Source of the DNA: Flavobacteriales bacterium
GTDB taxonomy: Bacteria > Bacteroidota > Bacteroidia > Flavobacteriales > Flavobacteriaceae
NCBI GenBank assembly: GCA_038212575.1
Contig: JBBQUI010000001.1
Span: forward strand, 1 to 43,056
DNA: 43,056 bases
Reading direction: 5' to 3'
Part shown: positions 1 to 43,056 of the stretch, one piece after another
How the letters are laid out: every line of letters begins with the position of its first letter
Numbering within the stretch: the stretch's first letter is position 1
Program-made: the position numbers and the translations under genes
The notes under the pieces: model-generated
What the model was told of the DNA's origin: nothing
Database searches by the model: none
Seen by the model: the letters and a program-made list of their open reading frames with translations, nothing else

Positions 1-54
1 TTCAATGTTCAATGTTCAATGTTCAATGTTCAATGTTCAATGTTCAATGTTCAA
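1..54. repeat. Heptamer tandem array (TTCAATG)x7+, truncated by window start
   Basis: Seven perfect TTCAATG copies at 1-49 plus partial TTCAA. Confidence 0.95.
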
Positions 55-81
55 AAATAAATTTTCCGTTTCTTTCAAACA

Positions 82-112
82 AAATAACTCCATAACTTAT
101 TAACTAATAACT
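82..112. repeat. Degenerate ~7-mer array (TAACT core) abutting the YqeY stop codon
   Basis: aataactccataacttattaactaataact. Confidence 0.6.
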
Positions 113-560
113 AAGAAAGTCTTGCTTTCACAACACTCGAAATGGTTTTGCCATCTGCCTTTCCTGCAAGTTTTGCGCTGGCCAAGCCCATTACTTTGCC
201 CATATCTGCCATTGATGATGCTCCTGTTTCGGTAATTATTCCATCTACAATCTTGCTTACTTCTTCTTCACTTAACTGTTGCGGCAAAAACTGTTCTATC
301 ACTTTTGCTTGAATCAATTCCGGTTCAGCTAGGTCTAGGCGGTTTTGTTCTTTATAAATAGCCGCACTGTCCTTTCTTTGTTTTACTTGTTTTTGAAGTA
401 ATTTTATTTCTTCATCTTCGGTCAAATCTGCTTTAGCGCCCGTTTCAGTCTGTGCCAAAAGCAACGCAGATTTTACCGAACGTAAGGCCTCTAAAGATTG
501 CGTGTCCTTTGCTTTCATTGCGGTTTTCATCGCCTCCATTACCTTTTCCTGTAAGCTCAT
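111..560 (-). CDS. GatB/YqeY domain protein
   Basis: MKTAMKAKD..LRSVKSA, KQRKDSAAIY, FLPQQLSEEE, DMGKVMG motifs of the YqeY family; follows ftsZ. Confidence 0.92.
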   Translation of the reverse strand: MSLQEKVMEAMKTAMKAKDTQSLEALRSVKSALLLAQTETGAKADLTEDEEIKLLQKQVKQRKDSAAIYKEQNRLDLAEPELIQAKVIEQFLPQQLSEEEVSKIVDGIITETGASSMADMGKVMGLASAKLAGKADGKTISSVVKARLS

Positions 561-651
561 TTCTGTGTGTTTTTTATAGAGTGCGAAGATACTTAATAAA
601 GCGGAAACCCGAAACAGTAAAATTTAGATTATTGGGAATGAAAACACAATT

Positions 652-688
652 AAAAAGAAAAGCCCGAAATCAATACTGAAATTCGGGC
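652..688 (-). terminator. Probable intrinsic terminator after ftsZ
   Basis: GCCCGAA (662-668)/TTCGGGC (682-688) stem with adjacent A-rich run (U tract on minus strand). Confidence 0.6.
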
Positions 689-713
689 CCTGCTTTAAGT
701 GAAAAAGTATCAC

Positions 714-2678
714 TTAGTCTACATTATCATGTAGAAATGAATTGTTTTTACGCAACTCAATCTCATCGTCATCCGTACTTACGGAAGTTCTTGAAATATT
801 CGGTTCATTTTTGGTTTCGTTCAGATCGATGCCCATGCGCTTGTATGCAGGCTGCTTTTCAATCTCATCAATGCGGGAAGGACTGTTTTTGAATTTATAA
901 TTGAACTCCTTCATTTTCCTTTTGCGCTCTTCGGTACGATCACTCAAAATTTTTGAGATTGGTGAATTTAGCGGGTCTTCATCACCTTGAATATCTGCAT
1001 CTTTTTTATTTGGTTCGGAGATCGTTCTTTTTTCAAAAACAATTTCTTCATCTTCCAATTCTTCGGCAACTACTTTTGAAGGTTTTGCACTGTTTAAACG
1101 GTTTTCAACTTCTTGATAATCGTCCAAGCTATAACGCTTTATTCCTTCACCGGAAACTTCTGTTATAGGAATAATTTCTACGTGGTCTTGAACTTCAATT
1201 TCTTCCAAATTAAAGAAAACTGTGTCTTCATTCTTTTCGTTTTCTGAAGATTTTTTAGAAGAATTTATTGGAAGATCAAACATCAATATCTGATCTTCTG
1301 CGTCATTTACTTCAACCTGCTTCTTTTCTTCTTCCTGCTTTTTTGGAGCTTCAAGGATCACAAACTCGTTTACATTTATTTTATTGATTTCCACTTGGCT
1401 GAATTCCTCAATATTTTCAGCGTCTACTTCTTCATAGGAAACTTGTAAATTTCTAAGTAACTCAGAAGTCTTGATATACCCTTTAAAAGGTAGTTTTTCT
1501 TCCACTTCTGCCTCATCAAAAAGCGTATGCTTTACTACAGGAGCTTCCGCTCTTGGTTGCGCATTTGTAGGCTTTTCAGGCAAACGAATGGAAGAGGCCG
1601 TGGCTTTTGGCGTAAGGGTTTGCTCAGCCTTTTGCTCGTCTTCAAGCGTGTGGATTATTTTTTTTGTTTCTGTATTTACTATTTCGTTTTGTTGTTCAAC
1701 GTTAAACCCCGTTGCAATCACGGTGATAGAGATAGAGCCCTCAAGGCTTTCCTCTTCGCCCACACCCATAATGATGTTTGCACTGTGGCCAGCTTCTTCT
1801 TGGATGTGATCACTAATTTCGCCAATTTCATCAATAGTAATTTCATCTGTTCCAGAAACGATAAGCAGCAACACGTTTTTGGCTCCTTTTATTTTATTGT
1901 CGTTAAGCAATGGGGAATCCAACGCTCTGCCAATAGCCTCTTTTGCTCTATTGGCTCCTGAAGCTGTGGCGCTTCCCATAATTGCAGTACCACTGTTTGC
2001 AAGAACAGTTTTGGCATCACGAAGGTCAATGTTTTGCGTGTAGTGGTGCGTGATTACTTCGGCTATACCACGAGCAGCGGTGGCCAAAACTTCATCAGCT
2101 TTTGAGAAACCTGCCTTAAAACCTAGGTTTCCATATACTTCACGTAATTTATTGTTATTTATTACTACCAGCGAATCCACATTTTGACGCAGTTTTTCAA
2201 CCCCAATATGAGCTTGGTCGTTTCGTGTTTTTCCTTCAAACTGGAATGGAATAGTCACAATCCCCACAGTAAGAATGTCCATATCCTTGGCCATTTTTGC
2301 AATAATCGGGGCTGCACCGGTACCTGTACCTCCGCCCATTCCGGCAGTAATGAAAATCATTTTGGTATTGGTGGTAAGCATACTGCGGATTTCCTCCATA
2401 CTTTCCACAGCAGATTGCTCGCCAACTTTAGGGTTTGCACCTGCACCCAAACCCTCGGTAAGTGAAACTCCCAATTGGATTTTGTTTGGCACAGGACTGT
2501 TTTCCAATGCTTGTGAATCTGTATTACATATTACAAAGTCAACTCCCTTTATGCCCTGGCTGAACATATGGTTAATAGCGTTACTCCCTCCACCGCCTAC
2601 TCCAATCACCTTAATCACGTTGGATTGGTTCTTCGGCAGGTCGAATGAAATGTTGTCAAATTCTGTTTTGCTGCTCAT
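714..2678 (-). CDS. ftsZ: Cell division GTPase FtsZ with long acidic C-terminal extension
   Basis: IKVIGVGGGGSNA, tubulin signature GMGGGTGTG, NIDLRD, C-terminal FLHDNVD. Confidence 0.99.
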   Translation of the reverse strand: MSSKTEFDNISFDLPKNQSNVIKVIGVGGGGSNAINHMFSQGIKGVDFVICNTDSQALENSPVPNKIQLGVSLTEGLGAGANPKVGEQSAVESMEEIRSMLTTNTKMIFITAGMGGGTGTGAAPIIAKMAKDMDILTVGIVTIPFQFEGKTRNDQAHIGVEKLRQNVDSLVVINNNKLREVYGNLGFKAGFSKADEVLATAARGIAEVITHHYTQNIDLRDAKTVLANSGTAIMGSATASGANRAKEAIGRALDSPLLNDNKIKGAKNVLLLIVSGTDEITIDEIGEISDHIQEEAGHSANIIMGVGEEESLEGSISITVIATGFNVEQQNEIVNTETKKIIHTLEDEQKAEQTLTPKATASSIRLPEKPTNAQPRAEAPVVKHTLFDEAEVEEKLPFKGYIKTSELLRNLQVSYEEVDAENIEEFSQVEINKINVNEFVILEAPKKQEEEKKQVEVNDAEDQILMFDLPINSSKKSSENEKNEDTVFFNLEEIEVQDHVEIIPITEVSGEGIKRYSLDDYQEVENRLNSAKPSKVVAEELEDEEIVFEKRTISEPNKKDADIQGDEDPLNSPISKILSDRTEERKRKMKEFNYKFKNSPSRIDEIEKQPAYKRMGIDLNETKNEPNISRTSVSTDDDEIELRKNNSFLHDNVD

Positions 2679-2743
2679 ATTTTTATATTTTATTGCAATT
2701 TTTAATTTTTTTTCTGCGTACTGTTACTGCATACTGGACACTT

Positions 2744-4102
2744 TTATTCTGCGTTATCCAAAAACTCCTTGAATTTTTCAGCCCATTTATCAAAAAACTT
2801 TTTTGAGGTCTTTTGTTCTTTGTCTTTGGATTTTTCTCCCTTTTTTTCGATCTCTTGATCAGATTCTGTTTCTCCAGCCTTCTCCTCTTTCTCCTGTGAA
2901 GTTGCTTCGTGCGTAAAACGTTTCATCAACGAAGATTTTTCTTTGCTTTCCAAACTGTTCAGCACAAGGCCAACTGCTGTTGCATACATTGGGCTGGTGG
3001 TTTCTGAATCGCTATCACCAGCTAAATGCTCGTTCGGATAACCAATACGGGTGTCCATTCCAGTGATATATTCCACCAATTGTTTGATATGCTGAAGCTG
3101 AGCTCCTCCGCCAGTAAGTACTATTCCTGCAATAAGTTTCTTTTTTTGGTCCTCGTGTCCGTAGTTTTTGATTTCCATATACACCTGCTCGATAATCTCG
3201 ATTACGCGTGCGTGGATTATTTTTGAAAGATTTTTTAAGCTGATTTCCTTCGGTTCCCTTCCACGAAGACCGGGAATAGAAACTATTTCGTTGTCTTTGT
3301 TTTCACCGGGCCAAGCTGAGCCAAATTTTATTTTCAGCAATTCCGCCTGCTTTTCAATAATAGAGCAACCTTCTTTGATGTCTTCTGTAATCACATTTCC
3401 ACCGAAAGGAATTACTGCCGTATGGCGAATGATTCCATCTTTGAAAATTGCCAAATCAGTCGTTCCCCCTCCTATATCAATCAGCGCTACACCTGCTTCT
3501 TTTTCCTCTTGGCTCAAAACTGCTTTTGCTGAAGCCAAGGGTTCCAAAGTGATTGCCGAAAGTTCCAATCCTGCACTTTTTATACATCGGCCTACATTTC
3601 TAATAGAGGATACCTGCCCAACCACCACGTGGAAATTTGCTTCCAAACGTGCGCCATACATTCCGATGGGTTCTTTTACCTCGGCCTGTCCATCCACCTT
3701 AAAATCCTGTGGCAAAACGTGCAGTATTTCTTCGCCCGGAAGCATCACAAGTTTGTGGACTTGGTTGCAAAGACGGTCAATATCTTCTTCGCTAATAACG
3801 TCTTCCCCATTTGGACGGGTAATATAATCGCTATGTTGAAGGCTTCTAATATGTTGCCCTGCAATACCCACAACCACTTCCTTTATCTTCATTCCCGAAG
3901 AAGTCTCAGCATCCTGCACCGCTTGTTGAATGGATTGAATGGTCTGGGTAATGTTGTTCACCACACCGCGGTGCACACCAAGGCTTTTCGCCTTTCCGAT
4001 TCCCAATATCTCCATTTTGCCATAATCATTTTTCCTACCAATCATAGCAACTATCTTGGTAGTTCCAATATCTAATCCTACAGCAATATTATCGTTTTCC
4101 AT
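2744..4102 (-). CDS. ftsA: Cell division protein FtsA
   Basis: VGLDIGTTKI, IDIGGGTTD, VLTGGGA, YATAVGL; upstream of ftsZ. Confidence 0.98.
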   Translation of the reverse strand: MENDNIAVGLDIGTTKIVAMIGRKNDYGKMEILGIGKAKSLGVHRGVVNNITQTIQSIQQAVQDAETSSGMKIKEVVVGIAGQHIRSLQHSDYITRPNGEDVISEEDIDRLCNQVHKLVMLPGEEILHVLPQDFKVDGQAEVKEPIGMYGARLEANFHVVVGQVSSIRNVGRCIKSAGLELSAITLEPLASAKAVLSQEEKEAGVALIDIGGGTTDLAIFKDGIIRHTAVIPFGGNVITEDIKEGCSIIEKQAELLKIKFGSAWPGENKDNEIVSIPGLRGREPKEISLKNLSKIIHARVIEIIEQVYMEIKNYGHEDQKKKLIAGIVLTGGGAQLQHIKQLVEYITGMDTRIGYPNEHLAGDSDSETTSPMYATAVGLVLNSLESKEKSSLMKRFTHEATSQEKEEKAGETESDQEIEKKGEKSKDKEQKTSKKFFDKWAEKFKEFLDNAE

Positions 4103-4106
4103 GGCC

Positions 4107-4823
4107 TTACTTTTTTGTGGCTATTACCTGACTGTTAAATTTCAGGTTTACCATATTGTACCCATATAGCGTACTGTCCTGTTTTGTTTTTTTATAAAAC
4201 GCTTTAAAGTTTTGAAACTTTTTTTCAATATTTTCCGGTTTTCCAAAAAGAACTTTAAAATCCATTTTTCGAAGCTCCAACTCAATGTCGCCATCCGTCT
4301 TTCGGTTTAGACCCACCACGCTGCTTCTCATAAATTCATCTTTTTCAATTTTAAGCAACAATCGGGTAACTTCGTTGAAATTATTTTTTGAAGTTCCCGT
4401 AATTATTGGTACTCTCGCGGAATAAACATTAGACAACGGCATCTTCATTCCGTCTGCATCTAAATAATAATCCGGCGAAGCTGACACTCTGCCTATAGGT
4501 TTACGCTGTTCAATTTTTGCCCCCAAAGTACCGTCAACCGATACATAGACCTGAGCATCACGAATCATAGGGTTTTCCCGCAGTCTTTGCTCCATCATCT
4601 TCAAAACTAAAGTTTCTTTACCTATGCTCGTAACCTTCTCATGATTTTGTATCAACAATTTATTAACTGAATTGTAGGTAATGAAAGGGCTATTTTTATC
4701 AACAAATTCAACGTCTAGTTTCGTAAGTTTCCGGGCATCGTTTCGCTTTTTGGTAAAGCTGAAAAGGAATGTGATCAACCCGAGCAGGAAAATAAACTTT
4801 ATGATTTCTAGACTACGCTTCAT
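4107..4823 (-). CDS. ftsQ: Cell division protein FtsQ/DivIB
   Basis: N-terminal TM, POTRA-like region, IEQRKPIGRV; position between murC and ftsA. Confidence 0.88.
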   Translation of the reverse strand: MKRSLEIIKFIFLLGLITFLFSFTKKRNDARKLTKLDVEFVDKNSPFITYNSVNKLLIQNHEKVTSIGKETLVLKMMEQRLRENPMIRDAQVYVSVDGTLGAKIEQRKPIGRVSASPDYYLDADGMKMPLSNVYSARVPIITGTSKNNFNEVTRLLLKIEKDEFMRSSVVGLNRKTDGDIELELRKMDFKVLFGKPENIEKKFQNFKAFYKKTKQDSTLYGYNMVNLKFNSQVIATKK

Positions 4824-6168
4824 TCTTCAATTTTTGGGTTAATTTATTTACTTCAGCACCAATGTCTCCAGCACCTACCAATAGTTTTATTCTGCACTTT
4901 GATTTCAATAATACTTCCGGCAAAGCTGATTTAAATACCAATCTTTTATGTTGTGCATCCACCTGATTTAAAAGCCATTTTGAAGTAATTCCTTCAATGG
5001 GTTCTTCGCGGGCTGGGTAAATATCCAGCAGTACCACCTCGTCAAATTGCGAAAGACTTTTCGCAAAACCTTCTGCAAAATCTCGAGTTCTGCTGAAAAG
5101 ATGCGGCTGAAAAACAATCTGTTTGTGATCGTTCGGATACATTTCGTCCACCGCCTGAAACAGAGCGTCAATTTCTGTGGGATGATGTGCGTAATCATCA
5201 ATCAAAACCAAACTTTCTGATTTGATTTTATAAGAAAAACGACGTTTCACGCCTGTAAAAGTTGCCAATGCTCTGGGCAGGCAATCGGTTGGGGAGCCTG
5301 CTAAAATTGCCATGCCCAAAGCCATTATGGCATTTGTAAGATTGTGATGTCCTGGAAGATTGAAGGTCAAATCCTTTAAAATTCCGTTGGGGGTTTTTAA
5401 ATCGAAAAGATATGCGCCGTCTTTTATTTTTACGTTCTGCGCTTCGTAATCTGCTGGTTCTTCAACGGCAACGGTCATTCCGTCCAATGGAAGATTCTTT
5501 TTAATGAAAACGTTTTCTTCTTTTTCAACCAATTGTGCAAAAGTTCTGAAGGCAGTTTCTATTTCGGCTGCATCGCCATATATATCCAAATGGTCTGCAT
5601 CCATAGAGGTTACACAAGCAATATCCGGACGCAGCTGAAGAAATGAACGGTCAAATTCATCTGCTTCCACCACCGTTATTTCACTACCTCTGTAAATAAA
5701 ATTTGAATTGTAATTCTCCGCAATTCCACCCAAAAATGCAGTTACGGGCATATTACATTCCGCTAATAAATGTCCTAAAATTGCTGAAGTTGTGGTTTTT
5801 CCGTGAGTTCCCGCAACTGCCAAACAAAGCGTATTTTTTGAAACCTCGCCCAAAAGTTGAGCTCTTTTTAAGATTGAAAATTCTTCGGAAAAGAAGTGAT
5901 TCAAAATTTTGTTGCCCTTGGGAATTGCCGGCGTGTAAACCACCAAAACATTCTCTTTTGAAAGTACCGCCTTTTGAATTTCCGAAATTTCATCGTTGAA
6001 AGTCACGGGAATTCCTTCAGCAATCAATTCCTCCGTTAAATCAGTTGAAGTTTTGTCATAACCAAAAACAGCTTTCCCCTGCATTTTGAAATACCGCGCA
6101 AGCGCACTCATCCCAATGCCGCCGATACCGACGAAATAGAAAGTTTGGATGTTACTTAGGTTATTCAA
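4813..6168 (-). CDS. murC: UDP-N-acetylmuramate--L-alanine ligase
   Basis: FVGIGGIGMSALA, AGTHGKTTT, EADEFDRSFL, DDYAHHPTE. Confidence 0.98.
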   Translation of the reverse strand: MNNLSNIQTFYFVGIGGIGMSALARYFKMQGKAVFGYDKTSTDLTEELIAEGIPVTFNDEISEIQKAVLSKENVLVVYTPAIPKGNKILNHFFSEEFSILKRAQLLGEVSKNTLCLAVAGTHGKTTTSAILGHLLAECNMPVTAFLGGIAENYNSNFIYRGSEITVVEADEFDRSFLQLRPDIACVTSMDADHLDIYGDAAEIETAFRTFAQLVEKEENVFIKKNLPLDGMTVAVEEPADYEAQNVKIKDGAYLFDLKTPNGILKDLTFNLPGHHNLTNAIMALGMAILAGSPTDCLPRALATFTGVKRRFSYKIKSESLVLIDDYAHHPTEIDALFQAVDEMYPNDHKQIVFQPHLFSRTRDFAEGFAKSLSQFDEVVLLDIYPAREEPIEGITSKWLLNQVDAQHKRLVFKSALPEVLLKSKCRIKLLVGAGDIGAEVNKLTQKLKNEA

Positions 6169-6187
6169 AATTCAAGGTTTAATTTTT

Positions 6188-6254
6188 GTCGATGAGTCTA
6201 TGAGTTTAGGAGTTGAGTTTTCTTCTCAACCCATCGACTTATCAACTCATCGAC
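6188..6254. repeat. Inverted pair of 8-mer arrays forming a ~30-bp imperfect hairpin at the murG-murC junction
   Basis: GTCGATGA/GTCTATGA/GTTTAGGA/GTTGAG (6188-6217), 7-nt loop, CTCAAC/CCATCGAC/TTATCAAC/TCATCGAC (6225-6254). Confidence 0.8.
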
Positions 6255-7341
6255 TCATTTTTAATAATTTTTCAATTTCTTCAACTATATCTTTTGTGGC
6301 ATTTGGTTTCGCCAGTTTTTTAATATTTTCTGAAAGTGTCTTTTGTATTTCTTCGGAATTGATCAGTTCTGAAAATTGCTTTTCAAAGCTTGAATCCAAA
6401 TCGCTTTCTTTAATCAACAACGCCGCATTTTTTTCTGAAATTGCCATCGCGTTTTTGGTTTGGTGGTCTTCCGCCACATTGGGTGAAGGGATAAAAATTA
6501 CTGGTTTCCCCACCAAACACAATTCTGAAACCGATAGCGCGCCCGCTCTGGAGATAATAAAATTACTCGCAGCGTACGCCAAATCCATTCGGTTTAAAAA
6601 AGCATGTACCTGCACAGTTTCGGTTCCTTTGTTTTTATAGGTTTCTTCATAATACTTTCCGCATTGCCAAATGACTTGTAAATTGTTCTTTTCAAAAAAT
6701 GACAATGATTTTTCAATCAATTGGTTGATTCTTCGTGCACCCAAACTTCCGCCCAAAACTAACAGGGTTTTCTTCTCTTTTTTCAAATTGAAGAAAGCCA
6801 TTGCCTCTTCTTTTTTTGAAGAAATTTCCAGTAAATCCTGACGAACGGGATTGCCCGTCAGCTTTATTTTTTCGGAAGGAAAGAATTTTTCCATTCCTTC
6901 GTAAGCCACGCATATTTTTTGGACTTTACCACTCAACCACTTGTTTGTGATTCCGGCGTGGCTGTTTTGTTCTTGAATTAAACAAGGAATACCGCGCAAT
7001 GCGGCCATTCGCAGTAACGGAGCGCTTGCATAACCGCCGGTTCCTATTGCTACATCGGGTTTAAATTTTCGGAGTATTTTTTGGGATTTCCGAAGACTTG
7101 AAACGAGTTTCAACGGAAAAGCCAAATTCTGAAGTGATAAACTTCTTTGCAATCCAGAAATCCAAAGACCTTTGATTTTATAACCTGCTTGCGGTACTTT
7201 TTCCATCTCCATTCTATCTTTTGCGCCTACAAACAAAAATTCAGCATCGGGGAAACGGATTTTTAACTCGTTCGCAATGGCAACCGCCGGGTAAATATGA
7301 CCTCCGGTTCCCCCGCCTGATATGATGAATTTTGGTTTCAA
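6247..7341 (-). CDS. murG: Lipid II GlcNAc transferase MurG
   Basis: [34 protein letters not shown]; TTG start. Confidence 0.98.
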
Positions 7342-7369
7342 ATCTTGATTTTTGTTTTATTCATGAACA

Positions 7370-7419
7370 TCCCCTTTGCCCTCCCGAAGCAAGTTCGAAA
7401 CAAGTTCTACGAAGGGGGA
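7370..7419. repeat. REP-like nested palindrome
   Basis: Outer TCCCCTTTG...CGAAGGGGGA with inner CCGAAGCAAGTTCGAAAC. Confidence 0.55.
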
Positions 7420-7454
7420 ATTGATTCTACTTCTATTTTAATTCTTAACTTCAA

Positions 7455-7520
7455 TTTCGTATTTCGTATATCGTATTTCGTACTTCGTACTTCGTATTTC
7501 GTCTTCGTACTTCGTATTTC
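7455..7520. repeat. Heptamer array (TTCGTAT/TTCGTAC) directly after the ftsW stop
   Basis: atttcgtatttcgtatatcgtatttcgtacttcgtacttcgtatttc... Confidence 0.9.
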
Positions 7521-8710
7521 TAAATCGCTTCGCTTAAAATATCCAATGGGTTTTCCTCTTTTTCTTCTTTTGCAACTACTTCTCTTTTGGCACTTACGCT
7601 TAAAACCATTCCCAATGCCAAACACGTCATCCAAATGGAGGTTCCTCCACTACTTATCAATGGTAAATTTTGTCCTGTTACGGGGAATAATTCCACGGCA
7701 ACTGCCATATTAATCATTGCCCGAAAAACAATGGGCAAACCAACGCCAATGACGAGCAGTTTTCCAAAAATGGAAGTCGATTTGTGAGCTACCACTACAA
7801 TTCTGAAAAGCAGAAACAGGTAAAGCACCATTAAAAAAAGACCGCCAATGAGACCAAATTCCTCTACAATAATTGCATAAATAAAATCTGAAGAAGATTG
7901 TGGCAAAAAGTTTTTTTGAACACTTTTGCCCGGCCCCACACCCGTAACACCACCTGATGCAATTGCTATTTTTGCTTTTTCTATTTGATAATCTGCTTCA
8001 GTGTCTTTATTATCACTGAAATTTTCAACCCTGCTCATCCAAGTATCAACTCGGTTCGGGAATACATCTGGAAAAGCTTTTGCTGAAATCACAAAAAGAG
8101 TTAGGAAAATTAAGCCGGCACCCAGAATAATTCCTAAATATTTTAAAGGATAGCCCCCAATAAAAACAAGCATCACGATCATAACAAAAAAGATTGCTGT
8201 CGTGGAAAAGTTGGCCGGAAGGATTAAGGCTAGTACTATAAATACTGGAACCCAAAGCGGCAACAATGTTTCTTTGAAAGTAACTGTTTTGTCCTTTATC
8301 CGCGATAAATAGCGCGCAACATAAGTCATCAAAACCACACCTGCCAAGGTTGAAGTCTGAAATGTAACCCCAACGAATGGCACCCGAATCCACCGGCTGG
8401 CGTTGGAGCCTTCAATGGTTGTGCCTTCGGCCATCGTTATAATTAATAGCAATACAACTACGGGAATCGCAATAATAGACAAGCCCCGGAAATAGTGATA
8501 CGGAATTTTGTGAACGCCGTACAAAATGGCAAAACCTAATACCAAATGTGCAAAATGCTTAAACAGATACGGCAGTGTACTTCCATCGCCGTACAAATAT
8601 GCAAGATTACTGCTCGCGCTATAAACCGGCAAAAAAGAGAATAGCGCCAAAAGGCCCACTACTCCCCAAATTGCCCTATCGCCCTGTATGTATTGAAAAA
8701 TGTTTTTCAC
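7520..8710 (-). CDS. ftsW: SEDS peptidoglycan polymerase FtsW
   Basis: Multi-TM; ASRWI, FLPQSSSDFIYAIIVEEFG, LPLISSGGTS; dcw position. Confidence 0.96.
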   Translation of the reverse strand: MKNIFQYIQGDRAIWGVVGLLALFSFLPVYSASSNLAYLYGDGSTLPYLFKHFAHLVLGFAILYGVHKIPYHYFRGLSIIAIPVVVLLLIITMAEGTTIEGSNASRWIRVPFVGVTFQTSTLAGVVLMTYVARYLSRIKDKTVTFKETLLPLWVPVFIVLALILPANFSTTAIFFVMIVMLVFIGGYPLKYLGIILGAGLIFLTLFVISAKAFPDVFPNRVDTWMSRVENFSDNKDTEADYQIEKAKIAIASGGVTGVGPGKSVQKNFLPQSSSDFIYAIIVEEFGLIGGLFLMVLYLFLLFRIVVVAHKSTSIFGKLLVIGVGLPIVFRAMINMAVAVELFPVTGQNLPLISSGGTSIWMTCLALGMVLSVSAKREVVAKEEKEENPLDILSEAI

Positions 8711-8717
8711 TGAAAAA

Positions 8718-8803
8718 GTTTCTGGTTTCTGGTTTCTAGTTTCTGGTTTCTAAAATTTCGTATTTCCGATTTCGTATTTCGTATTTCGTATTTCGTATTT
8801 CAC
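8718..8803. repeat. Two adjacent heptamer arrays (TTTCTGG/TTTCTAG and TTTCGTA) at the murD-ftsW junction
   Basis: gtttctggtttctggtttctagtttctggtttc followed by atttcgtatttccgatttcgtatttcgtatttcgtatttcg. Confidence 0.9.
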
Positions 8804-8805
8804 AT

Positions 8806-10200
8806 TTATAAATTTCTAACAGCATCCTTAAACTGTCTGCCGCGGTCTTCGTAGTTTTCAAATAAATCAAAACTCGCGCAGGCCGGGGAAAGGAGAACGG
8901 TGTTATTCCTTTCAGCCAATTTGTATGCAACTTGCACTGCCATTGCCATAGAATCTGTCTCAATTATAGTGTCAACAACGTTTCCGAAGGCATTAATAAT
9001 TTTTTCATTATCCACTCCCAAACAGATTATCGCTTTTACTTTTTCGTTTACTAAAGGCAAAAGTTCGCTGTAATCGTTTCCTTTGTCCACCCCGCCTAAA
9101 ATCCAAACGGTTGGGTTTTCCATACTGTCCAACGCAAAATAAGTGGCGTTCACATTCGTGGCTTTGGAATCGTTGATGTACATTACATTATTGATTTTCA
9201 ACACTTTTTCAAGTCTGTGTTCAACACCCTGAAATCCTTCCAAACTCTCACGAATTGTTTGCTTTCTAATTCTCAATAAAGTGGCTACCGTTGAAGCGGC
9301 CATTGCGTTTTTAACATTGTGTTCTCCTTGGATTCCTATTGTTGCTATTGGCATAGTAAATTGATTGTTATCTATTGTTATTATTATTTCGTTGTTTCTT
9401 TTGAATGCTCCCTGATTCAGTTCTTTTTTAGTTGAAAAAGGAAGCGGTTGCGATTTTATAGGGTTTTGCGAAAGCCATTTAATTATTTCAACATCATCTG
9501 CATCATAAATGAAATAATCCTGCGACGTTTGGTTCATCGTTATCCGAAATTTTGAAGCGATATAATTTTCATATTTATAATCATATCTGTCCAAATGGTC
9601 CGGACTCAAATTGGTCAAAACCGCGATGTGCGGCGCAAAGGTTTCAATGCCGTCAAGCTGAAAACTACTGAGCTCGAGCACGTAATTCTCATACTTTTCT
9701 CCTCCCTTCGCGGAAGCTTCGGAAGAGGACTCGGAAACCTGTTCCGCGAAACTCTTCCCGATGTTTCCACCCAACGCCACATTCAATCCACCGTTTTTCA
9801 GCAATTCGTAAGTCAGACTTGCGGTGGTGGTTTTTCCGTTGCTTCCGGTGATTCCTACGATTGTCGCCTTTGTGAATTTCGCAGCAAACTCAATTTCAGA
9901 AATTACCTTCACTCCTTTTTCGCGCAATTTTTTAATGATTGGCGCTTTATCGGGAATTCCCGGACTTTTCATCACTAAATCTGCTGAAAGGATTTTTTCT
10001 TCGGAATGGCCTCCCTCTTCCCATTCAATTCCATTATTTATAAGAACTTGTTTGTAATTCTCTTTTATTTTTCCAAAGTCTGAAACAAACACCTCAAACC
10101 CTTTCTTTTTTCCTAAAATGGCTGTTCCAACTCCGCTTTCGCCTCCACCCAGAATTACGATTTTCGATTTACGATTGACGATTTTAGATTGTTTGCTCAT
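8806..10200 (-). CDS. murD: UDP-MurNAc-L-Ala--D-Glu ligase
   Basis: ILGGGESG, GITGSNGKTTT, LELSSFQL, NDSKATN, LSPACASFD. Confidence 0.98.
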   Translation of the reverse strand: MSKQSKIVNRKSKIVILGGGESGVGTAILGKKKGFEVFVSDFGKIKENYKQVLINNGIEWEEGGHSEEKILSADLVMKSPGIPDKAPIIKKLREKGVKVISEIEFAAKFTKATIVGITGSNGKTTTASLTYELLKNGGLNVALGGNIGKSFAEQVSESSSEASAKGGEKYENYVLELSSFQLDGIETFAPHIAVLTNLSPDHLDRYDYKYENYIASKFRITMNQTSQDYFIYDADDVEIIKWLSQNPIKSQPLPFSTKKELNQGAFKRNNEIIITIDNNQFTMPIATIGIQGEHNVKNAMAASTVATLLRIRKQTIRESLEGFQGVEHRLEKVLKINNVMYINDSKATNVNATYFALDSMENPTVWILGGVDKGNDYSELLPLVNEKVKAIICLGVDNEKIINAFGNVVDTIIETDSMAMAVQVAYKLAERNNTVLLSPACASFDLFENYEDRGRQFKDAVRNL

Positions 10201-10590
10201 TTTGAATTTAATCTTTTACGAACTGTATTAATCGATGCAATCGTTATTGATAGTAATTCATCAGCCTCTTTGTGCAATCGGTCAATTTCCATGTGATGCA
10301 TTTCTGACATTTCTTTTAATATTTCCAAGAAATACATACTCTCATCTGCTTCCTCTTCAACAATTTTCAACTTATTTATGAAATCCTTATCCGATTTTCC
10401 TCTGCTCGCCGCTCTGTAATTTGCACCCACCGAACTCGAACATCTTATTAATTGATTGCAGTAAGCATTATATTCTCGTGAAATGGGAAATCTCATACAT
10501 AACTTTCCACAATCAACTGCAAAGCGCAACATTCTTCTTTTAATCTCTTCCTTCATAAATCGTAAATCTAAAATCGTATATCTTAAATCC
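10156..10590. repeat. Inverted heptamer arrays bracketing the four-helix-bundle gene
   Basis: TACGATTTTCGATTTACGATT (10156-10176) is the reverse complement of AATCGTAAATCTAAAATCGTA (10558-10578) with one mismatch. Confidence 0.88.
10197..10556 (-). CDS. Four helix bundle protein (23S rRNA intervening-sequence protein family, PF05635/TIGR02436-like)
   Basis: QLIRCSSSVGANYRAASRGKSDKDFINKLKIVEEEADESMYFLEIL matches the family signature; ATGA overlap with murD. Confidence 0.93.
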   Translation of the reverse strand: MKEEIKRRMLRFAVDCGKLCMRFPISREYNAYCNQLIRCSSSVGANYRAASRGKSDKDFINKLKIVEEEADESMYFLEILKEMSEMHHMEIDRLHKEADELLSITIASINTVRKRLNSK

Positions 10591-10593
10591 TTC

Positions 10594-11826
10594 TTATCTA
10601 ATCTTTAGTGTTACAATCGTAATAATCGCTAAAAAAATACCCACGATCCAAAACCGCGTTACAATTTTACTTTCGTGGAAACCCTTTATTTGGTAGTGAT
10701 GATGTAGTGGTGCCATTCTAAAAATTCGCCTACCATCTCCAAATCGTTTCTTTGTGAATTTAAACCAGCCTACTTGCATAACCACTGAAAGGTTTTCCAT
10801 CAAAAATATTCCGCAGAGAATGGGTATCAACAATTCTTTTCGAACCGCAATGGCGATTACTGCTATAATTCCCCCAATAGTTAAACTGCCCGTATCGCCC
10901 ATAAAAACTTGTGCGGGATAGGTATTGTACCATAAAAACCCGATGAGCGCTCCCACAAATGCGGTGATGAAAATGGTCATTTCACCAGTGTTTGGGATAT
11001 ACATAATATTGAGATAGTCAGAAAAAATAACGTTGCCCGAAACCCATGCAAAAAGTGCGAGCGTGATTCCAATAATTGCAGAAGTTCCCGCTGCAAGCCC
11101 ATCTATTCCATCGGTGAGATTGGCGCCGTTTGAGACCGCGGTGATAATAAAAATTACAATCGGGATGAAAATCAGCCACACATAACTTTGATAATTTTCC
11201 CCTGCCCAACTGATCAGTTCGGAATAATTAAACTCGTTTTCCTTTACAAAAGGAATAGTGGTTAGCATGGCTTTGTCCTTCACATAAAACTTATTGGTGG
11301 GACCTTTTGCTATTATTTCAGTTTCTGCTCCAGGATCCGTAATGCTTCGCTGAACAATGATGTCTGGGTGAAAATACATTGTTGCACCAACGAACAAGCC
11401 CAACCCAATCTGTCCAATTACCTTGAATTTCCCAGGCAGACCCTGTTTGTCATTTTTAAATTTTTTGATGTAGTCGTCAATAAAGCCGATGGCTCCCATC
11501 CAAAGAGTGGTTACAATAAGCAGGATTACATAAATATTTTCAAGCTTTGCGAAAAGTAGAACGGGAATTAGCGTGGCGAGAATTATTATGATACCACCCA
11601 TTGTTGGAGTTCCAGCTTTTTCGTTTTGACCATCCAAACCAAGGTCGCGGATAGATTCACCAACTTGTTTTTTTCTTAAGTAATTGATGATTTTTTTACC
11701 GTAAACCGAAGCTATAAAAAGTGAAAGAATAACTGCCAATGCCGCGCGAAACGTAATAAATTCAAACAAACCTGCTCCAGGCATGTCGTACGTTTTCTCC
11801 AAATAGTCGAATAGGTAATATAGCAT
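10594..11826 (-). CDS. mraY: Phospho-N-acetylmuramoyl-pentapeptide transferase
   Basis: [41 protein letters not shown]. Confidence 0.99.
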
Positions 11827-11829
11827 TTG

Positions 11830-13293
11830 CTATTTGTTTAGCGTTATTAAAAGTTGGTTCACTATTTTAAAATCATCAAAATCGGAGCGTTCACCATTAA
11901 TTTCCTGATAGGTTTCGTGACCTTTTCCAGCAATTAAAATGATGTCGTTTTCCTTTGCCATTTGGCAGGCTGCCTTAATAGCCTCCTTTCTATTGGTTAT
12001 TGAAATTGTCTTTTTATAATGTTCGGCAGGCACGCCTGTTTCAATTTGTTCTATAATTTTTTCGGGGTTTTCGGTTCGTGGATTATCGCTGGTAAAAACC
12101 ACTTTTGTGCTCAACGAAGCAGCGATGTTTCCCATCACCGGTCGTTTCTGCGCATCGCGATCTCCGCCACAGCCTACAACTGTAATCACTTCTTCATTAC
12201 CAGTGCGGATACTGTTTATGGTTTCCAAAACATTTTTCAATGCATCGGGTGTATGTGCATAATCAACTATTGCAGTGATTTTCTTTTCCGAAATCAAATA
12301 TTGAAACCGTCCGCCCACACTTTCCAGTGTGCTCATAATTTGAAGGATCTCAAGTTCCTTCAATCCTAAAAGTTGGGCTGTTCCATAGATTGCCAACAAA
12401 TTATAAGCATTGAAACCACCAATCAATTTCACCCACAACTCTTGGTTGTTTATTTTCAAAAGTTGTCCCGTAAATTGGCTTTCCAGAACCTGTGCTTTAA
12501 AATCAGCATAGGTTTTTAGCGCGTAGGTTTGTTTTTTCGCTTTTGTGTTTTGAAGCATCACCACCCCGTTTTTGTCATCCACATTTACCAATGCGAAAGC
12601 AGTTTTTGGTAATTCATCAAAAAAGGATTTTTTCACATCACGGTATTCAGCGAAATCTTTGTGATAATCCAAATGGTCGTGAGAAAGATTGGTGAAAACA
12701 CCACCAACAAAGTGAAGGGCTTCGGTACGTTTTTGATGGATTCCGTGGGAACTCACTTCCATAAAACAATATTCCACGCCCGCGTCTACCATTTCACGCA
12801 GATACATATTAATGGTCAATGAATCTGGGGTTGTATGCGTGGCTTTAAATTCAGTATTGCCAACCATTATTTTTACCGTGGAGAGTAAGCCCGCTTCCAA
12901 ACCAGCTTTTTTGAAAAGTTGATATAATAAAGAAGAAACTGTGGTTTTTCCATTTGTTCCGGTAATTCCTACGAGCTTTAATTCTTCCGAAGGATTTCCG
13001 TAGTAATTGGCAGCCATAATAGCCAAAGCTTTGTGCGAATCTGAAACTTGCACATATGTTATTCCATTGACTATATTTTCAGGCAAGGTTTCGCAAATAA
13101 TAGCCAGGGCGCCTTGGTCAGCCGCTTTTTTTATGAATTGATGTCCATCGGAAATGGTTCCTTTAATTGCAATAAAAACATCGTTTAATGAAACTTTTCG
13201 GGAATCAAATTCAAGATTGTTTATGGCCACGGAAGTACTGCCAACGACGCTTTCGATGGTAACTTTGTACAATATGTCCTTTAACAATATCAC
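11830..13293 (-). CDS. murE: UDP-MurNAc-tripeptide synthetase (meso-DAP ligase)
   Basis: GITGTNGKTT, MEVSSHG, DHLDYH, VDYAHTPDA, DNPR (DAP-specific motif), AGKGHETYQ. Confidence 0.98.
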   Translation of the reverse strand: MILLKDILYKVTIESVVGSTSVAINNLEFDSRKVSLNDVFIAIKGTISDGHQFIKKAADQGALAIICETLPENIVNGITYVQVSDSHKALAIMAANYYGNPSEELKLVGITGTNGKTTVSSLLYQLFKKAGLEAGLLSTVKIMVGNTEFKATHTTPDSLTINMYLREMVDAGVEYCFMEVSSHGIHQKRTEALHFVGGVFTNLSHDHLDYHKDFAEYRDVKKSFFDELPKTAFALVNVDDKNGVVMLQNTKAKKQTYALKTYADFKAQVLESQFTGQLLKINNQELWVKLIGGFNAYNLLAIYGTAQLLGLKELEILQIMSTLESVGGRFQYLISEKKITAIVDYAHTPDALKNVLETINSIRTGNEEVITVVGCGGDRDAQKRPVMGNIAASLSTKVVFTSDNPRTENPEKIIEQIETGVPAEHYKKTISITNRKEAIKAACQMAKENDIILIAGKGHETYQEINGERSDFDDFKIVNQLLITLNK

Positions 13294-15290
13294 GATAAAT
13301 TCAAGGTTATTAATTGACCCTTTTTAAGGTTTTCGCCAGATTTAATTGATTGGCTAGAAACAGTTCCATTGCCCACAACTTGTACTCTTAGCCCAAGATT
13401 TTCCAATAATGAAACAGCGTCCATTCCTGCCATTCCGGTAACATTGGGAATGGTTTTGTTAGGTTGCTGCAACTTGGCATAATACTTTTCAAAATCCTTT
13501 TCAATCGCTGGATCTGCTTTTTCGACCCCTTCCACAGAATCGATGTTTGGGGAGTCTGTAAATATTTTTTGTGCAATTCTTTTAAATACGGGCCCAGAAA
13601 CATCAGCCCCATAAAATCCTTTTTTGATGCTTGGCTTATGAATAATCACAATGCAGGAATATTTAGGATTTTCAGCAGGAAAAAATCCAGCAAAGGATGA
13701 AATATAACGGCGATTGCTCTTCCAATCCGGCATCCAGTATTCGGTTTGTGCCGTTCCTGTTTTTCCGGCCATTGAAAAATCTGGGGAATAGAGAGATTTC
13801 CCTGTTCCTCGCTTCACGGTGTTTTTAAGGATTTCACGTACCTGCTTCAAAGTTTCATCTGAACAGATTTTAGGATTTATAACCTTCGTATCGTAAGTAG
13901 TAACCTTTTCATTCCAAGCCCTCACTTCTTTAATGAAGCGGGGTTTCACCATTACACCGTGATTTGCAATGGCATTGTAGAACGTTAGTGTTTGTAAAGG
14001 TGTTAACCGTAAATTATAGCCATACGCCATTGAAGGCAACGCATTTTTGCTCCATTTTTTGTCACCCGGTTGAGGAATCATTGGGCTTCCTTCCCCCTTT
14101 ATGGCAACTCCGGTCTTTTCATTTAAGTGCCAGCTTTTTAAACGATCGATGAATTTATTTGGATTTTTAGAATAATTGTCATTGATAATTGTGGCCATGC
14201 CAATGTTTGAAGAAACCTCCAAAACACGTGCGGCAGAAATTTTTCCAAAACCTCCGCGATGCGAATCGTTAATAGGCCTTCCATAAAATAATTTTCTGCC
14301 ATTTCCAGTATCAATTACGGAACTGGTATCAATAACCTTGTCTTCCAAAGCAGCCATAAAAGCCATAACTTTAAAAGTAGAGCCAGGTTCGTGGGATTCA
14401 CCGATAGCGTAATTTAATTTTTCGTAATAAGTTCCATCCGAAATGCGACCTAAATTTGAAACTGCTTTTATTTCGCCTGTGGCCACTTCCATTACAATCA
14501 CGGTTCCGTGTTCAGCTTCGTAGTATTCCAATTGTTTCAAAAGTGCATGATGCGCAATGTCTTGGATATTTACGTTTATGGTTGAAATAATATCGAAGCC
14601 ATCCTGTGGCTCAATTTCGTTTTCATCATAAACTGGTTTCCATTGGCCTTGGGCGATTTTTTGTTTTAGGCGATGGCCTTCTTTTCCTGTTAAAAGATCA
14701 TTAAACGCACCTTCCAATCCCACGGCATAATAACCGGGTCGGTCAAAAGCTTCGTCGCCAACGGTACGCTGTGCAATTTGCCCAATGGGATGCTCACGAA
14801 CGGTGCGCTGTTCCACGATAATGCCTCCTTTGTAGGGTCCTTTTCGAAAAAGTGGCAAATTTTTAACTTTAATATAATTGGAATAACCCAAATTTTTAAC
14901 CACCAACAGATATCGGTTTTTATCGGCACGGGCTTTTCGAAACATATCTTGATAATAGGATACCGGCTTTCCAAACATTTTGCTCAAGCCTTCGGAAAGT
15001 GGCTTCAAGTTCTCATTAAAATCTTCAGAAGAAACAGTAACGGCATCAAAACGGATGTCATACTTCGGCACCGAAGTTGCCAAAAGACTGCCATCATCTG
15101 CATAAACGTTGCCTCTGTTTGCGGGAATTACAAAATTCTTTGTAGTGTTTTCCTTTGCCAGTTCGCGATATTTTTCGCCATCCACAAACTGAATGTTCAT
15201 CAACTTGATGCTTATGGCAAGCGCGAAGAGAAACATACATCCGGCAACGATGTATAAACGGTTCAATATGTTTTTTTCTTCAAAAGCCAT
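13290..15290 (-). CDS. ftsI: Class B penicillin-binding protein (FtsI/PBP3) with C-terminal PASTA domain
   Basis: EPGSTFK (SxxK), SSNIG (SxN), GKTGTAQ (KTG); IPNVTGM PASTA-like tail. Confidence 0.95.
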   Translation of the reverse strand: MAFEEKNILNRLYIVAGCMFLFALAISIKLMNIQFVDGEKYRELAKENTTKNFVIPANRGNVYADDGSLLATSVPKYDIRFDAVTVSSEDFNENLKPLSEGLSKMFGKPVSYYQDMFRKARADKNRYLLVVKNLGYSNYIKVKNLPLFRKGPYKGGIIVEQRTVREHPIGQIAQRTVGDEAFDRPGYYAVGLEGAFNDLLTGKEGHRLKQKIAQGQWKPVYDENEIEPQDGFDIISTINVNIQDIAHHALLKQLEYYEAEHGTVIVMEVATGEIKAVSNLGRISDGTYYEKLNYAIGESHEPGSTFKVMAFMAALEDKVIDTSSVIDTGNGRKLFYGRPINDSHRGGFGKISAARVLEVSSNIGMATIINDNYSKNPNKFIDRLKSWHLNEKTGVAIKGEGSPMIPQPGDKKWSKNALPSMAYGYNLRLTPLQTLTFYNAIANHGVMVKPRFIKEVRAWNEKVTTYDTKVINPKICSDETLKQVREILKNTVKRGTGKSLYSPDFSMAGKTGTAQTEYWMPDWKSNRRYISSFAGFFPAENPKYSCIVIIHKPSIKKGFYGADVSGPVFKRIAQKIFTDSPNIDSVEGVEKADPAIEKDFEKYYAKLQQPNKTIPNVTGMAGMDAVSLLENLGLRVQVVGNGTVSSQSIKSGENLKKGQLITLNLS

Positions 15291-15292
15291 TT

Positions 15293-15390
15293 TTCAGTAC
15301 GCAGTATTCAGTGGTCAGTAATCAGTTATTTGGTTTCTCTTTTCTTTATTCTTTATTCTTTATTCTTTTTTCTTTTTTCTTTTTTCTCTA
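15293..15390. repeat. Two heptamer arrays (CAGTnnn and TTTATTC/TTTTTTC) at the ftsL-ftsI junction
   Basis: cagtacg cagtatt cagtggt cagtaat cagttat, then ctttatt x3 and ctttttt x3. Confidence 0.85.
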
Positions 15391-15708
15391 CTCTTTCTTT
15401 TCAACAATGCGAATTCTCTTTGGTGGCGTTCCCGACGGTAGCAACCCGCGACTTTCCATTGCAGCTATTATTTTGCTTTCCATTCTTGCTTGCATCAAAA
15501 GCATCCGAACGTCCACATATTCACTTTTTAGCTCTTTTACCTCGGCATTAAGCTTTGAAATTTTATGCACTTTTTTATCAGCGGTGTGCGAACTGCCAAT
15601 CATTACCAAAGCCAAGACAGAAAGAAAAATGATGAAGCGCCAGTTTTTCAGCGCATCGTCACTCACCAAAAATTTTCCTTTTATTATGTTGTAAAAACCG
15701 TCTTTCAT
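15388..15708 (-). CDS. ftsL: FtsL-like cell division protein
   Basis: Small protein with one TM followed by a coiled coil, between rsmH and ftsI. Confidence 0.85.
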   Translation of the reverse strand: MKDGFYNIIKGKFLVSDDALKNWRFIIFLSVLALVMIGSSHTADKKVHKISKLNAEVKELKSEYVDVRMLLMQARMESKIIAAMESRGLLPSGTPPKRIRIVEKKE

Positions 15709-15713
15709 TTTTT

Positions 15714-15836
15714 GTGATTCGGGATTCGTTAATTCGGGATTCGGGATTCGGGATTTGGGATTTGGGATTTGGGATTAGTCATCCAGCATCCAACACCCCG
15801 CATCTTTTCTCTTTATTCTTTTATCTCTATTCTTTT
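15714..15836. repeat. Heptamer arrays (GGGATTC/GGGATTT; CTTTATT-like) at the rsmH-ftsL junction
   Basis: ttcgggattcgggattcgggatttgggatttgggatttgggatt at about 15734-15777; second pyrimidine-rich array at about 15805-15836. Confidence 0.85.
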
Positions 15837-15844
15837 TTTAAAAA

Positions 15845-16750
15845 CTATATTTTTTCCGCAATTCGAAGCTTTGCACTCCGGGCTCGGTTGTTTTGTTTAA
15901 TTTCTTCTTTTGAAGGGATTATGAATTTTCCAACTGCTTTAAAAGGCACTTCCACTCTTCCAAAAACATCTTTTTCTGGCTCGCCTTCAAACAATCCGCT
16001 GCGGATGTATCGCTTCACCAATCTGTCTTCCAAAGAATGATAGCTTATCAAACTGATCCGTCCGCCTGATTTCAAAACCTCATTTGTTTGAAGTAAAAAT
16101 TCCTTCAGTGCCTCCAACTCTTTGTTCACTTCAATCCTGATGGCTTGATAGATTTGGGCCAGAATTTTATTTTCTTTATGTGATGGTAGAAATCTGCTTA
16201 GCACTTTTTTTAGCTGTTCGCTAGTTTTTATTTTTTCCAGCTGCCGCGCCTCAATAATCACTTTCGCCATTCCAGCCGCACTTCGCAATTCACCATAATT
16301 TGAAAGCACGTTTCGCAATTGCGATTCTTCATATTTGTTGACAACCGTATATGCCGAAAAGTTTGTGTCACGATTCATACGCATATCTAAATCGGCCTCA
16401 AAGCGGGTTGAAAAGCCTCTTTCGGCAACATCAAACTGATGTGATGAAACACCGAAATCACCCAAAATTCCATCGACTGTTTTATAGCCATGGAATCTTA
16501 AAAATTGTTTCAAAAACCTAAAATTTTGGTTAATGAGCAAAAACCTTGGGTCTTCAATTGCGTTTTCCAAAGCATCTTTATCTTGGTCAAAAGCAATGAG
16601 TTTTCCGTTTGGCCCTAATCGATTCAATATTTCTCGGGAGTGTCCACCGCCGCCGAAAGTAACATCCACATAAACGCCATCGGGTTTTATGTTTAGTCCC
16701 TCGACAGTTTCGTTCAGCAAAACCGGATTATGATATTCCATCACCATCAT
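15845..16750 (-). CDS. rsmH: 16S rRNA m4C1402 methyltransferase RsmH (MraW); start may be ATG at 16741
   Basis: HNPVLL, DVTFGGGGHS, DFGVSSHQ, LDMRM, ISYHSLEDR, RARSAKLR. Confidence 0.98.
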   Translation of the reverse strand: MMVMEYHNPVLLNETVEGLNIKPDGVYVDVTFGGGGHSREILNRLGPNGKLIAFDQDKDALENAIEDPRFLLINQNFRFLKQFLRFHGYKTVDGILGDFGVSSHQFDVAERGFSTRFEADLDMRMNRDTNFSAYTVVNKYEESQLRNVLSNYGELRSAAGMAKVIIEARQLEKIKTSEQLKKVLSRFLPSHKENKILAQIYQAIRIEVNKELEALKEFLLQTNEVLKSGGRISLISYHSLEDRLVKRYIRSGLFEGEPEKDVFGRVEVPFKAVGKFIIPSKEEIKQNNRARSAKLRIAEKI

Positions 16751-17201
16751 TGCTTTTGTTTCCCATTACTTCTTCGGCCAGATCAGCAAAATCATTTGCA
16801 GCATCATCAATGGCCTGTTCGTATTTATTTTTGTCCCAGATTTCCACAATATTTATTGCGGAGGAGAGCACTATTTCTTTGTTAATCCCTGCAAAAGAAA
16901 GTAGGTCTTTAGGGATCAATAAACGGCCCGTAGCATCAAGCTCCACGGTTTTTACACCTGCTGTAAATCTTCTAATAAAATCGTTGTTTTTTCTGCTGAA
17001 GCGATTGAGTTCCCCCATTTTCAACATCAATGCGTCCCACTCTTTCATTGGATACATTTCCAAACAAGGCTGAAATACGGCGCGCTTAATTACAAACCCT
17101 TCGGGTGCTACAGACGCCAACTGCTTTTTCAACGGTGCAGGCACCATGACTCGTCCCTTTACGTCTGCTTTACATTCGTATGTGCCTATTAGATTGAGCA
17201 T
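16728..17201 (-). CDS. mraZ: dcw cluster transcriptional repressor MraZ
   Basis: Two DxKGR/DATGR repeats, VEIWD; first gene of dcw. Confidence 0.97.
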   Translation of the reverse strand: MLNLIGTYECKADVKGRVMVPAPLKKQLASVAPEGFVIKRAVFQPCLEMYPMKEWDALMLKMGELNRFSRKNNDFIRRFTAGVKTVELDATGRLLIPKDLLSFAGINKEIVLSSAINIVEIWDKNKYEQAIDDAANDFADLAEEVMGNKSNDGDGIS

Positions 17202-17233
17202 TGTGGAAATTCCTTGTTTGCAATTTGTTGTTT

Positions 17234-17297
17234 CAAATATATATAACTTTTACCACAATTTACCACATTCTACCACTTTGTTGATAAGTTTTACCAC
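17234..17297 (-). promoter_or_regulatory. dcw promoter with MraZ boxes
   Basis: Minus-strand TATATTTG (Bacteroidota -7 TAnnTTTG) at 17234-17241; GTGGTA direct repeats at 17251, 17261, 17271 (10-bp period) and 17292. Confidence 0.8.
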
Positions 17298-17405
17298 TTT
17301 GTAGATAAAGTGAAATCGAAACAGTAATCGACAAAGCCTAGTTTTAAATAGACCATATGAAATAATTTTGTTTACTTTTGTCATTCTAAATTGCACCAAC
17401 CAAGC

Positions 17406-18170
17406 ATGTCGGAAAACTTAAAGAAAGAAGGAAAATTTTCATATTTAGAAATAGGTGAAGGCACTCCAATAATCATCCTTCACGGGCTTATGGGCGGGTT
17501 GAGTAATTTTGATGGGGTTGCTGATTTCTTTCCTCCAAAAGGCTATAAAATTCTAATTCCGGAATTGCCCATTTACAAAATGACTTTGTTGCGTACCAAC
17601 GTGAAAAATTTCGCGAAATACGTATCGCAGTTTATTGAACATTTGGGCTATGAAGAAGTAATTCTTTTGGGAAACTCTTTAGGAGGGCATATCGGTTTGC
17701 TCTGCACAAAAATGTACCCTGAAAAGGTAAAGGCATTGGTAATTACCGGAAGTTCGGGTCTTTATGAAAGTGCTATGGGCGAAAGCTACCCCAAGCGAGG
17801 AGATTACGACTATATAAAACAAAAGGCCGAAAACGTATTTTACGACCCAGCCATTGCCACTAAAGAAATTGTGGATGATGTTTACGAAACCGTAAACGAC
17901 CGACACAAATTGTTACGAACACTTGCCATCGCCAAAAGCGCCATTAGGCACAATATGGCAAAGGATTTGCCGAAAATGCACACGCCAACCTGCATCATCT
18001 GGGGAAAAAATGACAATGTTACCCCACCGGAAGTTGCAATAGAATTTGATGAACTTTTACCGGATTCTGAGCTATATTGGATTGACAAATGTGGCCACGC
18101 AGCCATGATGGAGCATCCTGATGAATTTAACGAATTGCTTTATTCCTGGCTGGAAAAACGAGGGTACTAA
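17406..18170 (+). CDS. Alpha/beta fold hydrolase
   Basis: LHGLMG oxyanion motif, GNSLGG nucleophile elbow, IWGKND, CGHAAMME; ATG 17406 preferred to TTG 17391; TACTTTTG -7 box at 17373-17380. Confidence 0.92.
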   Translation: MSENLKKEGKFSYLEIGEGTPIIILHGLMGGLSNFDGVADFFPPKGYKILIPELPIYKMTLLRTNVKNFAKYVSQFIEHLGYEEVILLGNSLGGHIGLLCTKMYPEKVKALVITGSSGLYESAMGESYPKRGDYDYIKQKAENVFYDPAIATKEIVDDVYETVNDRHKLLRTLAIAKSAIRHNMAKDLPKMHTPTCIIWGKNDNVTPPEVAIEFDELLPDSELYWIDKCGHAAMMEHPDEFNELLYSWLEKRGY

Positions 18171-18255
18171 AGGTTTCAGGTTTCAGGTTTCAGGTTTCAG
18201 GTTTCAGGTTTTTAAAAAAAAACATTTTTCCCATATAACTCAATACTCAATACTT
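18171..18255. repeat. Heptamer arrays (AGGTTTC)x5+ and ACTCAAT repeats between hydrolase and engB
   Basis: aggtttcaggtttcaggtttcaggtttcaggtttcaggttt starts immediately after the stop codon; actcaatactcaatact precedes the next start. Confidence 0.9.
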
Positions 18256-18260
18256 AAAAA

Positions 18261-18872
18261 ATGCAAATTAAATCTGCGGAATTTGTGATGAGCAACAGCG
18301 ATGTTGCCAAATGCCCAAAAGACCGTTTGCCGGAATACGCTTTTATTGGCCGAAGCAACGTGGGAAAATCTTCGCTCATCAATATGTTGATGTTGCGCAA
18401 AAACTTGGCAAAAACCTCGGGAAGACCTGGGAAGACACAGCTTATCAATCATTTTCTAATAAACAAAAACTGGTATTTGGTAGATTTGCCGGGTTACGGT
18501 TACGCCCGCGTTTCAAAAAGCAGCAAGAAAGTATTTCAGAAATTTATTACCAATTATTTTGAAAAACGGGAGCAAATGGTGCTCGCCTTTGTTTTGGTGG
18601 ACTGTCGTCACGAACCTCAGCCCATCGATATGGAATTTATGCAATGGATGGGCGAAAGCGGGATTCCTTTCAACATAATTTTCACAAAAGCTGATAAACT
18701 GAAACCAAAAGCATTGGAAAGAAACATTAAGGCCTATAGTGAAAAAATGCTGGAAACTTGGGAGGAAATGCCGCCTTATTTTATTACTTCAGCGAGTGAT
18801 TCTTCAGGAAGGGATGAAGTTTTAAATTATATTAGCGAACTAAACTCTTCAATTCCGAATTCTGAATTCTGA
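18261..18872 (+). CDS. engB: Ribosome biogenesis GTPase YihA/YsxC (EngB)
   Basis: [26 protein letters not shown]. Confidence 0.97.
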
Positions 18873-18880
18873 ATTCAGAA

Positions 18881-19219
18881 TTATTCCTTTTTCAGCTCTA
18901 ACTTTTCTGCAAAATAATCACAGAAATCGCGCATTGTGGCGCTCATTTTATCATCATTTGTAGCGCGTTGAAACGTATCTGCCATGGCGCTCAAGGTTTG
19001 GTGAAAAAAGATTTTCATTTCGTCCACGGGCATGTCTTTGGCCCAAAGATCTATTCTAAGCGATTCCTTTTTTTTACTGTCCCAAACAGAAAGCATCACC
19101 GCCTTGGTTTCTTCGTTTGAAACACCACCGTCTTCCGCAGTCCAACGAATGGTTTCGGGAATTTTGTTTTCGTCAAGACCTACATTTAGTTTTATTTCAG
19201 AAGTATGTTTTATTGCCAT
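18881..19219 (-). CDS. gldC: Gliding motility protein GldC
   Basis: LDENKIPE, WTAEDGG, LRIDLW, DMPVDEMKIFFHQ; downstream of gldB. Confidence 0.93.
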   Translation of the reverse strand: MAIKHTSEIKLNVGLDENKIPETIRWTAEDGGVSNEETKAVMLSVWDSKKKESLRIDLWAKDMPVDEMKIFFHQTLSAMADTFQRATNDDKMSATMRDFCDYFAEKLELKKE

Positions 19220-20175
19220 TATTTCTTTGGTTTGTATTTTGAATTTTCAAATATTTCGTCAGCATCCGTTACCATTAATTGCTGAACGTTTGTGTCGTTA
19301 TTTCCCATATAGGCACGTACAATTTTCCAACCCAAATAACGGCCCAACATTCCAGGGGATTCGTTGTCTATTTCGAGATAGAATTTTGAAAATGGCGCAG
19401 GGCTTATAAATCGCGCGCCAAGCTTGGGATCGGTGCTATAAAGCAATTCCTTCTCCACAAAATAGCGCCACATATATTCTTCATTTTCTTCGGCCCATTG
19501 AAATTCTTCTTCGGTGTAACCTATTTTTTCGGCATCGGAAATGTTTGGAAGCCAAAGATCCTTCAAATAAAGTTGTTTGCCGTAATATATAATTTGACCT
19601 AAAAAAGTAGCTTTGCTTGGTGGTTTTATATACTTCCTTGCATAAGTATCCGCCACATCAGGCCCAATCTGCGTGGGCTTCATCTCCTTCGAAATATACT
19701 TATCAATTACTTCGTAAAAATGATGGTTGCTGCCTAAATAATTATCCAACCCAATAACCAACATATTTTCAGCAAGAATCACTTTATTACGATAATCTAC
19801 GTCTGAAGTTGCGGTTACAACAATGGGCGTCTGAAATTTTGGAAAATAATATTTTATATGCTGAAACAGTGGAAGGAGAGCTTCATTCAATGCTTCATCA
19901 TTTGGAAATGTTTTCGCCACTTCATTTTCAAGTTGATCTTGAAGTGTGTCAGTCAATTTTTCCACCCAAATACTGTCGCTGTATTGCTTCGGAAAAAAAG
20001 CTGGGTATTCCGCTTTCAACTTTGGAAGATCTGCCGGAGTGGCGTTTGCAAATTCTTTGTCGAAACGAACTATTTCAACATTTATAGGAATTTTTCCAAT
20101 TTCCTTTTCAACTTTACTTTCATTGTTGCAAGAAAAAAGGAGAACCCCGAAAAGAAGCATTACAAAATATTTCAT
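19219..20175 (-). CDS. gldB: Gliding motility lipoprotein GldB
   Basis: Lipobox LFSC, LDNYLG, APFSKFYLEIDNESPG, SKYKPKK. Confidence 0.93.
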   Translation of the reverse strand: MKYFVMLLFGVLLFSCNNESKVEKEIGKIPINVEIVRFDKEFANATPADLPKLKAEYPAFFPKQYSDSIWVEKLTDTLQDQLENEVAKTFPNDEALNEALLPLFQHIKYYFPKFQTPIVVTATSDVDYRNKVILAENMLVIGLDNYLGSNHHFYEVIDKYISKEMKPTQIGPDVADTYARKYIKPPSKATFLGQIIYYGKQLYLKDLWLPNISDAEKIGYTEEEFQWAEENEEYMWRYFVEKELLYSTDPKLGARFISPAPFSKFYLEIDNESPGMLGRYLGWKIVRAYMGNNDTNVQQLMVTDADEIFENSKYKPKK

Positions 20176-20261
20176 CTGTATAGAATATTTGAGAAATAGG
20201 AAGATGGCGTGCCCAAATTACCAATTTGAGTTAATTTACAATTTGCTAAAGTGCATTTCAT
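20172..20261 (-). promoter_or_regulatory. Conserved ~90-nt 5' leader / 29-codon uORF (MKCTLANCKLTQIGNLGTPSSYFSNILYR) overlapping the gldB start
   Basis: Aligns with 42192-42282; uORF stop overlaps the gldB start as ATGA; upstream -7 box TACCTTTG at 20334-20341. Confidence 0.55.
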
Positions 20262-20369
20262 AATAGAAAAAATGTTATAGTGGGTTAACGCCATTCCTTT
20301 TTATTAATTTTATCTTTAACAACTTTTGCGGTGCAAAGGTATTATTATTAAAGATTAAAAACACAGAAA

Positions 20370-21158
20370 ATGCAAACCGAAAAAGTTATAGATCATATTG
20401 TAAATTGGTTAAAAACCTATGCAGTAAACGCAAAAATGGATGGCTTTGTAATTGGTATCAGTGGAGGTATTGATTCTGCAGTAACCTCAGCTTTATGCGC
20501 CAAAACTGGGCTTGACCTTTTATGTGTAGAAATGCCCATACACCAACCCCCCTCTCAAGTTAGTCGTGCCTATAACCATATAACTTGGCTAAAAGAAAAT
20601 TTTTCCAGCGTTAAAAAAATTGAGGTAAACCTTACGCCAGTTTTTGATTCCCTGATTGATACTTTGCCAAAAGTTGAAAAAGAAGAAGATCGTTTTATGT
20701 CACTGGCAAACACTCGCGCCCGTTTGCGCATGACAACGCTTTATTATTTTGCTGCCCTACACAAATATTTGGTGGCAGGTACCGGTAATAAAGTGGAGGA
20801 TTTTGGTGTGGGTTTTTATACAAAATATGGCGACGGCGGTGTGGATTTAAGCCCGATAGCCGATTTGATGAAAAGTGAAGTTTACCAAATTGCCCGACAT
20901 TTGGGAATAAATAAAGAAATAATTGAAGCAGCGCCAACCGATGGATTATGGGGCGATGACCGCACCGATGAAGACCAGCTTGGCGCAAGCTACGACGAAT
21001 TGGAATGGGCCATGAAGATGAAAGAAGCTGGTAAAACCAGTTCAGATTTTTCTGGAAGGCAACAAGTGGTTTTTGATATTTATAATAAACTGAACAAAGC
21101 CAATCAGCACAAAATGGTTCCGATTCCCGTTTGCGAAATCCCCAAAGAACTGAAGTAA
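20370..21158 (+). CDS. nadE: NH3-dependent NAD+ synthetase
   Basis: GISGGIDSAV, NTRARLRM, GTGNKVED, TKYGDGG, APTDGLW; no glutaminase domain. Confidence 0.97.
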   Translation: MQTEKVIDHIVNWLKTYAVNAKMDGFVIGISGGIDSAVTSALCAKTGLDLLCVEMPIHQPPSQVSRAYNHITWLKENFSSVKKIEVNLTPVFDSLIDTLPKVEKEEDRFMSLANTRARLRMTTLYYFAALHKYLVAGTGNKVEDFGVGFYTKYGDGGVDLSPIADLMKSEVYQIARHLGINKEIIEAAPTDGLWGDDRTDEDQLGASYDELEWAMKMKEAGKTSSDFSGRQQVVFDIYNKLNKANQHKMVPIPVCEIPKELK

Positions 21159-21322
21159 TATTGTTATTTGTCGAATAATTTAACCATTAAACGAAAGGTT
21201 TATTATTCTTCTCCTTAAGATTTTATATATCCAAAATGTAGTGTTAATATTACGCCAATAAAACTAAATTTCTCCCCAAGTCTAAAGGTTTTATAAATTG
21301 AAGAATCTATAAATACAATAAG

Positions 21323-21955
21323 ATGAAAAAAGTTGTAATTGCAGACCACCATCCAATAACCAGAAAAGGGATAACGGTTTTACTCAATAGCACAACCGAT
21401 TATACAATAGTCGGCAAAGTAGCACGAGGTTCAGAATTACTGAGATGTTTAGAAAAGGAACGTCCAGATATTTTGATTTTAGAGCTTGACATTCCCGAAA
21501 TCAATGGTTTTCACGCGTTGCGAAGTATACGTGAGGAGTTTCCAAAAACACGAATTGCCATTTTTTCATCGCACCCGGAAGAAATTTATGCACTTCGCTC
21601 CATAAAATCTGGGGCTGCTGGCTATATTCCAAAAACTTCTTCCAAAGAGGTGTTTCTTCAAGCTATTAAACGCATAGCGATGGGTGGAGTATTTTTAAAC
21701 GAGGAAATTGCAGCCGCATTAAACAACAAGGCAGTAAACGATAATACTATTGTGGGGCGCTATAAAAAACTTTCTGCAAGGGAAATAGAAGTGCTAAACC
21801 TACTCTCCAACGGAAAACGCAACAAAGACATTGCTACGCTTCTTGAAATAAATGAAAAAACCGTCAGCACATACAAAACACGGCTTTTGAAAAAACTAAA
21901 TGTTACGAGTTTGGCTGATTTGATTAACCAAGCACGGATGTTTCAGTTTAATTGA
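21323..21955 (+). CDS. NarL/LuxR-type response regulator (atypical receiver)
   Basis: REC domain plus LSAREIEVL...KTVSTYKTRLLKKL HTH. Confidence 0.93.
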   Translation: MKKVVIADHHPITRKGITVLLNSTTDYTIVGKVARGSELLRCLEKERPDILILELDIPEINGFHALRSIREEFPKTRIAIFSSHPEEIYALRSIKSGAAGYIPKTSSKEVFLQAIKRIAMGGVFLNEEIAAALNNKAVNDNTIVGRYKKLSAREIEVLNLLSNGKRNKDIATLLEINEKTVSTYKTRLLKKLNVTSLADLINQARMFQFN

Positions 21956-23914
21956 CTACAACACTCTGTTCAATTTTTCGGAAAGCACTTTTTTTAGACT
22001 TATGTAATCCACAATTTCTTGCAGACCCGTTTCCTTTTCAGGATTGTTTTCCTGCTTCATCGTTTCGGAAAGTTCATTTATTTTTTGGGAAACCAAATGC
22101 CTGCGAAGGTTTAGAATAGTTTCACTAACCATTTGGGCAATGGTCTGTTCTTTTTCTTTTACATAAATTTCCTTACGTTCCCAGTTGTGGAGTATGTACC
22201 TTTCCTCTTCCATCAAAACGTGGGTAATTGCAGATGCCATTTCTGGCTGCAGTTCATTAATAAAACTTTCTGCTTTGGCTTCCGGGTTTTGGGTAAAACG
22301 GTTTACCACTTCATAATACAAATCTTTAAATTCTTGATTTGTAAACTCTATTTCGTCTTCCTGCAAATCCAAAAATATTTTCTCGTAAACTCTCGATTTG
22401 TGAATCTCTGGCTTTAATGAAATTTCACCCTTTTCGTTTGCCTCAATAATTAATTCCTCAAAATCTTCTTCAACATTCCCATAGAGCAACAACAACTCAA
22501 TGATTTTTTGTTCTAACTGAAACTGTACATCTACTTTTTCAATCTTTTTTTCTGAAGAAATAACTTCAAACGCTTCATGGGGAATTTCAGCTTTTTTTGA
22601 AGCATCTTTTCTCTCCTTTTGAAAAATCTGCGCAAGTGTATTGAAAAGAACTTGCTCTGAAATATCCATAATGCGCGAACATTCCTTTATATATACTTCG
22701 CGCTTGATTACATCTGGAATTTTAGCAATACTATGTACCATATCGTGTATGGTTTCAGCCTTTTTTATAGGATCATTTTTTGCATCGGAAGCGAGCAGCG
22801 AGGCTTTAAAAGTGATAAAATCCTTGGCGTTTTCTTCCAAATAGAGCGTGAGTTCTTCCAACGAATTTTTACGCGAAAAACTGTCCGGATCCTCCCCTTC
22901 TGGAAAAGTGCAGATTTTCACGTTCATCCCCTGCTCCAAAATTAAGTCGATACCCCGAAGCGATGCGCGAAGACCCGCCGCATCACCGTCAAAAAGAACG
23001 GTTATGTTTTTGGTAAGTCTATTTATCAACCGAATCTGTTCCGAAGTCAAAGCAGTTCCTGAAGAGGAAACTACATTGTGGATTCCTGTTTGATAAAACT
23101 GGATAACATCGGTATAACCCTCAACCAAATAGCAATTGTCTTCTTTGGCAATACTTTGTTTGGCGTGAAAAATACCGTAGAGCACTTTGCTTTTATGGTA
23201 AATATCGCTTTCGGGAGAGTTTAAATATTTCGCCGCTTTTTTATCCGAAGTTAAGATCCGCCCGCCAAAACCAAGCGTGCGACCACTCATACTAAGGATT
23301 GGGAACATTACCCTTCCCTTAAAACGGTCGAACTGTTTTTCTTCTTTTACTATGGACAAACCTGTTTTTTCGAGAAACTCTAGCTTGTAGCCTTTTTTTA
23401 TGGCGTGGCTGGTAAAGGCATCCCAAGAATCAGGCGAATAACCGAGCTCAAACTTTTTGATAGTTTCATCAGTAAAGCCACGTTCCTTAAAATAGGAAAG
23501 ACCGATGGCTTTGCCCTCCTCGGTTTTTAGTAATGTACTGTGGAAATAATCTTTGGCGAATTCGCTTACCAAATAAAGACTTTCCCTCTCGTTGGCCTGT
23601 TCTTTATCTTCGGCGGTTTGCTCGGTTTCCTCTACTTCAATCCCGTACTTTTTCGCCAAGAATTTTATGGCTTCGGGATAAGTGAAGTGTTCATGCTCCA
23701 TCAAAAATGCCACCACATTCCCCCCTTTTCCGCTACTGAAATCCTTCCAAATCTGTTTTACGGGACTTACCATAAAACTTGGCGAACGTTCGTCAGTAAA
23801 CGGACTGAGGCCTTTGTAGTTGCTGCCCGATTTCTTCAACTGCACAAAATCGCCGATTACCTCCTCTACTCGAGCAGTTTCAAAAACGTTGTCTATGGTG
23901 GTTTTGGAGATCAG
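21956..23914 (-). CDS. dnaG: DNA primase; N-terminus extends beyond the ORF-track start to a probable CTG at 23914
   Basis: In-frame (L/M)ISKTTIDNVFETARVEEVIGDFVQLKKSG; FKGRVMFPI, KYLNSPES, VEGYTDV, FDGDAAG, DPD. Confidence 0.95.
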   Translation of the reverse strand: MISKTTIDNVFETARVEEVIGDFVQLKKSGSNYKGLSPFTDERSPSFMVSPVKQIWKDFSSGKGGNVVAFLMEHEHFTYPEAIKFLAKKYGIEVEETEQTAEDKEQANERESLYLVSEFAKDYFHSTLLKTEEGKAIGLSYFKERGFTDETIKKFELGYSPDSWDAFTSHAIKKGYKLEFLEKTGLSIVKEEKQFDRFKGRVMFPILSMSGRTLGFGGRILTSDKKAAKYLNSPESDIYHKSKVLYGIFHAKQSIAKEDNCYLVEGYTDVIQFYQTGIHNVVSSSGTALTSEQIRLINRLTKNITVLFDGDAAGLRASLRGIDLILEQGMNVKICTFPEGEDPDSFSRKNSLEELTLYLEENAKDFITFKASLLASDAKNDPIKKAETIHDMVHSIAKIPDVIKREVYIKECSRIMDISEQVLFNTLAQIFQKERKDASKKAEIPHEAFEVISSEKKIEKVDVQFQLEQKIIELLLLYGNVEEDFEELIIEANEKGEISLKPEIHKSRVYEKIFLDLQEDEIEFTNQEFKDLYYEVVNRFTQNPEAKAESFINELQPEMASAITHVLMEEERYILHNWERKEIYVKEKEQTIAQMVSETILNLRRHLVSQKINELSETMKQENNPEKETGLQEIVDYISLKKVLSEKLNRVL

Positions 23915-23966
23915 ATTGTTGGAATTTTAGGTTGTTGGACTTTTAGATTGTCGGATTGATAGATTT
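23912..23966. repeat. Degenerate 8-mer array (GATTGTTG-type) abutting the dnaG start
   Basis: agattgtt ggaatttt aggttgtt ggactttt agattgtc ggattgat agattttt. Confidence 0.75.
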
Positions 23967-24148
23967 TTGTTGTGTAAAAATAGGGATTTCTTTATAGTTT
24001 CAAGTTTAAAGTTGCAAGTATAGATGGAAAGCTGGCCGTTCTATATTTCTTGCTGCTTTATGTCTCTAATAACTATTTGCCATAAAAAAATTAAGCCCTG
24101 CAAACTTTCATCTACAGAGCTTTTTTCAAAAAATAATTTGTTATTGAA

Positions 24149-24535
24149 CTAACTAACTTTTGAAAGCTTTAATACTTTTTCTATTTCTATGTTGCAGGTG
24201 ATGGAGCGGGTGTAGTCCATAATTAGGTTTACGGGCACATTTTTTAAAGAAACACCCTGGTTGCTACCGTATCTATGGATGTAGTGTTTTTTGAAGTTTT
24301 TTATGGCATTGTCATCTGCTATTTCAATTTGCTCTAGCGAGTCGAAACTGTTATTGAGGGTTTCGTAGTCTTGGGCGTTGAGGATTTTGCTTCTAGATAA
24401 GTCCAGTGAAATAAGGTAGTGTGTATCATCTATATCCTTAACGTAGCAACTGTCTGAAATTATCGATGGAATGTTTAAGCCTTTGTTTAACTGAATCTTC
24501 AGTTTTAGGTTTTGTTTGCGGAGATCTCTTTTCAT
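24149..24535 (-). CDS. Hypothetical protein (128 aa)
   Basis: ATG-started ORF filling an otherwise empty interval; no recognised motif. Confidence 0.65.
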   Translation of the reverse strand: MKRDLRKQNLKLKIQLNKGLNIPSIISDSCYVKDIDDTHYLISLDLSRSKILNAQDYETLNNSFDSLEQIEIADDNAIKNFKKHYIHRYGSNQGVSLKNVPVNLIMDYTRSITCNIEIEKVLKLSKVS

Positions 24536-24673
24536 AGCGATGATTGTTTTTTCTGTAAGAGCGCTCAGTTTTTGTCGAATTAAATGTAATCAAAAAAGGG
24601 CTTGAAAATTATTCCTTTACACTGAATTAACGTTAATTTAATATTGGGTTTTTGTTTAAAATCTGAGATAAAA

Positions 24674-24770
24674 AACCTACAAGATTTTCGTCCTTCGCTA
24701 AAAAAACTTGTGCCTCAGCTAAAGCTTCGGCAACACGTGGACGAAGGACGATGGAAAAATCTTGCAGGTT
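24674..24770. repeat. Three-layer nested REP-like palindrome
   Basis: AACCTACAAGATTTT/AAAATCTTGCAGGTT outer; TCGTCCTTCG/CGAAGGACGA middle; GCTAAAGCTTCGG core. Confidence 0.8.
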
Positions 24771-24803
24771 GGTAAACAAAACGAATAATGAAAGGGTTTG
24801 TGG

Positions 24804-25874
24804 TTAATCTACATCAAAACGCAACCCCAAAGAAACGTTGCGCTGATCCACAGGATTATTTTTAAAGATTGTATTTAAATCGTATTTGGCGTAAACAGCC
24901 ACGCCTTGCCAACCTATGTAAGCACTGAGGCCGTAGATGAACTTGTTTGTGTTGTAATCTGCTTTCAGTTTTAATTTTTGGTCTTCGCCGTCTTCTTCAA
25001 ATTTCAGTTTTTGGCGTGCGCCCAAATTGATACCAGCATAACCGCCGAGTCCTACTTTTATCTGGTTTTCTGTGTTATAACGGAAGTAGCCCTCTTGTTC
25101 TTCTTTTTTGGAAGGGCCAAACTCAAAGTGGATTGGCACCACTAAATTGTCCATTCTAAATTTTGATTTATCCAGATTTAGCGGATATTCCTGAAGCACA
25201 GTTTCTGAACCGGTATCTACATAATAACGATTACCCGTTGGCTTTAAACCATTGAACTGAAAGGACACGCCATACTTAACACGTAGCCAATTTGTATTTT
25301 CAAAAACACGGGTTTTCCACGCCCAACCTAATTCGGCAAAGCGACTACCGGCAACTTTAAATTCTGAATCCTGCAAAGATTCACCTTCTGTAATTACATT
25401 GTTCAAACCAAACGCAAACACCAAGTCTGAGGTAGTGCGACGGTCATATTTGCGTTTTTTGTTTTTGGGGCCGATATAGAGAACATTGTCATTCTCATTG
25501 TTTTTCCCACTGGAACCAATACGTATAACCATACCGCTGTCTTCGTATTCTTCAACACTCCCGTTACGTTTTAGCAGTGCTACTTTATTGTCAATGATTG
25601 CAAGTCGGTTTTCAATATTAAGTGCGCGCTTTTCTGCAGCCTCCTGCTTTAATGTTTCGGCCTCTTCTTTAGTAATTGCCTGATTTTCCAAACGGGCGTT
25701 GATGTTTTCCACATCGGCTAAAAGGGCATCTTTTTCTTCCTGAATTATTTTTTCTTTTAATTCCGTTAGCTGCTCTACAGCCGTCTGGGTGTCGTGATCA
25801 ATTTCCTGTGCTTCAGCGTACATTGCCGCAAATAGCCATAAAGAAAGAGCGATGGTGAATGTAATTAATTTCAT
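24804..25874 (-). CDS. Outer-membrane beta-barrel protein with N-terminal coiled coil
   Basis: Signal peptide (AEA|Q), E/K-rich helical region, amphipathic beta strands ending RNVSLGLRFDVD. Confidence 0.75.
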   Translation of the reverse strand: MKLITFTIALSLWLFAAMYAEAQEIDHDTQTAVEQLTELKEKIIQEEKDALLADVENINARLENQAITKEEAETLKQEAAEKRALNIENRLAIIDNKVALLKRNGSVEEYEDSGMVIRIGSSGKNNENDNVLYIGPKNKKRKYDRRTTSDLVFAFGLNNVITEGESLQDSEFKVAGSRFAELGWAWKTRVFENTNWLRVKYGVSFQFNGLKPTGNRYYVDTGSETVLQEYPLNLDKSKFRMDNLVVPIHFEFGPSKKEEQEGYFRYNTENQIKVGLGGYAGINLGARQKLKFEEDGEDQKLKLKADYNTNKFIYGLSAYIGWQGVAVYAKYDLNTIFKNNPVDQRNVSLGLRFDVD

Positions 25875-25910
25875 AACTGTTTGATTTTTGATTAATGATG
25901 AATTGTTTTT

Positions 25911-26016
25911 TAATGAATAATGTATAATGCGTAATGAATAATGTGAAATGAATAATTATTGATTTATGGTACTGGCTGAAGTTTTGTTATTAATTGCTCA
26001 TTACTAATTACTAATC
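25911..26016. repeat. Heptamer arrays TAATGnn and TTACTAA-type in roughly opposite orientation
   Basis: taatgaa taatgta taatgcg taatgaa taatgtg aaatgaa (25911-25952); ttgctca ttactaa ttactaa (to about 26014). Confidence 0.75.
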
Positions 26017-26850
26017 ATTTCGCTCTGTTACCGCAGTTCTTATCTTGTTAAAACCTTCCCCGAGGGCGTCAAAAACTTTATCGCGGAAGCCTTTTTCGAG
26101 TTCCCATTCCACATCCTGCAACAATGCCGTGGCATCTACTTTTGGGCTGTTTAATATCCGTTGGGTCTGTATTTCGCGGCGGGCGCTGTTCAGTAATGCT
26201 TCCACTTCGGTTGCGGTTACTTCTGTGTTGTTTTCTTGAAGCTTTTTTACCGAGGCTACTACTTCGTCCACTTTATTGTTGAAGAGTTTGTCTTCTTCAC
26301 GCTTCGCTAAAGCTTCGGGAGACACGTGGGCGGAAGACATTTCGGAATTAATTGGCTTTTCCTTTTTTACAGCTTGTGGCATTTCTTCATTCGTAACTTT
26401 TGCAATAGCTTCGGACTTTTCAATCTTTTTATCAATTGCAGATTTTTTCTGTGGAAGTGGTTTCAGTTGAACCGAATTCGATTTTTTCTTTTCAGTTTCT
26501 TTTTTGGAAACATTAGTTTCAACTATTTCTGAAGTATTTTCTTCGGAAGCTATTACTTCTGTTTCAGAATTATTCCGAATAATTTCAGATTCAGTTTCAA
26601 TATTTCGCTGTTCCAGATTTTCATCCACTATTTGATTGTTCACTTCAGCATTGTTTCTACTAAAGAAAACCGAAGCCAAAATAAGCAGCCCCACAAAACT
26701 CGCGGCAACATAATACCAAACAACGGTTTTGTTTTTGGGCTGTTTTGCCTCCAATTGTGCTTCCAGTTTTTTCCAAGCCTCTGCGGAAGGTTTCATTTCC
26801 CTCGCTTCCAGCTTTTCGCGTATGTTGTCTTCCAGTTTATAGGGTGCCAT
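26011..26850 (-). CDS. Single-TM protein, probable anti-sigma factor
   Basis: IREKLEAREMKPSAEAWKKLE, then WYYVAASFVGLLIL TM; overlaps ECF sigma gene end. Confidence 0.72.
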   Translation of the reverse strand: MAPYKLEDNIREKLEAREMKPSAEAWKKLEAQLEAKQPKNKTVVWYYVAASFVGLLILASVFFSRNNAEVNNQIVDENLEQRNIETESEIIRNNSETEVIASEENTSEIVETNVSKKETEKKKSNSVQLKPLPQKKSAIDKKIEKSEAIAKVTNEEMPQAVKKEKPINSEMSSAHVSPEALAKREEDKLFNNKVDEVVASVKKLQENNTEVTATEVEALLNSARREIQTQRILNSPKVDATALLQDVEWELEKGFRDKVFDALGEGFNKIRTAVTERND

Positions 26851-27403
26851 AACTTAAATTGTTTTGTTGTTTGACCATGTTTTGAAGCATTTTTCGGGCT
26901 TTGAACAGTTGCGTTTTTGAAGTGTTCTCGCTTATCTGCAATAACTCGGCAATCTCACCGTGTTTGTAACCTTCCACGGCGTAAAGCACAAAAACCGTTT
27001 TGTAACCGTCGGGCAGGCTGTCTATCATTTTTTGAATTTCAGCTGTTTCCAACTCGGTTTCAATGTAGGTGGAATGTTCGGTCGTGTTCTCTATTTCAGT
27101 TTCAGAAATGAATTGTAACTTTTTGTCTTTCCGAAGTTGCGAAATGCTTTCATTCACCATTATCCTTCTTATCCAACCTTCAAAACTGCCTTCGTTTTTG
27201 AAATCGTTTAAGTGGGTGAACATCTTCAAAAACCCGGAAAGCATCACTTCTTCCGCCAAATCGTTGTTTTTTAAATACTGCCTGCAAACCCCCAGCATTT
27301 TTGGCGAAAACATATCGAACAATTGATGTTGCGCTCGTCGATCACCGTCGGATGCTTTCTCAATTAATTTTGAATAGTTTTTATGTAATGATATAATCTT
27401 CAC
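26837..27403 (-). CDS. ECF RNA polymerase sigma factor
   Basis: SFEGWIRRIMVN (region 2), LPDGYKTVFVLYAVEGYKHGEIAELLQISENTSKTQLFKAR (region 4). Confidence 0.96.
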   Translation of the reverse strand: MKIISLHKNYSKLIEKASDGDRRAQHQLFDMFSPKMLGVCRQYLKNNDLAEEVMLSGFLKMFTHLNDFKNEGSFEGWIRRIMVNESISQLRKDKKLQFISETEIENTTEHSTYIETELETAEIQKMIDSLPDGYKTVFVLYAVEGYKHGEIAELLQISENTSKTQLFKARKMLQNMVKQQNNLSYGTL

Positions 27404-27434
27404 GCAAGCTTTGCTGTTTGTGCTTCTATTTTAA

Positions 27435-27462
27435 TAGACGCAGGTTTTTGAAGAATGGTTGC
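27435..27462 (-). promoter_or_regulatory. Probable autoregulatory ECF promoter
   Basis: Minus strand GCAACC-N16-CGTCTA, 31 nt upstream of the sigma GTG; fits the general ECF AAC/CGT consensus. Confidence 0.7.
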
Positions 27463-27483
27463 CTGAGTGAAAAAATTTCTTCT

Positions 27484-27600
27484 TCCTTCGCTGAAAAAGC
27501 TTCGGAGGACGAGTGTTTCAGGTTGCAGGTTTCAGGTTTCAAGTTGCAGGTTGCAGGTTGAAAAAACAAATTCACAAACTCACAGATTCACAAATTCACT
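27484..27600. repeat. REP-like palindrome followed by a 7-mer (GGTTTCA/GGTTGCA) array and an 8-mer (AAATTCAC) array
   Basis: tccttcgctgaaaaagcttcggagga; ggttgca ggtttca ggtttca agttgca ggttgca; aaattcac aaactcac agattcac aaattcac. Confidence 0.8.
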
Positions 27601-27603
27601 TTT

Positions 27604-28581
27604 TTACTTTTTTCGGTCAATAACGTAATTCACCATCAGCACCAGCGATTCTTTGAAAGGCGAGGCGGGATAGGTTTGCAATAAGCGAAGAGCCTCTTCT
27701 TGGTATTCCTTCATTTTCGCAACGGCATAATCCAGGCCGCCGTTATCTTTCACAAAAGTGATAACTTCTTTAACCCGCTGTTTGTCTTTATTATGATTTT
27801 TAACCGAATTGATGAGCCATTTTTTTTCTTCGGAAGTAGAATTATTTAATGCAAATATTAAAGGTAGCGTCATTTTTTGCTCCTTAATATCTATACCTGT
27901 AGGTTTGCCGATGTGCTCGTTGCCGTAATCAAAAAGGTCATCCTTTATTTGAAACGCAGTGCCGATAAGTTCCCCGAACTTTCTCATTTTTTCAACTTCT
28001 TCGTCGGGAGCCATTACTGAGCGGGCGCCCATTGCACAACAGGCTGCTATTAAAGTTGCGGTTTTTTGACGGATTATTTCGAAATAGATTTCTTCGGTAA
28101 TATCTAAGCTTCGGGCTTTTTCAATTTGAAGCAATTCACCTTCGCTCATCTCCCGGACGGCGACGGAAATTATTTTAAGTAGATCAAAATCATCGTTATC
28201 TATAGAAAGTAATAATCCTTTAGATAATAAATAATCGCCCACAAGCACAGCGATTTTATTTTTCCAAAGCGCATTTATGGAGAAGAAACCACGGCGGCGG
28301 TTGCTATCGTCCACCACATCGTCGTGTACCAAGGTTGCAGTGTGGATTAGCTCAATTACCGAAGCTCCGCGATAAGTGCGTTCGTTCACTTCACCATTGC
28401 CTGTCATTTTTGCAATTAGGAAAACGAACATAGGGCGCATTTGCTTTCCCTTTCGGTTTACTACGTAATGTGTAATTCTATTAAGGAGTGAAACTTTTGA
28501 AGACATGGAAGCTGAGAACTTTTTTTCAAAAAGCTCCATTTCCTTTTCAATGGGAAGTTTAATTTGAGAAACTATCTTCAT
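27604..28581 (-). CDS. Polyprenyl diphosphate synthase (IspB-like)
   Basis: GKQMRP, HDDVVDDSNRRRG (FARM), FQIKDDLFD (SARM); -7 box TATCTTTG at 28589-28596. Confidence 0.95.
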   Translation of the reverse strand: MKIVSQIKLPIEKEMELFEKKFSASMSSKVSLLNRITHYVVNRKGKQMRPMFVFLIAKMTGNGEVNERTYRGASVIELIHTATLVHDDVVDDSNRRRGFFSINALWKNKIAVLVGDYLLSKGLLLSIDNDDFDLLKIISVAVREMSEGELLQIEKARSLDITEEIYFEIIRQKTATLIAACCAMGARSVMAPDEEVEKMRKFGELIGTAFQIKDDLFDYGNEHIGKPTGIDIKEQKMTLPLIFALNNSTSEEKKWLINSVKNHNKDKQRVKEVITFVKDNGGLDYAVAKMKEYQEEALRLLQTYPASPFKESLVLMVNYVIDRKK

Positions 28582-28637
28582 AAAGGCTCAAAGATAGGGA
28601 AAATGGGTGATGGTATTATAAACAAGATTATCTGTAA

Positions 28638-28667
28638 TAAAAAAAGAGTGGCATAGACCACTCTTTT
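28638..28667 (-). terminator. Intrinsic terminator after the AP/TPR/sulfotransferase gene
   Basis: AAAAGAGTGG-cataga-CCACTCTTTT perfect 10-bp inverted repeat with A run. Confidence 0.8.
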
Positions 28668-28687
28668 AAATTATTATAGAAAGTGCC

Positions 28688-31228
28688 TTATTTTACTTCT
28701 GTCTTAAATTTGTTTCGGTAGAGGGATTTGTCTATACATTTTGCCATTTCATTAATATTCAAAGGAAGTCCAATGAGGTCTTCAATTTTTTTGATCATCT
28801 CCTTCGGCTTGTCCAAAACATCTTTATAATCAATATAGATGAGTTCTACTCCAGGTTCTTTTTCTTTCCATTTTTCAATTGTTTTCAATTGTTCTACAAA
28901 TGAATTATAAAGCTTTACCGGAAAGGTATCGGGATTTTTACCAATCATTACTTGCTGTGATTTGATCACTTCGTCCAAATCTCTGATCATAAAAATGATT
29001 TTATACCTATATTGAAAATCGAGGTGCCTCAAGAGCGGCGCAACGATTTTGACTGCTTTATCCTTAGATTTATGCATCCACGAATTATCTTTATGAAGGG
29101 TCATTACCGGTTCATATTCATAATATCCTTTTGGGTTGGATAAATCTGCCTCTCTTTTATTATCAATAAGCATATCCATCCCTCCTTTATCTAGCATCTG
29201 CATCATTAAGGAGGTTCCTGATCTTGGAAGGCCTGAAACTACCACAATTTGTTCTTCTCTGTATTTAAAAGTATTTTTATCAATAAAACCTTTAGGGGCA
29301 TTAAGTTTTTCTTCTATATTTTCAAGTGCTTTTTCAGCTCTGTGAAAAGTTTTTTGCTTTAAACTTGCCGCTGTTTTAAATGCGATTTTCGCATTTTCAA
29401 GGTCGCCCATTTTTTCTAATGCCTTGCCCAACATATAATGGGCGGCGGGGAAATATTTAACAAGTTCTATACTTATCAACGCATGTTCTGCGCTTTCTTG
29501 GTACTCGCCAAGCTCAAAAAGTGCCTCTGATATAGCTTTATGATATTTAGCTTTATCTTGTTCCATTTCTATGGCATTTTCAAAAGAAATTCTGGCTTTT
29601 TCGAAATCTTTAAGTATAAATTGTGCATTTCCTATTTTGTACCATACTTCTGCATTTTCTTTTCTGTTTTTTGCTTGCTCTAAAATTTGGAGTGCTTTTC
29701 GAACCATTCCCTTTCCCACTAAAATATCTGCCTCAATAAAATAGATATTATACTTTACCTCAGATTTTATGTTTTTGAATTCTTTGAGATATTTTGCCGC
29801 TTGATCAAAATCTTTCATTCCAATACAGACATTCATCATATCAATATAGTATGGGGCCACGTCAATTGGTTCCTTTTCTTGCATTAAATCCAGCAGAATA
29901 TCTTTTGCATTTTCAAAGTCCTTTTTCCCTATATGAACTCTTGCCAGATTGTGTTTCAATTCACATTTTGTTTTCAAAATTGCTACTTCAATTTTTTCAT
30001 CCGGTCTTTCAATATAACCAAGTTCTATGAGTTGCTCCATTGTTTCGTCATCAGAAAAAGAATTGCCATCTTCCTTCTCAAGTTCTCCGAAGTCCCCTTT
30101 TATATCTTCCCAGCTCTCTATAAATTTAGGCCGTTCCGGTTTTTGGAAGATATCCAATATTACTTTTCCATCCATATCTTTTCCTATCGGAAGTCCAAAA
30201 TGGTGCAAAATTGTAGGTGCAACATCAATTAATCCAAGCCCGAAAATTTTTTCATTTTTCTTTATATTTGGGCCACTTGCTACGAATATTCCAAACTGTC
30301 TGTGGTCCAGTGCCGGTGCGGCAGCCACTTTTGGCATTTTTAGGATACGTTTTGTGCCTGATTCAAACCCGTGATCAGACATAACAATTACCGTGGTATC
30401 ATCATCAATTAAATCGAGAACTCTACCCAACATCATATCCTGAAAGCGATATGCGCCAGTAACCACATCTTTATAAATGTCATATTTTTCCTTAGATATT
30501 TGGGGAAGTTTTGGGGGATGGTATTTCATGAATGAATGACAGAAATGGTCAATTAAATCAAAATAAATTGCCATAAAATCCCATTCGGTATTACGCAATA
30601 AATAGGTAGAAGCATTATGGAGGGAAACATTTTGGGTTAAAATACGAGAAAGGGGCACCAGTCCATTTCCTGCCTCTTTTTGATCAATTAAAGCAGCTTT
30701 GGGAATAAAAGGCAGTATGTGCTCCTTTGTGATTTCAAAAGGGAACATTCTTAAATCCCGCAATTCTTCAACCAATTTTTCGGGGTAGATGGTACCCTTA
30801 ACAATTGGGCTAGGCTTAGACGGATCTGGACTTACTTTCTGGAATTTATCCGAAACTACAACACCATTTATTGGCTCGGCGGGGAAACTGGGCCACCAAC
30901 CCACAACATTACTTTTCAATCCTTGATTATGCAAAATATTCCATATTGCTCGAGCTTTTCTTGAATTTGCGGTTACGGGCCTTAAGGCCTTTTTTGTTGG
31001 CACTACTTCCACAAAACCCAAAACTCCATGCTTGTCGGGTGTTTTCCCCGTGGCTACGGAACTCCAAAGCATAGGGCTGTATGGAGGGTTCATAGTGCTC
31101 ATATTACCATAAACTCCAGTGTTGACAAGTTTTTTCAATGACGGCATTAACCCTTTTGCAACGAGAGGACCAATTATCTTCCAATCCGCCGCATCCCAGC
31201 CAATCAACAATAATTTATTCTTTTTCAT
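28688..31228 (-). CDS. Fusion: alkaline-phosphatase superfamily (phosphodiesterase/nucleotide pyrophosphatase-like) + TPR + PAPS-dependent sulfotransferase
   Basis: aa about 1-410: IGWDAAD, PPYSPMLWSSVATGKTPDKHG, DLIDHFCH, SDHGF, LIELGYI; aa about 420-640: TPRs (AEVWYKIGNAQ, AAHYMLGKALEKMG); aa about 660-846: VVSGLPRSGTSLMMQML, IFMIRD; no signal peptide. Confidence 0.9.
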   Translation of the reverse strand: MKKNKLLLIGWDAADWKIIGPLVAKGLMPSLKKLVNTGVYGNMSTMNPPYSPMLWSSVATGKTPDKHGVLGFVEVVPTKKALRPVTANSRKARAIWNILHNQGLKSNVVGWWPSFPAEPINGVVVSDKFQKVSPDPSKPSPIVKGTIYPEKLVEELRDLRMFPFEITKEHILPFIPKAALIDQKEAGNGLVPLSRILTQNVSLHNASTYLLRNTEWDFMAIYFDLIDHFCHSFMKYHPPKLPQISKEKYDIYKDVVTGAYRFQDMMLGRVLDLIDDDTTVIVMSDHGFESGTKRILKMPKVAAAPALDHRQFGIFVASGPNIKKNEKIFGLGLIDVAPTILHHFGLPIGKDMDGKVILDIFQKPERPKFIESWEDIKGDFGELEKEDGNSFSDDETMEQLIELGYIERPDEKIEVAILKTKCELKHNLARVHIGKKDFENAKDILLDLMQEKEPIDVAPYYIDMMNVCIGMKDFDQAAKYLKEFKNIKSEVKYNIYFIEADILVGKGMVRKALQILEQAKNRKENAEVWYKIGNAQFILKDFEKARISFENAIEMEQDKAKYHKAISEALFELGEYQESAEHALISIELVKYFPAAHYMLGKALEKMGDLENAKIAFKTAASLKQKTFHRAEKALENIEEKLNAPKGFIDKNTFKYREEQIVVVSGLPRSGTSLMMQMLDKGGMDMLIDNKREADLSNPKGYYEYEPVMTLHKDNSWMHKSKDKAVKIVAPLLRHLDFQYRYKIIFMIRDLDEVIKSQQVMIGKNPDTFPVKLYNSFVEQLKTIEKWKEKEPGVELIYIDYKDVLDKPKEMIKKIEDLIGLPLNINEMAKCIDKSLYRNKFKTEVK

Positions 31229-31370
31229 TCTTTTTATCTCTTTCTTGCTTTTTCAATCTTCTCCATGCAGTAAAGGCAATATCCCCAAAGGCTAATAATC
31301 CCAAAGAACTCTCTAACGTTATTTGTGAGCTGTTCAAGATCGATTTCTCATTGTTTTTCTCTTTCTTCAT
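31215..31370 (-). CDS. Unannotated 51-aa peptide MKKEKNNEKSILNSSQITLESSLGLLAFGDIAFTAWRRLKKQERDKKNEKE, PEP-CTERM-tail-like
   Basis: Hand translation: ATG 31370 to TAA 31215, overlapping the downstream start by 14 nt; below the ORF-track size cutoff. Confidence 0.8.
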   Translation of the reverse strand: MKKEKNNEKSILNSSQITLESSLGLLAFGDIAFTAWRRLKKQERDKKNEKE

Positions 31371-31507
31371 ACCCAAAATTTTAATATTTCTTTAAACCTT
31401 TGTTTTTGATTTTTACATTTATGTTATTTATATTTACTCCATTAATAATAACCTAGAATTAATTATTTGTAAAAAAACAAAAAGTTAATCATTAAAACTT
31501 AGGAAAT

Positions 31508-32302
31508 ATGAAAAAAATTACTTCAAAAGATTTTTCAAAAAAAATGGCACAATATGGAGCTTTGTCATTAGCAATCGCTGGTGTTGCAGACGCATCTGGA
31601 CAAATAGTATATACGGATATTAATCCGGATTTTGTTGGTGGTGCCGGAGCAACTCTTGATATTGATTTTGATGGAGATGGCACAACAGATGTAACTATCT
31701 TACAATCCAATAACGGAAATTATGAACTAGTACAGGCTCTGCCTTACTCAACCAATGGTGTTCTAGCGGCCTCCAACACGGGTTATTTTTACGCTTCCAA
31801 CTTGGCCTACGGCGCAGCCATCAGTGCTGGAGCAGGCAGTTTCAGGAGTTTTGGCTCTCTGTGCGCAGGCGTTGGTTATCTGGGCAGCCAGTTTTGTGGT
31901 ACGGGTGAAGGATATATAGGTGTTGAATTTGATGTGAGTGGCAATACTCATTATGGTTGGGTTAGAGTAAATGTTATGGATAGTTCAAACTTTATAGTAA
32001 TGGATTATGCTTATGAATCTACACCTAATATGGCAATAGCAGCCGGCGATTCAACATTAGGCGTATCTGATAACAATTTCCAAGGTTTCAACTATTTTGT
32101 TGCAAATAGCCAATTAAACCTTTCTGCAAACACTCAAATGCAAAAAGTTGTTTTGCACAACATGGTGGGCCAACAAGTTATTTCCCAAGAACTCAACAGC
32201 AACAACGAAACTGTTGAGCTTTCTGGATTACAGTCTGGAATTTATATTGCTACCGTTTCTATTGACGGAGCACGCAAAACTGTAAAAATTGTAAAGAATT
32301 AA
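31508..32302 (+). CDS. T9SS type A CTD-containing secreted protein
   Basis: Signal peptide ending ASG|Q, DFDGDGTTD (Dx[DN]xDG Ca-binding type), HYGWVRV...DYAYE, CTD with HNMVGQQV..LSGLQSGIYIATV..KIVKN. Confidence 0.9.
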   Translation: MKKITSKDFSKKMAQYGALSLAIAGVADASGQIVYTDINPDFVGGAGATLDIDFDGDGTTDVTILQSNNGNYELVQALPYSTNGVLAASNTGYFYASNLAYGAAISAGAGSFRSFGSLCAGVGYLGSQFCGTGEGYIGVEFDVSGNTHYGWVRVNVMDSSNFIVMDYAYESTPNMAIAAGDSTLGVSDNNFQGFNYFVANSQLNLSANTQMQKVVLHNMVGQQVISQELNSNNETVELSGLQSGIYIATVSIDGARKTVKIVKN

Positions 32303-32323
32303 ATTAATTTTTAAATTGAATTT

Positions 32324-32353
32324 AAAAGAGCGGCTATATGCCGCTCTTTTTTT
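32324..32353. terminator. Bidirectional intrinsic terminator between the T9SS gene and rlmN
   Basis: AAAAGAGCGGC-tatat-GCCGCTCTTTT perfect 11-bp inverted repeat between convergent genes. Confidence 0.85.
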
Positions 32354-33392
32354 ATTGTTTGTTTGCCAACTGCCCGCAGGCAGCATCAATATCTTTTCCT
32401 CTGCTTCTACGAACTGTCACTGGAATTCGGGCGTGCTCCAACGCTTCAATATAATCCTGGATTACGGTTGAGGAAGCTTGCTGAAAATGACCATCGTCAA
32501 TCGGGTTGTATTCAATGATATTTACTTTGCACGGAACATATTTACAGAAAATAACGAGTGCTTCAATATCTATCCATTTGTCGTTGATGCCTTGCCAAAC
32601 TATATATTCATAAGTTATTTTTCGCTTCGTTTTGCTGTACCAATATTCCAAAGACTCGCGCAAATCTAGCAATGTGAAGTTTTTTGCAAAGGGCATAATC
32701 TGCTCGCGTGTTTCTTGAATGGCGGAATGCAACGAAACGGCAAGATGGAATTTCACTTCGTCATCTGCTAATTTTTTAATCATTTTTGGCACGCCAGATG
32801 TGGAAACCGTGATTCGTTTTGGAGACATTCCAAGGCCTTCATCAGAAGTAATCTTTTCAATAGATTCCAGTACATTTTTATAATTCATCAGCGGTTCGCC
32901 CATTCCCATAAAAACTATGTTTGAAAGCGGCTTATCGTGATAAAGGCGGCTTTCTTTATCTATTGCGACTACTTGGTCATAAATTTCATCGGGGTTTAGG
33001 TTTCGCATTCTTTTCAACCTGGAGGTGGCACAGAAAGTACAGTCCAGACTGCAACCCACTTGGGAGGAAACACAGGCAGTGGTCCTTTTCTTTGTTGGAA
33101 TCAAGACAGATTCAACAATGAACCCATCGTGAAGCTTAACAGCATTTTTTATAGTACCATCAGCGCTTTTTTGAAGATGATCAACCTTTATATGATTGAT
33201 AACGAAGTTTTCATTCAAATGTGCACGGGTTTCCTTTGACAAATTTGTCATTTCATCGAAACTGTGGCTGCCTTTGCTCCAAAGCCATTCGTAAACCTGC
33301 GTTCCTCGGAAGGCCTTATCACCAATGCTTTCGAAAAAACTTCGCAGTTCTTCTTTTGAAAGTGCCCTTATGTCTTTTTTTTCTGAAACCAT
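32352..33392 (-). CDS. rlmN: 23S rRNA m2A2503 / tRNA methyltransferase RlmN (radical SAM)
   Basis: CVSSQVGCSLDCTFC, FMGMGEPL, DIDAACGQL. Confidence 0.98.
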   Translation of the reverse strand: MVSEKKDIRALSKEELRSFFESIGDKAFRGTQVYEWLWSKGSHSFDEMTNLSKETRAHLNENFVINHIKVDHLQKSADGTIKNAVKLHDGFIVESVLIPTKKRTTACVSSQVGCSLDCTFCATSRLKRMRNLNPDEIYDQVVAIDKESRLYHDKPLSNIVFMGMGEPLMNYKNVLESIEKITSDEGLGMSPKRITVSTSGVPKMIKKLADDEVKFHLAVSLHSAIQETREQIMPFAKNFTLLDLRESLEYWYSKTKRKITYEYIVWQGINDKWIDIEALVIFCKYVPCKVNIIEYNPIDDGHFQQASSTVIQDYIEALEHARIPVTVRRSRGKDIDAACGQLANKQ

Positions 33393-33473
33393 TGTGCAAA
33401 ACTACTTTATTTTAAAGTAAAAAGCCTCTTTCCTTATAAGAATAGAGGCCATTCAGTTAAATAGAATTATGGT

Positions 33474-35132
33474 TTACTTTTTAATTATTACTTTTTTAGT
33501 GATGCTGTCTTTACTGTCCTCATCTAATAAATAAAGAAAATAAACACCCTCTGCAAGATTATCAACAGCAATAGTGTTCATAGAGTTGGCCAATGATCCA
33601 GAGTGGATACGTTGCCCAATAACATTTATCATCTGAAAGGACAAATGCGGATATCTGTTGTTCATAACAGTAATGGAAGTGCTTGCAGGATTTGGATAAA
33701 TCTTGAGGTCACCAAGAAGTTCAAACTCTGGCGTATTCAAAAGATTTTGGAGTGTTTCTGACGTGGTATGTCCAGAATTGGTAGGATCCAACCAATCCAT
33801 TAAACGGGATTCGGGGGTTGTTCCGAAGTCCCAAGAAACACCAAACCTACCATAAATATCATAATCGTTGTTGTTCTCTAAACCGTTGCAGGCAGATTGT
33901 CCTGCATATAACTGTCCAATAATTCTTCCATTTTGGTCAAATAGGGGAGAACCCGAAGAACCACTTTCAGTAGTTCCTATTTCCCAGCCATTTCCAGTGC
34001 CGTGAGTACCACCGCCAATTAGCCAAACTTGGGTGCCATTGGCATCTATTTTTTGTGCGCCGGAATCATCACGGCATATTTTCATAATATCTCCGTTCGG
34101 GTGATGTATTCCAACTTCATACAATGGATTGTTGTCTGAATTGTCCCAGCCAGCAAAAGCGACGTCCCAAGATTCAGGAATGGCGTCAAAAAGTTCCACT
34201 AATGCAAAATCACTTTTGCTATTTTTTGCTCTTAGTTCTGCCCCGCTAGTGGTGAAGTTTGTTTGCAGATCTCCGCTCTCATCGCCTGTTCCGCAAACCG
34301 GAACCGGGCTTACCCAGTTAAACCGAATAGACCAAAGACTGGGGTTACTGTTTTCCAGGCAATGGTTTGCGGTTAACAGATATGGAGTTTTGTCATTTGT
34401 AGTATTGTTCATCAAAGCTGCAGAGCACAAATACCCATTGCCTAAATTCAAGAGTGCGACTGTCTTTTTAACCAAATCCTTTTTTGAATCAAAATCATTT
34501 CCGATGGGGCAATTTACGTCATAATTGCATTCTCCGGAATCATTCAAACCACGGTTTCCATCAAATAGCGTATTCACCCTTCCCATTCTGTAACCGTGAA
34601 TAACACTATTAATCTGAAGTCTTGGTGAGCCTTGCGTTCCCGGAGGCTGATAATATTCTATCCAAATGATTTCCCCTTCAACAAACCAAGTACCTAAACG
34701 CCCATCCATTCTATTTTGAGAATTGGTATAGGTGTTTGTAATATCAGTATGGTCTTGATTGTAGAGTTGAAGGCGCGAACCATGTGGCAAATAGTAATCG
34801 TCAAAATTCACACTAAGGTTCAATGCTTCGGGTGATTTTATAACTGCTTGCCATATTTTTCCTCCGGTTGGCAAAACAGTCCAAAGGCCACCGTTTTGCA
34901 TATTTAAGACAACTGATCGCTCAATTCCGTAACGCCAAGGCATTGTTTTGTCTAAATCGTTAATGCTGTCCTGCTGAATTATCATTTCAAAATTTAAAGC
35001 AGGAAGTCGAACCACGTTGGGCAATTCTGATAAGTTTAGACCCCAGCTTTCAGGCAAATCGCCCTCACCGCCTTGTGGGAAGGCAGAAAAAAAAGCAAGA
35101 CAAAAAATGAAGAAAAGTATAGTTTTTTTCAT
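33474..35132 (-). CDS. Secreted trypsin-like serine protease (lysyl endopeptidase-like) with T9SS type A CTD
   Basis: Signal peptide, propeptide, LTANHC (His), SDFALVEL (Asp), GSSGSPL (Ser), YPNPA...GVYFL...KKVIIKK. Confidence 0.9.
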   Translation of the reverse strand: MKKTILFFIFCLAFFSAFPQGGEGDLPESWGLNLSELPNVVRLPALNFEMIIQQDSINDLDKTMPWRYGIERSVVLNMQNGGLWTVLPTGGKIWQAVIKSPEALNLSVNFDDYYLPHGSRLQLYNQDHTDITNTYTNSQNRMDGRLGTWFVEGEIIWIEYYQPPGTQGSPRLQINSVIHGYRMGRVNTLFDGNRGLNDSGECNYDVNCPIGNDFDSKKDLVKKTVALLNLGNGYLCSAALMNNTTNDKTPYLLTANHCLENSNPSLWSIRFNWVSPVPVCGTGDESGDLQTNFTTSGAELRAKNSKSDFALVELFDAIPESWDVAFAGWDNSDNNPLYEVGIHHPNGDIMKICRDDSGAQKIDANGTQVWLIGGGTHGTGNGWEIGTTESGSSGSPLFDQNGRIIGQLYAGQSACNGLENNNDYDIYGRFGVSWDFGTTPESRLMDWLDPTNSGHTTSETLQNLLNTPEFELLGDLKIYPNPASTSITVMNNRYPHLSFQMINVIGQRIHSGSLANSMNTIAVDNLAEGVYFLYLLDEDSKDSITKKVIIKK

Positions 35133-35212
35133 TCAAACAGCCGATTAGTTTTCAAACGGAAGACTAAGGTAAATTTTTATTTTGACATTTGGAAACCAAA
35201 AGCTTATAAAAT

Positions 35213-35241
35213 AAAAAATCCTGATCAGTATCAGGATTTTT
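35213..35241 (-). terminator. Intrinsic terminator after queA
   Basis: AAAAATCCTGAT-cagt-ATCAGGATTTTT perfect inverted repeat. Confidence 0.75.
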
Positions 35242-35260
35242 AGGGTTTATGCTATATCTA

Positions 35261-36310
35261 TTAGATGATCAACATTGCGTCTCCGTAAGTGTAAAATCTG
35301 TATTTTTCTTTAATCGCTTCAGCATATGCTTCCTTTATAAAATCATGGCCCGCAAAGGCGGAAACCATCATTAACAAGGTAGATTTTGGAGTGTGAAAAT
35401 TGGTAACCATCGCGTTTGCAATACTGAAATCATAAGGAGGGAAAATAAATTTATTTGTCCACCCTGTATATGGATTAAGTGAATGGTTTGAAGAAACCGA
35501 ACTTTCCAAAGCTCGCATCGCAGTTGTTCCCACGGCGCAAACACGTTTTTTCTTTTTAATACCTGTGTTTATAATATCTACGGCATCTTGGAGGATGCTC
35601 ATTTCTTCAGAATCCATTTTGTGTTTTGAAAGATCTTCAACCTCAACAGAGCTGAAAGTTCCCAACCCTACGTGAAGTGTAACTTCCGCAATATTTATAC
35701 CTTTAATTTCAAGGCGTTTCAAAAGATGTTTTGAGAAATGCAGACCTGCGGTTGGGGCAGCTACGGCTCCTTCATTCTTTGCGAAAATGGTTTGGTAGCG
35801 CTCGGCATCTTCTGGCTCTACTTCTCTTTTTATATATTTTGGAAGAGGTGTTTCACCCAATTCAGTCAATTTATTTCGAAATTCTTCATAAGAACCGTCA
35901 AAAAGAAAACGAAGCGTTCTTCCGCGAGATGTAGTGTTGTCTATAACTTCTGCCACAAGGGTTTCGTCATCGCCGAAATACAGCTTGTTACCTATCCTTA
36001 TTTTTCGTGCTGGATCAACCAAAACGTCCCAAAGACGGGTTTCAGAATTTAATTCTCTCAAAAGGAAAACCTCGATCCGCGCTCCCGTTTTTTCTTTATT
36101 CCCAAACAAACGTGCAGGAAAAACTTTGGTATTATTGGTTACCAAAACATCATCCTCTTCAAAATAATCAATAAGATCTTTGAACGTTTTGTGCTCAATA
36201 GTTTTGGTTTTTTTATTGAGGACCATTAGGCGGGACTCGTCGCGGTTTGGTGCTGGATATTCGGCCAATAATTCCTCTGGAAGGTTAAAGCTGAAATTTG
36301 AAAGTTTCAT
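35261..36310 (-). CDS. queA: S-adenosylmethionine:tRNA ribosyltransferase-isomerase
   Basis: [49 protein letters not shown]; start moved to ATG 36310 because a -7 box TATATTTG (36350-36357) overlaps the ORF-track start. Confidence 0.97.
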
Positions 36311-36451
36311 TCCCATAATTCGTGGTGTCTTTAGTATTTTAAAAGGGTGCAAATATACAACCTCAAAACAGGCGTTGTCAAGTAAATGACGGTTTATTAT
36401 TTGTAAATGTTTGGTGGTGGGCTCTGGCGACGGAAGATGTAAGAAGAATTG

Positions 36452-37696
36452 CTATTTCGAGGAATCTTCAAACTCACATTTAATACCCGCTTTTTGTAAA
36501 TCTTCCCAAAAAGAAGGGTACGATTTTGAAACTACTTCGGCGTCTTTTATTATGAGATCAGTTTTTACCGCGAGGGGCGCAAAAGCCATAGCCATACGGT
36601 GGTCCTGATAGGTTTCAATGGTTTTATTGATGTGAATTTGTGAAGCTATTTCGAGATTTAATGAATTATCGTCCACTTGAATCGTGGCACCGAGTTTTTC
36701 CAATTCATTTTTTAAAGCTGAAAGCCTGTCGGTTTCTTTGATCTTTAAAGTATGAAGACCGGTAAGTTTGCAACCAATGCCCAAACCGAAACAAGTTACT
36801 GCAATAGTCTGCGCCAAATCTGGAGTGTCTGACAGGTCGAGCAAAAGTGAATCTGGAAGTTCTGTATTTTTTTTTGAAAGTGAAATGGTGTTTTCAGAAA
36901 TATTGAAAATAGTTTTAACTCCCAAGGAATCGTAAATCTGCACCAAAGCGGAATCGCCCTGAAGACTTTCTTTTGAAAAACTTCCGAGAGTTATTTCAAA
37001 ACTTTCTGAAAGAGCAACCAAACTGTAAAAATAGGACGCCGAGCTCCAATCAGACTCTACAATTAAAACAGTTTTTTCAACATTTTTTTCTGAAGGAATT
37101 GTAATTTCATTTTTGTTGAAATTGCCTTTTACCCCAATTCTTTTCAGCAATGAAAGCGTCATTTCAATATACGGCACCGAAGTGGATTTTCCTTCCAAGG
37201 AAATTTTAAGACCATTGGGAAACATAGGCGCAACAAGCATCAGCGCTGAAACATACTGACTGCTAACATTAGCTTTGATTTTCACTTCTTTTTTTTGAAG
37301 CGATTTGCCTTTAATCTTTAAAGGCGGAAAACCTTTATTTGAAAGGTATTCAATATCTGCACCCAAGCTTTTTAGCGCATCCACCAAAATTCCGATGGGG
37401 CGTTCCTGCATACGCTTACTTCCGGTGAGTATTATTTCGGCTCCTTCTTTTGCAGCAAAATAAGCAGTCAGAAAACGCATAGCGGTTCCAGCGTGGTGAA
37501 CGTCTACTATTTCATTTGTTAATTTCAGCCCTTTTTGAAGCACGGAGGTATCATCACTTTCGGAAAGATTTTCAATGGAAATATTTGGAAATTGCGCTTG
37601 TAAAATCAGCATTCGGTTGGATTCGCTTTTGGAACCTCCAATATTAATCTCTATGTTTTCTAACGGAAAATCTCCACGTTTGAGAATGGCCTTCAT
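36452..37696 (-). CDS. aroA: 3-phosphoshikimate 1-carboxyvinyltransferase (EPSP synthase)
   Basis: GSKSESNR, AGTAMRFL, SSQYVSAL, DWSSASY, KETDR, DHRMAMAF, KSYPSFW. Confidence 0.97.
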   Translation of the reverse strand: MKAILKRGDFPLENIEINIGGSKSESNRMLILQAQFPNISIENLSESDDTSVLQKGLKLTNEIVDVHHAGTAMRFLTAYFAAKEGAEIILTGSKRMQERPIGILVDALKSLGADIEYLSNKGFPPLKIKGKSLQKKEVKIKANVSSQYVSALMLVAPMFPNGLKISLEGKSTSVPYIEMTLSLLKRIGVKGNFNKNEITIPSEKNVEKTVLIVESDWSSASYFYSLVALSESFEITLGSFSKESLQGDSALVQIYDSLGVKTIFNISENTISLSKKNTELPDSLLLDLSDTPDLAQTIAVTCFGLGIGCKLTGLHTLKIKETDRLSALKNELEKLGATIQVDDNSLNLEIASQIHINKTIETYQDHRMAMAFAPLAVKTDLIIKDAEVVSKSYPSFWEDLQKAGIKCEFEDSSK

Positions 37697-37935
37697 CGCC
37701 CAGAATCTTTTTCTTTCAACTTGGCCCTGAATTTCCCAAAGGTTACAAAAAAGCCATAAACAAAGCCCGCAAGCAGAATAGTAAGTATAAACATCACAGG
37801 ATTTCTTTCGGTAAAATATGCTATATCAAAACCTTCAATGGCCCATTTTATAAATGTGAAAAGCACAGCAAAAGCAATTGCCAACGAAAAGACTGATTTC
37901 CAAAAACCTTTTGTGTTTATTACCCTTTTGAACAT
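37693..37935 (-). CDS. Small two-TM membrane protein
   Basis: Two hydrophobic segments; tightly packed between its neighbours. Confidence 0.8.
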   Translation of the reverse strand: MFKRVINTKGFWKSVFSLAIAFAVLFTFIKWAIEGFDIAYFTERNPVMFILTILLAGFVYGFFVTFGKFRAKLKEKDSGR

Positions 37936-38262
37936 TTATTTCAGCTTTTTGTTACTGTGATGCCTCTCGTGATCGCGTTTGGTTTTAAGCTCCAATTTTT
38001 TTTTGAATGCTTCCTCAAGATCAACGCCGGTTTGATTGGCGAGGCAAAGAACCACAAAAATAACATCTGCAAGTTCTTCGCCCAAATCTTTATTCTTGTC
38101 GGTTTCCTTTTCGCTCTGTTCGCCGTAACGTCGGGCGATAATACGCGCAACTTCTCCCACTTCTTCGGTGAGTTGCGCCATATTGGTAAGCTCATTGAAG
38201 TAGCGGACTCCGTGTTCCTGTATCCAGGCATCAACTGCTTTTTGTGCGTTTTTAATATCCAT
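37936..38262 (-). CDS. MazG-like nucleotide pyrophosphohydrolase (YpjD-like)
   Basis: LTEEVGEVAR, GEELADV all-alpha NTP-PPase motif. Confidence 0.93.
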   Translation of the reverse strand: MDIKNAQKAVDAWIQEHGVRYFNELTNMAQLTEEVGEVARIIARRYGEQSEKETDKNKDLGEELADVIFVVLCLANQTGVDLEEAFKKKLELKTKRDHERHHSNKKLK

Positions 38263-40280
38263 TATGCCTTTGAAAGTACAACTTTTTCGTTTTCCTTCGC
38301 AATTAAAAGTTCATAGAATTTTTTCAAATTTCCATATTCTTCAGCGCCTATGAAGGATTTATTTATGGAAAACTCTACTGATAGTTGCAGTTTGTTGCCC
38401 ACTTGTGTAATTAAATAGCGAAAGCTTCCGGTATCTTCACCTAAATTGAATACTGCGTTTTCGGGCATCGACTCAACTTTATATCCTTCGGGTACGGTTA
38501 TGTTTATAATATAGCGATCCTTCATTGGGTAACCAAAATCAATTGGATAGTCGCGAGTTTCGGGTTTAAAGGGACTTTCCTTTGTAGCCATAAAGACCAT
38601 TGGCGAAAAATATAGTTTTCCCGCCACATCTTCCACCGCGTCAATAGATTCAAAATCATAATCCAAAGAAACCGGTTTTCCCGCGGTTTCCAAGTTTTCA
38701 AAATGCAATGCGGAAAGTTCCACTTGGCCACTGTTTTTTTCTATTGCTTTTCGCTGTGCATCTTCATTTAAGCTTTTAAATTCTGTTCTGTATTGAAAAG
38801 CGTAATTTCCTGTGAACCTGTTTTGTGCTTTTCCGGAAACGGACATATCCGGTTTGATTTCAGCATTTACCATTGCGCTCTTTACTGCGGGAGTTTGGGG
38901 GCTCAGAGAAACCCAGGCAGAAGTACCGTCTTTCTTTATAATTCGACCTTGCCAGTTCATTATGCTGGATCTTAAAACTCCTATTTCTGCATCTTTGTTA
39001 GTTGCGTCAAGCAGTAAAACACCTTGTGGAAGTTCAACCCCAGCAATCACGTAGTTGAAACCATTTCGGGTTGGAAACAAAGGAATTCCATGCGAGGTAG
39101 TGCTCACCAAAACAGGGTTGGCCTGCAAGTTAGCGTAGCGCAACATTGCTATTAGCATTAGGTTTATGTCTGCAACATTTCCGGAGCCTTTTTTATAGGC
39201 TGTTTTAACGCCTTCATTTGTGTAATATCCATTAAAGCCATTCCAGCTCATTTTGTTTATAACATATGAAAAAATACGTGCTGTCTTTTCTTCAGGACTG
39301 CTTAAGCCATTTAAAAGATTTTTTAAATCGTCTTCAAAATAATTGTTTCGCTCCAACTCTGCTCCAAACAAATCAACTTTATAAATACCTTTGGAAACAT
39401 CTTCCCAAGTGGTTGAGTAAGTTCTTAAAGGGCTTCCCGGAAAATCCATATAGCTCATTTCAAACTGAAGGGCGGTAGCGTAATTATTTATATTCCCAGC
39501 ATAAGCCTCTTCTTTAATGGCAGGAACGTTATCCAATTCTATAGTATAAATATCCTCTTTAAATTTTACCTCCCTAGTTGAAGTCTGAGGAATTCCGGGG
39601 CCCTGCAAAGCTGTCAAATCCTGGGTTGTCTGCCGGTAAGACATTGTTCTATCTTGTGATTTAGTATCAACTTTGTAGGGAATCCAACCCCTTTGGTGCG
39701 TTTTATAAGCAAAATATTCCGGTGATGAGAAAACCACTTTTACCTTATCAACAGGAATCGTTTCCTGAAATTTAAACTCATCAATATTAAAAATAAAAGG
39801 AGAGTTGATAGTGTATTTGTATTCAATAATACAACCCTCCCGCACGCCGGGCATCGTAATCTTTGTTTGGGAAAGATATTTGGTGGTTTCCTCCTCAAAA
39901 ATACCGTCGTTTTTCAGTTTTACTTCTTCCACTTTTTCATCGGCTCCTAAATAATATGTATAGCCCTTTAGACCCAAAAGTTTGTCTTCACCTTCGCCTT
40001 TGTAAAGATCTATAGTGGCATTGGCGCGCTCAAAACCTTCTTTGGTATAAATTTTTATACGCTCAAGGTAGTCTGTAACCATATACCATCCAGCATCCTG
40101 TGTATATTGAAACTCGGTTTTGGTTTCTCTGTAAAGCACAGCAGCATCTGCCGTTGGATCTGTGGGGTGTTGCTTTTGGAGCAATTCTTCTTTGGATACT
40201 TTTCCAAATTTATAATTTTGGCCCATTGATACATTCAAAAAGCAAAAAATCGCAATAATTGTTAGTATGGTTGGTTTCAT
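38262..40280 (-). CDS. DUF3857/transglutaminase-like exported protein, apparently catalytically degenerate
   Basis: Signal peptide, FGKVSKEEL, ERIKIY, GCIIEYKY; GSGNVADINL in place of the G-x-C motif, FNYVIA, LLDAT. Confidence 0.88.
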   Translation of the reverse strand: MKPTILTIIAIFCFLNVSMGQNYKFGKVSKEELLQKQHPTDPTADAAVLYRETKTEFQYTQDAGWYMVTDYLERIKIYTKEGFERANATIDLYKGEGEDKLLGLKGYTYYLGADEKVEEVKLKNDGIFEEETTKYLSQTKITMPGVREGCIIEYKYTINSPFIFNIDEFKFQETIPVDKVKVVFSSPEYFAYKTHQRGWIPYKVDTKSQDRTMSYRQTTQDLTALQGPGIPQTSTREVKFKEDIYTIELDNVPAIKEEAYAGNINNYATALQFEMSYMDFPGSPLRTYSTTWEDVSKGIYKVDLFGAELERNNYFEDDLKNLLNGLSSPEEKTARIFSYVINKMSWNGFNGYYTNEGVKTAYKKGSGNVADINLMLIAMLRYANLQANPVLVSTTSHGIPLFPTRNGFNYVIAGVELPQGVLLLDATNKDAEIGVLRSSIMNWQGRIIKKDGTSAWVSLSPQTPAVKSAMVNAEIKPDMSVSGKAQNRFTGNYAFQYRTEFKSLNEDAQRKAIEKNSGQVELSALHFENLETAGKPVSLDYDFESIDAVEDVAGKLYFSPMVFMATKESPFKPETRDYPIDFGYPMKDRYIINITVPEGYKVESMPENAVFNLGEDTGSFRYLITQVGNKLQLSVEFSINKSFIGAEEYGNLKKFYELLIAKENEKVVLSKA

Positions 40281-40293
40281 TTGGTGTAGGTGT

Positions 40294-42195
40294 TTATTGT
40301 ATATTTTGTTTTAAAAGTATTTTTGTTTTGTCCAGCCGGGCGATGGATCGCAAAAAATCTCGGTAATTTTCATATTCAGAAGGAGGATACTCGCCTTTGT
40401 TAATGAGTATTTTTCGACTGTAGATTAATTTGTTCTCAGAAGTTTTGCTGAAACCCATTTCATATTTTCCGAATTTGGTTTCCAAAATGGTTTCTTCCGG
40501 AAGCCCATCTATCTCAAAATTTTCAGGTATTTCTACTTCTACCGTATCAACATCAACATATCCGGTTCCTATAAAAAGATTTTGTTTTCGATTTTCAATG
40601 CGCGGCGGAATGTATTGGTTTTGGTTGAAAATATTGGCGCAGAAAAGATAATCGCTGCCCACGGCATTTGCATAATTGGGAATGTTTAGCGATAAATTTT
40701 CAGTGAAAACTACTTCCTCCCTATCGTTATTCAATTTCACATCGGTTATGGAAAAGCCATTGATGTAGCTCCATCTGTTTTTGTATTTTTCGTCCAAATC
40801 TTCCTTTTTTTCTTTCGGAAGCAAATACTTGTCATCATACTGAAGCCCTCTGGAAATACCTTGAAAACTGGCAGTTACGTTTCCTTCTTTATCAACTTTT
40901 ACTTTTGAAATATTTTCTTGGGAATTTTCTTCGGTTTTGTAAATTTTTGTATGTGCAATTTTCCCTCCTTCGGGAGTAATTATCAATACATCCCTATCGT
41001 CAGTAAAATCGCCAATAAACCCATACGGTGCATCTTGACTTGTACATTCCAGCCATGTCATTTCTTCCCCATCGGGAATGGCCAAAATCATATGGTTTCC
41101 CTGTAGCGACGAAAAATCTGAAACAATATTTCGTTCACTGGTATCGCCATACAATATGGTATAATAGGAAGGAACGCCAACAGCTTCAAGCATAGCTTTT
41201 GTGTAATTTGTCAATGCCTTGCAATCGCCATAACTCAGTTTATCAACCTCTGAAGCCAACATAGGTTTCCAACCGCCAATGCCAATCTGGATGCTTACGT
41301 AACGCACTTTGTCTTGAAGGAATTGATAAATTTTTCGAGCCTTCCCTTCATTGGTCGTTTCATTTGCAACAAGGCTTTTTATTCGTGCCAATGTGCCTTC
41401 CGGCAAATCACGAACATCTGAAAGCAAACTTTTGTCCATCCAACTTCCAAATTGCTGCCAATCCTTGCCTGAGCCAGAAGTACCTTTCAACCTAAAATTG
41501 TCAAGTGCGATGGTTACGTTTGGAAAAATATCGCTAGGCGAAGGACTGTGTTCCTCATATCGAATTGTAGTAAGATTTGATGCCGAAAAAGTGATTTCCT
41601 CAGGAGTTTCAGAAATTGTTATATCCCAACCTTCCAGATTTTTGGACTTGTATTTTGGTTTGTTTAATGGATCATACTTAATCTTTAAAACACTTTTTTG
41701 GGTACTTTCAGCATATCCGCTTAAAGGATACCAAGGGCCTATGAATGCAGAATCACCCGTTTCGGTTTCGCTGTCAAAAACTACAATATAAGGATAGGTT
41801 GTTGGAGTATATTTTAAATACAACGCTCGCGAATCCATGTACATATTATTGCCCGTGCGGCTCACGTCCATAAAATCTTTCTTTTTAAAGTGCTCAATTT
41901 CCTTTCCCAAGGCATTGTAGATTCGCACTTCAACATCCTTAACCCGCGAGTTTTCATTATAATATTCATAAAGGTTGGTATCTTCATCACCAAGTTTGTT
42001 AAAAACCGCGATAACCCGGTGCGCTTTTTCCTTCATTTTGCCTACGTCGGTAACATCAATTTCAACCAATTCATCAATCAAAACACTGTTGGAATATTCT
42101 ATAAGCTCTTTTTTAATGGAGGCTATGGAATAGTCCTTTTGGGCATAAATATGAACTGAACAAAGAAGTACTGCCAAGCAAAAAATGATTTTCAT
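40294..42195 (-). CDS. DUF3857/transglutaminase-like exported protein with intact Cys-His
   Basis: VRYVSIQIGIGGWKP, YGDCKAL, NHMILAI, WLECT. Confidence 0.9.
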   Translation of the reverse strand: MKIIFCLAVLLCSVHIYAQKDYSIASIKKELIEYSNSVLIDELVEIDVTDVGKMKEKAHRVIAVFNKLGDEDTNLYEYYNENSRVKDVEVRIYNALGKEIEHFKKKDFMDVSRTGNNMYMDSRALYLKYTPTTYPYIVVFDSETETGDSAFIGPWYPLSGYAESTQKSVLKIKYDPLNKPKYKSKNLEGWDITISETPEEITFSASNLTTIRYEEHSPSPSDIFPNVTIALDNFRLKGTSGSGKDWQQFGSWMDKSLLSDVRDLPEGTLARIKSLVANETTNEGKARKIYQFLQDKVRYVSIQIGIGGWKPMLASEVDKLSYGDCKALTNYTKAMLEAVGVPSYYTILYGDTSERNIVSDFSSLQGNHMILAIPDGEEMTWLECTSQDAPYGFIGDFTDDRDVLIITPEGGKIAHTKIYKTEENSQENISKVKVDKEGNVTASFQGISRGLQYDDKYLLPKEKKEDLDEKYKNRWSYINGFSITDVKLNNDREEVVFTENLSLNIPNYANAVGSDYLFCANIFNQNQYIPPRIENRKQNLFIGTGYVDVDTVEVEIPENFEIDGLPEETILETKFGKYEMGFSKTSENKLIYSRKILINKGEYPPSEYENYRDFLRSIARLDKTKILLKQNIQ

Positions 42196-42282
42196 CCGAA
42201 TAAAATATTTGTGAAATTAGGAAGATGGAATGCCCAAACCATACCTTTTAATTAATTTGAAAATTTTAAATGGGCATTTCAT
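42192..42282 (-). promoter_or_regulatory. Second copy of the ~90-nt 5' leader (uORF MKCPFKIFKLIKRYGLGIPSS, 42217-42282)
   Basis: Aligns to 20172-20261; contains an ATGAAATGCCCA...TGGGCATTCCAT stem. Confidence 0.55.
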
Positions 42283-42345
42283 GAAATCTTATTAATGTTT
42301 GGCAATATAGAAATTTCCGAAAGGTTAAAAAAATGTTAAAGGAAC

Positions 42346-42798
42346 TTATTCTCTTCTTTTTGAATCGATCCAAATTGTGACGGGGCCGTTATTAATAAGT
42401 GCAACGTCCATCATCGCTCCGAAGCTTCCAGTTTTAACCTTCTTATTTGTTTCATTTTCAAGCTGAAGGAGAAATTTTTTATAAAGTGGAATGGCGATTT
42501 CGGGCTTTGCGGCATTTATGAAAGAAGGCCGATTTCCCTTTTTAGTATTTGCGTGAAGTGTAAATTGGCTTACTACTAAACAATCGCCATCAACATCTTG
42601 CACTGAAAGATTCATAGCATCATTTTCATCTGAAAAAATCCGCAAACGGGCAATTTTTCCAGCTAACCATTTGAAGTCTTCTTGAGTATCCTCGGCTTCA
42701 ATTCCCAATAAAATTAGCAGTCCCTGATTTATTTCAGAAAAAATATTTCCTTCAATGGTTACGGATGCTTTTTTTACTCTTTGGATTAAAACGCGCAT
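42346..42798 (-). CDS. dtd: D-aminoacyl-tRNA deacylase
   Basis: [31 protein letters not shown]. Confidence 0.98.
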
Positions 42799-42896
42799 TT
42801 AGATTATTGGATTGTTAGATTCTTAGATTATTGGATTGTTAGATTATTGGATTGTTAGATTATTGGATTCTTAGATTGTTGGATTGTTGGATTATT
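42799..42896. repeat. 8-mer tandem array (AGATTATT/GGATTGTT/AGATTCTT), about 12 units, abutting the dtd start
   Basis: ttagattattggattgttagattcttagattattggattgttagattattggattgtt... Confidence 0.92.
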
Positions 42897-42915
42897 TGTT
42901 TCTATTGATGCTGCA

Positions 42916-43056
42916 GAGTCTATTCAATTAAGTGTGTCAATTTATAATTTAATAAATTAGACATATGAAAAGTACAGAAATTAATTTGGACATGGAAGCC
43001 CTCATCAAACAAATGGGTGATGAGCTTCGTTCTGGCAAGCCTCTTACCGGAGCTGG
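42916..43056 (+). mobile_element. Left end of a probable IS256-family insertion sequence (truncated by window end)
   Basis: Candidate terminal IR GAGTCTATTCAATTAAGTGTGTCAA followed by an ORF whose N-terminus resembles Bacteroidota IS256 transposases; only 30 codons visible. Confidence 0.65.
42965..43056 (+). CDS. Partial probable IS256-family transposase (MKSTEINLDMEALIKQMGDELRSGKPLTGAG...)
   Basis: Hand translation, open to window end; LRSGKPLTG resembles the N-terminal motif of IS256 transposases. Confidence 0.62.
   Translation, partial: MKSTEINLDMEALIKQMGDELRSGKPLTGA

Follow-up and report, generated by a model that had tools for sequence, protein, structure and literature searches.

The tandem arrays of 7- and 8-nt units at the gene junctions of this Aequorivita-like genome (G000, 90.6% complete) are probably the abandoned ends of promoterless junction cassettes, which carry genes for four-helix-bundle proteins (and GxxExxY genes). 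We assign this reading a probability of roughly 0.55. The arrays are likely to be left-over cassette ends because their sequence and orientation match the mirror-image arms of cassettes. Such a cassette consists of a left arm, a small gene and a mirror-image right arm, and spans the interval between the stop codon upstream and the start codon downstream. Arrays were detected with TRF. Genes were called with a purpose-made simple caller, because of which some start codons are wrong. The window (the whole stretch of 43,056 nt that was analyzed) is rich in arrays, with 13 compared to a mean of 4.9 per 43 kb. It contains the following features:

1..54, minus strand: perfect heptamer array in right-arm orientation, cut by the contig end (cosine 0.62 to the L168 arm)
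83..114, minus strand: short heptamer array from the yqeY stop (TRF)
6188..6258, minus strand: complementary 8-mer arm pair without a gene between, murG/murC; the left arm enters the last murG codons
7454..7520, minus strand: orphan TRCGR-type left arm from the ftsW stop, ftsW/murG junction (TRF)
8718..8751, minus strand: orphan array of right-arm type from another subfamily, with its end 7 nt ahead of the ftsW start (cosine 0.71 to the L146 arm)
8755..8801, minus strand: orphan left arm of TRCGR type behind the murD stop, with the unit of the left arm of cassette L360
10155..10184, minus strand: right arm of the mraY/murD cassette, reverse complement of the left arm, within the murD coding sequence
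10197..10556, minus strand: four-helix-bundle gene (TIGR02436 / PF05635), 119 aa, in the mraY-murD gap
10556..10589, minus strand: left arm of TRCGR-type heptamers, from just past the mraY stop to the cassette ATG
15293..15387, minus strand: two unlike heptamer arrays, ftsL/ftsI; the first from the ftsL stop (arm class ambiguous), the second ending 3 nt before the ftsI start
15716..15836, minus strand: two unlike heptamer arrays, rsmH/ftsL
18171..18254, plus strand: left-arm-type array at a hydrolase stop and unrelated right-arm-type array before the ysxC start (cosine 0.70 to L212; 0.86 to L175)
18851..18882, no strand assigned: heptamer array across the convergent ysxC/gldC stops
23913..24019, minus strand: pair of weak arrays upstream of dnaG, one of which ends at the probable non-ATG start of that gene
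25911..26015, minus strand: pair of heptamer arrays at the junction of two unannotated genes, the first from the stop codon
27515..27599, minus strand: 8-mer array at the polyprenyl-synthase stop and unlike right-arm-type 7-mer array (cosine 0.80 to L157)
42799..42896, minus strand: right-arm-type array of 8-mers that ends at the dtd start (cosine 0.57 to L235)

The protein encoded by the mraY/murD cassette matches TIGR02436 with 78.1 bits (cut-off 24) and PF05635 with 56.7 bits (cut-off 33.8). HMM profile matches of the cargo were restricted to these two families and included no catalytic domain. The predicted model is all-helical with four helices (pLDDT 91) and resembles 2RLD (TM 0.83), 2GSC (TM 0.80) and Avd (TM 0.67-0.73). 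The stop codon of the gene overlaps the start codon of murD (ATGA), and the right arm replaces the native first codons of murD, encoding about residues 6-15 of MurD. With a dN/dS of 0.05, similar to murD, the cassette gene is under strong purifying selection. Among sister genomes, the same junction can lack a cassette, contain a full or internally deleted one, or retain one arm, and the relatives form such a decay series at mraY/murD. The protein is dispensable at a given site, because broken and deleted copies exist. On the tree of this junction, 9 changes are needed for cassette versus empty, compared to 8.5 with shuffled labels. Contigs from four DNA runs, which cover positions 6000-12500 in fragments, show no cassette-skipping joint among the joints listed; no RNA run containing this DNA was listed.

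Inverted arms flank 110 of 141 four-helix-bundle genes from 11 genomes, after 21 of 162 cassette loci had been left out as incomplete or not centred. Of the metagenome loci, 5 of 79 were left out. At 31 of the 141 genes significant arms are absent, and direct repeats were found at 33. Of the 110 cassettes, 81 have arms of period 7 and 21 of period 8, which is the same ratio as for the arrays of the genome. Nearly all cassettes (106/110) sit behind a co-directional gene, and the left arm starts at most 15 nt from the upstream stop in 84 of 106. Each protein subfamily retains its own heptamer. The arm type follows the protein across different junctions although fourfold sites are saturated (0.33 vs. 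0.31), and the TRCGR core was found at 58 of 74 relatives compared to 11 of 133 other genes. GxxExxY genes represent a second cargo with similar 8-9-mer arms. A role of the arms as stop cassettes in all frames was considered and gave no general rule (left arms, 1.85 frames vs. 1.71 in shuffles; right arms, 1.72 vs. 1.35).

Genome-wide, 209 intergenic tandem arrays were identified, 153 of them with period 7 and 28 with period 8, while about 0.3 are found after local shuffling. A preliminary description of this DNA had proposed this predominance of two periods. All 11 regions that it named hold period-7/8 arrays according to TRF, with coordinates exact or a few bases off; the weak array at 23913-23955 was called as period 16. 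It had also noted that the unit varies from site to site, and 94 distinct 7-mer units occur in the 248 TRF rows of the genome. Placement next to codons, counted in gaps that offer 100 nt or more of room, was recovered at stops (31 of 129 stop ends, 7.8 expected) and not at starts (15 of 163, 17.0 expected), so that start adjacency is confined to tight junctions. Two different arrays per junction had been described as usual. This state was found at 16-18% of the junctions that bear arrays (33 of 208, and 58 of 318 when the threshold is relaxed), and it applies to most junctions in the 43-kb window only, unlike the genome. A concentration in operon-internal junctions was not recovered either, with arrays at 142 of 1814 co-directional, 36 of 375 convergent and 30 of 364 divergent junctions. 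Overall, these first observations were partly confirmed. The most telling sites of the window, the murG/murC 8-mer pair (6188-6258) and the inverted arms at 10155-10184 and 10556-10589, had not been among the regions named.

The orphan arrays carry the polarity of cassette arms. After stops they are left-arm-like in a ratio of 49:4 and before starts right-arm-like in a ratio of 35:3, with 47 unclear cases. This polarity survives composition-matched shuffles (p about 2e-11). The inward direction also prevails where a stop is remote from any start (18:0) and where genes converge (15:1). Strand-specific insertion does not follow logically from the polarity, because a flipped cassette yields the same arm orientations. 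In addition, 54% of the orphan units match arms of cassettes in other genomes, compared to 19% of shuffled units; 42% of the orphans have no match to any sampled arm at cosine 0.5. At ftsW/murG, the relatives L062, L336, L337 and L338 contain full cassettes of the subfamily cognate to the orphan arm at 7454..7520. Two arrays that share a junction are rarely partners, with complementarity at 5 of 58 two-family junctions. In the window, the array at 8718..8751 is not complementary to its neighbour at 8755..8801, and the murG/murC pair forms a predicted hairpin of -29.5 kcal/mol. The rsmH/ftsL junction consists of a 4-nt stop-to-start gap in many relatives, and many other left/right combinations occur among relatives at the polyprenyl-synthase junction (27515..27599). 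Most orphans have no witnessed parent, because the 20-41 genus genomes and about 70 family loci that were examined show no four-helix-bundle gene at rsmH/ftsL, ftsL/ftsI, murG/murC, abh/ysxC or ispB/sigma. Long-range pairing between orphans that lie several genes apart was also considered and rejected, with 0 inverted pairs in 259 at 1.5-8 kb.

The four-helix-bundle family is present in 161 of 201 Bacteroidota genomes. Across the phylum, array load correlates with the number of these genes (rho 0.63, 200 genomes), as had been anticipated, in pattern counts that include cassette arms and overlapping hits; the reversed control likewise gives high counts in many genomes. At least 5 pattern matches were found in 5 of 40 genomes without the gene and in 84 of 99 genomes with five or more genes; 28 of the 40 have no match at all. 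The correlation is missing in 2 of 6 larger families, and for the dcw loci alone it is weak and not significant (rho 0.23 and 0.26, p about 0.1). For one subfamily, TRCGR, long arrays away from a detected cassette occur in 6 of 15 genomes that have the subfamily and in 9 of 135 that do not (p=0.001; reversed control p=0.18).

We propose that the small gene would be lost while the arms stay. Homologous recombination through the conserved genes on either side may exchange alleles between lineages and would thereby produce the mismatched left/right pairs, and the copy number would then be altered by slippage. The protein may bind its cognate heptamers as inverted site arrays on DNA, by which period and core would be fixed and the cassette would persist or spread. 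The preliminary description had likewise regarded the arrays as left and right arms of cassettes gained and lost at junctions, and the armed genes, the orphan polarity, the correlation with gene number and the mraY/murD series all speak for it. Its further suggestion of a protein that reads the arrays would fit the sequence-specific constraint on the arms. Taken as a whole, that interpretation is partly supported.

Alternatively, most orphans may never have enclosed a gene and could be REP/REPIN-like non-autonomous progeny, which the cognate protein or a partner helps to copy to new junctions. The excess of orphans (291) over four-helix-bundle genes (17) fits this explanation, as do several junctions that show many arm combinations and the gene in none of the genomes examined. 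The cognate co-occurrence of TRCGR arrays is equally compatible with it, and neighbouring junctions at 0.7-1.5 kb share units in 9 of 79 pairs against a background of about 2%, several of them from one locus. However, a dispersing unit should retain both ends, and single arms and mismatched pairs dominate. Decay intermediates exist, ftsW/murG carries full cassettes of the matching subfamily in four relatives, and the cargo lacks a catalytic domain. We therefore consider this explanation rather unlikely.

It is improbable that the arms function as a stem of the transcribed operon RNA, with RNase III excising the cassette or the stem relaying translation from stop to start, and with the protein binding RNA. 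In Coxiella, the 23S intervening sequence (IVS) encodes the same protein family and has heptamers in a stem, the first repeat of which is the site of RNase III cleavage (PMC4990558). Avd, the closest solved relative with a ligand, was reported to bind an RNA stem-loop with all five protomers (bioRxiv 10.1101/2023.10.23.563531). The position of the cassettes behind co-directional genes would suit a stem, and in the predicted fold the window arms are paired with each other around the gene, with a whole-region z of only -1.35. However, the arms show no preference for G·U over A·C (74:79, and 29:22 in a second set), in contrast to terminators (50:10). Excision at the window site would remove the murD start, because the right arm lies downstream of this codon, and the downstream start is located more than 12 nt upstream of the arm end in 11 of 68 cassettes with a resolved start. 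Unpaired single arms also persist. Since there is no G·U excess and one arm lies within the murD coding sequence, recognition at the DNA level appears to be favoured over IVS-like reading of RNA, and the earlier picture of an IVS-like stem cut from the transcript was not upheld. Against recognition at the DNA level, the position-specific conservation is less clean in other genomes.

Formation of the arrays in place, by slippage with a 7-base preference and retention where A-rich sequence aids initiation, the cassettes being incidental, is very improbable and largely refuted: units resemble the flanking coding sequence no better than in permuted junctions (22% vs. 19%; 19% vs. 22%; n=102), as the early claim "not random slippage" implied, they match cassette arms of other genomes, the polarity persists far from starts and at convergent junctions, and genomes without the gene are mostly without arrays. 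Local duplication of codon-adjacent sequence, plausible by eye at ftsW/murG, was rejected by the same genome-wide permutation test. Heptamers are reported to be the commonest long repeat in most bacteria, for which slippage was proposed (Mrazek 2007, via PMC4679880), and upstream adenines are reported to be favoured in Bacteroidia initiation (PMC6847099). Array copy number differs among relatives, and one of four DNA sequencing runs, from a close strain, shows a deletion of 14 nt (two units) at 8725. Slippage accounts for such changes of copy number, not for the origin of the arrays.

The cassettes resemble several known systems. The S23p IVS of Coxiella shares the protein family, terminal inverted repeats around the ORF, variable-copy heptamers by the start codon and frequent decay of the ORF (PMC4990558). 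Unlike an rRNA IVS, the window cassette is flanked by mraY and murD and not located within an rRNA gene. Cassettes lie between protein-coding genes, dozens per genome, with a separate heptamer for each subfamily, and one arm in coding sequence, the missing G·U excess expected of an RNA helix and the genome-wide orphan arms are further differences. Possibly, the rRNA IVS is the particular case of a cassette that landed in a 23S gene. In RAYT-REP systems a gene lies between two inverted repeats, both co-vary, and the gene predicts cognate extragenic repeats (PMC2817692). The cassettes likewise show co-varying inverted repeats and, for one subfamily, cognate repeats elsewhere. Unlike a RAYT, the 119-aa all-helical cargo has no match to a transposase and is thus not an IS200/IS605-type tyrosine transposase; the repeats are tandem 7/8-mers instead of self-palindromic 20-40-mers, and the low dN/dS contrasts with rayt genes, which were reported as fast-evolving (PMC2817692). 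Intergenic TAACTGA repeats were described in Beggiatoaceae, Cyanobacteria and Bacteroidetes. These heptamers lie forward before starts, and once reversed just after a stop (Flexibacter). Their presence varies between sister Aequorivita species, and the unit fits the AAY frame. That study dealt with a single unit and proposed a translational regulator, and the portion of its text searched contains no mention of S23/intervening-sequence proteins (PMC4679880). Avd of diversity-generating retroelements has the same fold and was reported as a pentamer that binds nucleic acid encoded beside its own gene (bioRxiv 10.1101/2023.10.23.563531); a homopentamer was also reported for XCC0516 (PMC4990558). 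Unlike Avd, to which identity is 13-14%, the window cassette has no adjoining reverse transcriptase, and a search for a reverse transcriptase (PF00078) as mobiliser gave no match in the 90.6% complete genome.

Tentatively, S23/Avd-like four-helix-bundle proteins could be sequence-specific DNA readers of their own heptamers and form a transposase-free class of junction colonisers, in which protein and repeat form a pair in every subfamily, the rRNA IVS represents one landing site and the cassettes are the main source of the 7-base excess in many bacterial genomes. At essential cell-wall genes, the inserts alter stop codons, start codons and terminal residues, a point that matters for annotation and for the evolution of operon junctions. 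A candidate ligand can be named for each subfamily, so that its function is open to a simple binding assay. An origin from cassette ends would help to account for the surplus of 7-base repeats that has long been noted in bacterial genomes. It links two loose ends, the unexplained predominance of heptamers in long bacterial repeats and a protein family that is very widespread and of unknown function.

All tandem arrays named in the preliminary description were recovered by TRF, which found 772 arrays in the source genome (2.88 Mb, 283 contigs, 90.6% complete), with a smallest period of 7 in 242 and of 8 in 59 of them. The unit does vary between sites as described (94 different 7-mer units genome-wide by TRF), and the two periods do prevail: 153 and 28 of the 209 intergenic arrays found by our own detector have periods 7 and 8, respectively, compared to about 0.3 in 40-nt block shuffles. 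Placement beside codons was borne out at stops (31 of 129 vs. 7.8 expected) but not at starts (15 of 163 vs. 17.0 expected), both counted in gaps with at least 100 nt of room. Part of the stop bias may be due to selection, because the spare room may contain promoters. Two different arrays per junction, supposed to be usual, are the exception: two unit families occur in only 33 of 208 array-bearing junctions (58 of 318 with a more permissive threshold), and the two are complementary in just 5 of these 58. With gene calls from a simple in-house caller, used for the junction analyses, the proposed concentration inside operons was not seen either (co-directional 7.8%, convergent 9.6%, divergent 8.2%).

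Besides the dcw cluster, gldB/C and dnaG, the window, contig C1 of the source genome, contains further core genes; its MurD shares 92-94% identity with Aequorivita records. dnaG apparently begins at a CTG right behind an array (23912-23915), with TTG or CTG in relatives. At mraY/murD a TIGR02436/PF05635 gene of 119 aa, one of 17 matches to the four-helix-bundle family in the source genome, forms a cassette with two arms. The left arm spans from the mraY stop up to the cassette ATG; the cassette gene stop overlaps the murD start, and the right arm lies within murD, coding for an extended MurD N-terminus. In many cassette-bearing alleles the last mraY codons (10600-10620) copy the left-arm unit by synonymous choice, which is absent from most empty alleles shown; linkage or extended pairing are possible readings.

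This organization is common. After exclusion of 21 of 162 loci, 110 of 141 four-helix-bundle genes in 11 genomes were flanked by an inverted repeat that scored beyond the 95th percentile for mismatched pairs of flanks, with a period of 7 in 81 and of 8 in 21 cassettes and a median paired length of 30 nt. The upstream neighbour is co-directional in 106 of the 110, and in 84 of these 106 the left arm begins within 15 nt after its stop. Polarity is flipped in one subfamily, whose left arm carries the AAY strand (source genome contigs C76 and C78:9285; loci L163, L179, L198, L283). Runs of as many as five or six distinct cassettes occur at successive junctions of one gene cluster (G008 C14:370354-377661; G006 C20:278447-292117; source genome C144:5403-6458), and at C35:5145-6097 of the source genome an expanded heptamer/octamer array of about 500 nt lies next to a broken four-helix-bundle gene.

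We consider it probable, at roughly 80%, that the arrays derive from the arms of these cassettes, as remnants or as progeny. To compare them, 291 orphan arrays, which lack a four-helix-bundle gene, were scored against arms taken from other genomes only. After stops, 49 were left-arm-like, 4 right-arm-like and 33 unclear; before starts, 35 were right-arm-like, 3 left-arm-like and 14 unclear. This polarity is mostly lost when units are shuffled with strand and composition kept (p ~2e-11), and persists both at stops far from starts (18:0) and at stops of convergent genes (15:1). With inverted arms, it shows inward-facing ends and holds no information on the insertion strand. The AAY/RTT frame is present in 85% of 238 units (65% after shuffling); within source-genome arrays, variation is 3-4% at positions 0, 1, 4 and 5 of the AAY frame and 8-10% at positions 2, 3 and 6, a pattern that is less clean in other genomes. 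The orphan at ftsW/murG of the window is of the heptamer type TRCGR, like the left arm at mraY/murD, and full cassettes of the same subfamily occupy this junction in L062, L336, L337 and L338. At five other orphan junctions a four-helix-bundle gene was found in none of the relatives examined, and at the ispB/sigma junction left and right arms reassort freely among relatives. At murG/murC of L103, a 385-nt insert has long complementary 8-mer arms enclosing about 150 nt in which there is no long open frame; this may be a cargo that has decayed completely.

Arms vary with the protein. When two cassettes differ in their neighbouring genes, their arms resemble each other in 2% of pairs if the proteins are less than 30% identical, in 48% at 60-70% identity and in 67% above 70%; fourfold-degenerate sites are saturated in pairs above 60%. 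Among proteins related to that of the window at 40% identity or more, encoded in DNA of 31-67% GC, 58 of 74 keep the TRCGR core, compared to 11 of 133 other genes. The suspected correlation of array load with four-helix-bundle gene density was found in 200 Bacteroidota genomes (rho 0.63; family means 0.70), and 4 of the 6 larger families show it significantly; the six-copy AAY heptamer pattern used here also picks up cassette arms and hits that overlap, many genomes score high with its reversed control as well, and related genomes are not independent. From dcw loci alone the correlation is weak. Four-copy TRCGR arrays were found in 6 of 15 genomes that have the window's subfamily and in 9 of 135 that lack it, a test which escapes circularity because all counted arrays lie away from a detected cassette.

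In 41 genomes of the genus, mraY/murD is empty in 19, holds a cassette in 10 (two with internal deletions), traces of a right arm in 5 (L103 clearly, the other four slightly) and other inserts in 7. Switching between cassette and empty requires 9 changes on the ftsI-murE-murC-ftsZ tree, compared to 8.5 for shuffled labels. In the cassette allele the initial MurD codons have been replaced; therefore the empty allele is not restorable by plain deletion. Most simply, both alleles would be exchanged by homologous recombination. The cargo gene there is old and conserved, since its dN/dS (0.05) and dS (1.5) in 8 intact copies are comparable to those of murD. Among the compared loci, L029, titled as a Klebsiella pneumoniae MAG, is probably mis-binned (MurD 68% identical to that of the window, similar to Flavobacteriaceae loci). 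Frameshifts or assembly errors are possible in two relatives, one having a MurD match with 5 in-frame stops (G041:C1:2679273-2680634) and the other a polyprenyl synthase match with 3 in-frame TGA stops (G043:C17:44268-45059).

The preliminary description called the cassettes IVS-like, a term that may imply a stem in the transcript. In the Coxiella IVS (PMC4990558), a four-helix-bundle protein does occur together with inverted repeats at the termini, and RNase III cuts at its tandem heptamers. Avd, the studied relative, is an RNA binder, which counts against recognition on DNA. However, paired-arm mismatches show no G·U preference (G·U 74 vs. A·C 79; 29 vs. 22 in a second cassette set), compared to 50 vs. 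10 in 208 terminator-like hairpins of the source genome. These counts, together with the position of the right arm within murD, argue against selection on an mRNA stem. They favour two arrays that would each be sequence-constrained, like inverted protein-binding sites on DNA. Slippage is Mrazek's explanation of heptamer excess, as reported by MacGregor, who describes TAACTGA arrays ahead of start codons (PMC4679880). Copying of units from adjacent coding sequence was rejected, as no derivation was found genome-wide.

Other elements occur as well. Five GxxExxY genes, presumably of the PD-(D/E)XK nuclease fold, are present in the source genome, and about 12 of 14 GxxExxY loci, scored by eye, have similar arms; GxxExxY would be a candidate mobiliser.

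GxxExxY (TIGR04256) genes with inverted 8-9-mer arms, source genome: C14:12793-13185, C8, C35, C113 (L318, L321, L324, L326, L328)

REP-like palindromic inserts share the junction slots of the arrays and lie directly behind the stop at ftsW/murG (GTAG-led type; L090, L094, L098, L102, L114) and rsmH/ftsL (L090, L093), at times combined with a heptamer right arm. A third type, a C-rich/G-rich hairpin, lies behind the heptamer arm at ftsW/murG of the window (7345-7450) and recurs at the neighbouring murD/ftsW in L095 and L090.

Our search of mostly open-access literature returned no link of heptamer arrays to four-helix-bundle genes outside rRNA. The closest working analogy is RAYT-REP (PMC2817692). 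The role of the four-helix-bundle protein and the route to new junctions are inferred here; the arrays themselves are genuine, and cassette ends account for them in large part.

Follow-up and report, generated by a model that had tools for sequence, protein, structure and literature searches.

A small four-helix-bundle gene of the PF05635 family, enclosed by inverted arrays of heptamers, lies between mraY and murD in the dcw cluster, on the minus strand of the 43,056-nt stretch of Flavobacteriales DNA analysed here (hereafter the window). This inverted-array layout is confirmed, and the position of the gene, which was proposed in the initial annotation, is borne out by matches to PF05635 and TIGR02436 and by the domains of its neighbours. 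The explanation that we prefer, and to which we give about an even chance, is that the locus holds a selfish, homing-like cassette, predicted to recognise its own arms, exchanged at the mraY-murD junction independently of the flanking genes, and related to the intervening sequences (IVSs) of 23S rRNA that bear an open reading frame (ORF).

Anatomy of the mraY-murD locus

The features of the locus, with the method or domains that define each, are:

10594..11826, minus strand: mraY, the upstream host gene (PF00953, PF10555)
10557..10589, minus strand: left arm, about 4.7 heptamers with sense consensus T-n-(C/A)-G-A-T-T, abutting the ATG of the cassette gene (TRF)
10197..10556, minus strand: cassette gene, four-helix bundle, 119 aa, PF05635/TIGR02436 (profile searches)
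10155..10191, minus strand: right arm, inverted heptamer array of sense AAATCGT type (TRF; inverted repeats I1-I5)
8806..10200, minus strand: murD, the downstream host gene, with an arm-derived N-terminal extension (Mur ligase and MurD_N domains)
8755..8801, minus strand: orphan array of left-arm type (sense ACGAAAT) at the murD/ftsW junction, without gene or inverted partner (TRF)
7454..7520, minus strand: orphan array of left-arm type (sense ACGAAAT/ACGAAGT) at the ftsW/murG junction (TRF)

The stop codon of mraY (10594-10596) stands 4 nt ahead of the left arm, where TRF reports period 7 and 4.9 copies (10556-10589); the right array (10155-10191) has the same period, with 4.3 copies and one overlapping row. 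The cassette gene runs directly into murD, its stop codon and the murD start overlapping as ATGA (10197-10200), and the right arm is itself murD coding sequence, read as MurD residues 4-16. Of the inverted heptamer arrays that had been described on both sides of the gene, both are present, but the downstream one is not intergenic, as it encodes part of MurD. The MurD N-terminus here comprises a 16-residue stretch rich in K, I, V, N, R and S, versus 7 residues in empty alleles, which lack the cassette. Elsewhere in the same gene (464 aa), a short in-frame insertion is seen at about 9700-9740 relative to murD of relatives.

The ftsW/murG junction, which in the window holds only an orphan array, is occupied in other Flavobacteriaceae by a complete cassette whose protein belongs to the same clade as the window's. 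Further intergenic arrays of 7- or 8-base units occur in the window at 1-54, 8718-8751, 15293-15396, 15716-15836, 18171-18254, 18851-18882, 25911-26015, 27515-27599 and 42799-42896, and that at 25911-26015 is an inverted pair around a 30-nt loop, without a gene. An Rfam scan of window positions 7000-12000 returned zero matches, and a promoter and terminator scan, poorly suited to the host phylum, gave results at chance level.

The cassette protein

Both profiles are matched over their cut-offs (PF05635, E 3e-15 and 56.7 bits against 33.8; TIGR02436, E 6e-22 and 78.1 bits against 24), which upholds the original assignment to the IVS-protein family. The structure model (pLDDT 97) has four helices, and its best Foldseek matches are 2RLD (BT_0352), also matched in sequence at E 7e-12, and 2GSC (Xcc0516), each with five chains; 2GSC is described as a homopentamer (PMC4990558). 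By likeness to these structures the cassette protein is predicted to form a homopentameric ring, and the fit of about five units per arm to five subunits is only suggestive. The model also matches Avd, alone and in reverse-transcriptase complexes of diversity-generating retroelements (DGRs; 4DWL, 8UB7), at TM about 0.76-0.82, in keeping with the shared fold that had been proposed. Sequence identity to Avd is only 14-16%, and the bAvd profile PF22296 does not match the cassette protein at E 0.001; two paralogs elsewhere in the genome do match that profile, one of them over the cut-off. No catalytic domain was found in the cassette protein by Pfam, NCBIfam or fold search. The protein is under purifying selection, with dN/dS of 0.03-0.10 in the 13 pairs, of 15, for which scoring was possible; on the murD side, four dN values for the window locus (L001) were spoiled by the indel in its murD.

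The junction in relatives

Among named relatives, the cassette protein is closest to proteins of Aequorivita (Flavobacteriaceae), at 88-89% identity. We surveyed the junction in the best 30 murD loci, comprising the window's own and those of 29 of 36 genomes from the genus. Filled and empty junctions, as anticipated in the initial annotation, are both found: six loci are filled, two hold an internally deleted ORF, one retains the right arm only, 17 share one and the same clean 19-nt empty junction, and four have other spacers. Decayed copies amount to two of the eight cassette-bearing mraY/murD loci in this sample. Among 57 genus genomes searched, 28 gave no match to the cassette protein query at E 1e-15, and the 11 matches of at least 80% lie, every one, at mraY/murD. 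In a tree of mraY plus murD, monophyly of the filled and decayed alleles is rejected (AU p 4e-8), and the 30 loci call for at least 7 changes. A filled locus (L005) and an empty one (L008), which do not differ in the final 38 nt of mraY, are sisters (95/96). For 23 mraY/murD cassettes across Bacteroidota, a one-clade hypothesis is not rejected (p 0.15).

The insert replaces the first codons of murD. Because the murD start codons of the empty junction are missing from filled alleles, deletion of a filled allele could not restore an empty one, and the alleles must therefore be exchanged. No target-site duplication is present at the filled and empty junctions compared, and sliding-window identity between filled and empty alleles gave no clear co-conversion tract, murD past about +420 being spoiled by the indel in the window's copy. 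The ATGA overlap recurs, as scored by script, in 9 of 11 filled alleles.

Because gene trees of the cassette, mraY and murD (12 loci) were mostly unresolved, we turned to correlations of synonymous distances, using Mantel tests over 8-10 related genomes, from which L041 (truncated), L035 (short murD) and L034 (frameshifted murD) were left out of some comparisons. Across the eight genomes with intact flanks, mraY and murD correlate at rho 0.85 (0.80 and 0.69 with 351-nt length controls), versus 0.15 for the cassette with mraY and 0.17 for the cassette with murD; the 10-genome version gives -0.006 for the cassette and 0.59 for the control. These distances show a cassette history decoupled from those of mraY and murD; lateral exchange is seen at this junction, and no flank was detected travelling along. 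As synonymous divergence among cassette alleles is deep (dS 0.5-2.4), such exchange would be slow or old. With alleles this patchy and a history apart from its flanks, the gene is not a fixed, vertically inherited resident of the site, and the proposal of a transposase-free cassette at operon junctions stands, the PF05635 gene being its sole cargo. The frameshift that removed L034 (genome G076) falls after about 50 codons of murD and is probably an assembly error.

At the next two junctions, murD/ftsW and ftsW/murG, orphan arrays differ from species to species and are found in empty alleles as well, with no apparent link to the filled state of mraY/murD (2 loci unparsed, 1 truncated). The spacers there are fluid across L001-L030, ranging from a tight stop/start overlap to arrays of 2-8 units, and several loci (L008, L013, L018, L019, L027) carry a different short palindrome at one or other of them.

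A family of cassettes with clade-specific units

Relatives gathered for the window protein and four paralogs gave 183 usable loci, or 178 after deduplication, in five protein clades. Inverted arms (score at least 28) accompany 150 of the 178 cassettes, as against 4.5% of cross-clade pairs. The repeat unit and its polarity go with the protein clade from site to site, and in the window's clade also from phylum to phylum: TACGA is present in the left arm at 20 of its 26 sites, and the unit cores of the other clades are CAGT, CAAAT, AGGTT/TTCAA and AAGA/TAGA. Left arms paired with right arms from a different site score 25.9 within a clade versus 19.1 with another clade. This coupling of clade and unit might reflect shared descent and not recognition, as arms and gene travel together.

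The sites occupied include mraY/murD, murE/mraY, ftsW/murG, hisH/hisA, hisA/hisF and hisF/hisIE, together with two suf junctions, fadB/fadA, fadA/fadE and ffh/folD (three site-partner genes being named from sequence likeness only). Of 10 sites considered in a set of 51 (4 loci dropped), 7 have their closest other-site relative within their own operon, against 1.25 under the null (p 4.5e-4). The corresponding figures for a set of 35 Flavobacteriaceae-type sites are 7 of 11, against 2.5 (p 0.013). About three independent groups (dcw, his and fad) supply this signal of local hopping, which is absent from the suf pair. Two clades share the ffh/folD junction, and some junctions attract several; hot spots may therefore explain part of this local bias. 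In L049, L089, L097 and L044 the left arm has been absorbed into the C-terminus of the upstream gene (e.g. HisA, HisH), mirroring the way in which MurD is extended in the window.

Family genes and arrays across the genome

The genome contains 17 PF05635 matches, all with protein-coding genes as neighbours, and all 17 are co-oriented with the neighbours that were scored (both sides for 15, one side for 2), versus 1588 of 2254 junctions genome-wide. Inverted 7/8-mer arrays had been predicted at these other family genes and are indeed the rule: with wider flanks, arms exceed the 95th percentile of background at 16 of the 17, so the contrary expectation, that other members would lack them, does not hold genome-wide. 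When the flanks are limited to 90 nt, the arm pairing of 14 of the 17 comes among the best 3 out of 33. Repeat units differ among the 17 cassettes and are 7 or 8 bases long, and at least 3 of the genes are decayed by internal stops or a frameshift. Flanking by direct repeats, considered for cassettes on contigs C48 and C25, was rejected, since inverted partners exist further off.

Tandem repeats of period 7 outnumber those of any other period in the genome (371 rows). Arrays of the 7/8-mer type number 532, of which 418 lack an inverted partner; a partner within 700 nt is found for 114, compared with 126 of 2660 controls, and 76 of these 114 are gene-less hairpins (loop of at most 150 nt), three with the unit of the window cassette. 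Hairpins or orphan arms with this unit lie at C17:16206, C38:9765, C136:1872 and C127:3672-4330, the last flanking a gene that resembles NTP pyrophosphatase (named from sequence likeness).

A comparable design occurs around GxxExxY genes (TIGR04256), of which the genome has five:

C14:12805-13155, C113:7444-7791, C8:27028-27378, C35:3778-4122 and C8:14856-15200: GxxExxY genes

Inverted arms above the 95th-percentile threshold flank four of the five, with longer repeat units and nuclease-like cargo, and the two that were checked belong to the PD-(D/E)XK family PF13366. On C35 the GxxExxY gene adjoins a four-helix-bundle cassette in a sulfate-activation cluster. At C76:4737-5060, a small gene reading like a GIY-YIG nuclease has REP-like palindromic repeats on both sides.

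Pairing of the arms

The reported complementarity of 21-nt arm segments at 20 of 21 positions was reproduced (10558-10578 with 10156-10176), and the inverted-repeat listing shows the arms pairing in several registers. The duplex energy of the arms is -37.2 kcal/mol, versus a mean of -20.0 for 32 non-cognate pairs built with arms of other cassettes in the same genome, none of which (0/32) is as good. Their inverted alignment score of 40 compares with a 99th percentile of 34 over 2401 ORFs of the genome, 12 of which reach at least 40, including six PF05635 genes. A terminal stem appears in both the minimum free energy (MFE) and centroid folds, so the transcript can indeed form a stem with the ORF in its loop. 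The fold of the whole cassette is unexceptional (z -1.46 and -1.73; 8/100 and 4/100 shuffles equally good).

The tests run for selection on the stem as RNA were mostly negative. The sense strand shows no G-U excess over 150 cassettes (192 G-U versus 224 A-C mismatches; 89 versus 67 with one cassette per site, p 0.09). Shuffling the order of units costs own pairs a relative score of 0.107, and foreign pairs of the same clade 0.108; for the window locus it raises the pairing score. Own minus cross-allele arm score at mraY/murD is -0.5 (positive in 12 of 24), and duplex energies likewise give cognate arms no advantage over cross-allele ones. Pooled over all sites, own arms beat those of other alleles by +4.1 (99 of 154, rows not independent), and in some cassettes (L097, L153, L161) the arms match almost perfectly, variant units included and in register, so that arms are at times copied from each other or kept paired. 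It is the consensus of the unit that is conserved in these arms, which is what binding sites would be expected to show.

Mechanism and alternative explanations

As a homing-like element, the cassette would borrow the promoter of the operon, and would be tolerated by beginning at the upstream stop codon and passing ribosomes to murD via the ATGA overlap. A pentameric ring would bind the arrays, one unit per subunit, and bring both ends together, leaving cutting, copying or joining to be done in trans by host recombination and repair, possibly aided by nucleases such as those of the GxxExxY genes, which share the cassette design. The RNA stem would then be a by-product of two inverted binding arrays, and not an excision signal at mraY/murD. 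Several observations weigh against this account: the deep synonymous divergence of the alleles, the poor resolution of cassette and host trees, the frequency of decayed copies, the small advantage of own arms when all sites are pooled, and a search of the 90.6% complete genome that gave no reverse transcriptase. A broader proposal, which we hold only tentatively and think rather doubtful, is that PF05635 genes and their inverted arrays make up a large unrecognised class of enzyme-free homing elements, in which the pentamer would read its own 7-8-base code and clamp the ends, and host or partner enzymes would copy the cassette to the same junction in other species and to neighbouring junctions of the operon.

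The initial annotation had described an mRNA intervening-sequence-like cassette; on that reading the paired arms would be cut by RNase III, the cassette removed and the operon mRNA split. A 20-bp stem in both folds, an RNase III gene in the genome, sense orientation at 17 of 17 family genes and the near-perfect arms of L097, L153 and L161 all fit such an intervening sequence, as does the Coxiella IVS described with tandem heptamers before an S23p ORF and cut by RNase III (PMC4990558). At mraY/murD, however, the murD start codon lies in the loop (with the ATGA overlap in 9 of 11 filled alleles), so cleavage of the stem would strip an essential gene of its start, and neither the G-U counts, the unit-order shuffle nor the own minus cross-allele score of -0.5 speaks for selection on pairing beyond the unit consensus. 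The claim of excision is thus not supported; to judge from these comparisons excision is unlikely at this site, and we consider the reading unlikely overall. At sites with two intergenic arms, the homing-like and IVS readings could both apply. Quite unlikely, to our mind, is a domesticated regulator, maintained by benefit to the host, whose protein, by binding arrays in mRNA, sets the level of translation from the downstream gene or from the many orphan arrays elsewhere in the genome. Purifying selection, sites in essential operons and the 532 arrays of the 7/8-mer type, several with the window cassette's unit and two at the next dcw junctions, are what such a role might leave, and translational regulation by intergenic heptamer repeats has been proposed (MacGregor, 2015; PMC4679880). 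Against it, 17 of 30 relatives have no cassette at the junction, 28 of 57 genus genomes have no match at E 1e-15, decay is frequent, orphan arrays at the next junctions persist in empty alleles, and one clade serves unrelated operons.

It is distinctly improbable that the cassette is a passive by-product, with ordinary unstable simple repeats around a harmless small gene that drifts by homologous recombination in the flanks. The prevalence of period 7 (371 rows), the 418 of 532 arrays without a partner, the freely varying copy number of arrays at neighbouring junctions and the lack of a catalytic gene in the cassette would suit that account, which nonetheless leaves aside the conserved protein, the inverted arms at 150 of 178 cassettes versus 4.5% of cross-clade pairs, and the agreement of unit and polarity with clade. 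Recombination between species about 15-20% diverged would, moreover, need a co-transferred flank, and none was seen. Least probable, and very much so, is a retro-element whose ring loads the cassette RNA onto a reverse transcriptase (RT) supplied in trans, the cDNA being inserted at nearby junctions. Such a route would suit the fixed sense orientation, local hops within one transcript and the fold match to Avd, including its DGR RT complexes (4DWL, 8UB7), but no RT (PF00078) was matched in the 90.6% complete genome or in the cassette neighbourhood, and the 14-16% identity to Avd and the missing bAvd Pfam match likewise count against it, as does the fact that no template or variable repeat was seen.

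Relation to known systems

The S23p IVS of Coxiella burnetii is reported to have a 28-bp stem and tandem heptamers before its ORF, and to be cut by RNase III (Warrier et al., 2016; PMC4990558), and ORF-bearing IVSs of Leptospira are cited in the same article (Ralph and McClelland, 1993, 1994). As far as these are described there, the cassette resembles them in its protein family, its length of about 440 nt, its terminal inverted repeats and its tandem heptamers before the ORF, as well as in sense orientation within the host transcript, patchy distribution, horizontal transfer into one site and decay of the ORF in some lineages. Unlike them, it lies between protein-coding genes, and its kind occupies dozens of junctions, in several protein clades each with its own unit, with one arm translated in MurD. 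It thus has the stem-forming terminal inverted repeats around a sense S23p ORF and the patchy lateral transfer into one site that typify 23S rRNA IVSs, but, being outside an rRNA gene, it is a relative and not a member of that group. As to excision by RNase III without religation, a further mark of those IVSs, the genome has the RNase III gene, but the position of the murD start in the loop argues against it. Avd has an accessory role in nucleic-acid handling, without known catalysis, and the cassette protein is like it in its four-helix-bundle fold (TM about 0.76-0.82) and unlike the Avd of DGRs in having no RT, template repeat or variable repeat beside its gene. Homology between PF05635 and Avd has been noted (PMC10053308).

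Long heptamer repeats have been described in Bacteroidetes, cyanobacteria and Beggiatoaceae, and reported also in Aequorivita (MacGregor, 2015; PMC4679880). Like those described, the arrays analysed here have 7-base units, lie strand-oriented between genes beside start and stop codons, and vary between close relatives; the text of that article (PMC4679880) names S1, Csp and Csr as candidate binders, with 0 occurrences of helix-bundle proteins. What sets the present arrays apart is that they come paired in inverted orientation, with a gene between them from whose clade the unit can be predicted.

An insertion sequence or MITE was rejected, as the PF05635 gene is the sole cargo and there is neither a transposase nor a target-site duplication. 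The cassette shares with homing introns, free-standing homing endonuclease genes (HEGs) and REP/REPIN-type hairpins with a linked enzyme a lateral spread into conserved essential loci; as with these, a given site exists in filled and empty form, the element is gained, decays and is lost in turn, and derivatives without a gene occur. Unlike them, its cargo has no nuclease, recombinase or RT domain, there is no splicing, and no co-conversion tract or target duplication was seen. It accordingly lacks the endonuclease or RT of its own that marks a homing element in the strict sense. Our literature search, with incomplete coverage of subscription journals, returned no account of such cassettes at operon junctions outside rRNA.

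Conclusions

PF05635, a widespread family for which structures have been solved, has to our knowledge no established function, and we know of no accepted origin for the long heptamer repeats of bacteria. The present locus ties the two together, and adds a decoupled history at a single junction, a bias toward neighbouring junctions, and a translated arm that speaks against excision. It also offers a direct test, in the form of a 119-aa protein, a defined 7-base unit, wrong-unit paralogs from the same genome as matched controls, and natural filled and empty alleles at a single junction. If binding of the arms and ORF-dependent spread are true, then the cassette would be a mobile element without an enzyme of its own, and its relatives would offer, ready-made in nature, small proteins that differ in the short repeats they recognise. 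If the class of enzyme-free homing elements proposed more tentatively above is true, then it would have left the orphan arrays and gene-less hairpins behind as traces, the long-standing excess of heptamers in bacterial genomes would be accounted for, and the Avd-fold family would gain a function outside retroelements. Translated arms, for their part, account for odd N-terminal extensions rich in K, I, V, N, R and S on essential proteins such as MurD.

Follow-up and report, generated by a model that had tools for sequence, protein, structure and literature searches.

A start-codon insertion of about 86 bp in Flavobacteriaceae, probably a miniature IS110-family element

Two similar stretches of DNA that precede gldB and a DUF3857 gene in the window (the whole stretch analysed, 43,056 nucleotides) belong to an IS110-associated miniature element of a new variety, and are not a cis-regulatory RNA or a leader peptide. 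The element is an insertion of about 86 bp, which orthologous sites either have as one exact block or lack, as the clean empty sites of relatives show. It is placed within (A/T)TGAA, after a start codon, and its own ATG forms its end; quite probably it is a transposase-less IS110 miniature moved in trans by an RNA-guided bridge recombinase, and we infer that it passes through a single-stranded DNA circle folded as a dumbbell and that its copies are tolerated at start codons.

Two copies in the window and their family

Copy 1 (20173..20258, minus strand, 86 bp) runs from an AA core to an element-coded ATG that now starts gldB, the gene for a gliding motility lipoprotein (19219..20175, minus strand; TIGR03514, E 4e-139), after which gldC follows (18881-19219; TIGR03515). 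Its left target side (20259..20261, minus strand) is the original host ATG, as judged from gldB orthologues without the element, which read ...ttttctact-ATGAAG/ATGAAA at this position. Copy 2 (42193..42279, minus strand, 87 bp in the window) ends in the ATG of the DUF3857/DUF3858 gene (40294..42195, minus strand; PF12969, PF12970), and comparison with DUF3857 orthologues places the original ATG of that gene at the left target side (42280..42282, minus strand). The empty sites of relatives are anchored by nadE, the divergent neighbour of gldB (20370..21158, plus strand; TIGR00552), and by dtd, upstream of the DUF3857 gene (42346..42798, minus strand; TIGR00256). The initial annotation had given the coordinates of both stretches, with their ends at the start codons of the two genes, and had aligned them colinearly with a single 1-nt gap. 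We find the same, on the minus strand, and the likeness is not due to chance, since a copy 1 query recovers copy 2 from the source genome at E 3e-11 (BLASTN).

The consensus of the Bacteroidota -7 promoter box is TAnnTTTG, and a candidate box for gldB, TACCTTTG, lies upstream of copy 1 (20334..20341, minus strand). It is not significant alone, with two matches where 4.8 are expected by chance; it is kept in nearly all 30 gldB orthologues. If this is the gldB promoter box, copy 1 could sit in the 5' leader.

The feature had been described as a pair, which is wrong: the source genome holds 15 clear copies (E<=1.2e-8) and one decayed copy by iterated nhmmer, and 16 by a sequence-only model, R1. 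All 15 clear copies end on an ATG that opens an ORF, of 66-633 codons, and the copies share one orientation at start codons. The genes downstream are unrelated (dCMP deaminase, a beta-lactamase-fold hydrolase, an HTH protein, dehydroquinase, an epimerase, PorP, LolA, cyclophilin, DUF4260, a glycosyltransferase and three without a Pfam match), which argues against the shared cell-envelope role that had been suggested for the first two copies. The alternative offered in the same annotation, a small dispersed element, is borne out by the 15 clear copies and the empty orthologous sites.

Model R1 gives 572 matches across 56 of the 57 genomes of the genus. More widely, a BLAST search with one copy detects the element in 28 of 401 genomes of the family and 22 of 302 genera, two candidates per genome being scored; a separate BLAST search gives no match in 16 genomes of other families. 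A search for the exact left end returned 61 matches, several of them chance hits in other phyla; those in named records are mostly from Flavobacteriaceae (Aequorivita, Snuella, Paucihalobacter, Sinomicrobium and others). The window itself probably comes from Aequorivita. No known RNA family was matched: Rfam gives 0 matches in the window at the gathering threshold, and only chance matches around copy 1 at E<=10.

At 13 loci the element contains nested short GC-rich palindromes, which we take to be REP-like; their commonest position is the centre of the inner inverted segment described below, which they would disable. Repeats of other kinds are present between genes of the window, as tandem 7- and 8-mers of several types (42801-42900, 23913-23968, 18171-18215, 27506-27565, 7453-7510, 8754-8801 and 1-56). 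An ORF at 42966-43056 begins just past an 8-mer array and runs off the contig end; our impression is that it is the start of a transposase.

Empty sites, target and start-codon bias

Five of 30 orthologues are filled at the gldB locus. The nadE-gldB gap is 194 bp in these five, compared with 107-109 bp in 18 of the 25 empty orthologues; the other seven also lack the element but carry other insertions. At copy 1 a contig of run X2 skips exactly 86 bases. The DUF3857 locus is filled in 7 of 30 orthologues, the dtd-DUF3857 gap being 150 bp in the window and 60-66 bp in 23 of the 30, and the five nearest relatives (87-94% protein identity) lack the element. Two further loci, those of the glycosyltransferase and of dCMP deaminase, are filled in 10 of 30 and 4 of 30. 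Within the locus comparison L393 is mis-oriented and L395 ambiguous.

Empty alleles of the glycosyltransferase locus have a TTG start in 17 of the 18 that are readable, whereas in each of the 10 filled alleles TTG stands to the left of the element and ATG to its right. The empty site of the dCMP deaminase locus reads ATGAAG in most orthologues, and the filled site of the source genome has ATGAAA on the left and ATGAAG on the right. Together these patterns imply that the right ATG is coded by the element and that the crossover falls inside TGAA. Target-site duplication is excluded by the TTG-left/ATG-right alleles; the target is not duplicated and the start codon is rebuilt, even from TTG to ATG. 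The crossover thus lies in a short core common to target and donor, as in the definition of IS110 elements (PMC11208160).

The history of the two window sites appears to differ. The DUF3857 site is filled in distant species (L335, L337-L339, L347 and L351) and empty in the closest ones, and the distant copies at this site are no nearer to copy 2 than are copies elsewhere; the pattern reflects either repeated insertion at one site or an old insertion with precise loss. Three gldB copies in other genomes (L033, L036 and L037) are nearer to copy 1, which suggests one shared event.

Across the family, 96 of 103 independent sites with enough flank open an ORF of at least 60 codons. The share expected from non-coding or start-like motif sites in the source genome is 0.63-0.76, a null that rests on rough gene calls, and against it the bias has P 5e-12 to 2.5e-5 with 95 of 103 sites, and P 0.006-0.08 for the source genome alone (15 of 16). 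Left out before counting were five mis-anchored or duplicate rows and one skipped row, and L138 and one truncated row were also left out of the uORF counts given below. A T occupies position -1 at 74% of insertion sites, compared with 42% of ATGAA starts genome-wide. Full-length elements of the related clade described below open an ORF of at least 60 codons in 26 of 48 readable cases (counted by hand), a share that target sequence and selection can explain. The difference from the miniatures means that the guide alone cannot account for their strictness, and we suggest that better survival at start codons probably contributes to it.

Related IS110 elements and the inner segment

Among the matches listed for 30 IS110 loci of the genus, L099 is the only one with related ends. 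Its protein is an IS110 recombinase (NF033542; PF01548 and PF02371) with weak hits to IS621 and ISCro4, and a metagenome scan yielded 80 relatives. The left ends of this clade begin ATGAAA and can be aligned to bases 1-46 of the miniature (alignment score 43, compared with 19.5 in shuffles; 1/2000), those of L227 and L234 being nearest, and the right ends are A/T-rich, finishing ...ACAG before ATGAAA. Miniatures also directly adjoin full elements. The alignments indicate that the ends of the miniature are homologous to those of an element with DEDD (PF01548) and PF02371 domains, related and not identical. A further resemblance, of TTTTATACAGATGAA (FIQMK) in coding sequences of another IS110 group (L102-L119) to the right end of the miniature, we treat as coincidence.

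In this clade the left end is short (74-88 bp) and the right end long (181-242 bp), with an RNA downstream of the gene that is predicted to fold into two hairpins with big internal loops. The target-guide loop has a T-run followed by nnnATGAAA and agrees with the left flank at position -2 in 43 of 49 elements and at -1 in 47 of 49 (21.5 and 14.0 when shuffled), with no match at -3; nnnATGAAA in the second loop, the donor guide, agrees with the element's own right end in 45 of 47 (11.9 when shuffled), kin not being independent in these or the other shuffle tests. The complement of the top strand precedes the match to the bottom strand, and on these features we assign the right-end RNA as a predicted bridge RNA in IS1111 order. 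We identified no right-donor guide in the clade RNA. The sub-terminal inverted repeats of 7-17 bp that are typical of IS1111 are not a trait of the clade, the longest perfect inverted repeat within 30-nt end windows being 4-6 bp in 24 of 30 elements and 7-8 bp in six.

A word of 7-9 bases at +25..+40 of the left end (for example ACACACG, ACAAACG, ACACAGG or ACCAACC) covaries with a word of the same sense in the second RNA loop (loci L099, L187-L220, L227 and L234), with 102 matches compared with 74 when shuffled (0/5000; 20 rows, several of them mis-parsed). The word could act as a third guide or, in the leader of the recombinase mRNA, as a protein-binding mimic. Five clade members (L221, L222, L232, L233 and L253) have AGGAAA, AGTAAA or AAGAAA in place of ATGAAA in both guides and ends, which would mean that they have been naturally reprogrammed to sites other than start codons. 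Miniatures and full elements are stacked in tandem at six loci (L224, L215, L219, L187, L149 and L431), and in some stacked full elements the target guide matches the family's own right end, as for insertion at each other's ends. Among the recombinase genes of L182, L227, L234, L358 and L359 several change frame at one A-run (...AGKKK), possibly a slippage or programmed frameshift site; L099 reads through it.

Clade members occur in three genomes of the family and three of the phylum (401 searched for each), with one close member in 57 genus genomes; no full element with exactly the ends of the miniature was found in these three sets or in 10 miniature-bearing genomes. The donor guide AGATGAAA together with T at -1 of the target guide is found in L201 and L208, and no single element was found that matches the miniature in all of its guides and ends. 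In the genome that holds L149 a contig end truncates a clade member, and R1 has 9 matches. In the source genome PF02371 searches, tblastn and an RNA profile found no IS110 gene or bridge RNA, a result to be read as not found only, because the assembly has 90.6% completeness and repeats are often lost in assembly. In viral contigs the left-end motif has 23 matches, none of which passes the element profile; no bridge-RNA holder occurs among the matches listed. L185 shares the left flank of L099 but not the right, and the L099 contig may therefore be chimeric.

The interior of the miniature holds a segment, GGGCATTCCATCT(G/T), that is the reverse complement of the element's joined ends, CAG-ATG-AA-ATGCCC. 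In copy 2 it is recognised by covariation (42223..42235, minus strand) and in copy 1 it is decayed, with 6 mismatches in 15 (20202..20214, minus strand). The pairing of ATGAAATGCCCA with TGGGCATTCCAT noted earlier in copy 2 is real and covaries, but it makes up half of this inverted copy of the circle junction. In a 62-copy alignment, which includes old inserted copies and related kin, a few rows that share a locus, and a structure taken from the consensus, pairing is 95% in both helices, and two-sided changes number 9, compared with 1.2 in shuffles. Where miniatures abut full elements (16 rows), the inner segment has 68 mismatches to its own junction and 97 when permuted (0/5000, with two mis-parsed rows, L219 at 285 and L260 at 1764, included), and its changes follow both sides of the junction. 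The first core base faces a mismatch in 18 of 19 rows, the exception being mis-parsed; in the window family the base that faces the first core A is C in 56 sites, G in 10 and A in 7, and never T (73 sites). Full elements have no inner junction copy, the best of 35 listed having 4-5 mismatches in 14. Folded as single-stranded DNA circles, 9 of 16 other miniatures are strong (z <= -2.4), whereas the window copies (z -0.2 and -1.5) and a young copy (-1.3) are weak. No back-joint was found in assembled contigs (two comparisons, four runs each). The inner junction copy, present in the window family and in several sister miniatures, is a new feature.

The covariation would also be expected if the element were an IS110 miniature whose inner segment is kept for a role in mRNA and has none in transposition, pairing with the left ATG to hide a decoy start or to switch between ATGs, so that the host gene stays expressed. 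The left ATG and the next 8 bases can indeed pair with the inner segment in linear RNA, and the greater strictness of miniatures at start codons, relative to full elements, would fit such a role. Across families, however, the inner segment also follows the bases that precede the right ATG (CAG, CAT, CGA, CTG and CAC ends) and so mirrors the joined ends, a sequence that only the circle contains; a constant mismatch at the core would serve no obvious purpose in mRNA, and the linear RNA folds no better than shuffles (z -1.0 to +0.9). We consider this explanation unlikely, and prefer a role of the segment in the circle.

A quite different origin, as a classical MITE of a DDE transposase that duplicates ATGA(A) or as a miniature of HUH type (IS200/IS605, IS91), is very improbable. 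ATGAA usually stands on both flanks. HUH elements also insert without duplication, as seen here. The duplication that a classical MITE needs is nevertheless excluded by the TTG-left/ATG-right alleles, terminal inverted repeats are absent, and both ends match the IS110 clade.

The displaced ATG of gldB opens a uORF of 29 codons (20172-20261, minus strand) whose stop overlaps the gldB ATG, and translation confirms the initial description of 29 codons followed by an ATGA overlap. In copy 2 the stop at 21 codons is present as read, but the extra A on which it depends (42217) is missing from the contig of run X1 (possibly the source sample; depth 10). Copy 2 without this base is 86 bp long, as are other copies, and the 21-codon stop may thus be a strain or assembly variant. 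In the genus-type consensus the 29-codon frame is open and ends in ATGA, as in 24 of 32 ungapped copies of 86 nt, and changes that would create a stop are rather scarce (6 of 192 single changes, compared with 17 of 234 possible). Substitutions fall on the three codon positions as 96/113/100, synonymous and non-synonymous changes number 47/139 where 51/166 are possible, 16 of 43 length changes are divisible by three, and the ATGA overlap is kept at 37 of 102 sites overall and at 2 of 23 sites of the family-wide variant. We conclude that the uORF is incidental, without codon-level selection; in view of the open consensus and the scarce stops, translational coupling may give a slight benefit. A regulon-defining cis-regulatory RNA or leader-peptide module, the first suggestion made for the feature, would account for the single orientation at start codons in every case, the open consensus frame and the few stops, but is very improbable and is largely refuted by the empty sites, with most orthologues, the closest included, lacking the element, unrelated genes downstream and no linkage to one pathway, a codon pattern that shows no selection, an ATGA overlap seldom kept in the family-wide variant, ordinary linear folding energy and no Rfam match.

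Proposed mechanism and relation to known systems

In the mechanism that we propose for the IS110 miniature, the recombinase would excise the top strand as a small single-stranded circle, in which the inner segment would pair across the joined ends and give a dumbbell with a double-stranded donor site of about 14 bp and one core mismatch; the mismatch could prevent use of the inverted copy as a second donor. A target guide predicted to be close to ATTATGAAA would direct insertion at AT-rich NTGAAA sites, many of which would be start codons in the host bacteria. The old start codon would stay on the left and a new A/T-rich leader and ATG would arise on the right, and the gene would survive; copies at start codons would be tolerated because the A/T-rich tail and ATG of the element restore translation initiation. 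Inserted copies would then persist, and gather mutations and nested palindromic repeats. The predicted cognate element has a gene of the L227/L234 subclade preceded by ATGAAATGCCCATT, an end in TACAG before ATG, a target guide close to ATTATGAAA, xAGATGAAA as donor guide, and CCAACC within the second loop of the RNA.

An 86-bp duplex circle would be badly strained. IS621 and CazIS110-1 release single-stranded circles, and for CazIS110-1 double-stranded DNA is about 20-fold better at the LD-RT joint (10.1101/2025.10.25.684509, 10.64898/2026.08.31.748434). A circle that pairs across its own junction would solve the problems of both strain and donor quality. More tentatively, with the balance tipping slightly against it, we propose that these are minimal bridge-recombinase parasites of about 86-140 nt, whose single-stranded circles are self-splinted by the inverted junction copy into a double-stranded donor without second-strand synthesis, with a core mismatch protecting the splint, and which ride an IS110 clade guided to the start-codon context of Bacteroidota, rewriting 5' leaders and start codons across Flavobacteriaceae.

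The element explains a repeat in many Flavobacteriaceae genomes that resembles a regulon leader and would mislead the annotation of motifs and small ORFs. It provides a route by which selfish DNA can change translation starts without harm, at one orthologous locus from TTG to ATG. The self-splint, if true, bears on how a single-stranded excised circle becomes a good donor in bridge recombination, and gives a natural template for very short donors that anneal to themselves. The partner clade contributes further bridge RNAs, in which the guides vary naturally around a site that contains ATG. The element family and the self-splinting junction are undescribed in the literature consulted, though ISfinder, subscription papers or supplements may list the clade.

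IS900 and IS901 of Mycobacterium avium, which belong to the IS110 family, insert between the RBS and the start codon, and the miniature shares with them its insertion at translation-initiation regions. Unlike IS900, it inserts in sense after a Bacteroidota start codon and rebuilds an ATG. IS900 is full-length, and its hed ORF depends on the host RBS, borrowing host signals (PMC8141618). The excision of the top strand of CazIS110-1 and IS621 to single-stranded circles supplies the intermediate that the dumbbell model needs, and the available text of these reports does not describe an element that pairs its own junction (10.1101/2025.10.25.684509, 10.64898/2026.08.31.748434). The candidate clade resembles the IS1111 group, such as ISEc11, in its short left and long right ends and in its RNA order (PMC11187229, PMC11208160). 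It differs from ISEc11-type elements, as far as the available text describes them, in lacking sub-terminal inverted repeats, in guides that both end in ATGAAA and in the covariation of a further RNA word with a left-end site 25-35 bp inwards.

IS110-borne miniatures have a precedent in MITEPpu9, the ssr9 module of ISPpu9 (IS110 family) in Pseudomonas putida (PMC12288879). Like the element described here, MITEPpu9 is transposase-less, has IS110 ends and is found both alone and in tandem with the full element, and it is proposed to move in trans through minicircles, as we propose here (PMC12288879). MITEPpu9, in contrast, has a gene for an sRNA, and its targets are REP sequences, with an AG core (PMC12288879), whereas the Flavobacteriaceae element is 86 bp long, enters start codons inside TGAA, brings a new ATG and contains its own junction in inverted form.

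Follow-up and report, generated by a model that had tools for sequence, protein, structure and literature searches.

Why would a sorting-type tail be encoded as a gene of its own, with no protein to sort? In the stretch of flavobacterial DNA analyzed here (43,056 nucleotides; the window), a short ORF overlaps the start of the gene for a composite enzyme and lies divergently to the gene for a secreted protein, the cargo (Table 1). An earlier note read this ORF as a possible stand-alone relative of the PEP-CTERM tail (PF07589/TIGR02595) that may have been displaced from the cargo by a T9SS C-terminal domain and might now serve, for example, as a TPR ligand or as an enzyme activator in trans. Overall, this interpretation is partly supported: its evolutionary inference appears to hold, with the direction argued from the pattern, and the predicted binding site lies on a different domain of the enzyme.

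Table 1. Features of the cassette, with positions in the window
Feature	Positions	Strand	Remark
Free tail peptide gene, 51 aa	31215..31370	-	overlaps enzyme start by 14 nt
Conserved core of the peptide, aa 18-38	31257..31319	-	family pattern P-x-x-G/S-S-L-G-L-L-A-x-G-x-x-G-x-x-A-W-R
Enzyme, 846 aa: NPP-type AlkP domain, TPR, sulfotransferase	28688..31228	-	
Helical part of AlkP domain, enzyme aa 158-269	30422..30757	-	predicted peptide groove
TPR region, about aa 413-643	29300..29992	-	no confident peptide contact in model
Sulfotransferase domain, about aa 661-840	28709..29248	-	
Terminator-like hairpin 3' of enzyme	28642..28667	-	consensus match only
Secreted cargo, 264 aa	31508..32302	+	divergent from peptide gene
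Cargo leader, K/R-L-x-x-Y-S/G-A pattern	31532..31600	+	typical of enzyme-linked cargos
Terminator-like hairpin 3' of cargo	32324..32350	+	consensus match only

A small-protein family at the start of an enzyme gene

Translation from 31370 to 31215 yields 51 aa and a stop codon, and positions 31215-31228 are shared with the enzyme ORF, which starts at 31228, as the earlier note had described. An alternative TTG start two codons upstream of the ATG would give 53 aa; the close ortholog, 51 aa long from its ATG, supports the shorter form. The core is also as described, with an Asp (position 30) in the hydrophobic stretch and without PEP, signal peptide or passenger, but these details do not extend to the whole family: of 57 peptides, 37 retain Pro18, the family's remnant of PEP, and just 28 have Asp30.

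The peptide has four direct homologs (E 8e-19 to 3e-8), and an 11-sequence profile retrieves 834 cluster representatives at E<=0.001, of which the best 150 are all 45-100 aa long. Selection on the protein, which had been proposed as a check (dN/dS), is apparent in the core (pN 0.25 vs pS 0.73, all pairs of 20 close relatives) as well as in the full-length peptide compared with its nearest ortholog (pN 0.08, pS 0.29), and the conserved residues use the full range of synonymous codons. Given the homologs, the profile matches, the pN and pS values and the synonymous codon use, the ORF is not a product of chance; judging from these sequence comparisons, it is real and subject to protein-level selection. 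The family consists of several hundred clusters and has no Pfam or NCBIfam model. Searches of the ESM Atlas with the peptide and the cargo returned solely unnamed clusters, under 0.9, and the promoter scan gave matches at chance level.

The enzyme belongs to the NPP-type AlkP superfamily, as indicated by the profile score (PF01663, 104 bits vs the cut-off of 23), the full set of putative two-metal ligands and the Ser nucleophile, which are invariant in 76 homologs, and the fold match to the Xanthomonas NPP 2gsn (Foldseek E 3.7e-9). It differs from that protein in being only 15% identical, likely cytoplasmic, equipped with a helical insert that contains the predicted groove, and joined to TPR and sulfotransferase domains. 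The cytoplasmic location is likely because the catalytic domain lies at the very start of the protein and no signal peptide is seen. The C-terminal domain is a PAPS-dependent sulfotransferase by profile (PF13469/PF00685, over cut-off) and by PAPS-binding motifs, with the putative binding residues G666, R669, G671, T672, S673, R749 and S757 invariant in the 76 homologs; APS kinase is encoded in all five genomes examined. Single-sequence searches of the PDB produced weak sulfotransferase matches alone and none for the AlkP domain, and the enzyme profile yielded TPR proteins among its best 60 matches.

The cargo consists of an unusual leader, a beta-rich unnamed domain (aa 32-181) and a T9SS type A sorting domain (aa 192-264; TIGR04183, 40.1 bits vs 23), the latter matching the fold of the T9SS domain 8gl6_D (Z 11.2, rmsd 1.6, 73 residues aligned). 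The fold searches, in which the main domain was barely probed and not folded separately, matched the T9SS domain alone. The leader pattern is present in 57 of 67 enzyme-linked cargo ORFs on the Bacteroidota side, in none of the 19 signal regions of cargo ORFs from 18 enzyme-less genomes, and, in its strict form, in only one of nine non-Bacteroidota cargo ORFs; the leader profile detected no second protein in the genome of the window.

Positions of the motif and its distribution across genomes

The core motif occurs in four positions, namely as a free gene (mostly in Bacteroidota), as a C-terminal PEP-CTERM-type tail of the cargo (in other phyla), and as N-terminal fusions to the enzyme or to a split-off sulfotransferase. 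In 76 longer proteins, the motif precedes a lone sulfotransferase 32 times and an AlkP-TPR enzyme 8 times, closes the cargo domain 32 times and is placed otherwise 4 times; thus, 40 of the 76 fusions are at the N-termini of the enzymes themselves. The prediction that the cargo family ends in such a tail in other phyla is borne out: non-Bacteroidota cargo homologs end this way, 7 of 14 such genes upstream of the enzyme score above the TIGR02595 cut-off at their C-termini, and a further tailed subfamily has lost PEP. Three tails at enzyme loci score 14-18 bits against the peptide profile vs at most 3.4 bits for 21 other PEP-CTERM tails of the same genomes. The motif-enzyme fusions require at least five changes on the starred branches of the enzyme tree. 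This tree is unrooted, so the tail-first order is argued from the pattern. One in-frame fusion (L052) comes from a contig of 1.6 kb and may reflect an assembly slip; the eight other enzyme fusions are independent of it. Two proteins in which the motif ends unrelated sequences (P0275, P0314) were treated as likely read-through artefacts.

The peptide, the AlkP-TPR-sulfotransferase enzyme and the secreted cargo form a three-part cassette. Among 80 enzyme loci, the motif is off the cargo in all 53 from Bacteroidota, seven of these having it away from the enzyme locus, whereas in the other enzyme branch, a tailed cargo is present in 16 of 22 loci, with none shown in the remaining six. In a set of 400 genomes, all five strong peptide matches adjoin the enzyme, and of the 22 genomes in which the cargo domain is matched, 18 lack both enzyme and peptide; in five single-enzyme genomes, the peptide is on a different contig. 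Hence the peptide tracks the enzyme, not the cargo, even when unlinked. The cargo is the sole broadly recurrent neighbor in the clustered loci (67 loci for the cargo cluster, 87 for that of the enzyme); those next in frequency occur in at most 13 loci and are chromosomal neighbors of close relatives, and no dedicated protease or exporter recurs. Some cassettes are duplicated as a whole. The peptide profile detects 4 of 301 genomes from the phylum of G443 at E<=0.001, two of these matches being known tails; among five non-Bacteroidota genomes that lack an adjacent tailed cargo, one has it elsewhere, two yield no match and the others only weak ones.

In most loci, the peptide gene overlaps the start of the enzyme gene or is close to it, and the coding sequence could be viewed as a relic, or as serving translational coupling alone, with an irrelevant product. 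This explanation is largely refuted: amino acids are conserved while synonymous sites vary freely, and the peptide is retained both after relocation away from the enzyme gene and in in-frame fusions. The proposed replacement of the tail by a T9SS domain fits most Bacteroidota cargos but is too narrow, given that two loci have cargos with a lipoprotein-type start and that enzyme fusions occur.

The predicted groove on the AlkP domain

When the full-length enzyme was offered to the peptide in structure prediction, the complex scored 0.80, with 0.00 for the best of three controls; this mark is reached by 116 of 157 solved pairs vs 2 of 215 mismatched pairs. Contact agreement across the runs was at least 85%, with partner pLDDT of at least 69. 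In the model, the core helix of the peptide (contact residues within aa 21-37) would sit on enzyme aa 158-173, 197-212 and 262-269, the hydrophobic core being the buried part, and the catalytic residues are absent from the listed contacts. The peptide family thereby gains a specific predicted partner and site. A search for solved homologs of the peptide profile returned none below E 0.05.

TPR domains commonly bind peptides, and the enzyme has a TPR region, which the earlier note had proposed as the receptor. However, all confident predicted contacts are on the AlkP domain, and both covariation and the loss of groove residues in one genome indicate the same groove, which makes a TPR ligand highly improbable. 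Of the 40 enzyme columns with the strongest covariation, 7 are groove positions, where about 2 would be expected. In genome G110, where no peptide was found, only 2 of 10 conserved groove residues are kept and 8 are lost, vs retention of all 7 catalytic residues and, among the 143 conserved positions elsewhere, of 91%, a comparison that involves a single genome chosen after the fact. Other comparisons speak against the groove: agreement at the 10 groove residues is limited to 4 in L090, a locus that does have a free peptide, and to 4-7 in the enzymes of the tailed-cargo branch, and groove conservation shows no excess (0.64 vs the AlkP domain average of 0.65). At peptide Asp30 and enzyme position 212, there are 22 Asp/Arg, 1 Asp/His and 3 Asp/Glu pairs, and none of 49 non-Asp peptides is paired with a basic residue at 212; counted as independent pairs, the charge pairing comes down to 3 (p 0.5 in a sign test).

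On the Hessa scale (best 17-residue sum, a crude measure of transmembrane character), the median for peptides that are free, the enzyme gene aside, is 6.8 (6.0 for the copy in the window) vs 3.1 for cargo tails encoded next to it; the corresponding value of other PEP-CTERM tails is 3.2. By this measure, the free peptide appears far less membrane-spanning than the cargo tails; because the latter equal other PEP-CTERM tails in hydrophobicity, enzyme binding and membrane insertion would compete. These values, together with the free state of the peptide and its association with the enzyme, fit the suggestion that the separate gene has a role other than sorting; the step from tail to gene is the part of that suggestion that the unrooted tree leaves to argument. 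The same groove is compatible with a membrane tether, in which one face of the peptide would dock on the AlkP domain and the Trp-Arg pair and basic flanks on the inner membrane, where the enzyme would have the cargo or a lipid as its target. Trp36 is present in 57 of 57 peptides and Arg37 in 56 of 57, the flanks are basic, and N-terminal fusions would anchor as well. Nevertheless, with transmembrane character lost, the hydrophobic core buried in the model and the flanks not conserved, we regard a tether as rather improbable.

Possible function and comparison with known systems

The reading that we favor, and consider slightly more likely than not, is that the peptide is a conserved separate copy of the cargo-family tail, predicted to bind the AlkP groove and probably an activating or completing partner of the enzyme. 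The motif is found as a cargo tail, as a free gene or fused to the N-terminus of either enzyme part, nearly always together with the enzyme. Under this favored reading, tailed cargos would be caught by their tails in the cytoplasm, prior to export. Where a T9SS domain occupies the end of the cargo, the groove would still have to be filled, and the tail would be supplied free or fused for this reason; the tail-less cargo might then be recognized through its Tyr-containing leader. The loaded enzyme would modify the cargo before export, with tyrosine as the most likely acceptor of a PAPS-dependent sulfation and the two-metal AlkP domain performing a linked phosphoester step, for example, clearing PAP. 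Activation by the peptide and modification of the cargo are the tentative parts of this scheme, and the substrate and both chemistries, suggested by the domain families, are its weakest.

The binding evidence fits activation, inhibition and assistance in folding equally well. A structural or inhibitory small subunit is accordingly conceivable, the enzyme then having a lipid, a glycan or a small molecule as its target instead of the cargo; the cargo domain is also present in the 18 enzyme-less genomes. We consider this reading unlikely, given that no neighbor but the cargo recurs broadly (67 loci), that cassettes duplicate as a whole, that enzyme-linked cargos have a distinct leader and that an inhibitor repeatedly fused to its own enzyme would be odd.

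As in the raxX-raxST layout of Xanthomonas, a bacterial sulfotransferase here lies beside a small ORF, and tyrosine sulfation ahead of export in that system is the model for the chemistry proposed here. In contrast, RaxX is a substrate with its own transporter; in the cassette, the peptide has no conserved Tyr and the sulfotransferase is joined to AlkP and TPR domains. The layout raises the possibility that the peptide itself is the substrate, as a RiPP-like precursor or as a target of the Flavobacteria exosortase XrtF, which is encoded in the genome of the window and whose targets are unknown according to PMC12188702. Such a role is very unlikely: the family has no conserved Tyr, the copy in the window having none at all, there is neither a signal peptide nor a conserved variable core nor a recurrent dedicated protease or exporter in the clustered loci, the motif is so often fused to the enzymes' own N-termini, and the predicted contacts leave out the catalytic residues. 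XrtF was set aside as a partner, its locus being unlinked and the peptide lacking a signal peptide.

With the PEP-CTERM/exosortase sorting signal (Haft et al. 2006, PMC1569441), the peptide shares a motif, a hydrophobic run and a basic cluster in identical order, and the fused cargo tails are true or decayed PEP-CTERM signals. The free form differs in lacking Pro-Glu-Pro, a good transmembrane segment and C-terminal placement behind a signal peptide and passenger, keeping only the basic cluster after the helix, and the motif also occurs at enzyme N-termini. In the HMM comparison with PEP-CTERM that the earlier note had proposed, the copy in the window matches neither TIGR02595 nor PF07589, and among 60 family members, three touch TIGR02595 below its cut-off (best E 0.039) and none matches PF07589 at E<=0.01. 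PID-CTERM (NF046080) includes short Bacteroidota proteins whose Gly/Leu-rich tail, with its Trp and basic residues, resembles the peptide and which are weak matches of the peptide profile; these, however, start with a signal-peptide-like segment, contain a Pro-rich linker and sit away from the enzyme, and none of the 60 peptides matches NF046080 at E<=0.05.

The working analogy is with RiPP enzymes, which, according to PMC13003496, are activated by a substrate-borne recognition peptide supplied in trans or fused in cis. The differences are that an engineering method is described there vs three natural states here, and that the element here is a tail of the C-terminal sorting type, with an AlkP domain as its predicted site and a folded secreted protein as the presumed substrate. 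Co-option of a membrane-sorting signal as an enzyme-activating ligand, in which a cytoplasmic phosphodiesterase-TPR-sulfotransferase would read the tails of its secreted substrates and sulfate these before export, the tail being provided in trans or repeatedly fused to the enzyme where a different secretion signal displaced it, is a plausible reading about which we are somewhat doubtful. If true, it would amount to a protein-sulfation pathway shared by bacteria of several phyla, and to a natural counterpart of enzyme engineering with leaders supplied in trans or fused; a PEP-CTERM-type tail would have acquired a second, cytoplasmic job and a sorting signal would have become a free regulatory micro-protein.

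The literature searched, with most subscription papers and supplements outside its scope, contains no description of PEP-CTERM with a sulfotransferase, of the AlkP-TPR-sulfotransferase combination, of the motif, of PID-CTERM, or of PEP-CTERM with T9SS and a small protein, which points to a protein-modification system of a type that has no match there. The finding points to a bacterial route for the modification of secreted proteins that would extend over at least seven phyla. Carriers named in the records are Bizionia sediminis, Marinirhabdus gelatinilytica and Stieleria marina.

The peptide gene and the positions of its motif

Cassette genes (peptide, enzyme and cargo) in the window
Gene	Coordinates	Strand	Product
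Peptide	31370-31215	-	51 aa; 14-nt overlap with the enzyme start
Enzyme	31228-28688	-	846 aa; PF01663 (AlkP/NPP), TPR and sulfotransferase domains, all over the Pfam cut-offs
Cargo	31508-32302	+ (divergent from the peptide and enzyme genes)	264 aa; T9SS type A sorting domain

Conceptual translation bears out the short ORF that the earlier note had placed across the start of the enzyme gene (see the table). The peptide matches no curated family over its cut-off. A direct search yielded 4 homologs out of 6 candidates, and an 11-sequence profile matched 834 representatives at E<=0.001; the 150 top-scoring ones are, without exception, 45-100 aa long. By their record titles, close homologs come from Flavobacteriaceae. 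In the 21-codon core, pN is 0.25 and pS is 0.73 (all pairs, 20 close relatives), and wherever Ser, Leu, Gly or Arg is conserved, every synonymous codon is in use, a pattern that speaks against an RNA element. The peptide is almost certainly encoded by a real gene that, judging from these comparisons, is under protein-level selection.

From 542 confirmed enzyme loci (one genome per species), the 80 best were sorted into classes under our own labels; this sample is biased towards the query. Bacteroidota account for 53 loci: 44 with a free peptide gene upstream (one judged by eye, another with the peptide 1.6 kb distant), 7 whose PEP-CTERM-like motif lies at another place in the genome, and 2 in which the motif is fused to a split-off sulfotransferase. 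Four further loci contain a free adjacent peptide, including Chlorobiota and one titled Algicola (L025), the enzyme of which clusters with Flavobacteriaceae enzymes in the tree, so that the label may mislead; in the single Chloroflexota locus, the motif is in frame with the enzyme. No free peptide was found in the fetched flanks of the remaining 22 loci (Planctomycetota, Verrucomicrobiota, Acidobacteriota, Armatimonadota and Gammaproteobacteria). For 16 of these, a tailed cargo-type gene was found, in 15 cases upstream and in one elsewhere; none was seen for the other 6, and 7 of the 14 scanned upstream genes pass TIGR02595; thus, the cargo family does end in such a tail in other phyla, as the earlier note had anticipated.

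Among 76 longer proteins with the motif, 32 carry it ahead of a lone sulfotransferase, 8 ahead of the AlkP-TPR enzyme and 32 at the end of the cargo domain, and 4 are of other kinds. On a Stealth-family protein and a peptidase (P0275, P0314), the C-terminal motif probably results from read-through or frameshift joins. In 80 metagenomic loci of a cargo subfamily whose tails mostly lack PEP, the motif is present in 79, so that it outlasts PEP even on cargo; an enzyme match lies within 33 of the 80 loci and within 12 of the 24 with at least 1 kb of downstream sequence. Lipoprotein-type cargos that end directly after the domain (L010:3235-3900, L077:2728-5706) are arrayed around the enzyme, up to five together, and add a third way of sorting this domain. 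Two cargos (L064:3171-4301, L150:561-1331) end in another hydrophobic tail, which we take to resemble IPTL-CTERM.

Association with the enzyme and relation to sorting tails

A single sample of 400 genomes from the phylum gave enzyme matches in 7 (one match being a partial, different AlkP protein) and strong peptide matches in 5, all of the latter adjoining the enzyme gene; 9 more genomes gave weak peptide-profile matches, two of these genomes holding PID-CTERM proteins. Cargo-domain matches came from 22 genomes, and 18 of these had no match to the enzyme and no strong match to the peptide. The peptide follows the enzyme. Of nine Bacteroidota genomes without the peptide at the enzyme locus, eight have it elsewhere, in a second cassette (three) or, in genomes with a single enzyme match, on another contig (five). 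In two genomes, the gene directly downstream of the unlinked peptide gene encodes a large, apparently secreted protein that is not related to the cargo (L146:1495-3140, L148:1-1626). Tandem three-gene cassettes, each copy with its own peptide, occur in two genomes; the second full copies (L013:8626-12207, L014:1092-4865), with diverged peptide and cargo, are natural material for specificity tests. Inserted DNA splits the enzyme gene at L008 and L012 (G146:C1); the insertion includes a 325-aa ORF that resembles a transposase, and the peptide and cargo are still there.

Five of these genomes supplied 21 other PEP-CTERM tails (24 of 30 fetched loci were parsable), which score at most 3.4 bits against the peptide profile, compared with 14-18 bits for three enzyme-locus tails; by this comparison, the tail is specific to the cassette system. 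The peptide is very probably homologous to the cargo tail. By a crude hydrophobicity measure, the best 17-residue Hessa sum, membrane character is much weaker in free peptides (median 6.8) than in enzyme-adjacent (3.1) or control (3.2) tails. By curated models, the peptide belongs to neither PEP-CTERM nor PID-CTERM, and the features that PMC1569441 and PMC12188702 treat as defining are absent from it. XrtF substrates are described as unknown in PMC10936215 and PMC12188702. The window's genome encodes xrtF (TIGR04128) and its partner gene (TIGR04127) at L141 (G000:C179), unlinked to the cassette; two related genomes (G327, G355; L100, L104, L108-L110) have several short PID-CTERM proteins within ~10 kb, NF046080 being confirmed for two. 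The searched literature, comprising few subscription papers and no supplements, yielded no description of the cassette.

In a FastTree tree of 93 AlkP domains, which is unrooted and does not give the order of states, tailed-cargo enzymes are confined to a single 21-member branch (support 99); to account for the enzyme fusions, at least five changes on starred branches are required. A tail-first origin is the simpler reading because sorting explains the motif-helix-basic order (PMC1569441).

A predicted peptide site on the AlkP domain

Complex prediction for the full enzyme and peptide residues 10-46 scored 0.80 (runs 0.79, 0.80 and 0.81), against 0.00 for the best of three controls. In the calibration, which applies roughly as our own alignments were used, 116 of 157 solved complexes attained this mark, against 2 of 215 mismatched pairs. 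The runs share at least 85% of contacts, with partner pLDDT of at least 69, and the model supports binding. Its confident contacts join peptide residues 21-37 to enzyme residues 158-173, 197-212 and 262-269. Every one of them lies in the AlkP domain, and none falls on the catalytic residues or in the TPR region, which argues against the TPR ligand proposed in the earlier note.

Two checks made after the prediction point the same way. Across 75 peptide-enzyme pairs, the 20 contact columns supply 7 of the 40 enzyme columns with the strongest covariation, where ~2 would be expected (nominal p 0.002, uncorrected for kinship). Among the Bacteroidota genomes, only G110, which is 100% complete, gave no peptide; its enzyme has kept all 7 catalytic residues and 91% of 143 conserved positions outside the groove, but 2 of the 10 conserved within it, and may be a peptide-independent variant. 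At its locus (L007, G110:C8), the enzyme gene (1504-4095) is followed by a second APS kinase gene and a divergent cargo. Peptide Asp30 co-occurs with Arg at enzyme position 212 in 22 pairs, His in 1 and Glu in 3, the other 49 pairs all having Glu, Gln or Asp; with 3 independent pairs only, the sign test is not significant. Counting against the groove, one peptide-accompanied enzyme keeps only 4 of the 10 residues, tailed-cargo enzymes keep 4-7, and groove conservation is no higher than the AlkP domain average. On balance, the peptide probably binds the AlkP domain.

In the best reading, the peptide would be a docking helix needed by the enzyme, carried on the cargo where the cargo end is free, and given separately or fused where that end is occupied. 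A free copy cannot tether cargo, and therefore its retention implies that groove filling matters in itself. RiPP enzymes offer an analogy, since a leader that is either provided in trans or fused in cis can activate them (PMC13003496), and we lean slightly towards an activating or completing role; the peptide may instead be a membrane tether or have a purely structural or inhibitory role.

Enzyme and cargo

The enzyme model (mean pLDDT 91) matches NPP-type folds. All 76 homologs share the putative metal ligands, Ser nucleophile and PAPS-binding residues, assigned by enzyme family, so both predicted activities look intact. APS kinase was found in all five genomes checked. The sole broadly recurrent neighbour is the cargo, which, from domain content and leader, would be sulfated before export; that it is the modified substrate is a tentative proposal, at slightly less than even chances. 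A K/R-L-x-x-Y-S/G-A leader occurs in 57 of 67 enzyme-linked Bacteroidota-side cargo ORFs under a strict pattern that misses the window's own copy owing to a Met. Genomes without the enzyme (18, with 19 cargo ORFs) never show it in the signal region, their two hits both lying in the mature part. Within one genus, two adjacent lipoprotein cargos of an enzyme-bearing genome have the leader, and the two examined in an enzyme-less genome lack it. Outside Bacteroidota, 1 of 9 cargo ORFs has the strict pattern; by eye, many tailed cargos have a similar Tyr. Two genes from the cargo, the window encodes a trypsin-like protease of 552 aa (33474-35132, minus strand), which carries a T9SS sorting domain and recurs in five related loci.
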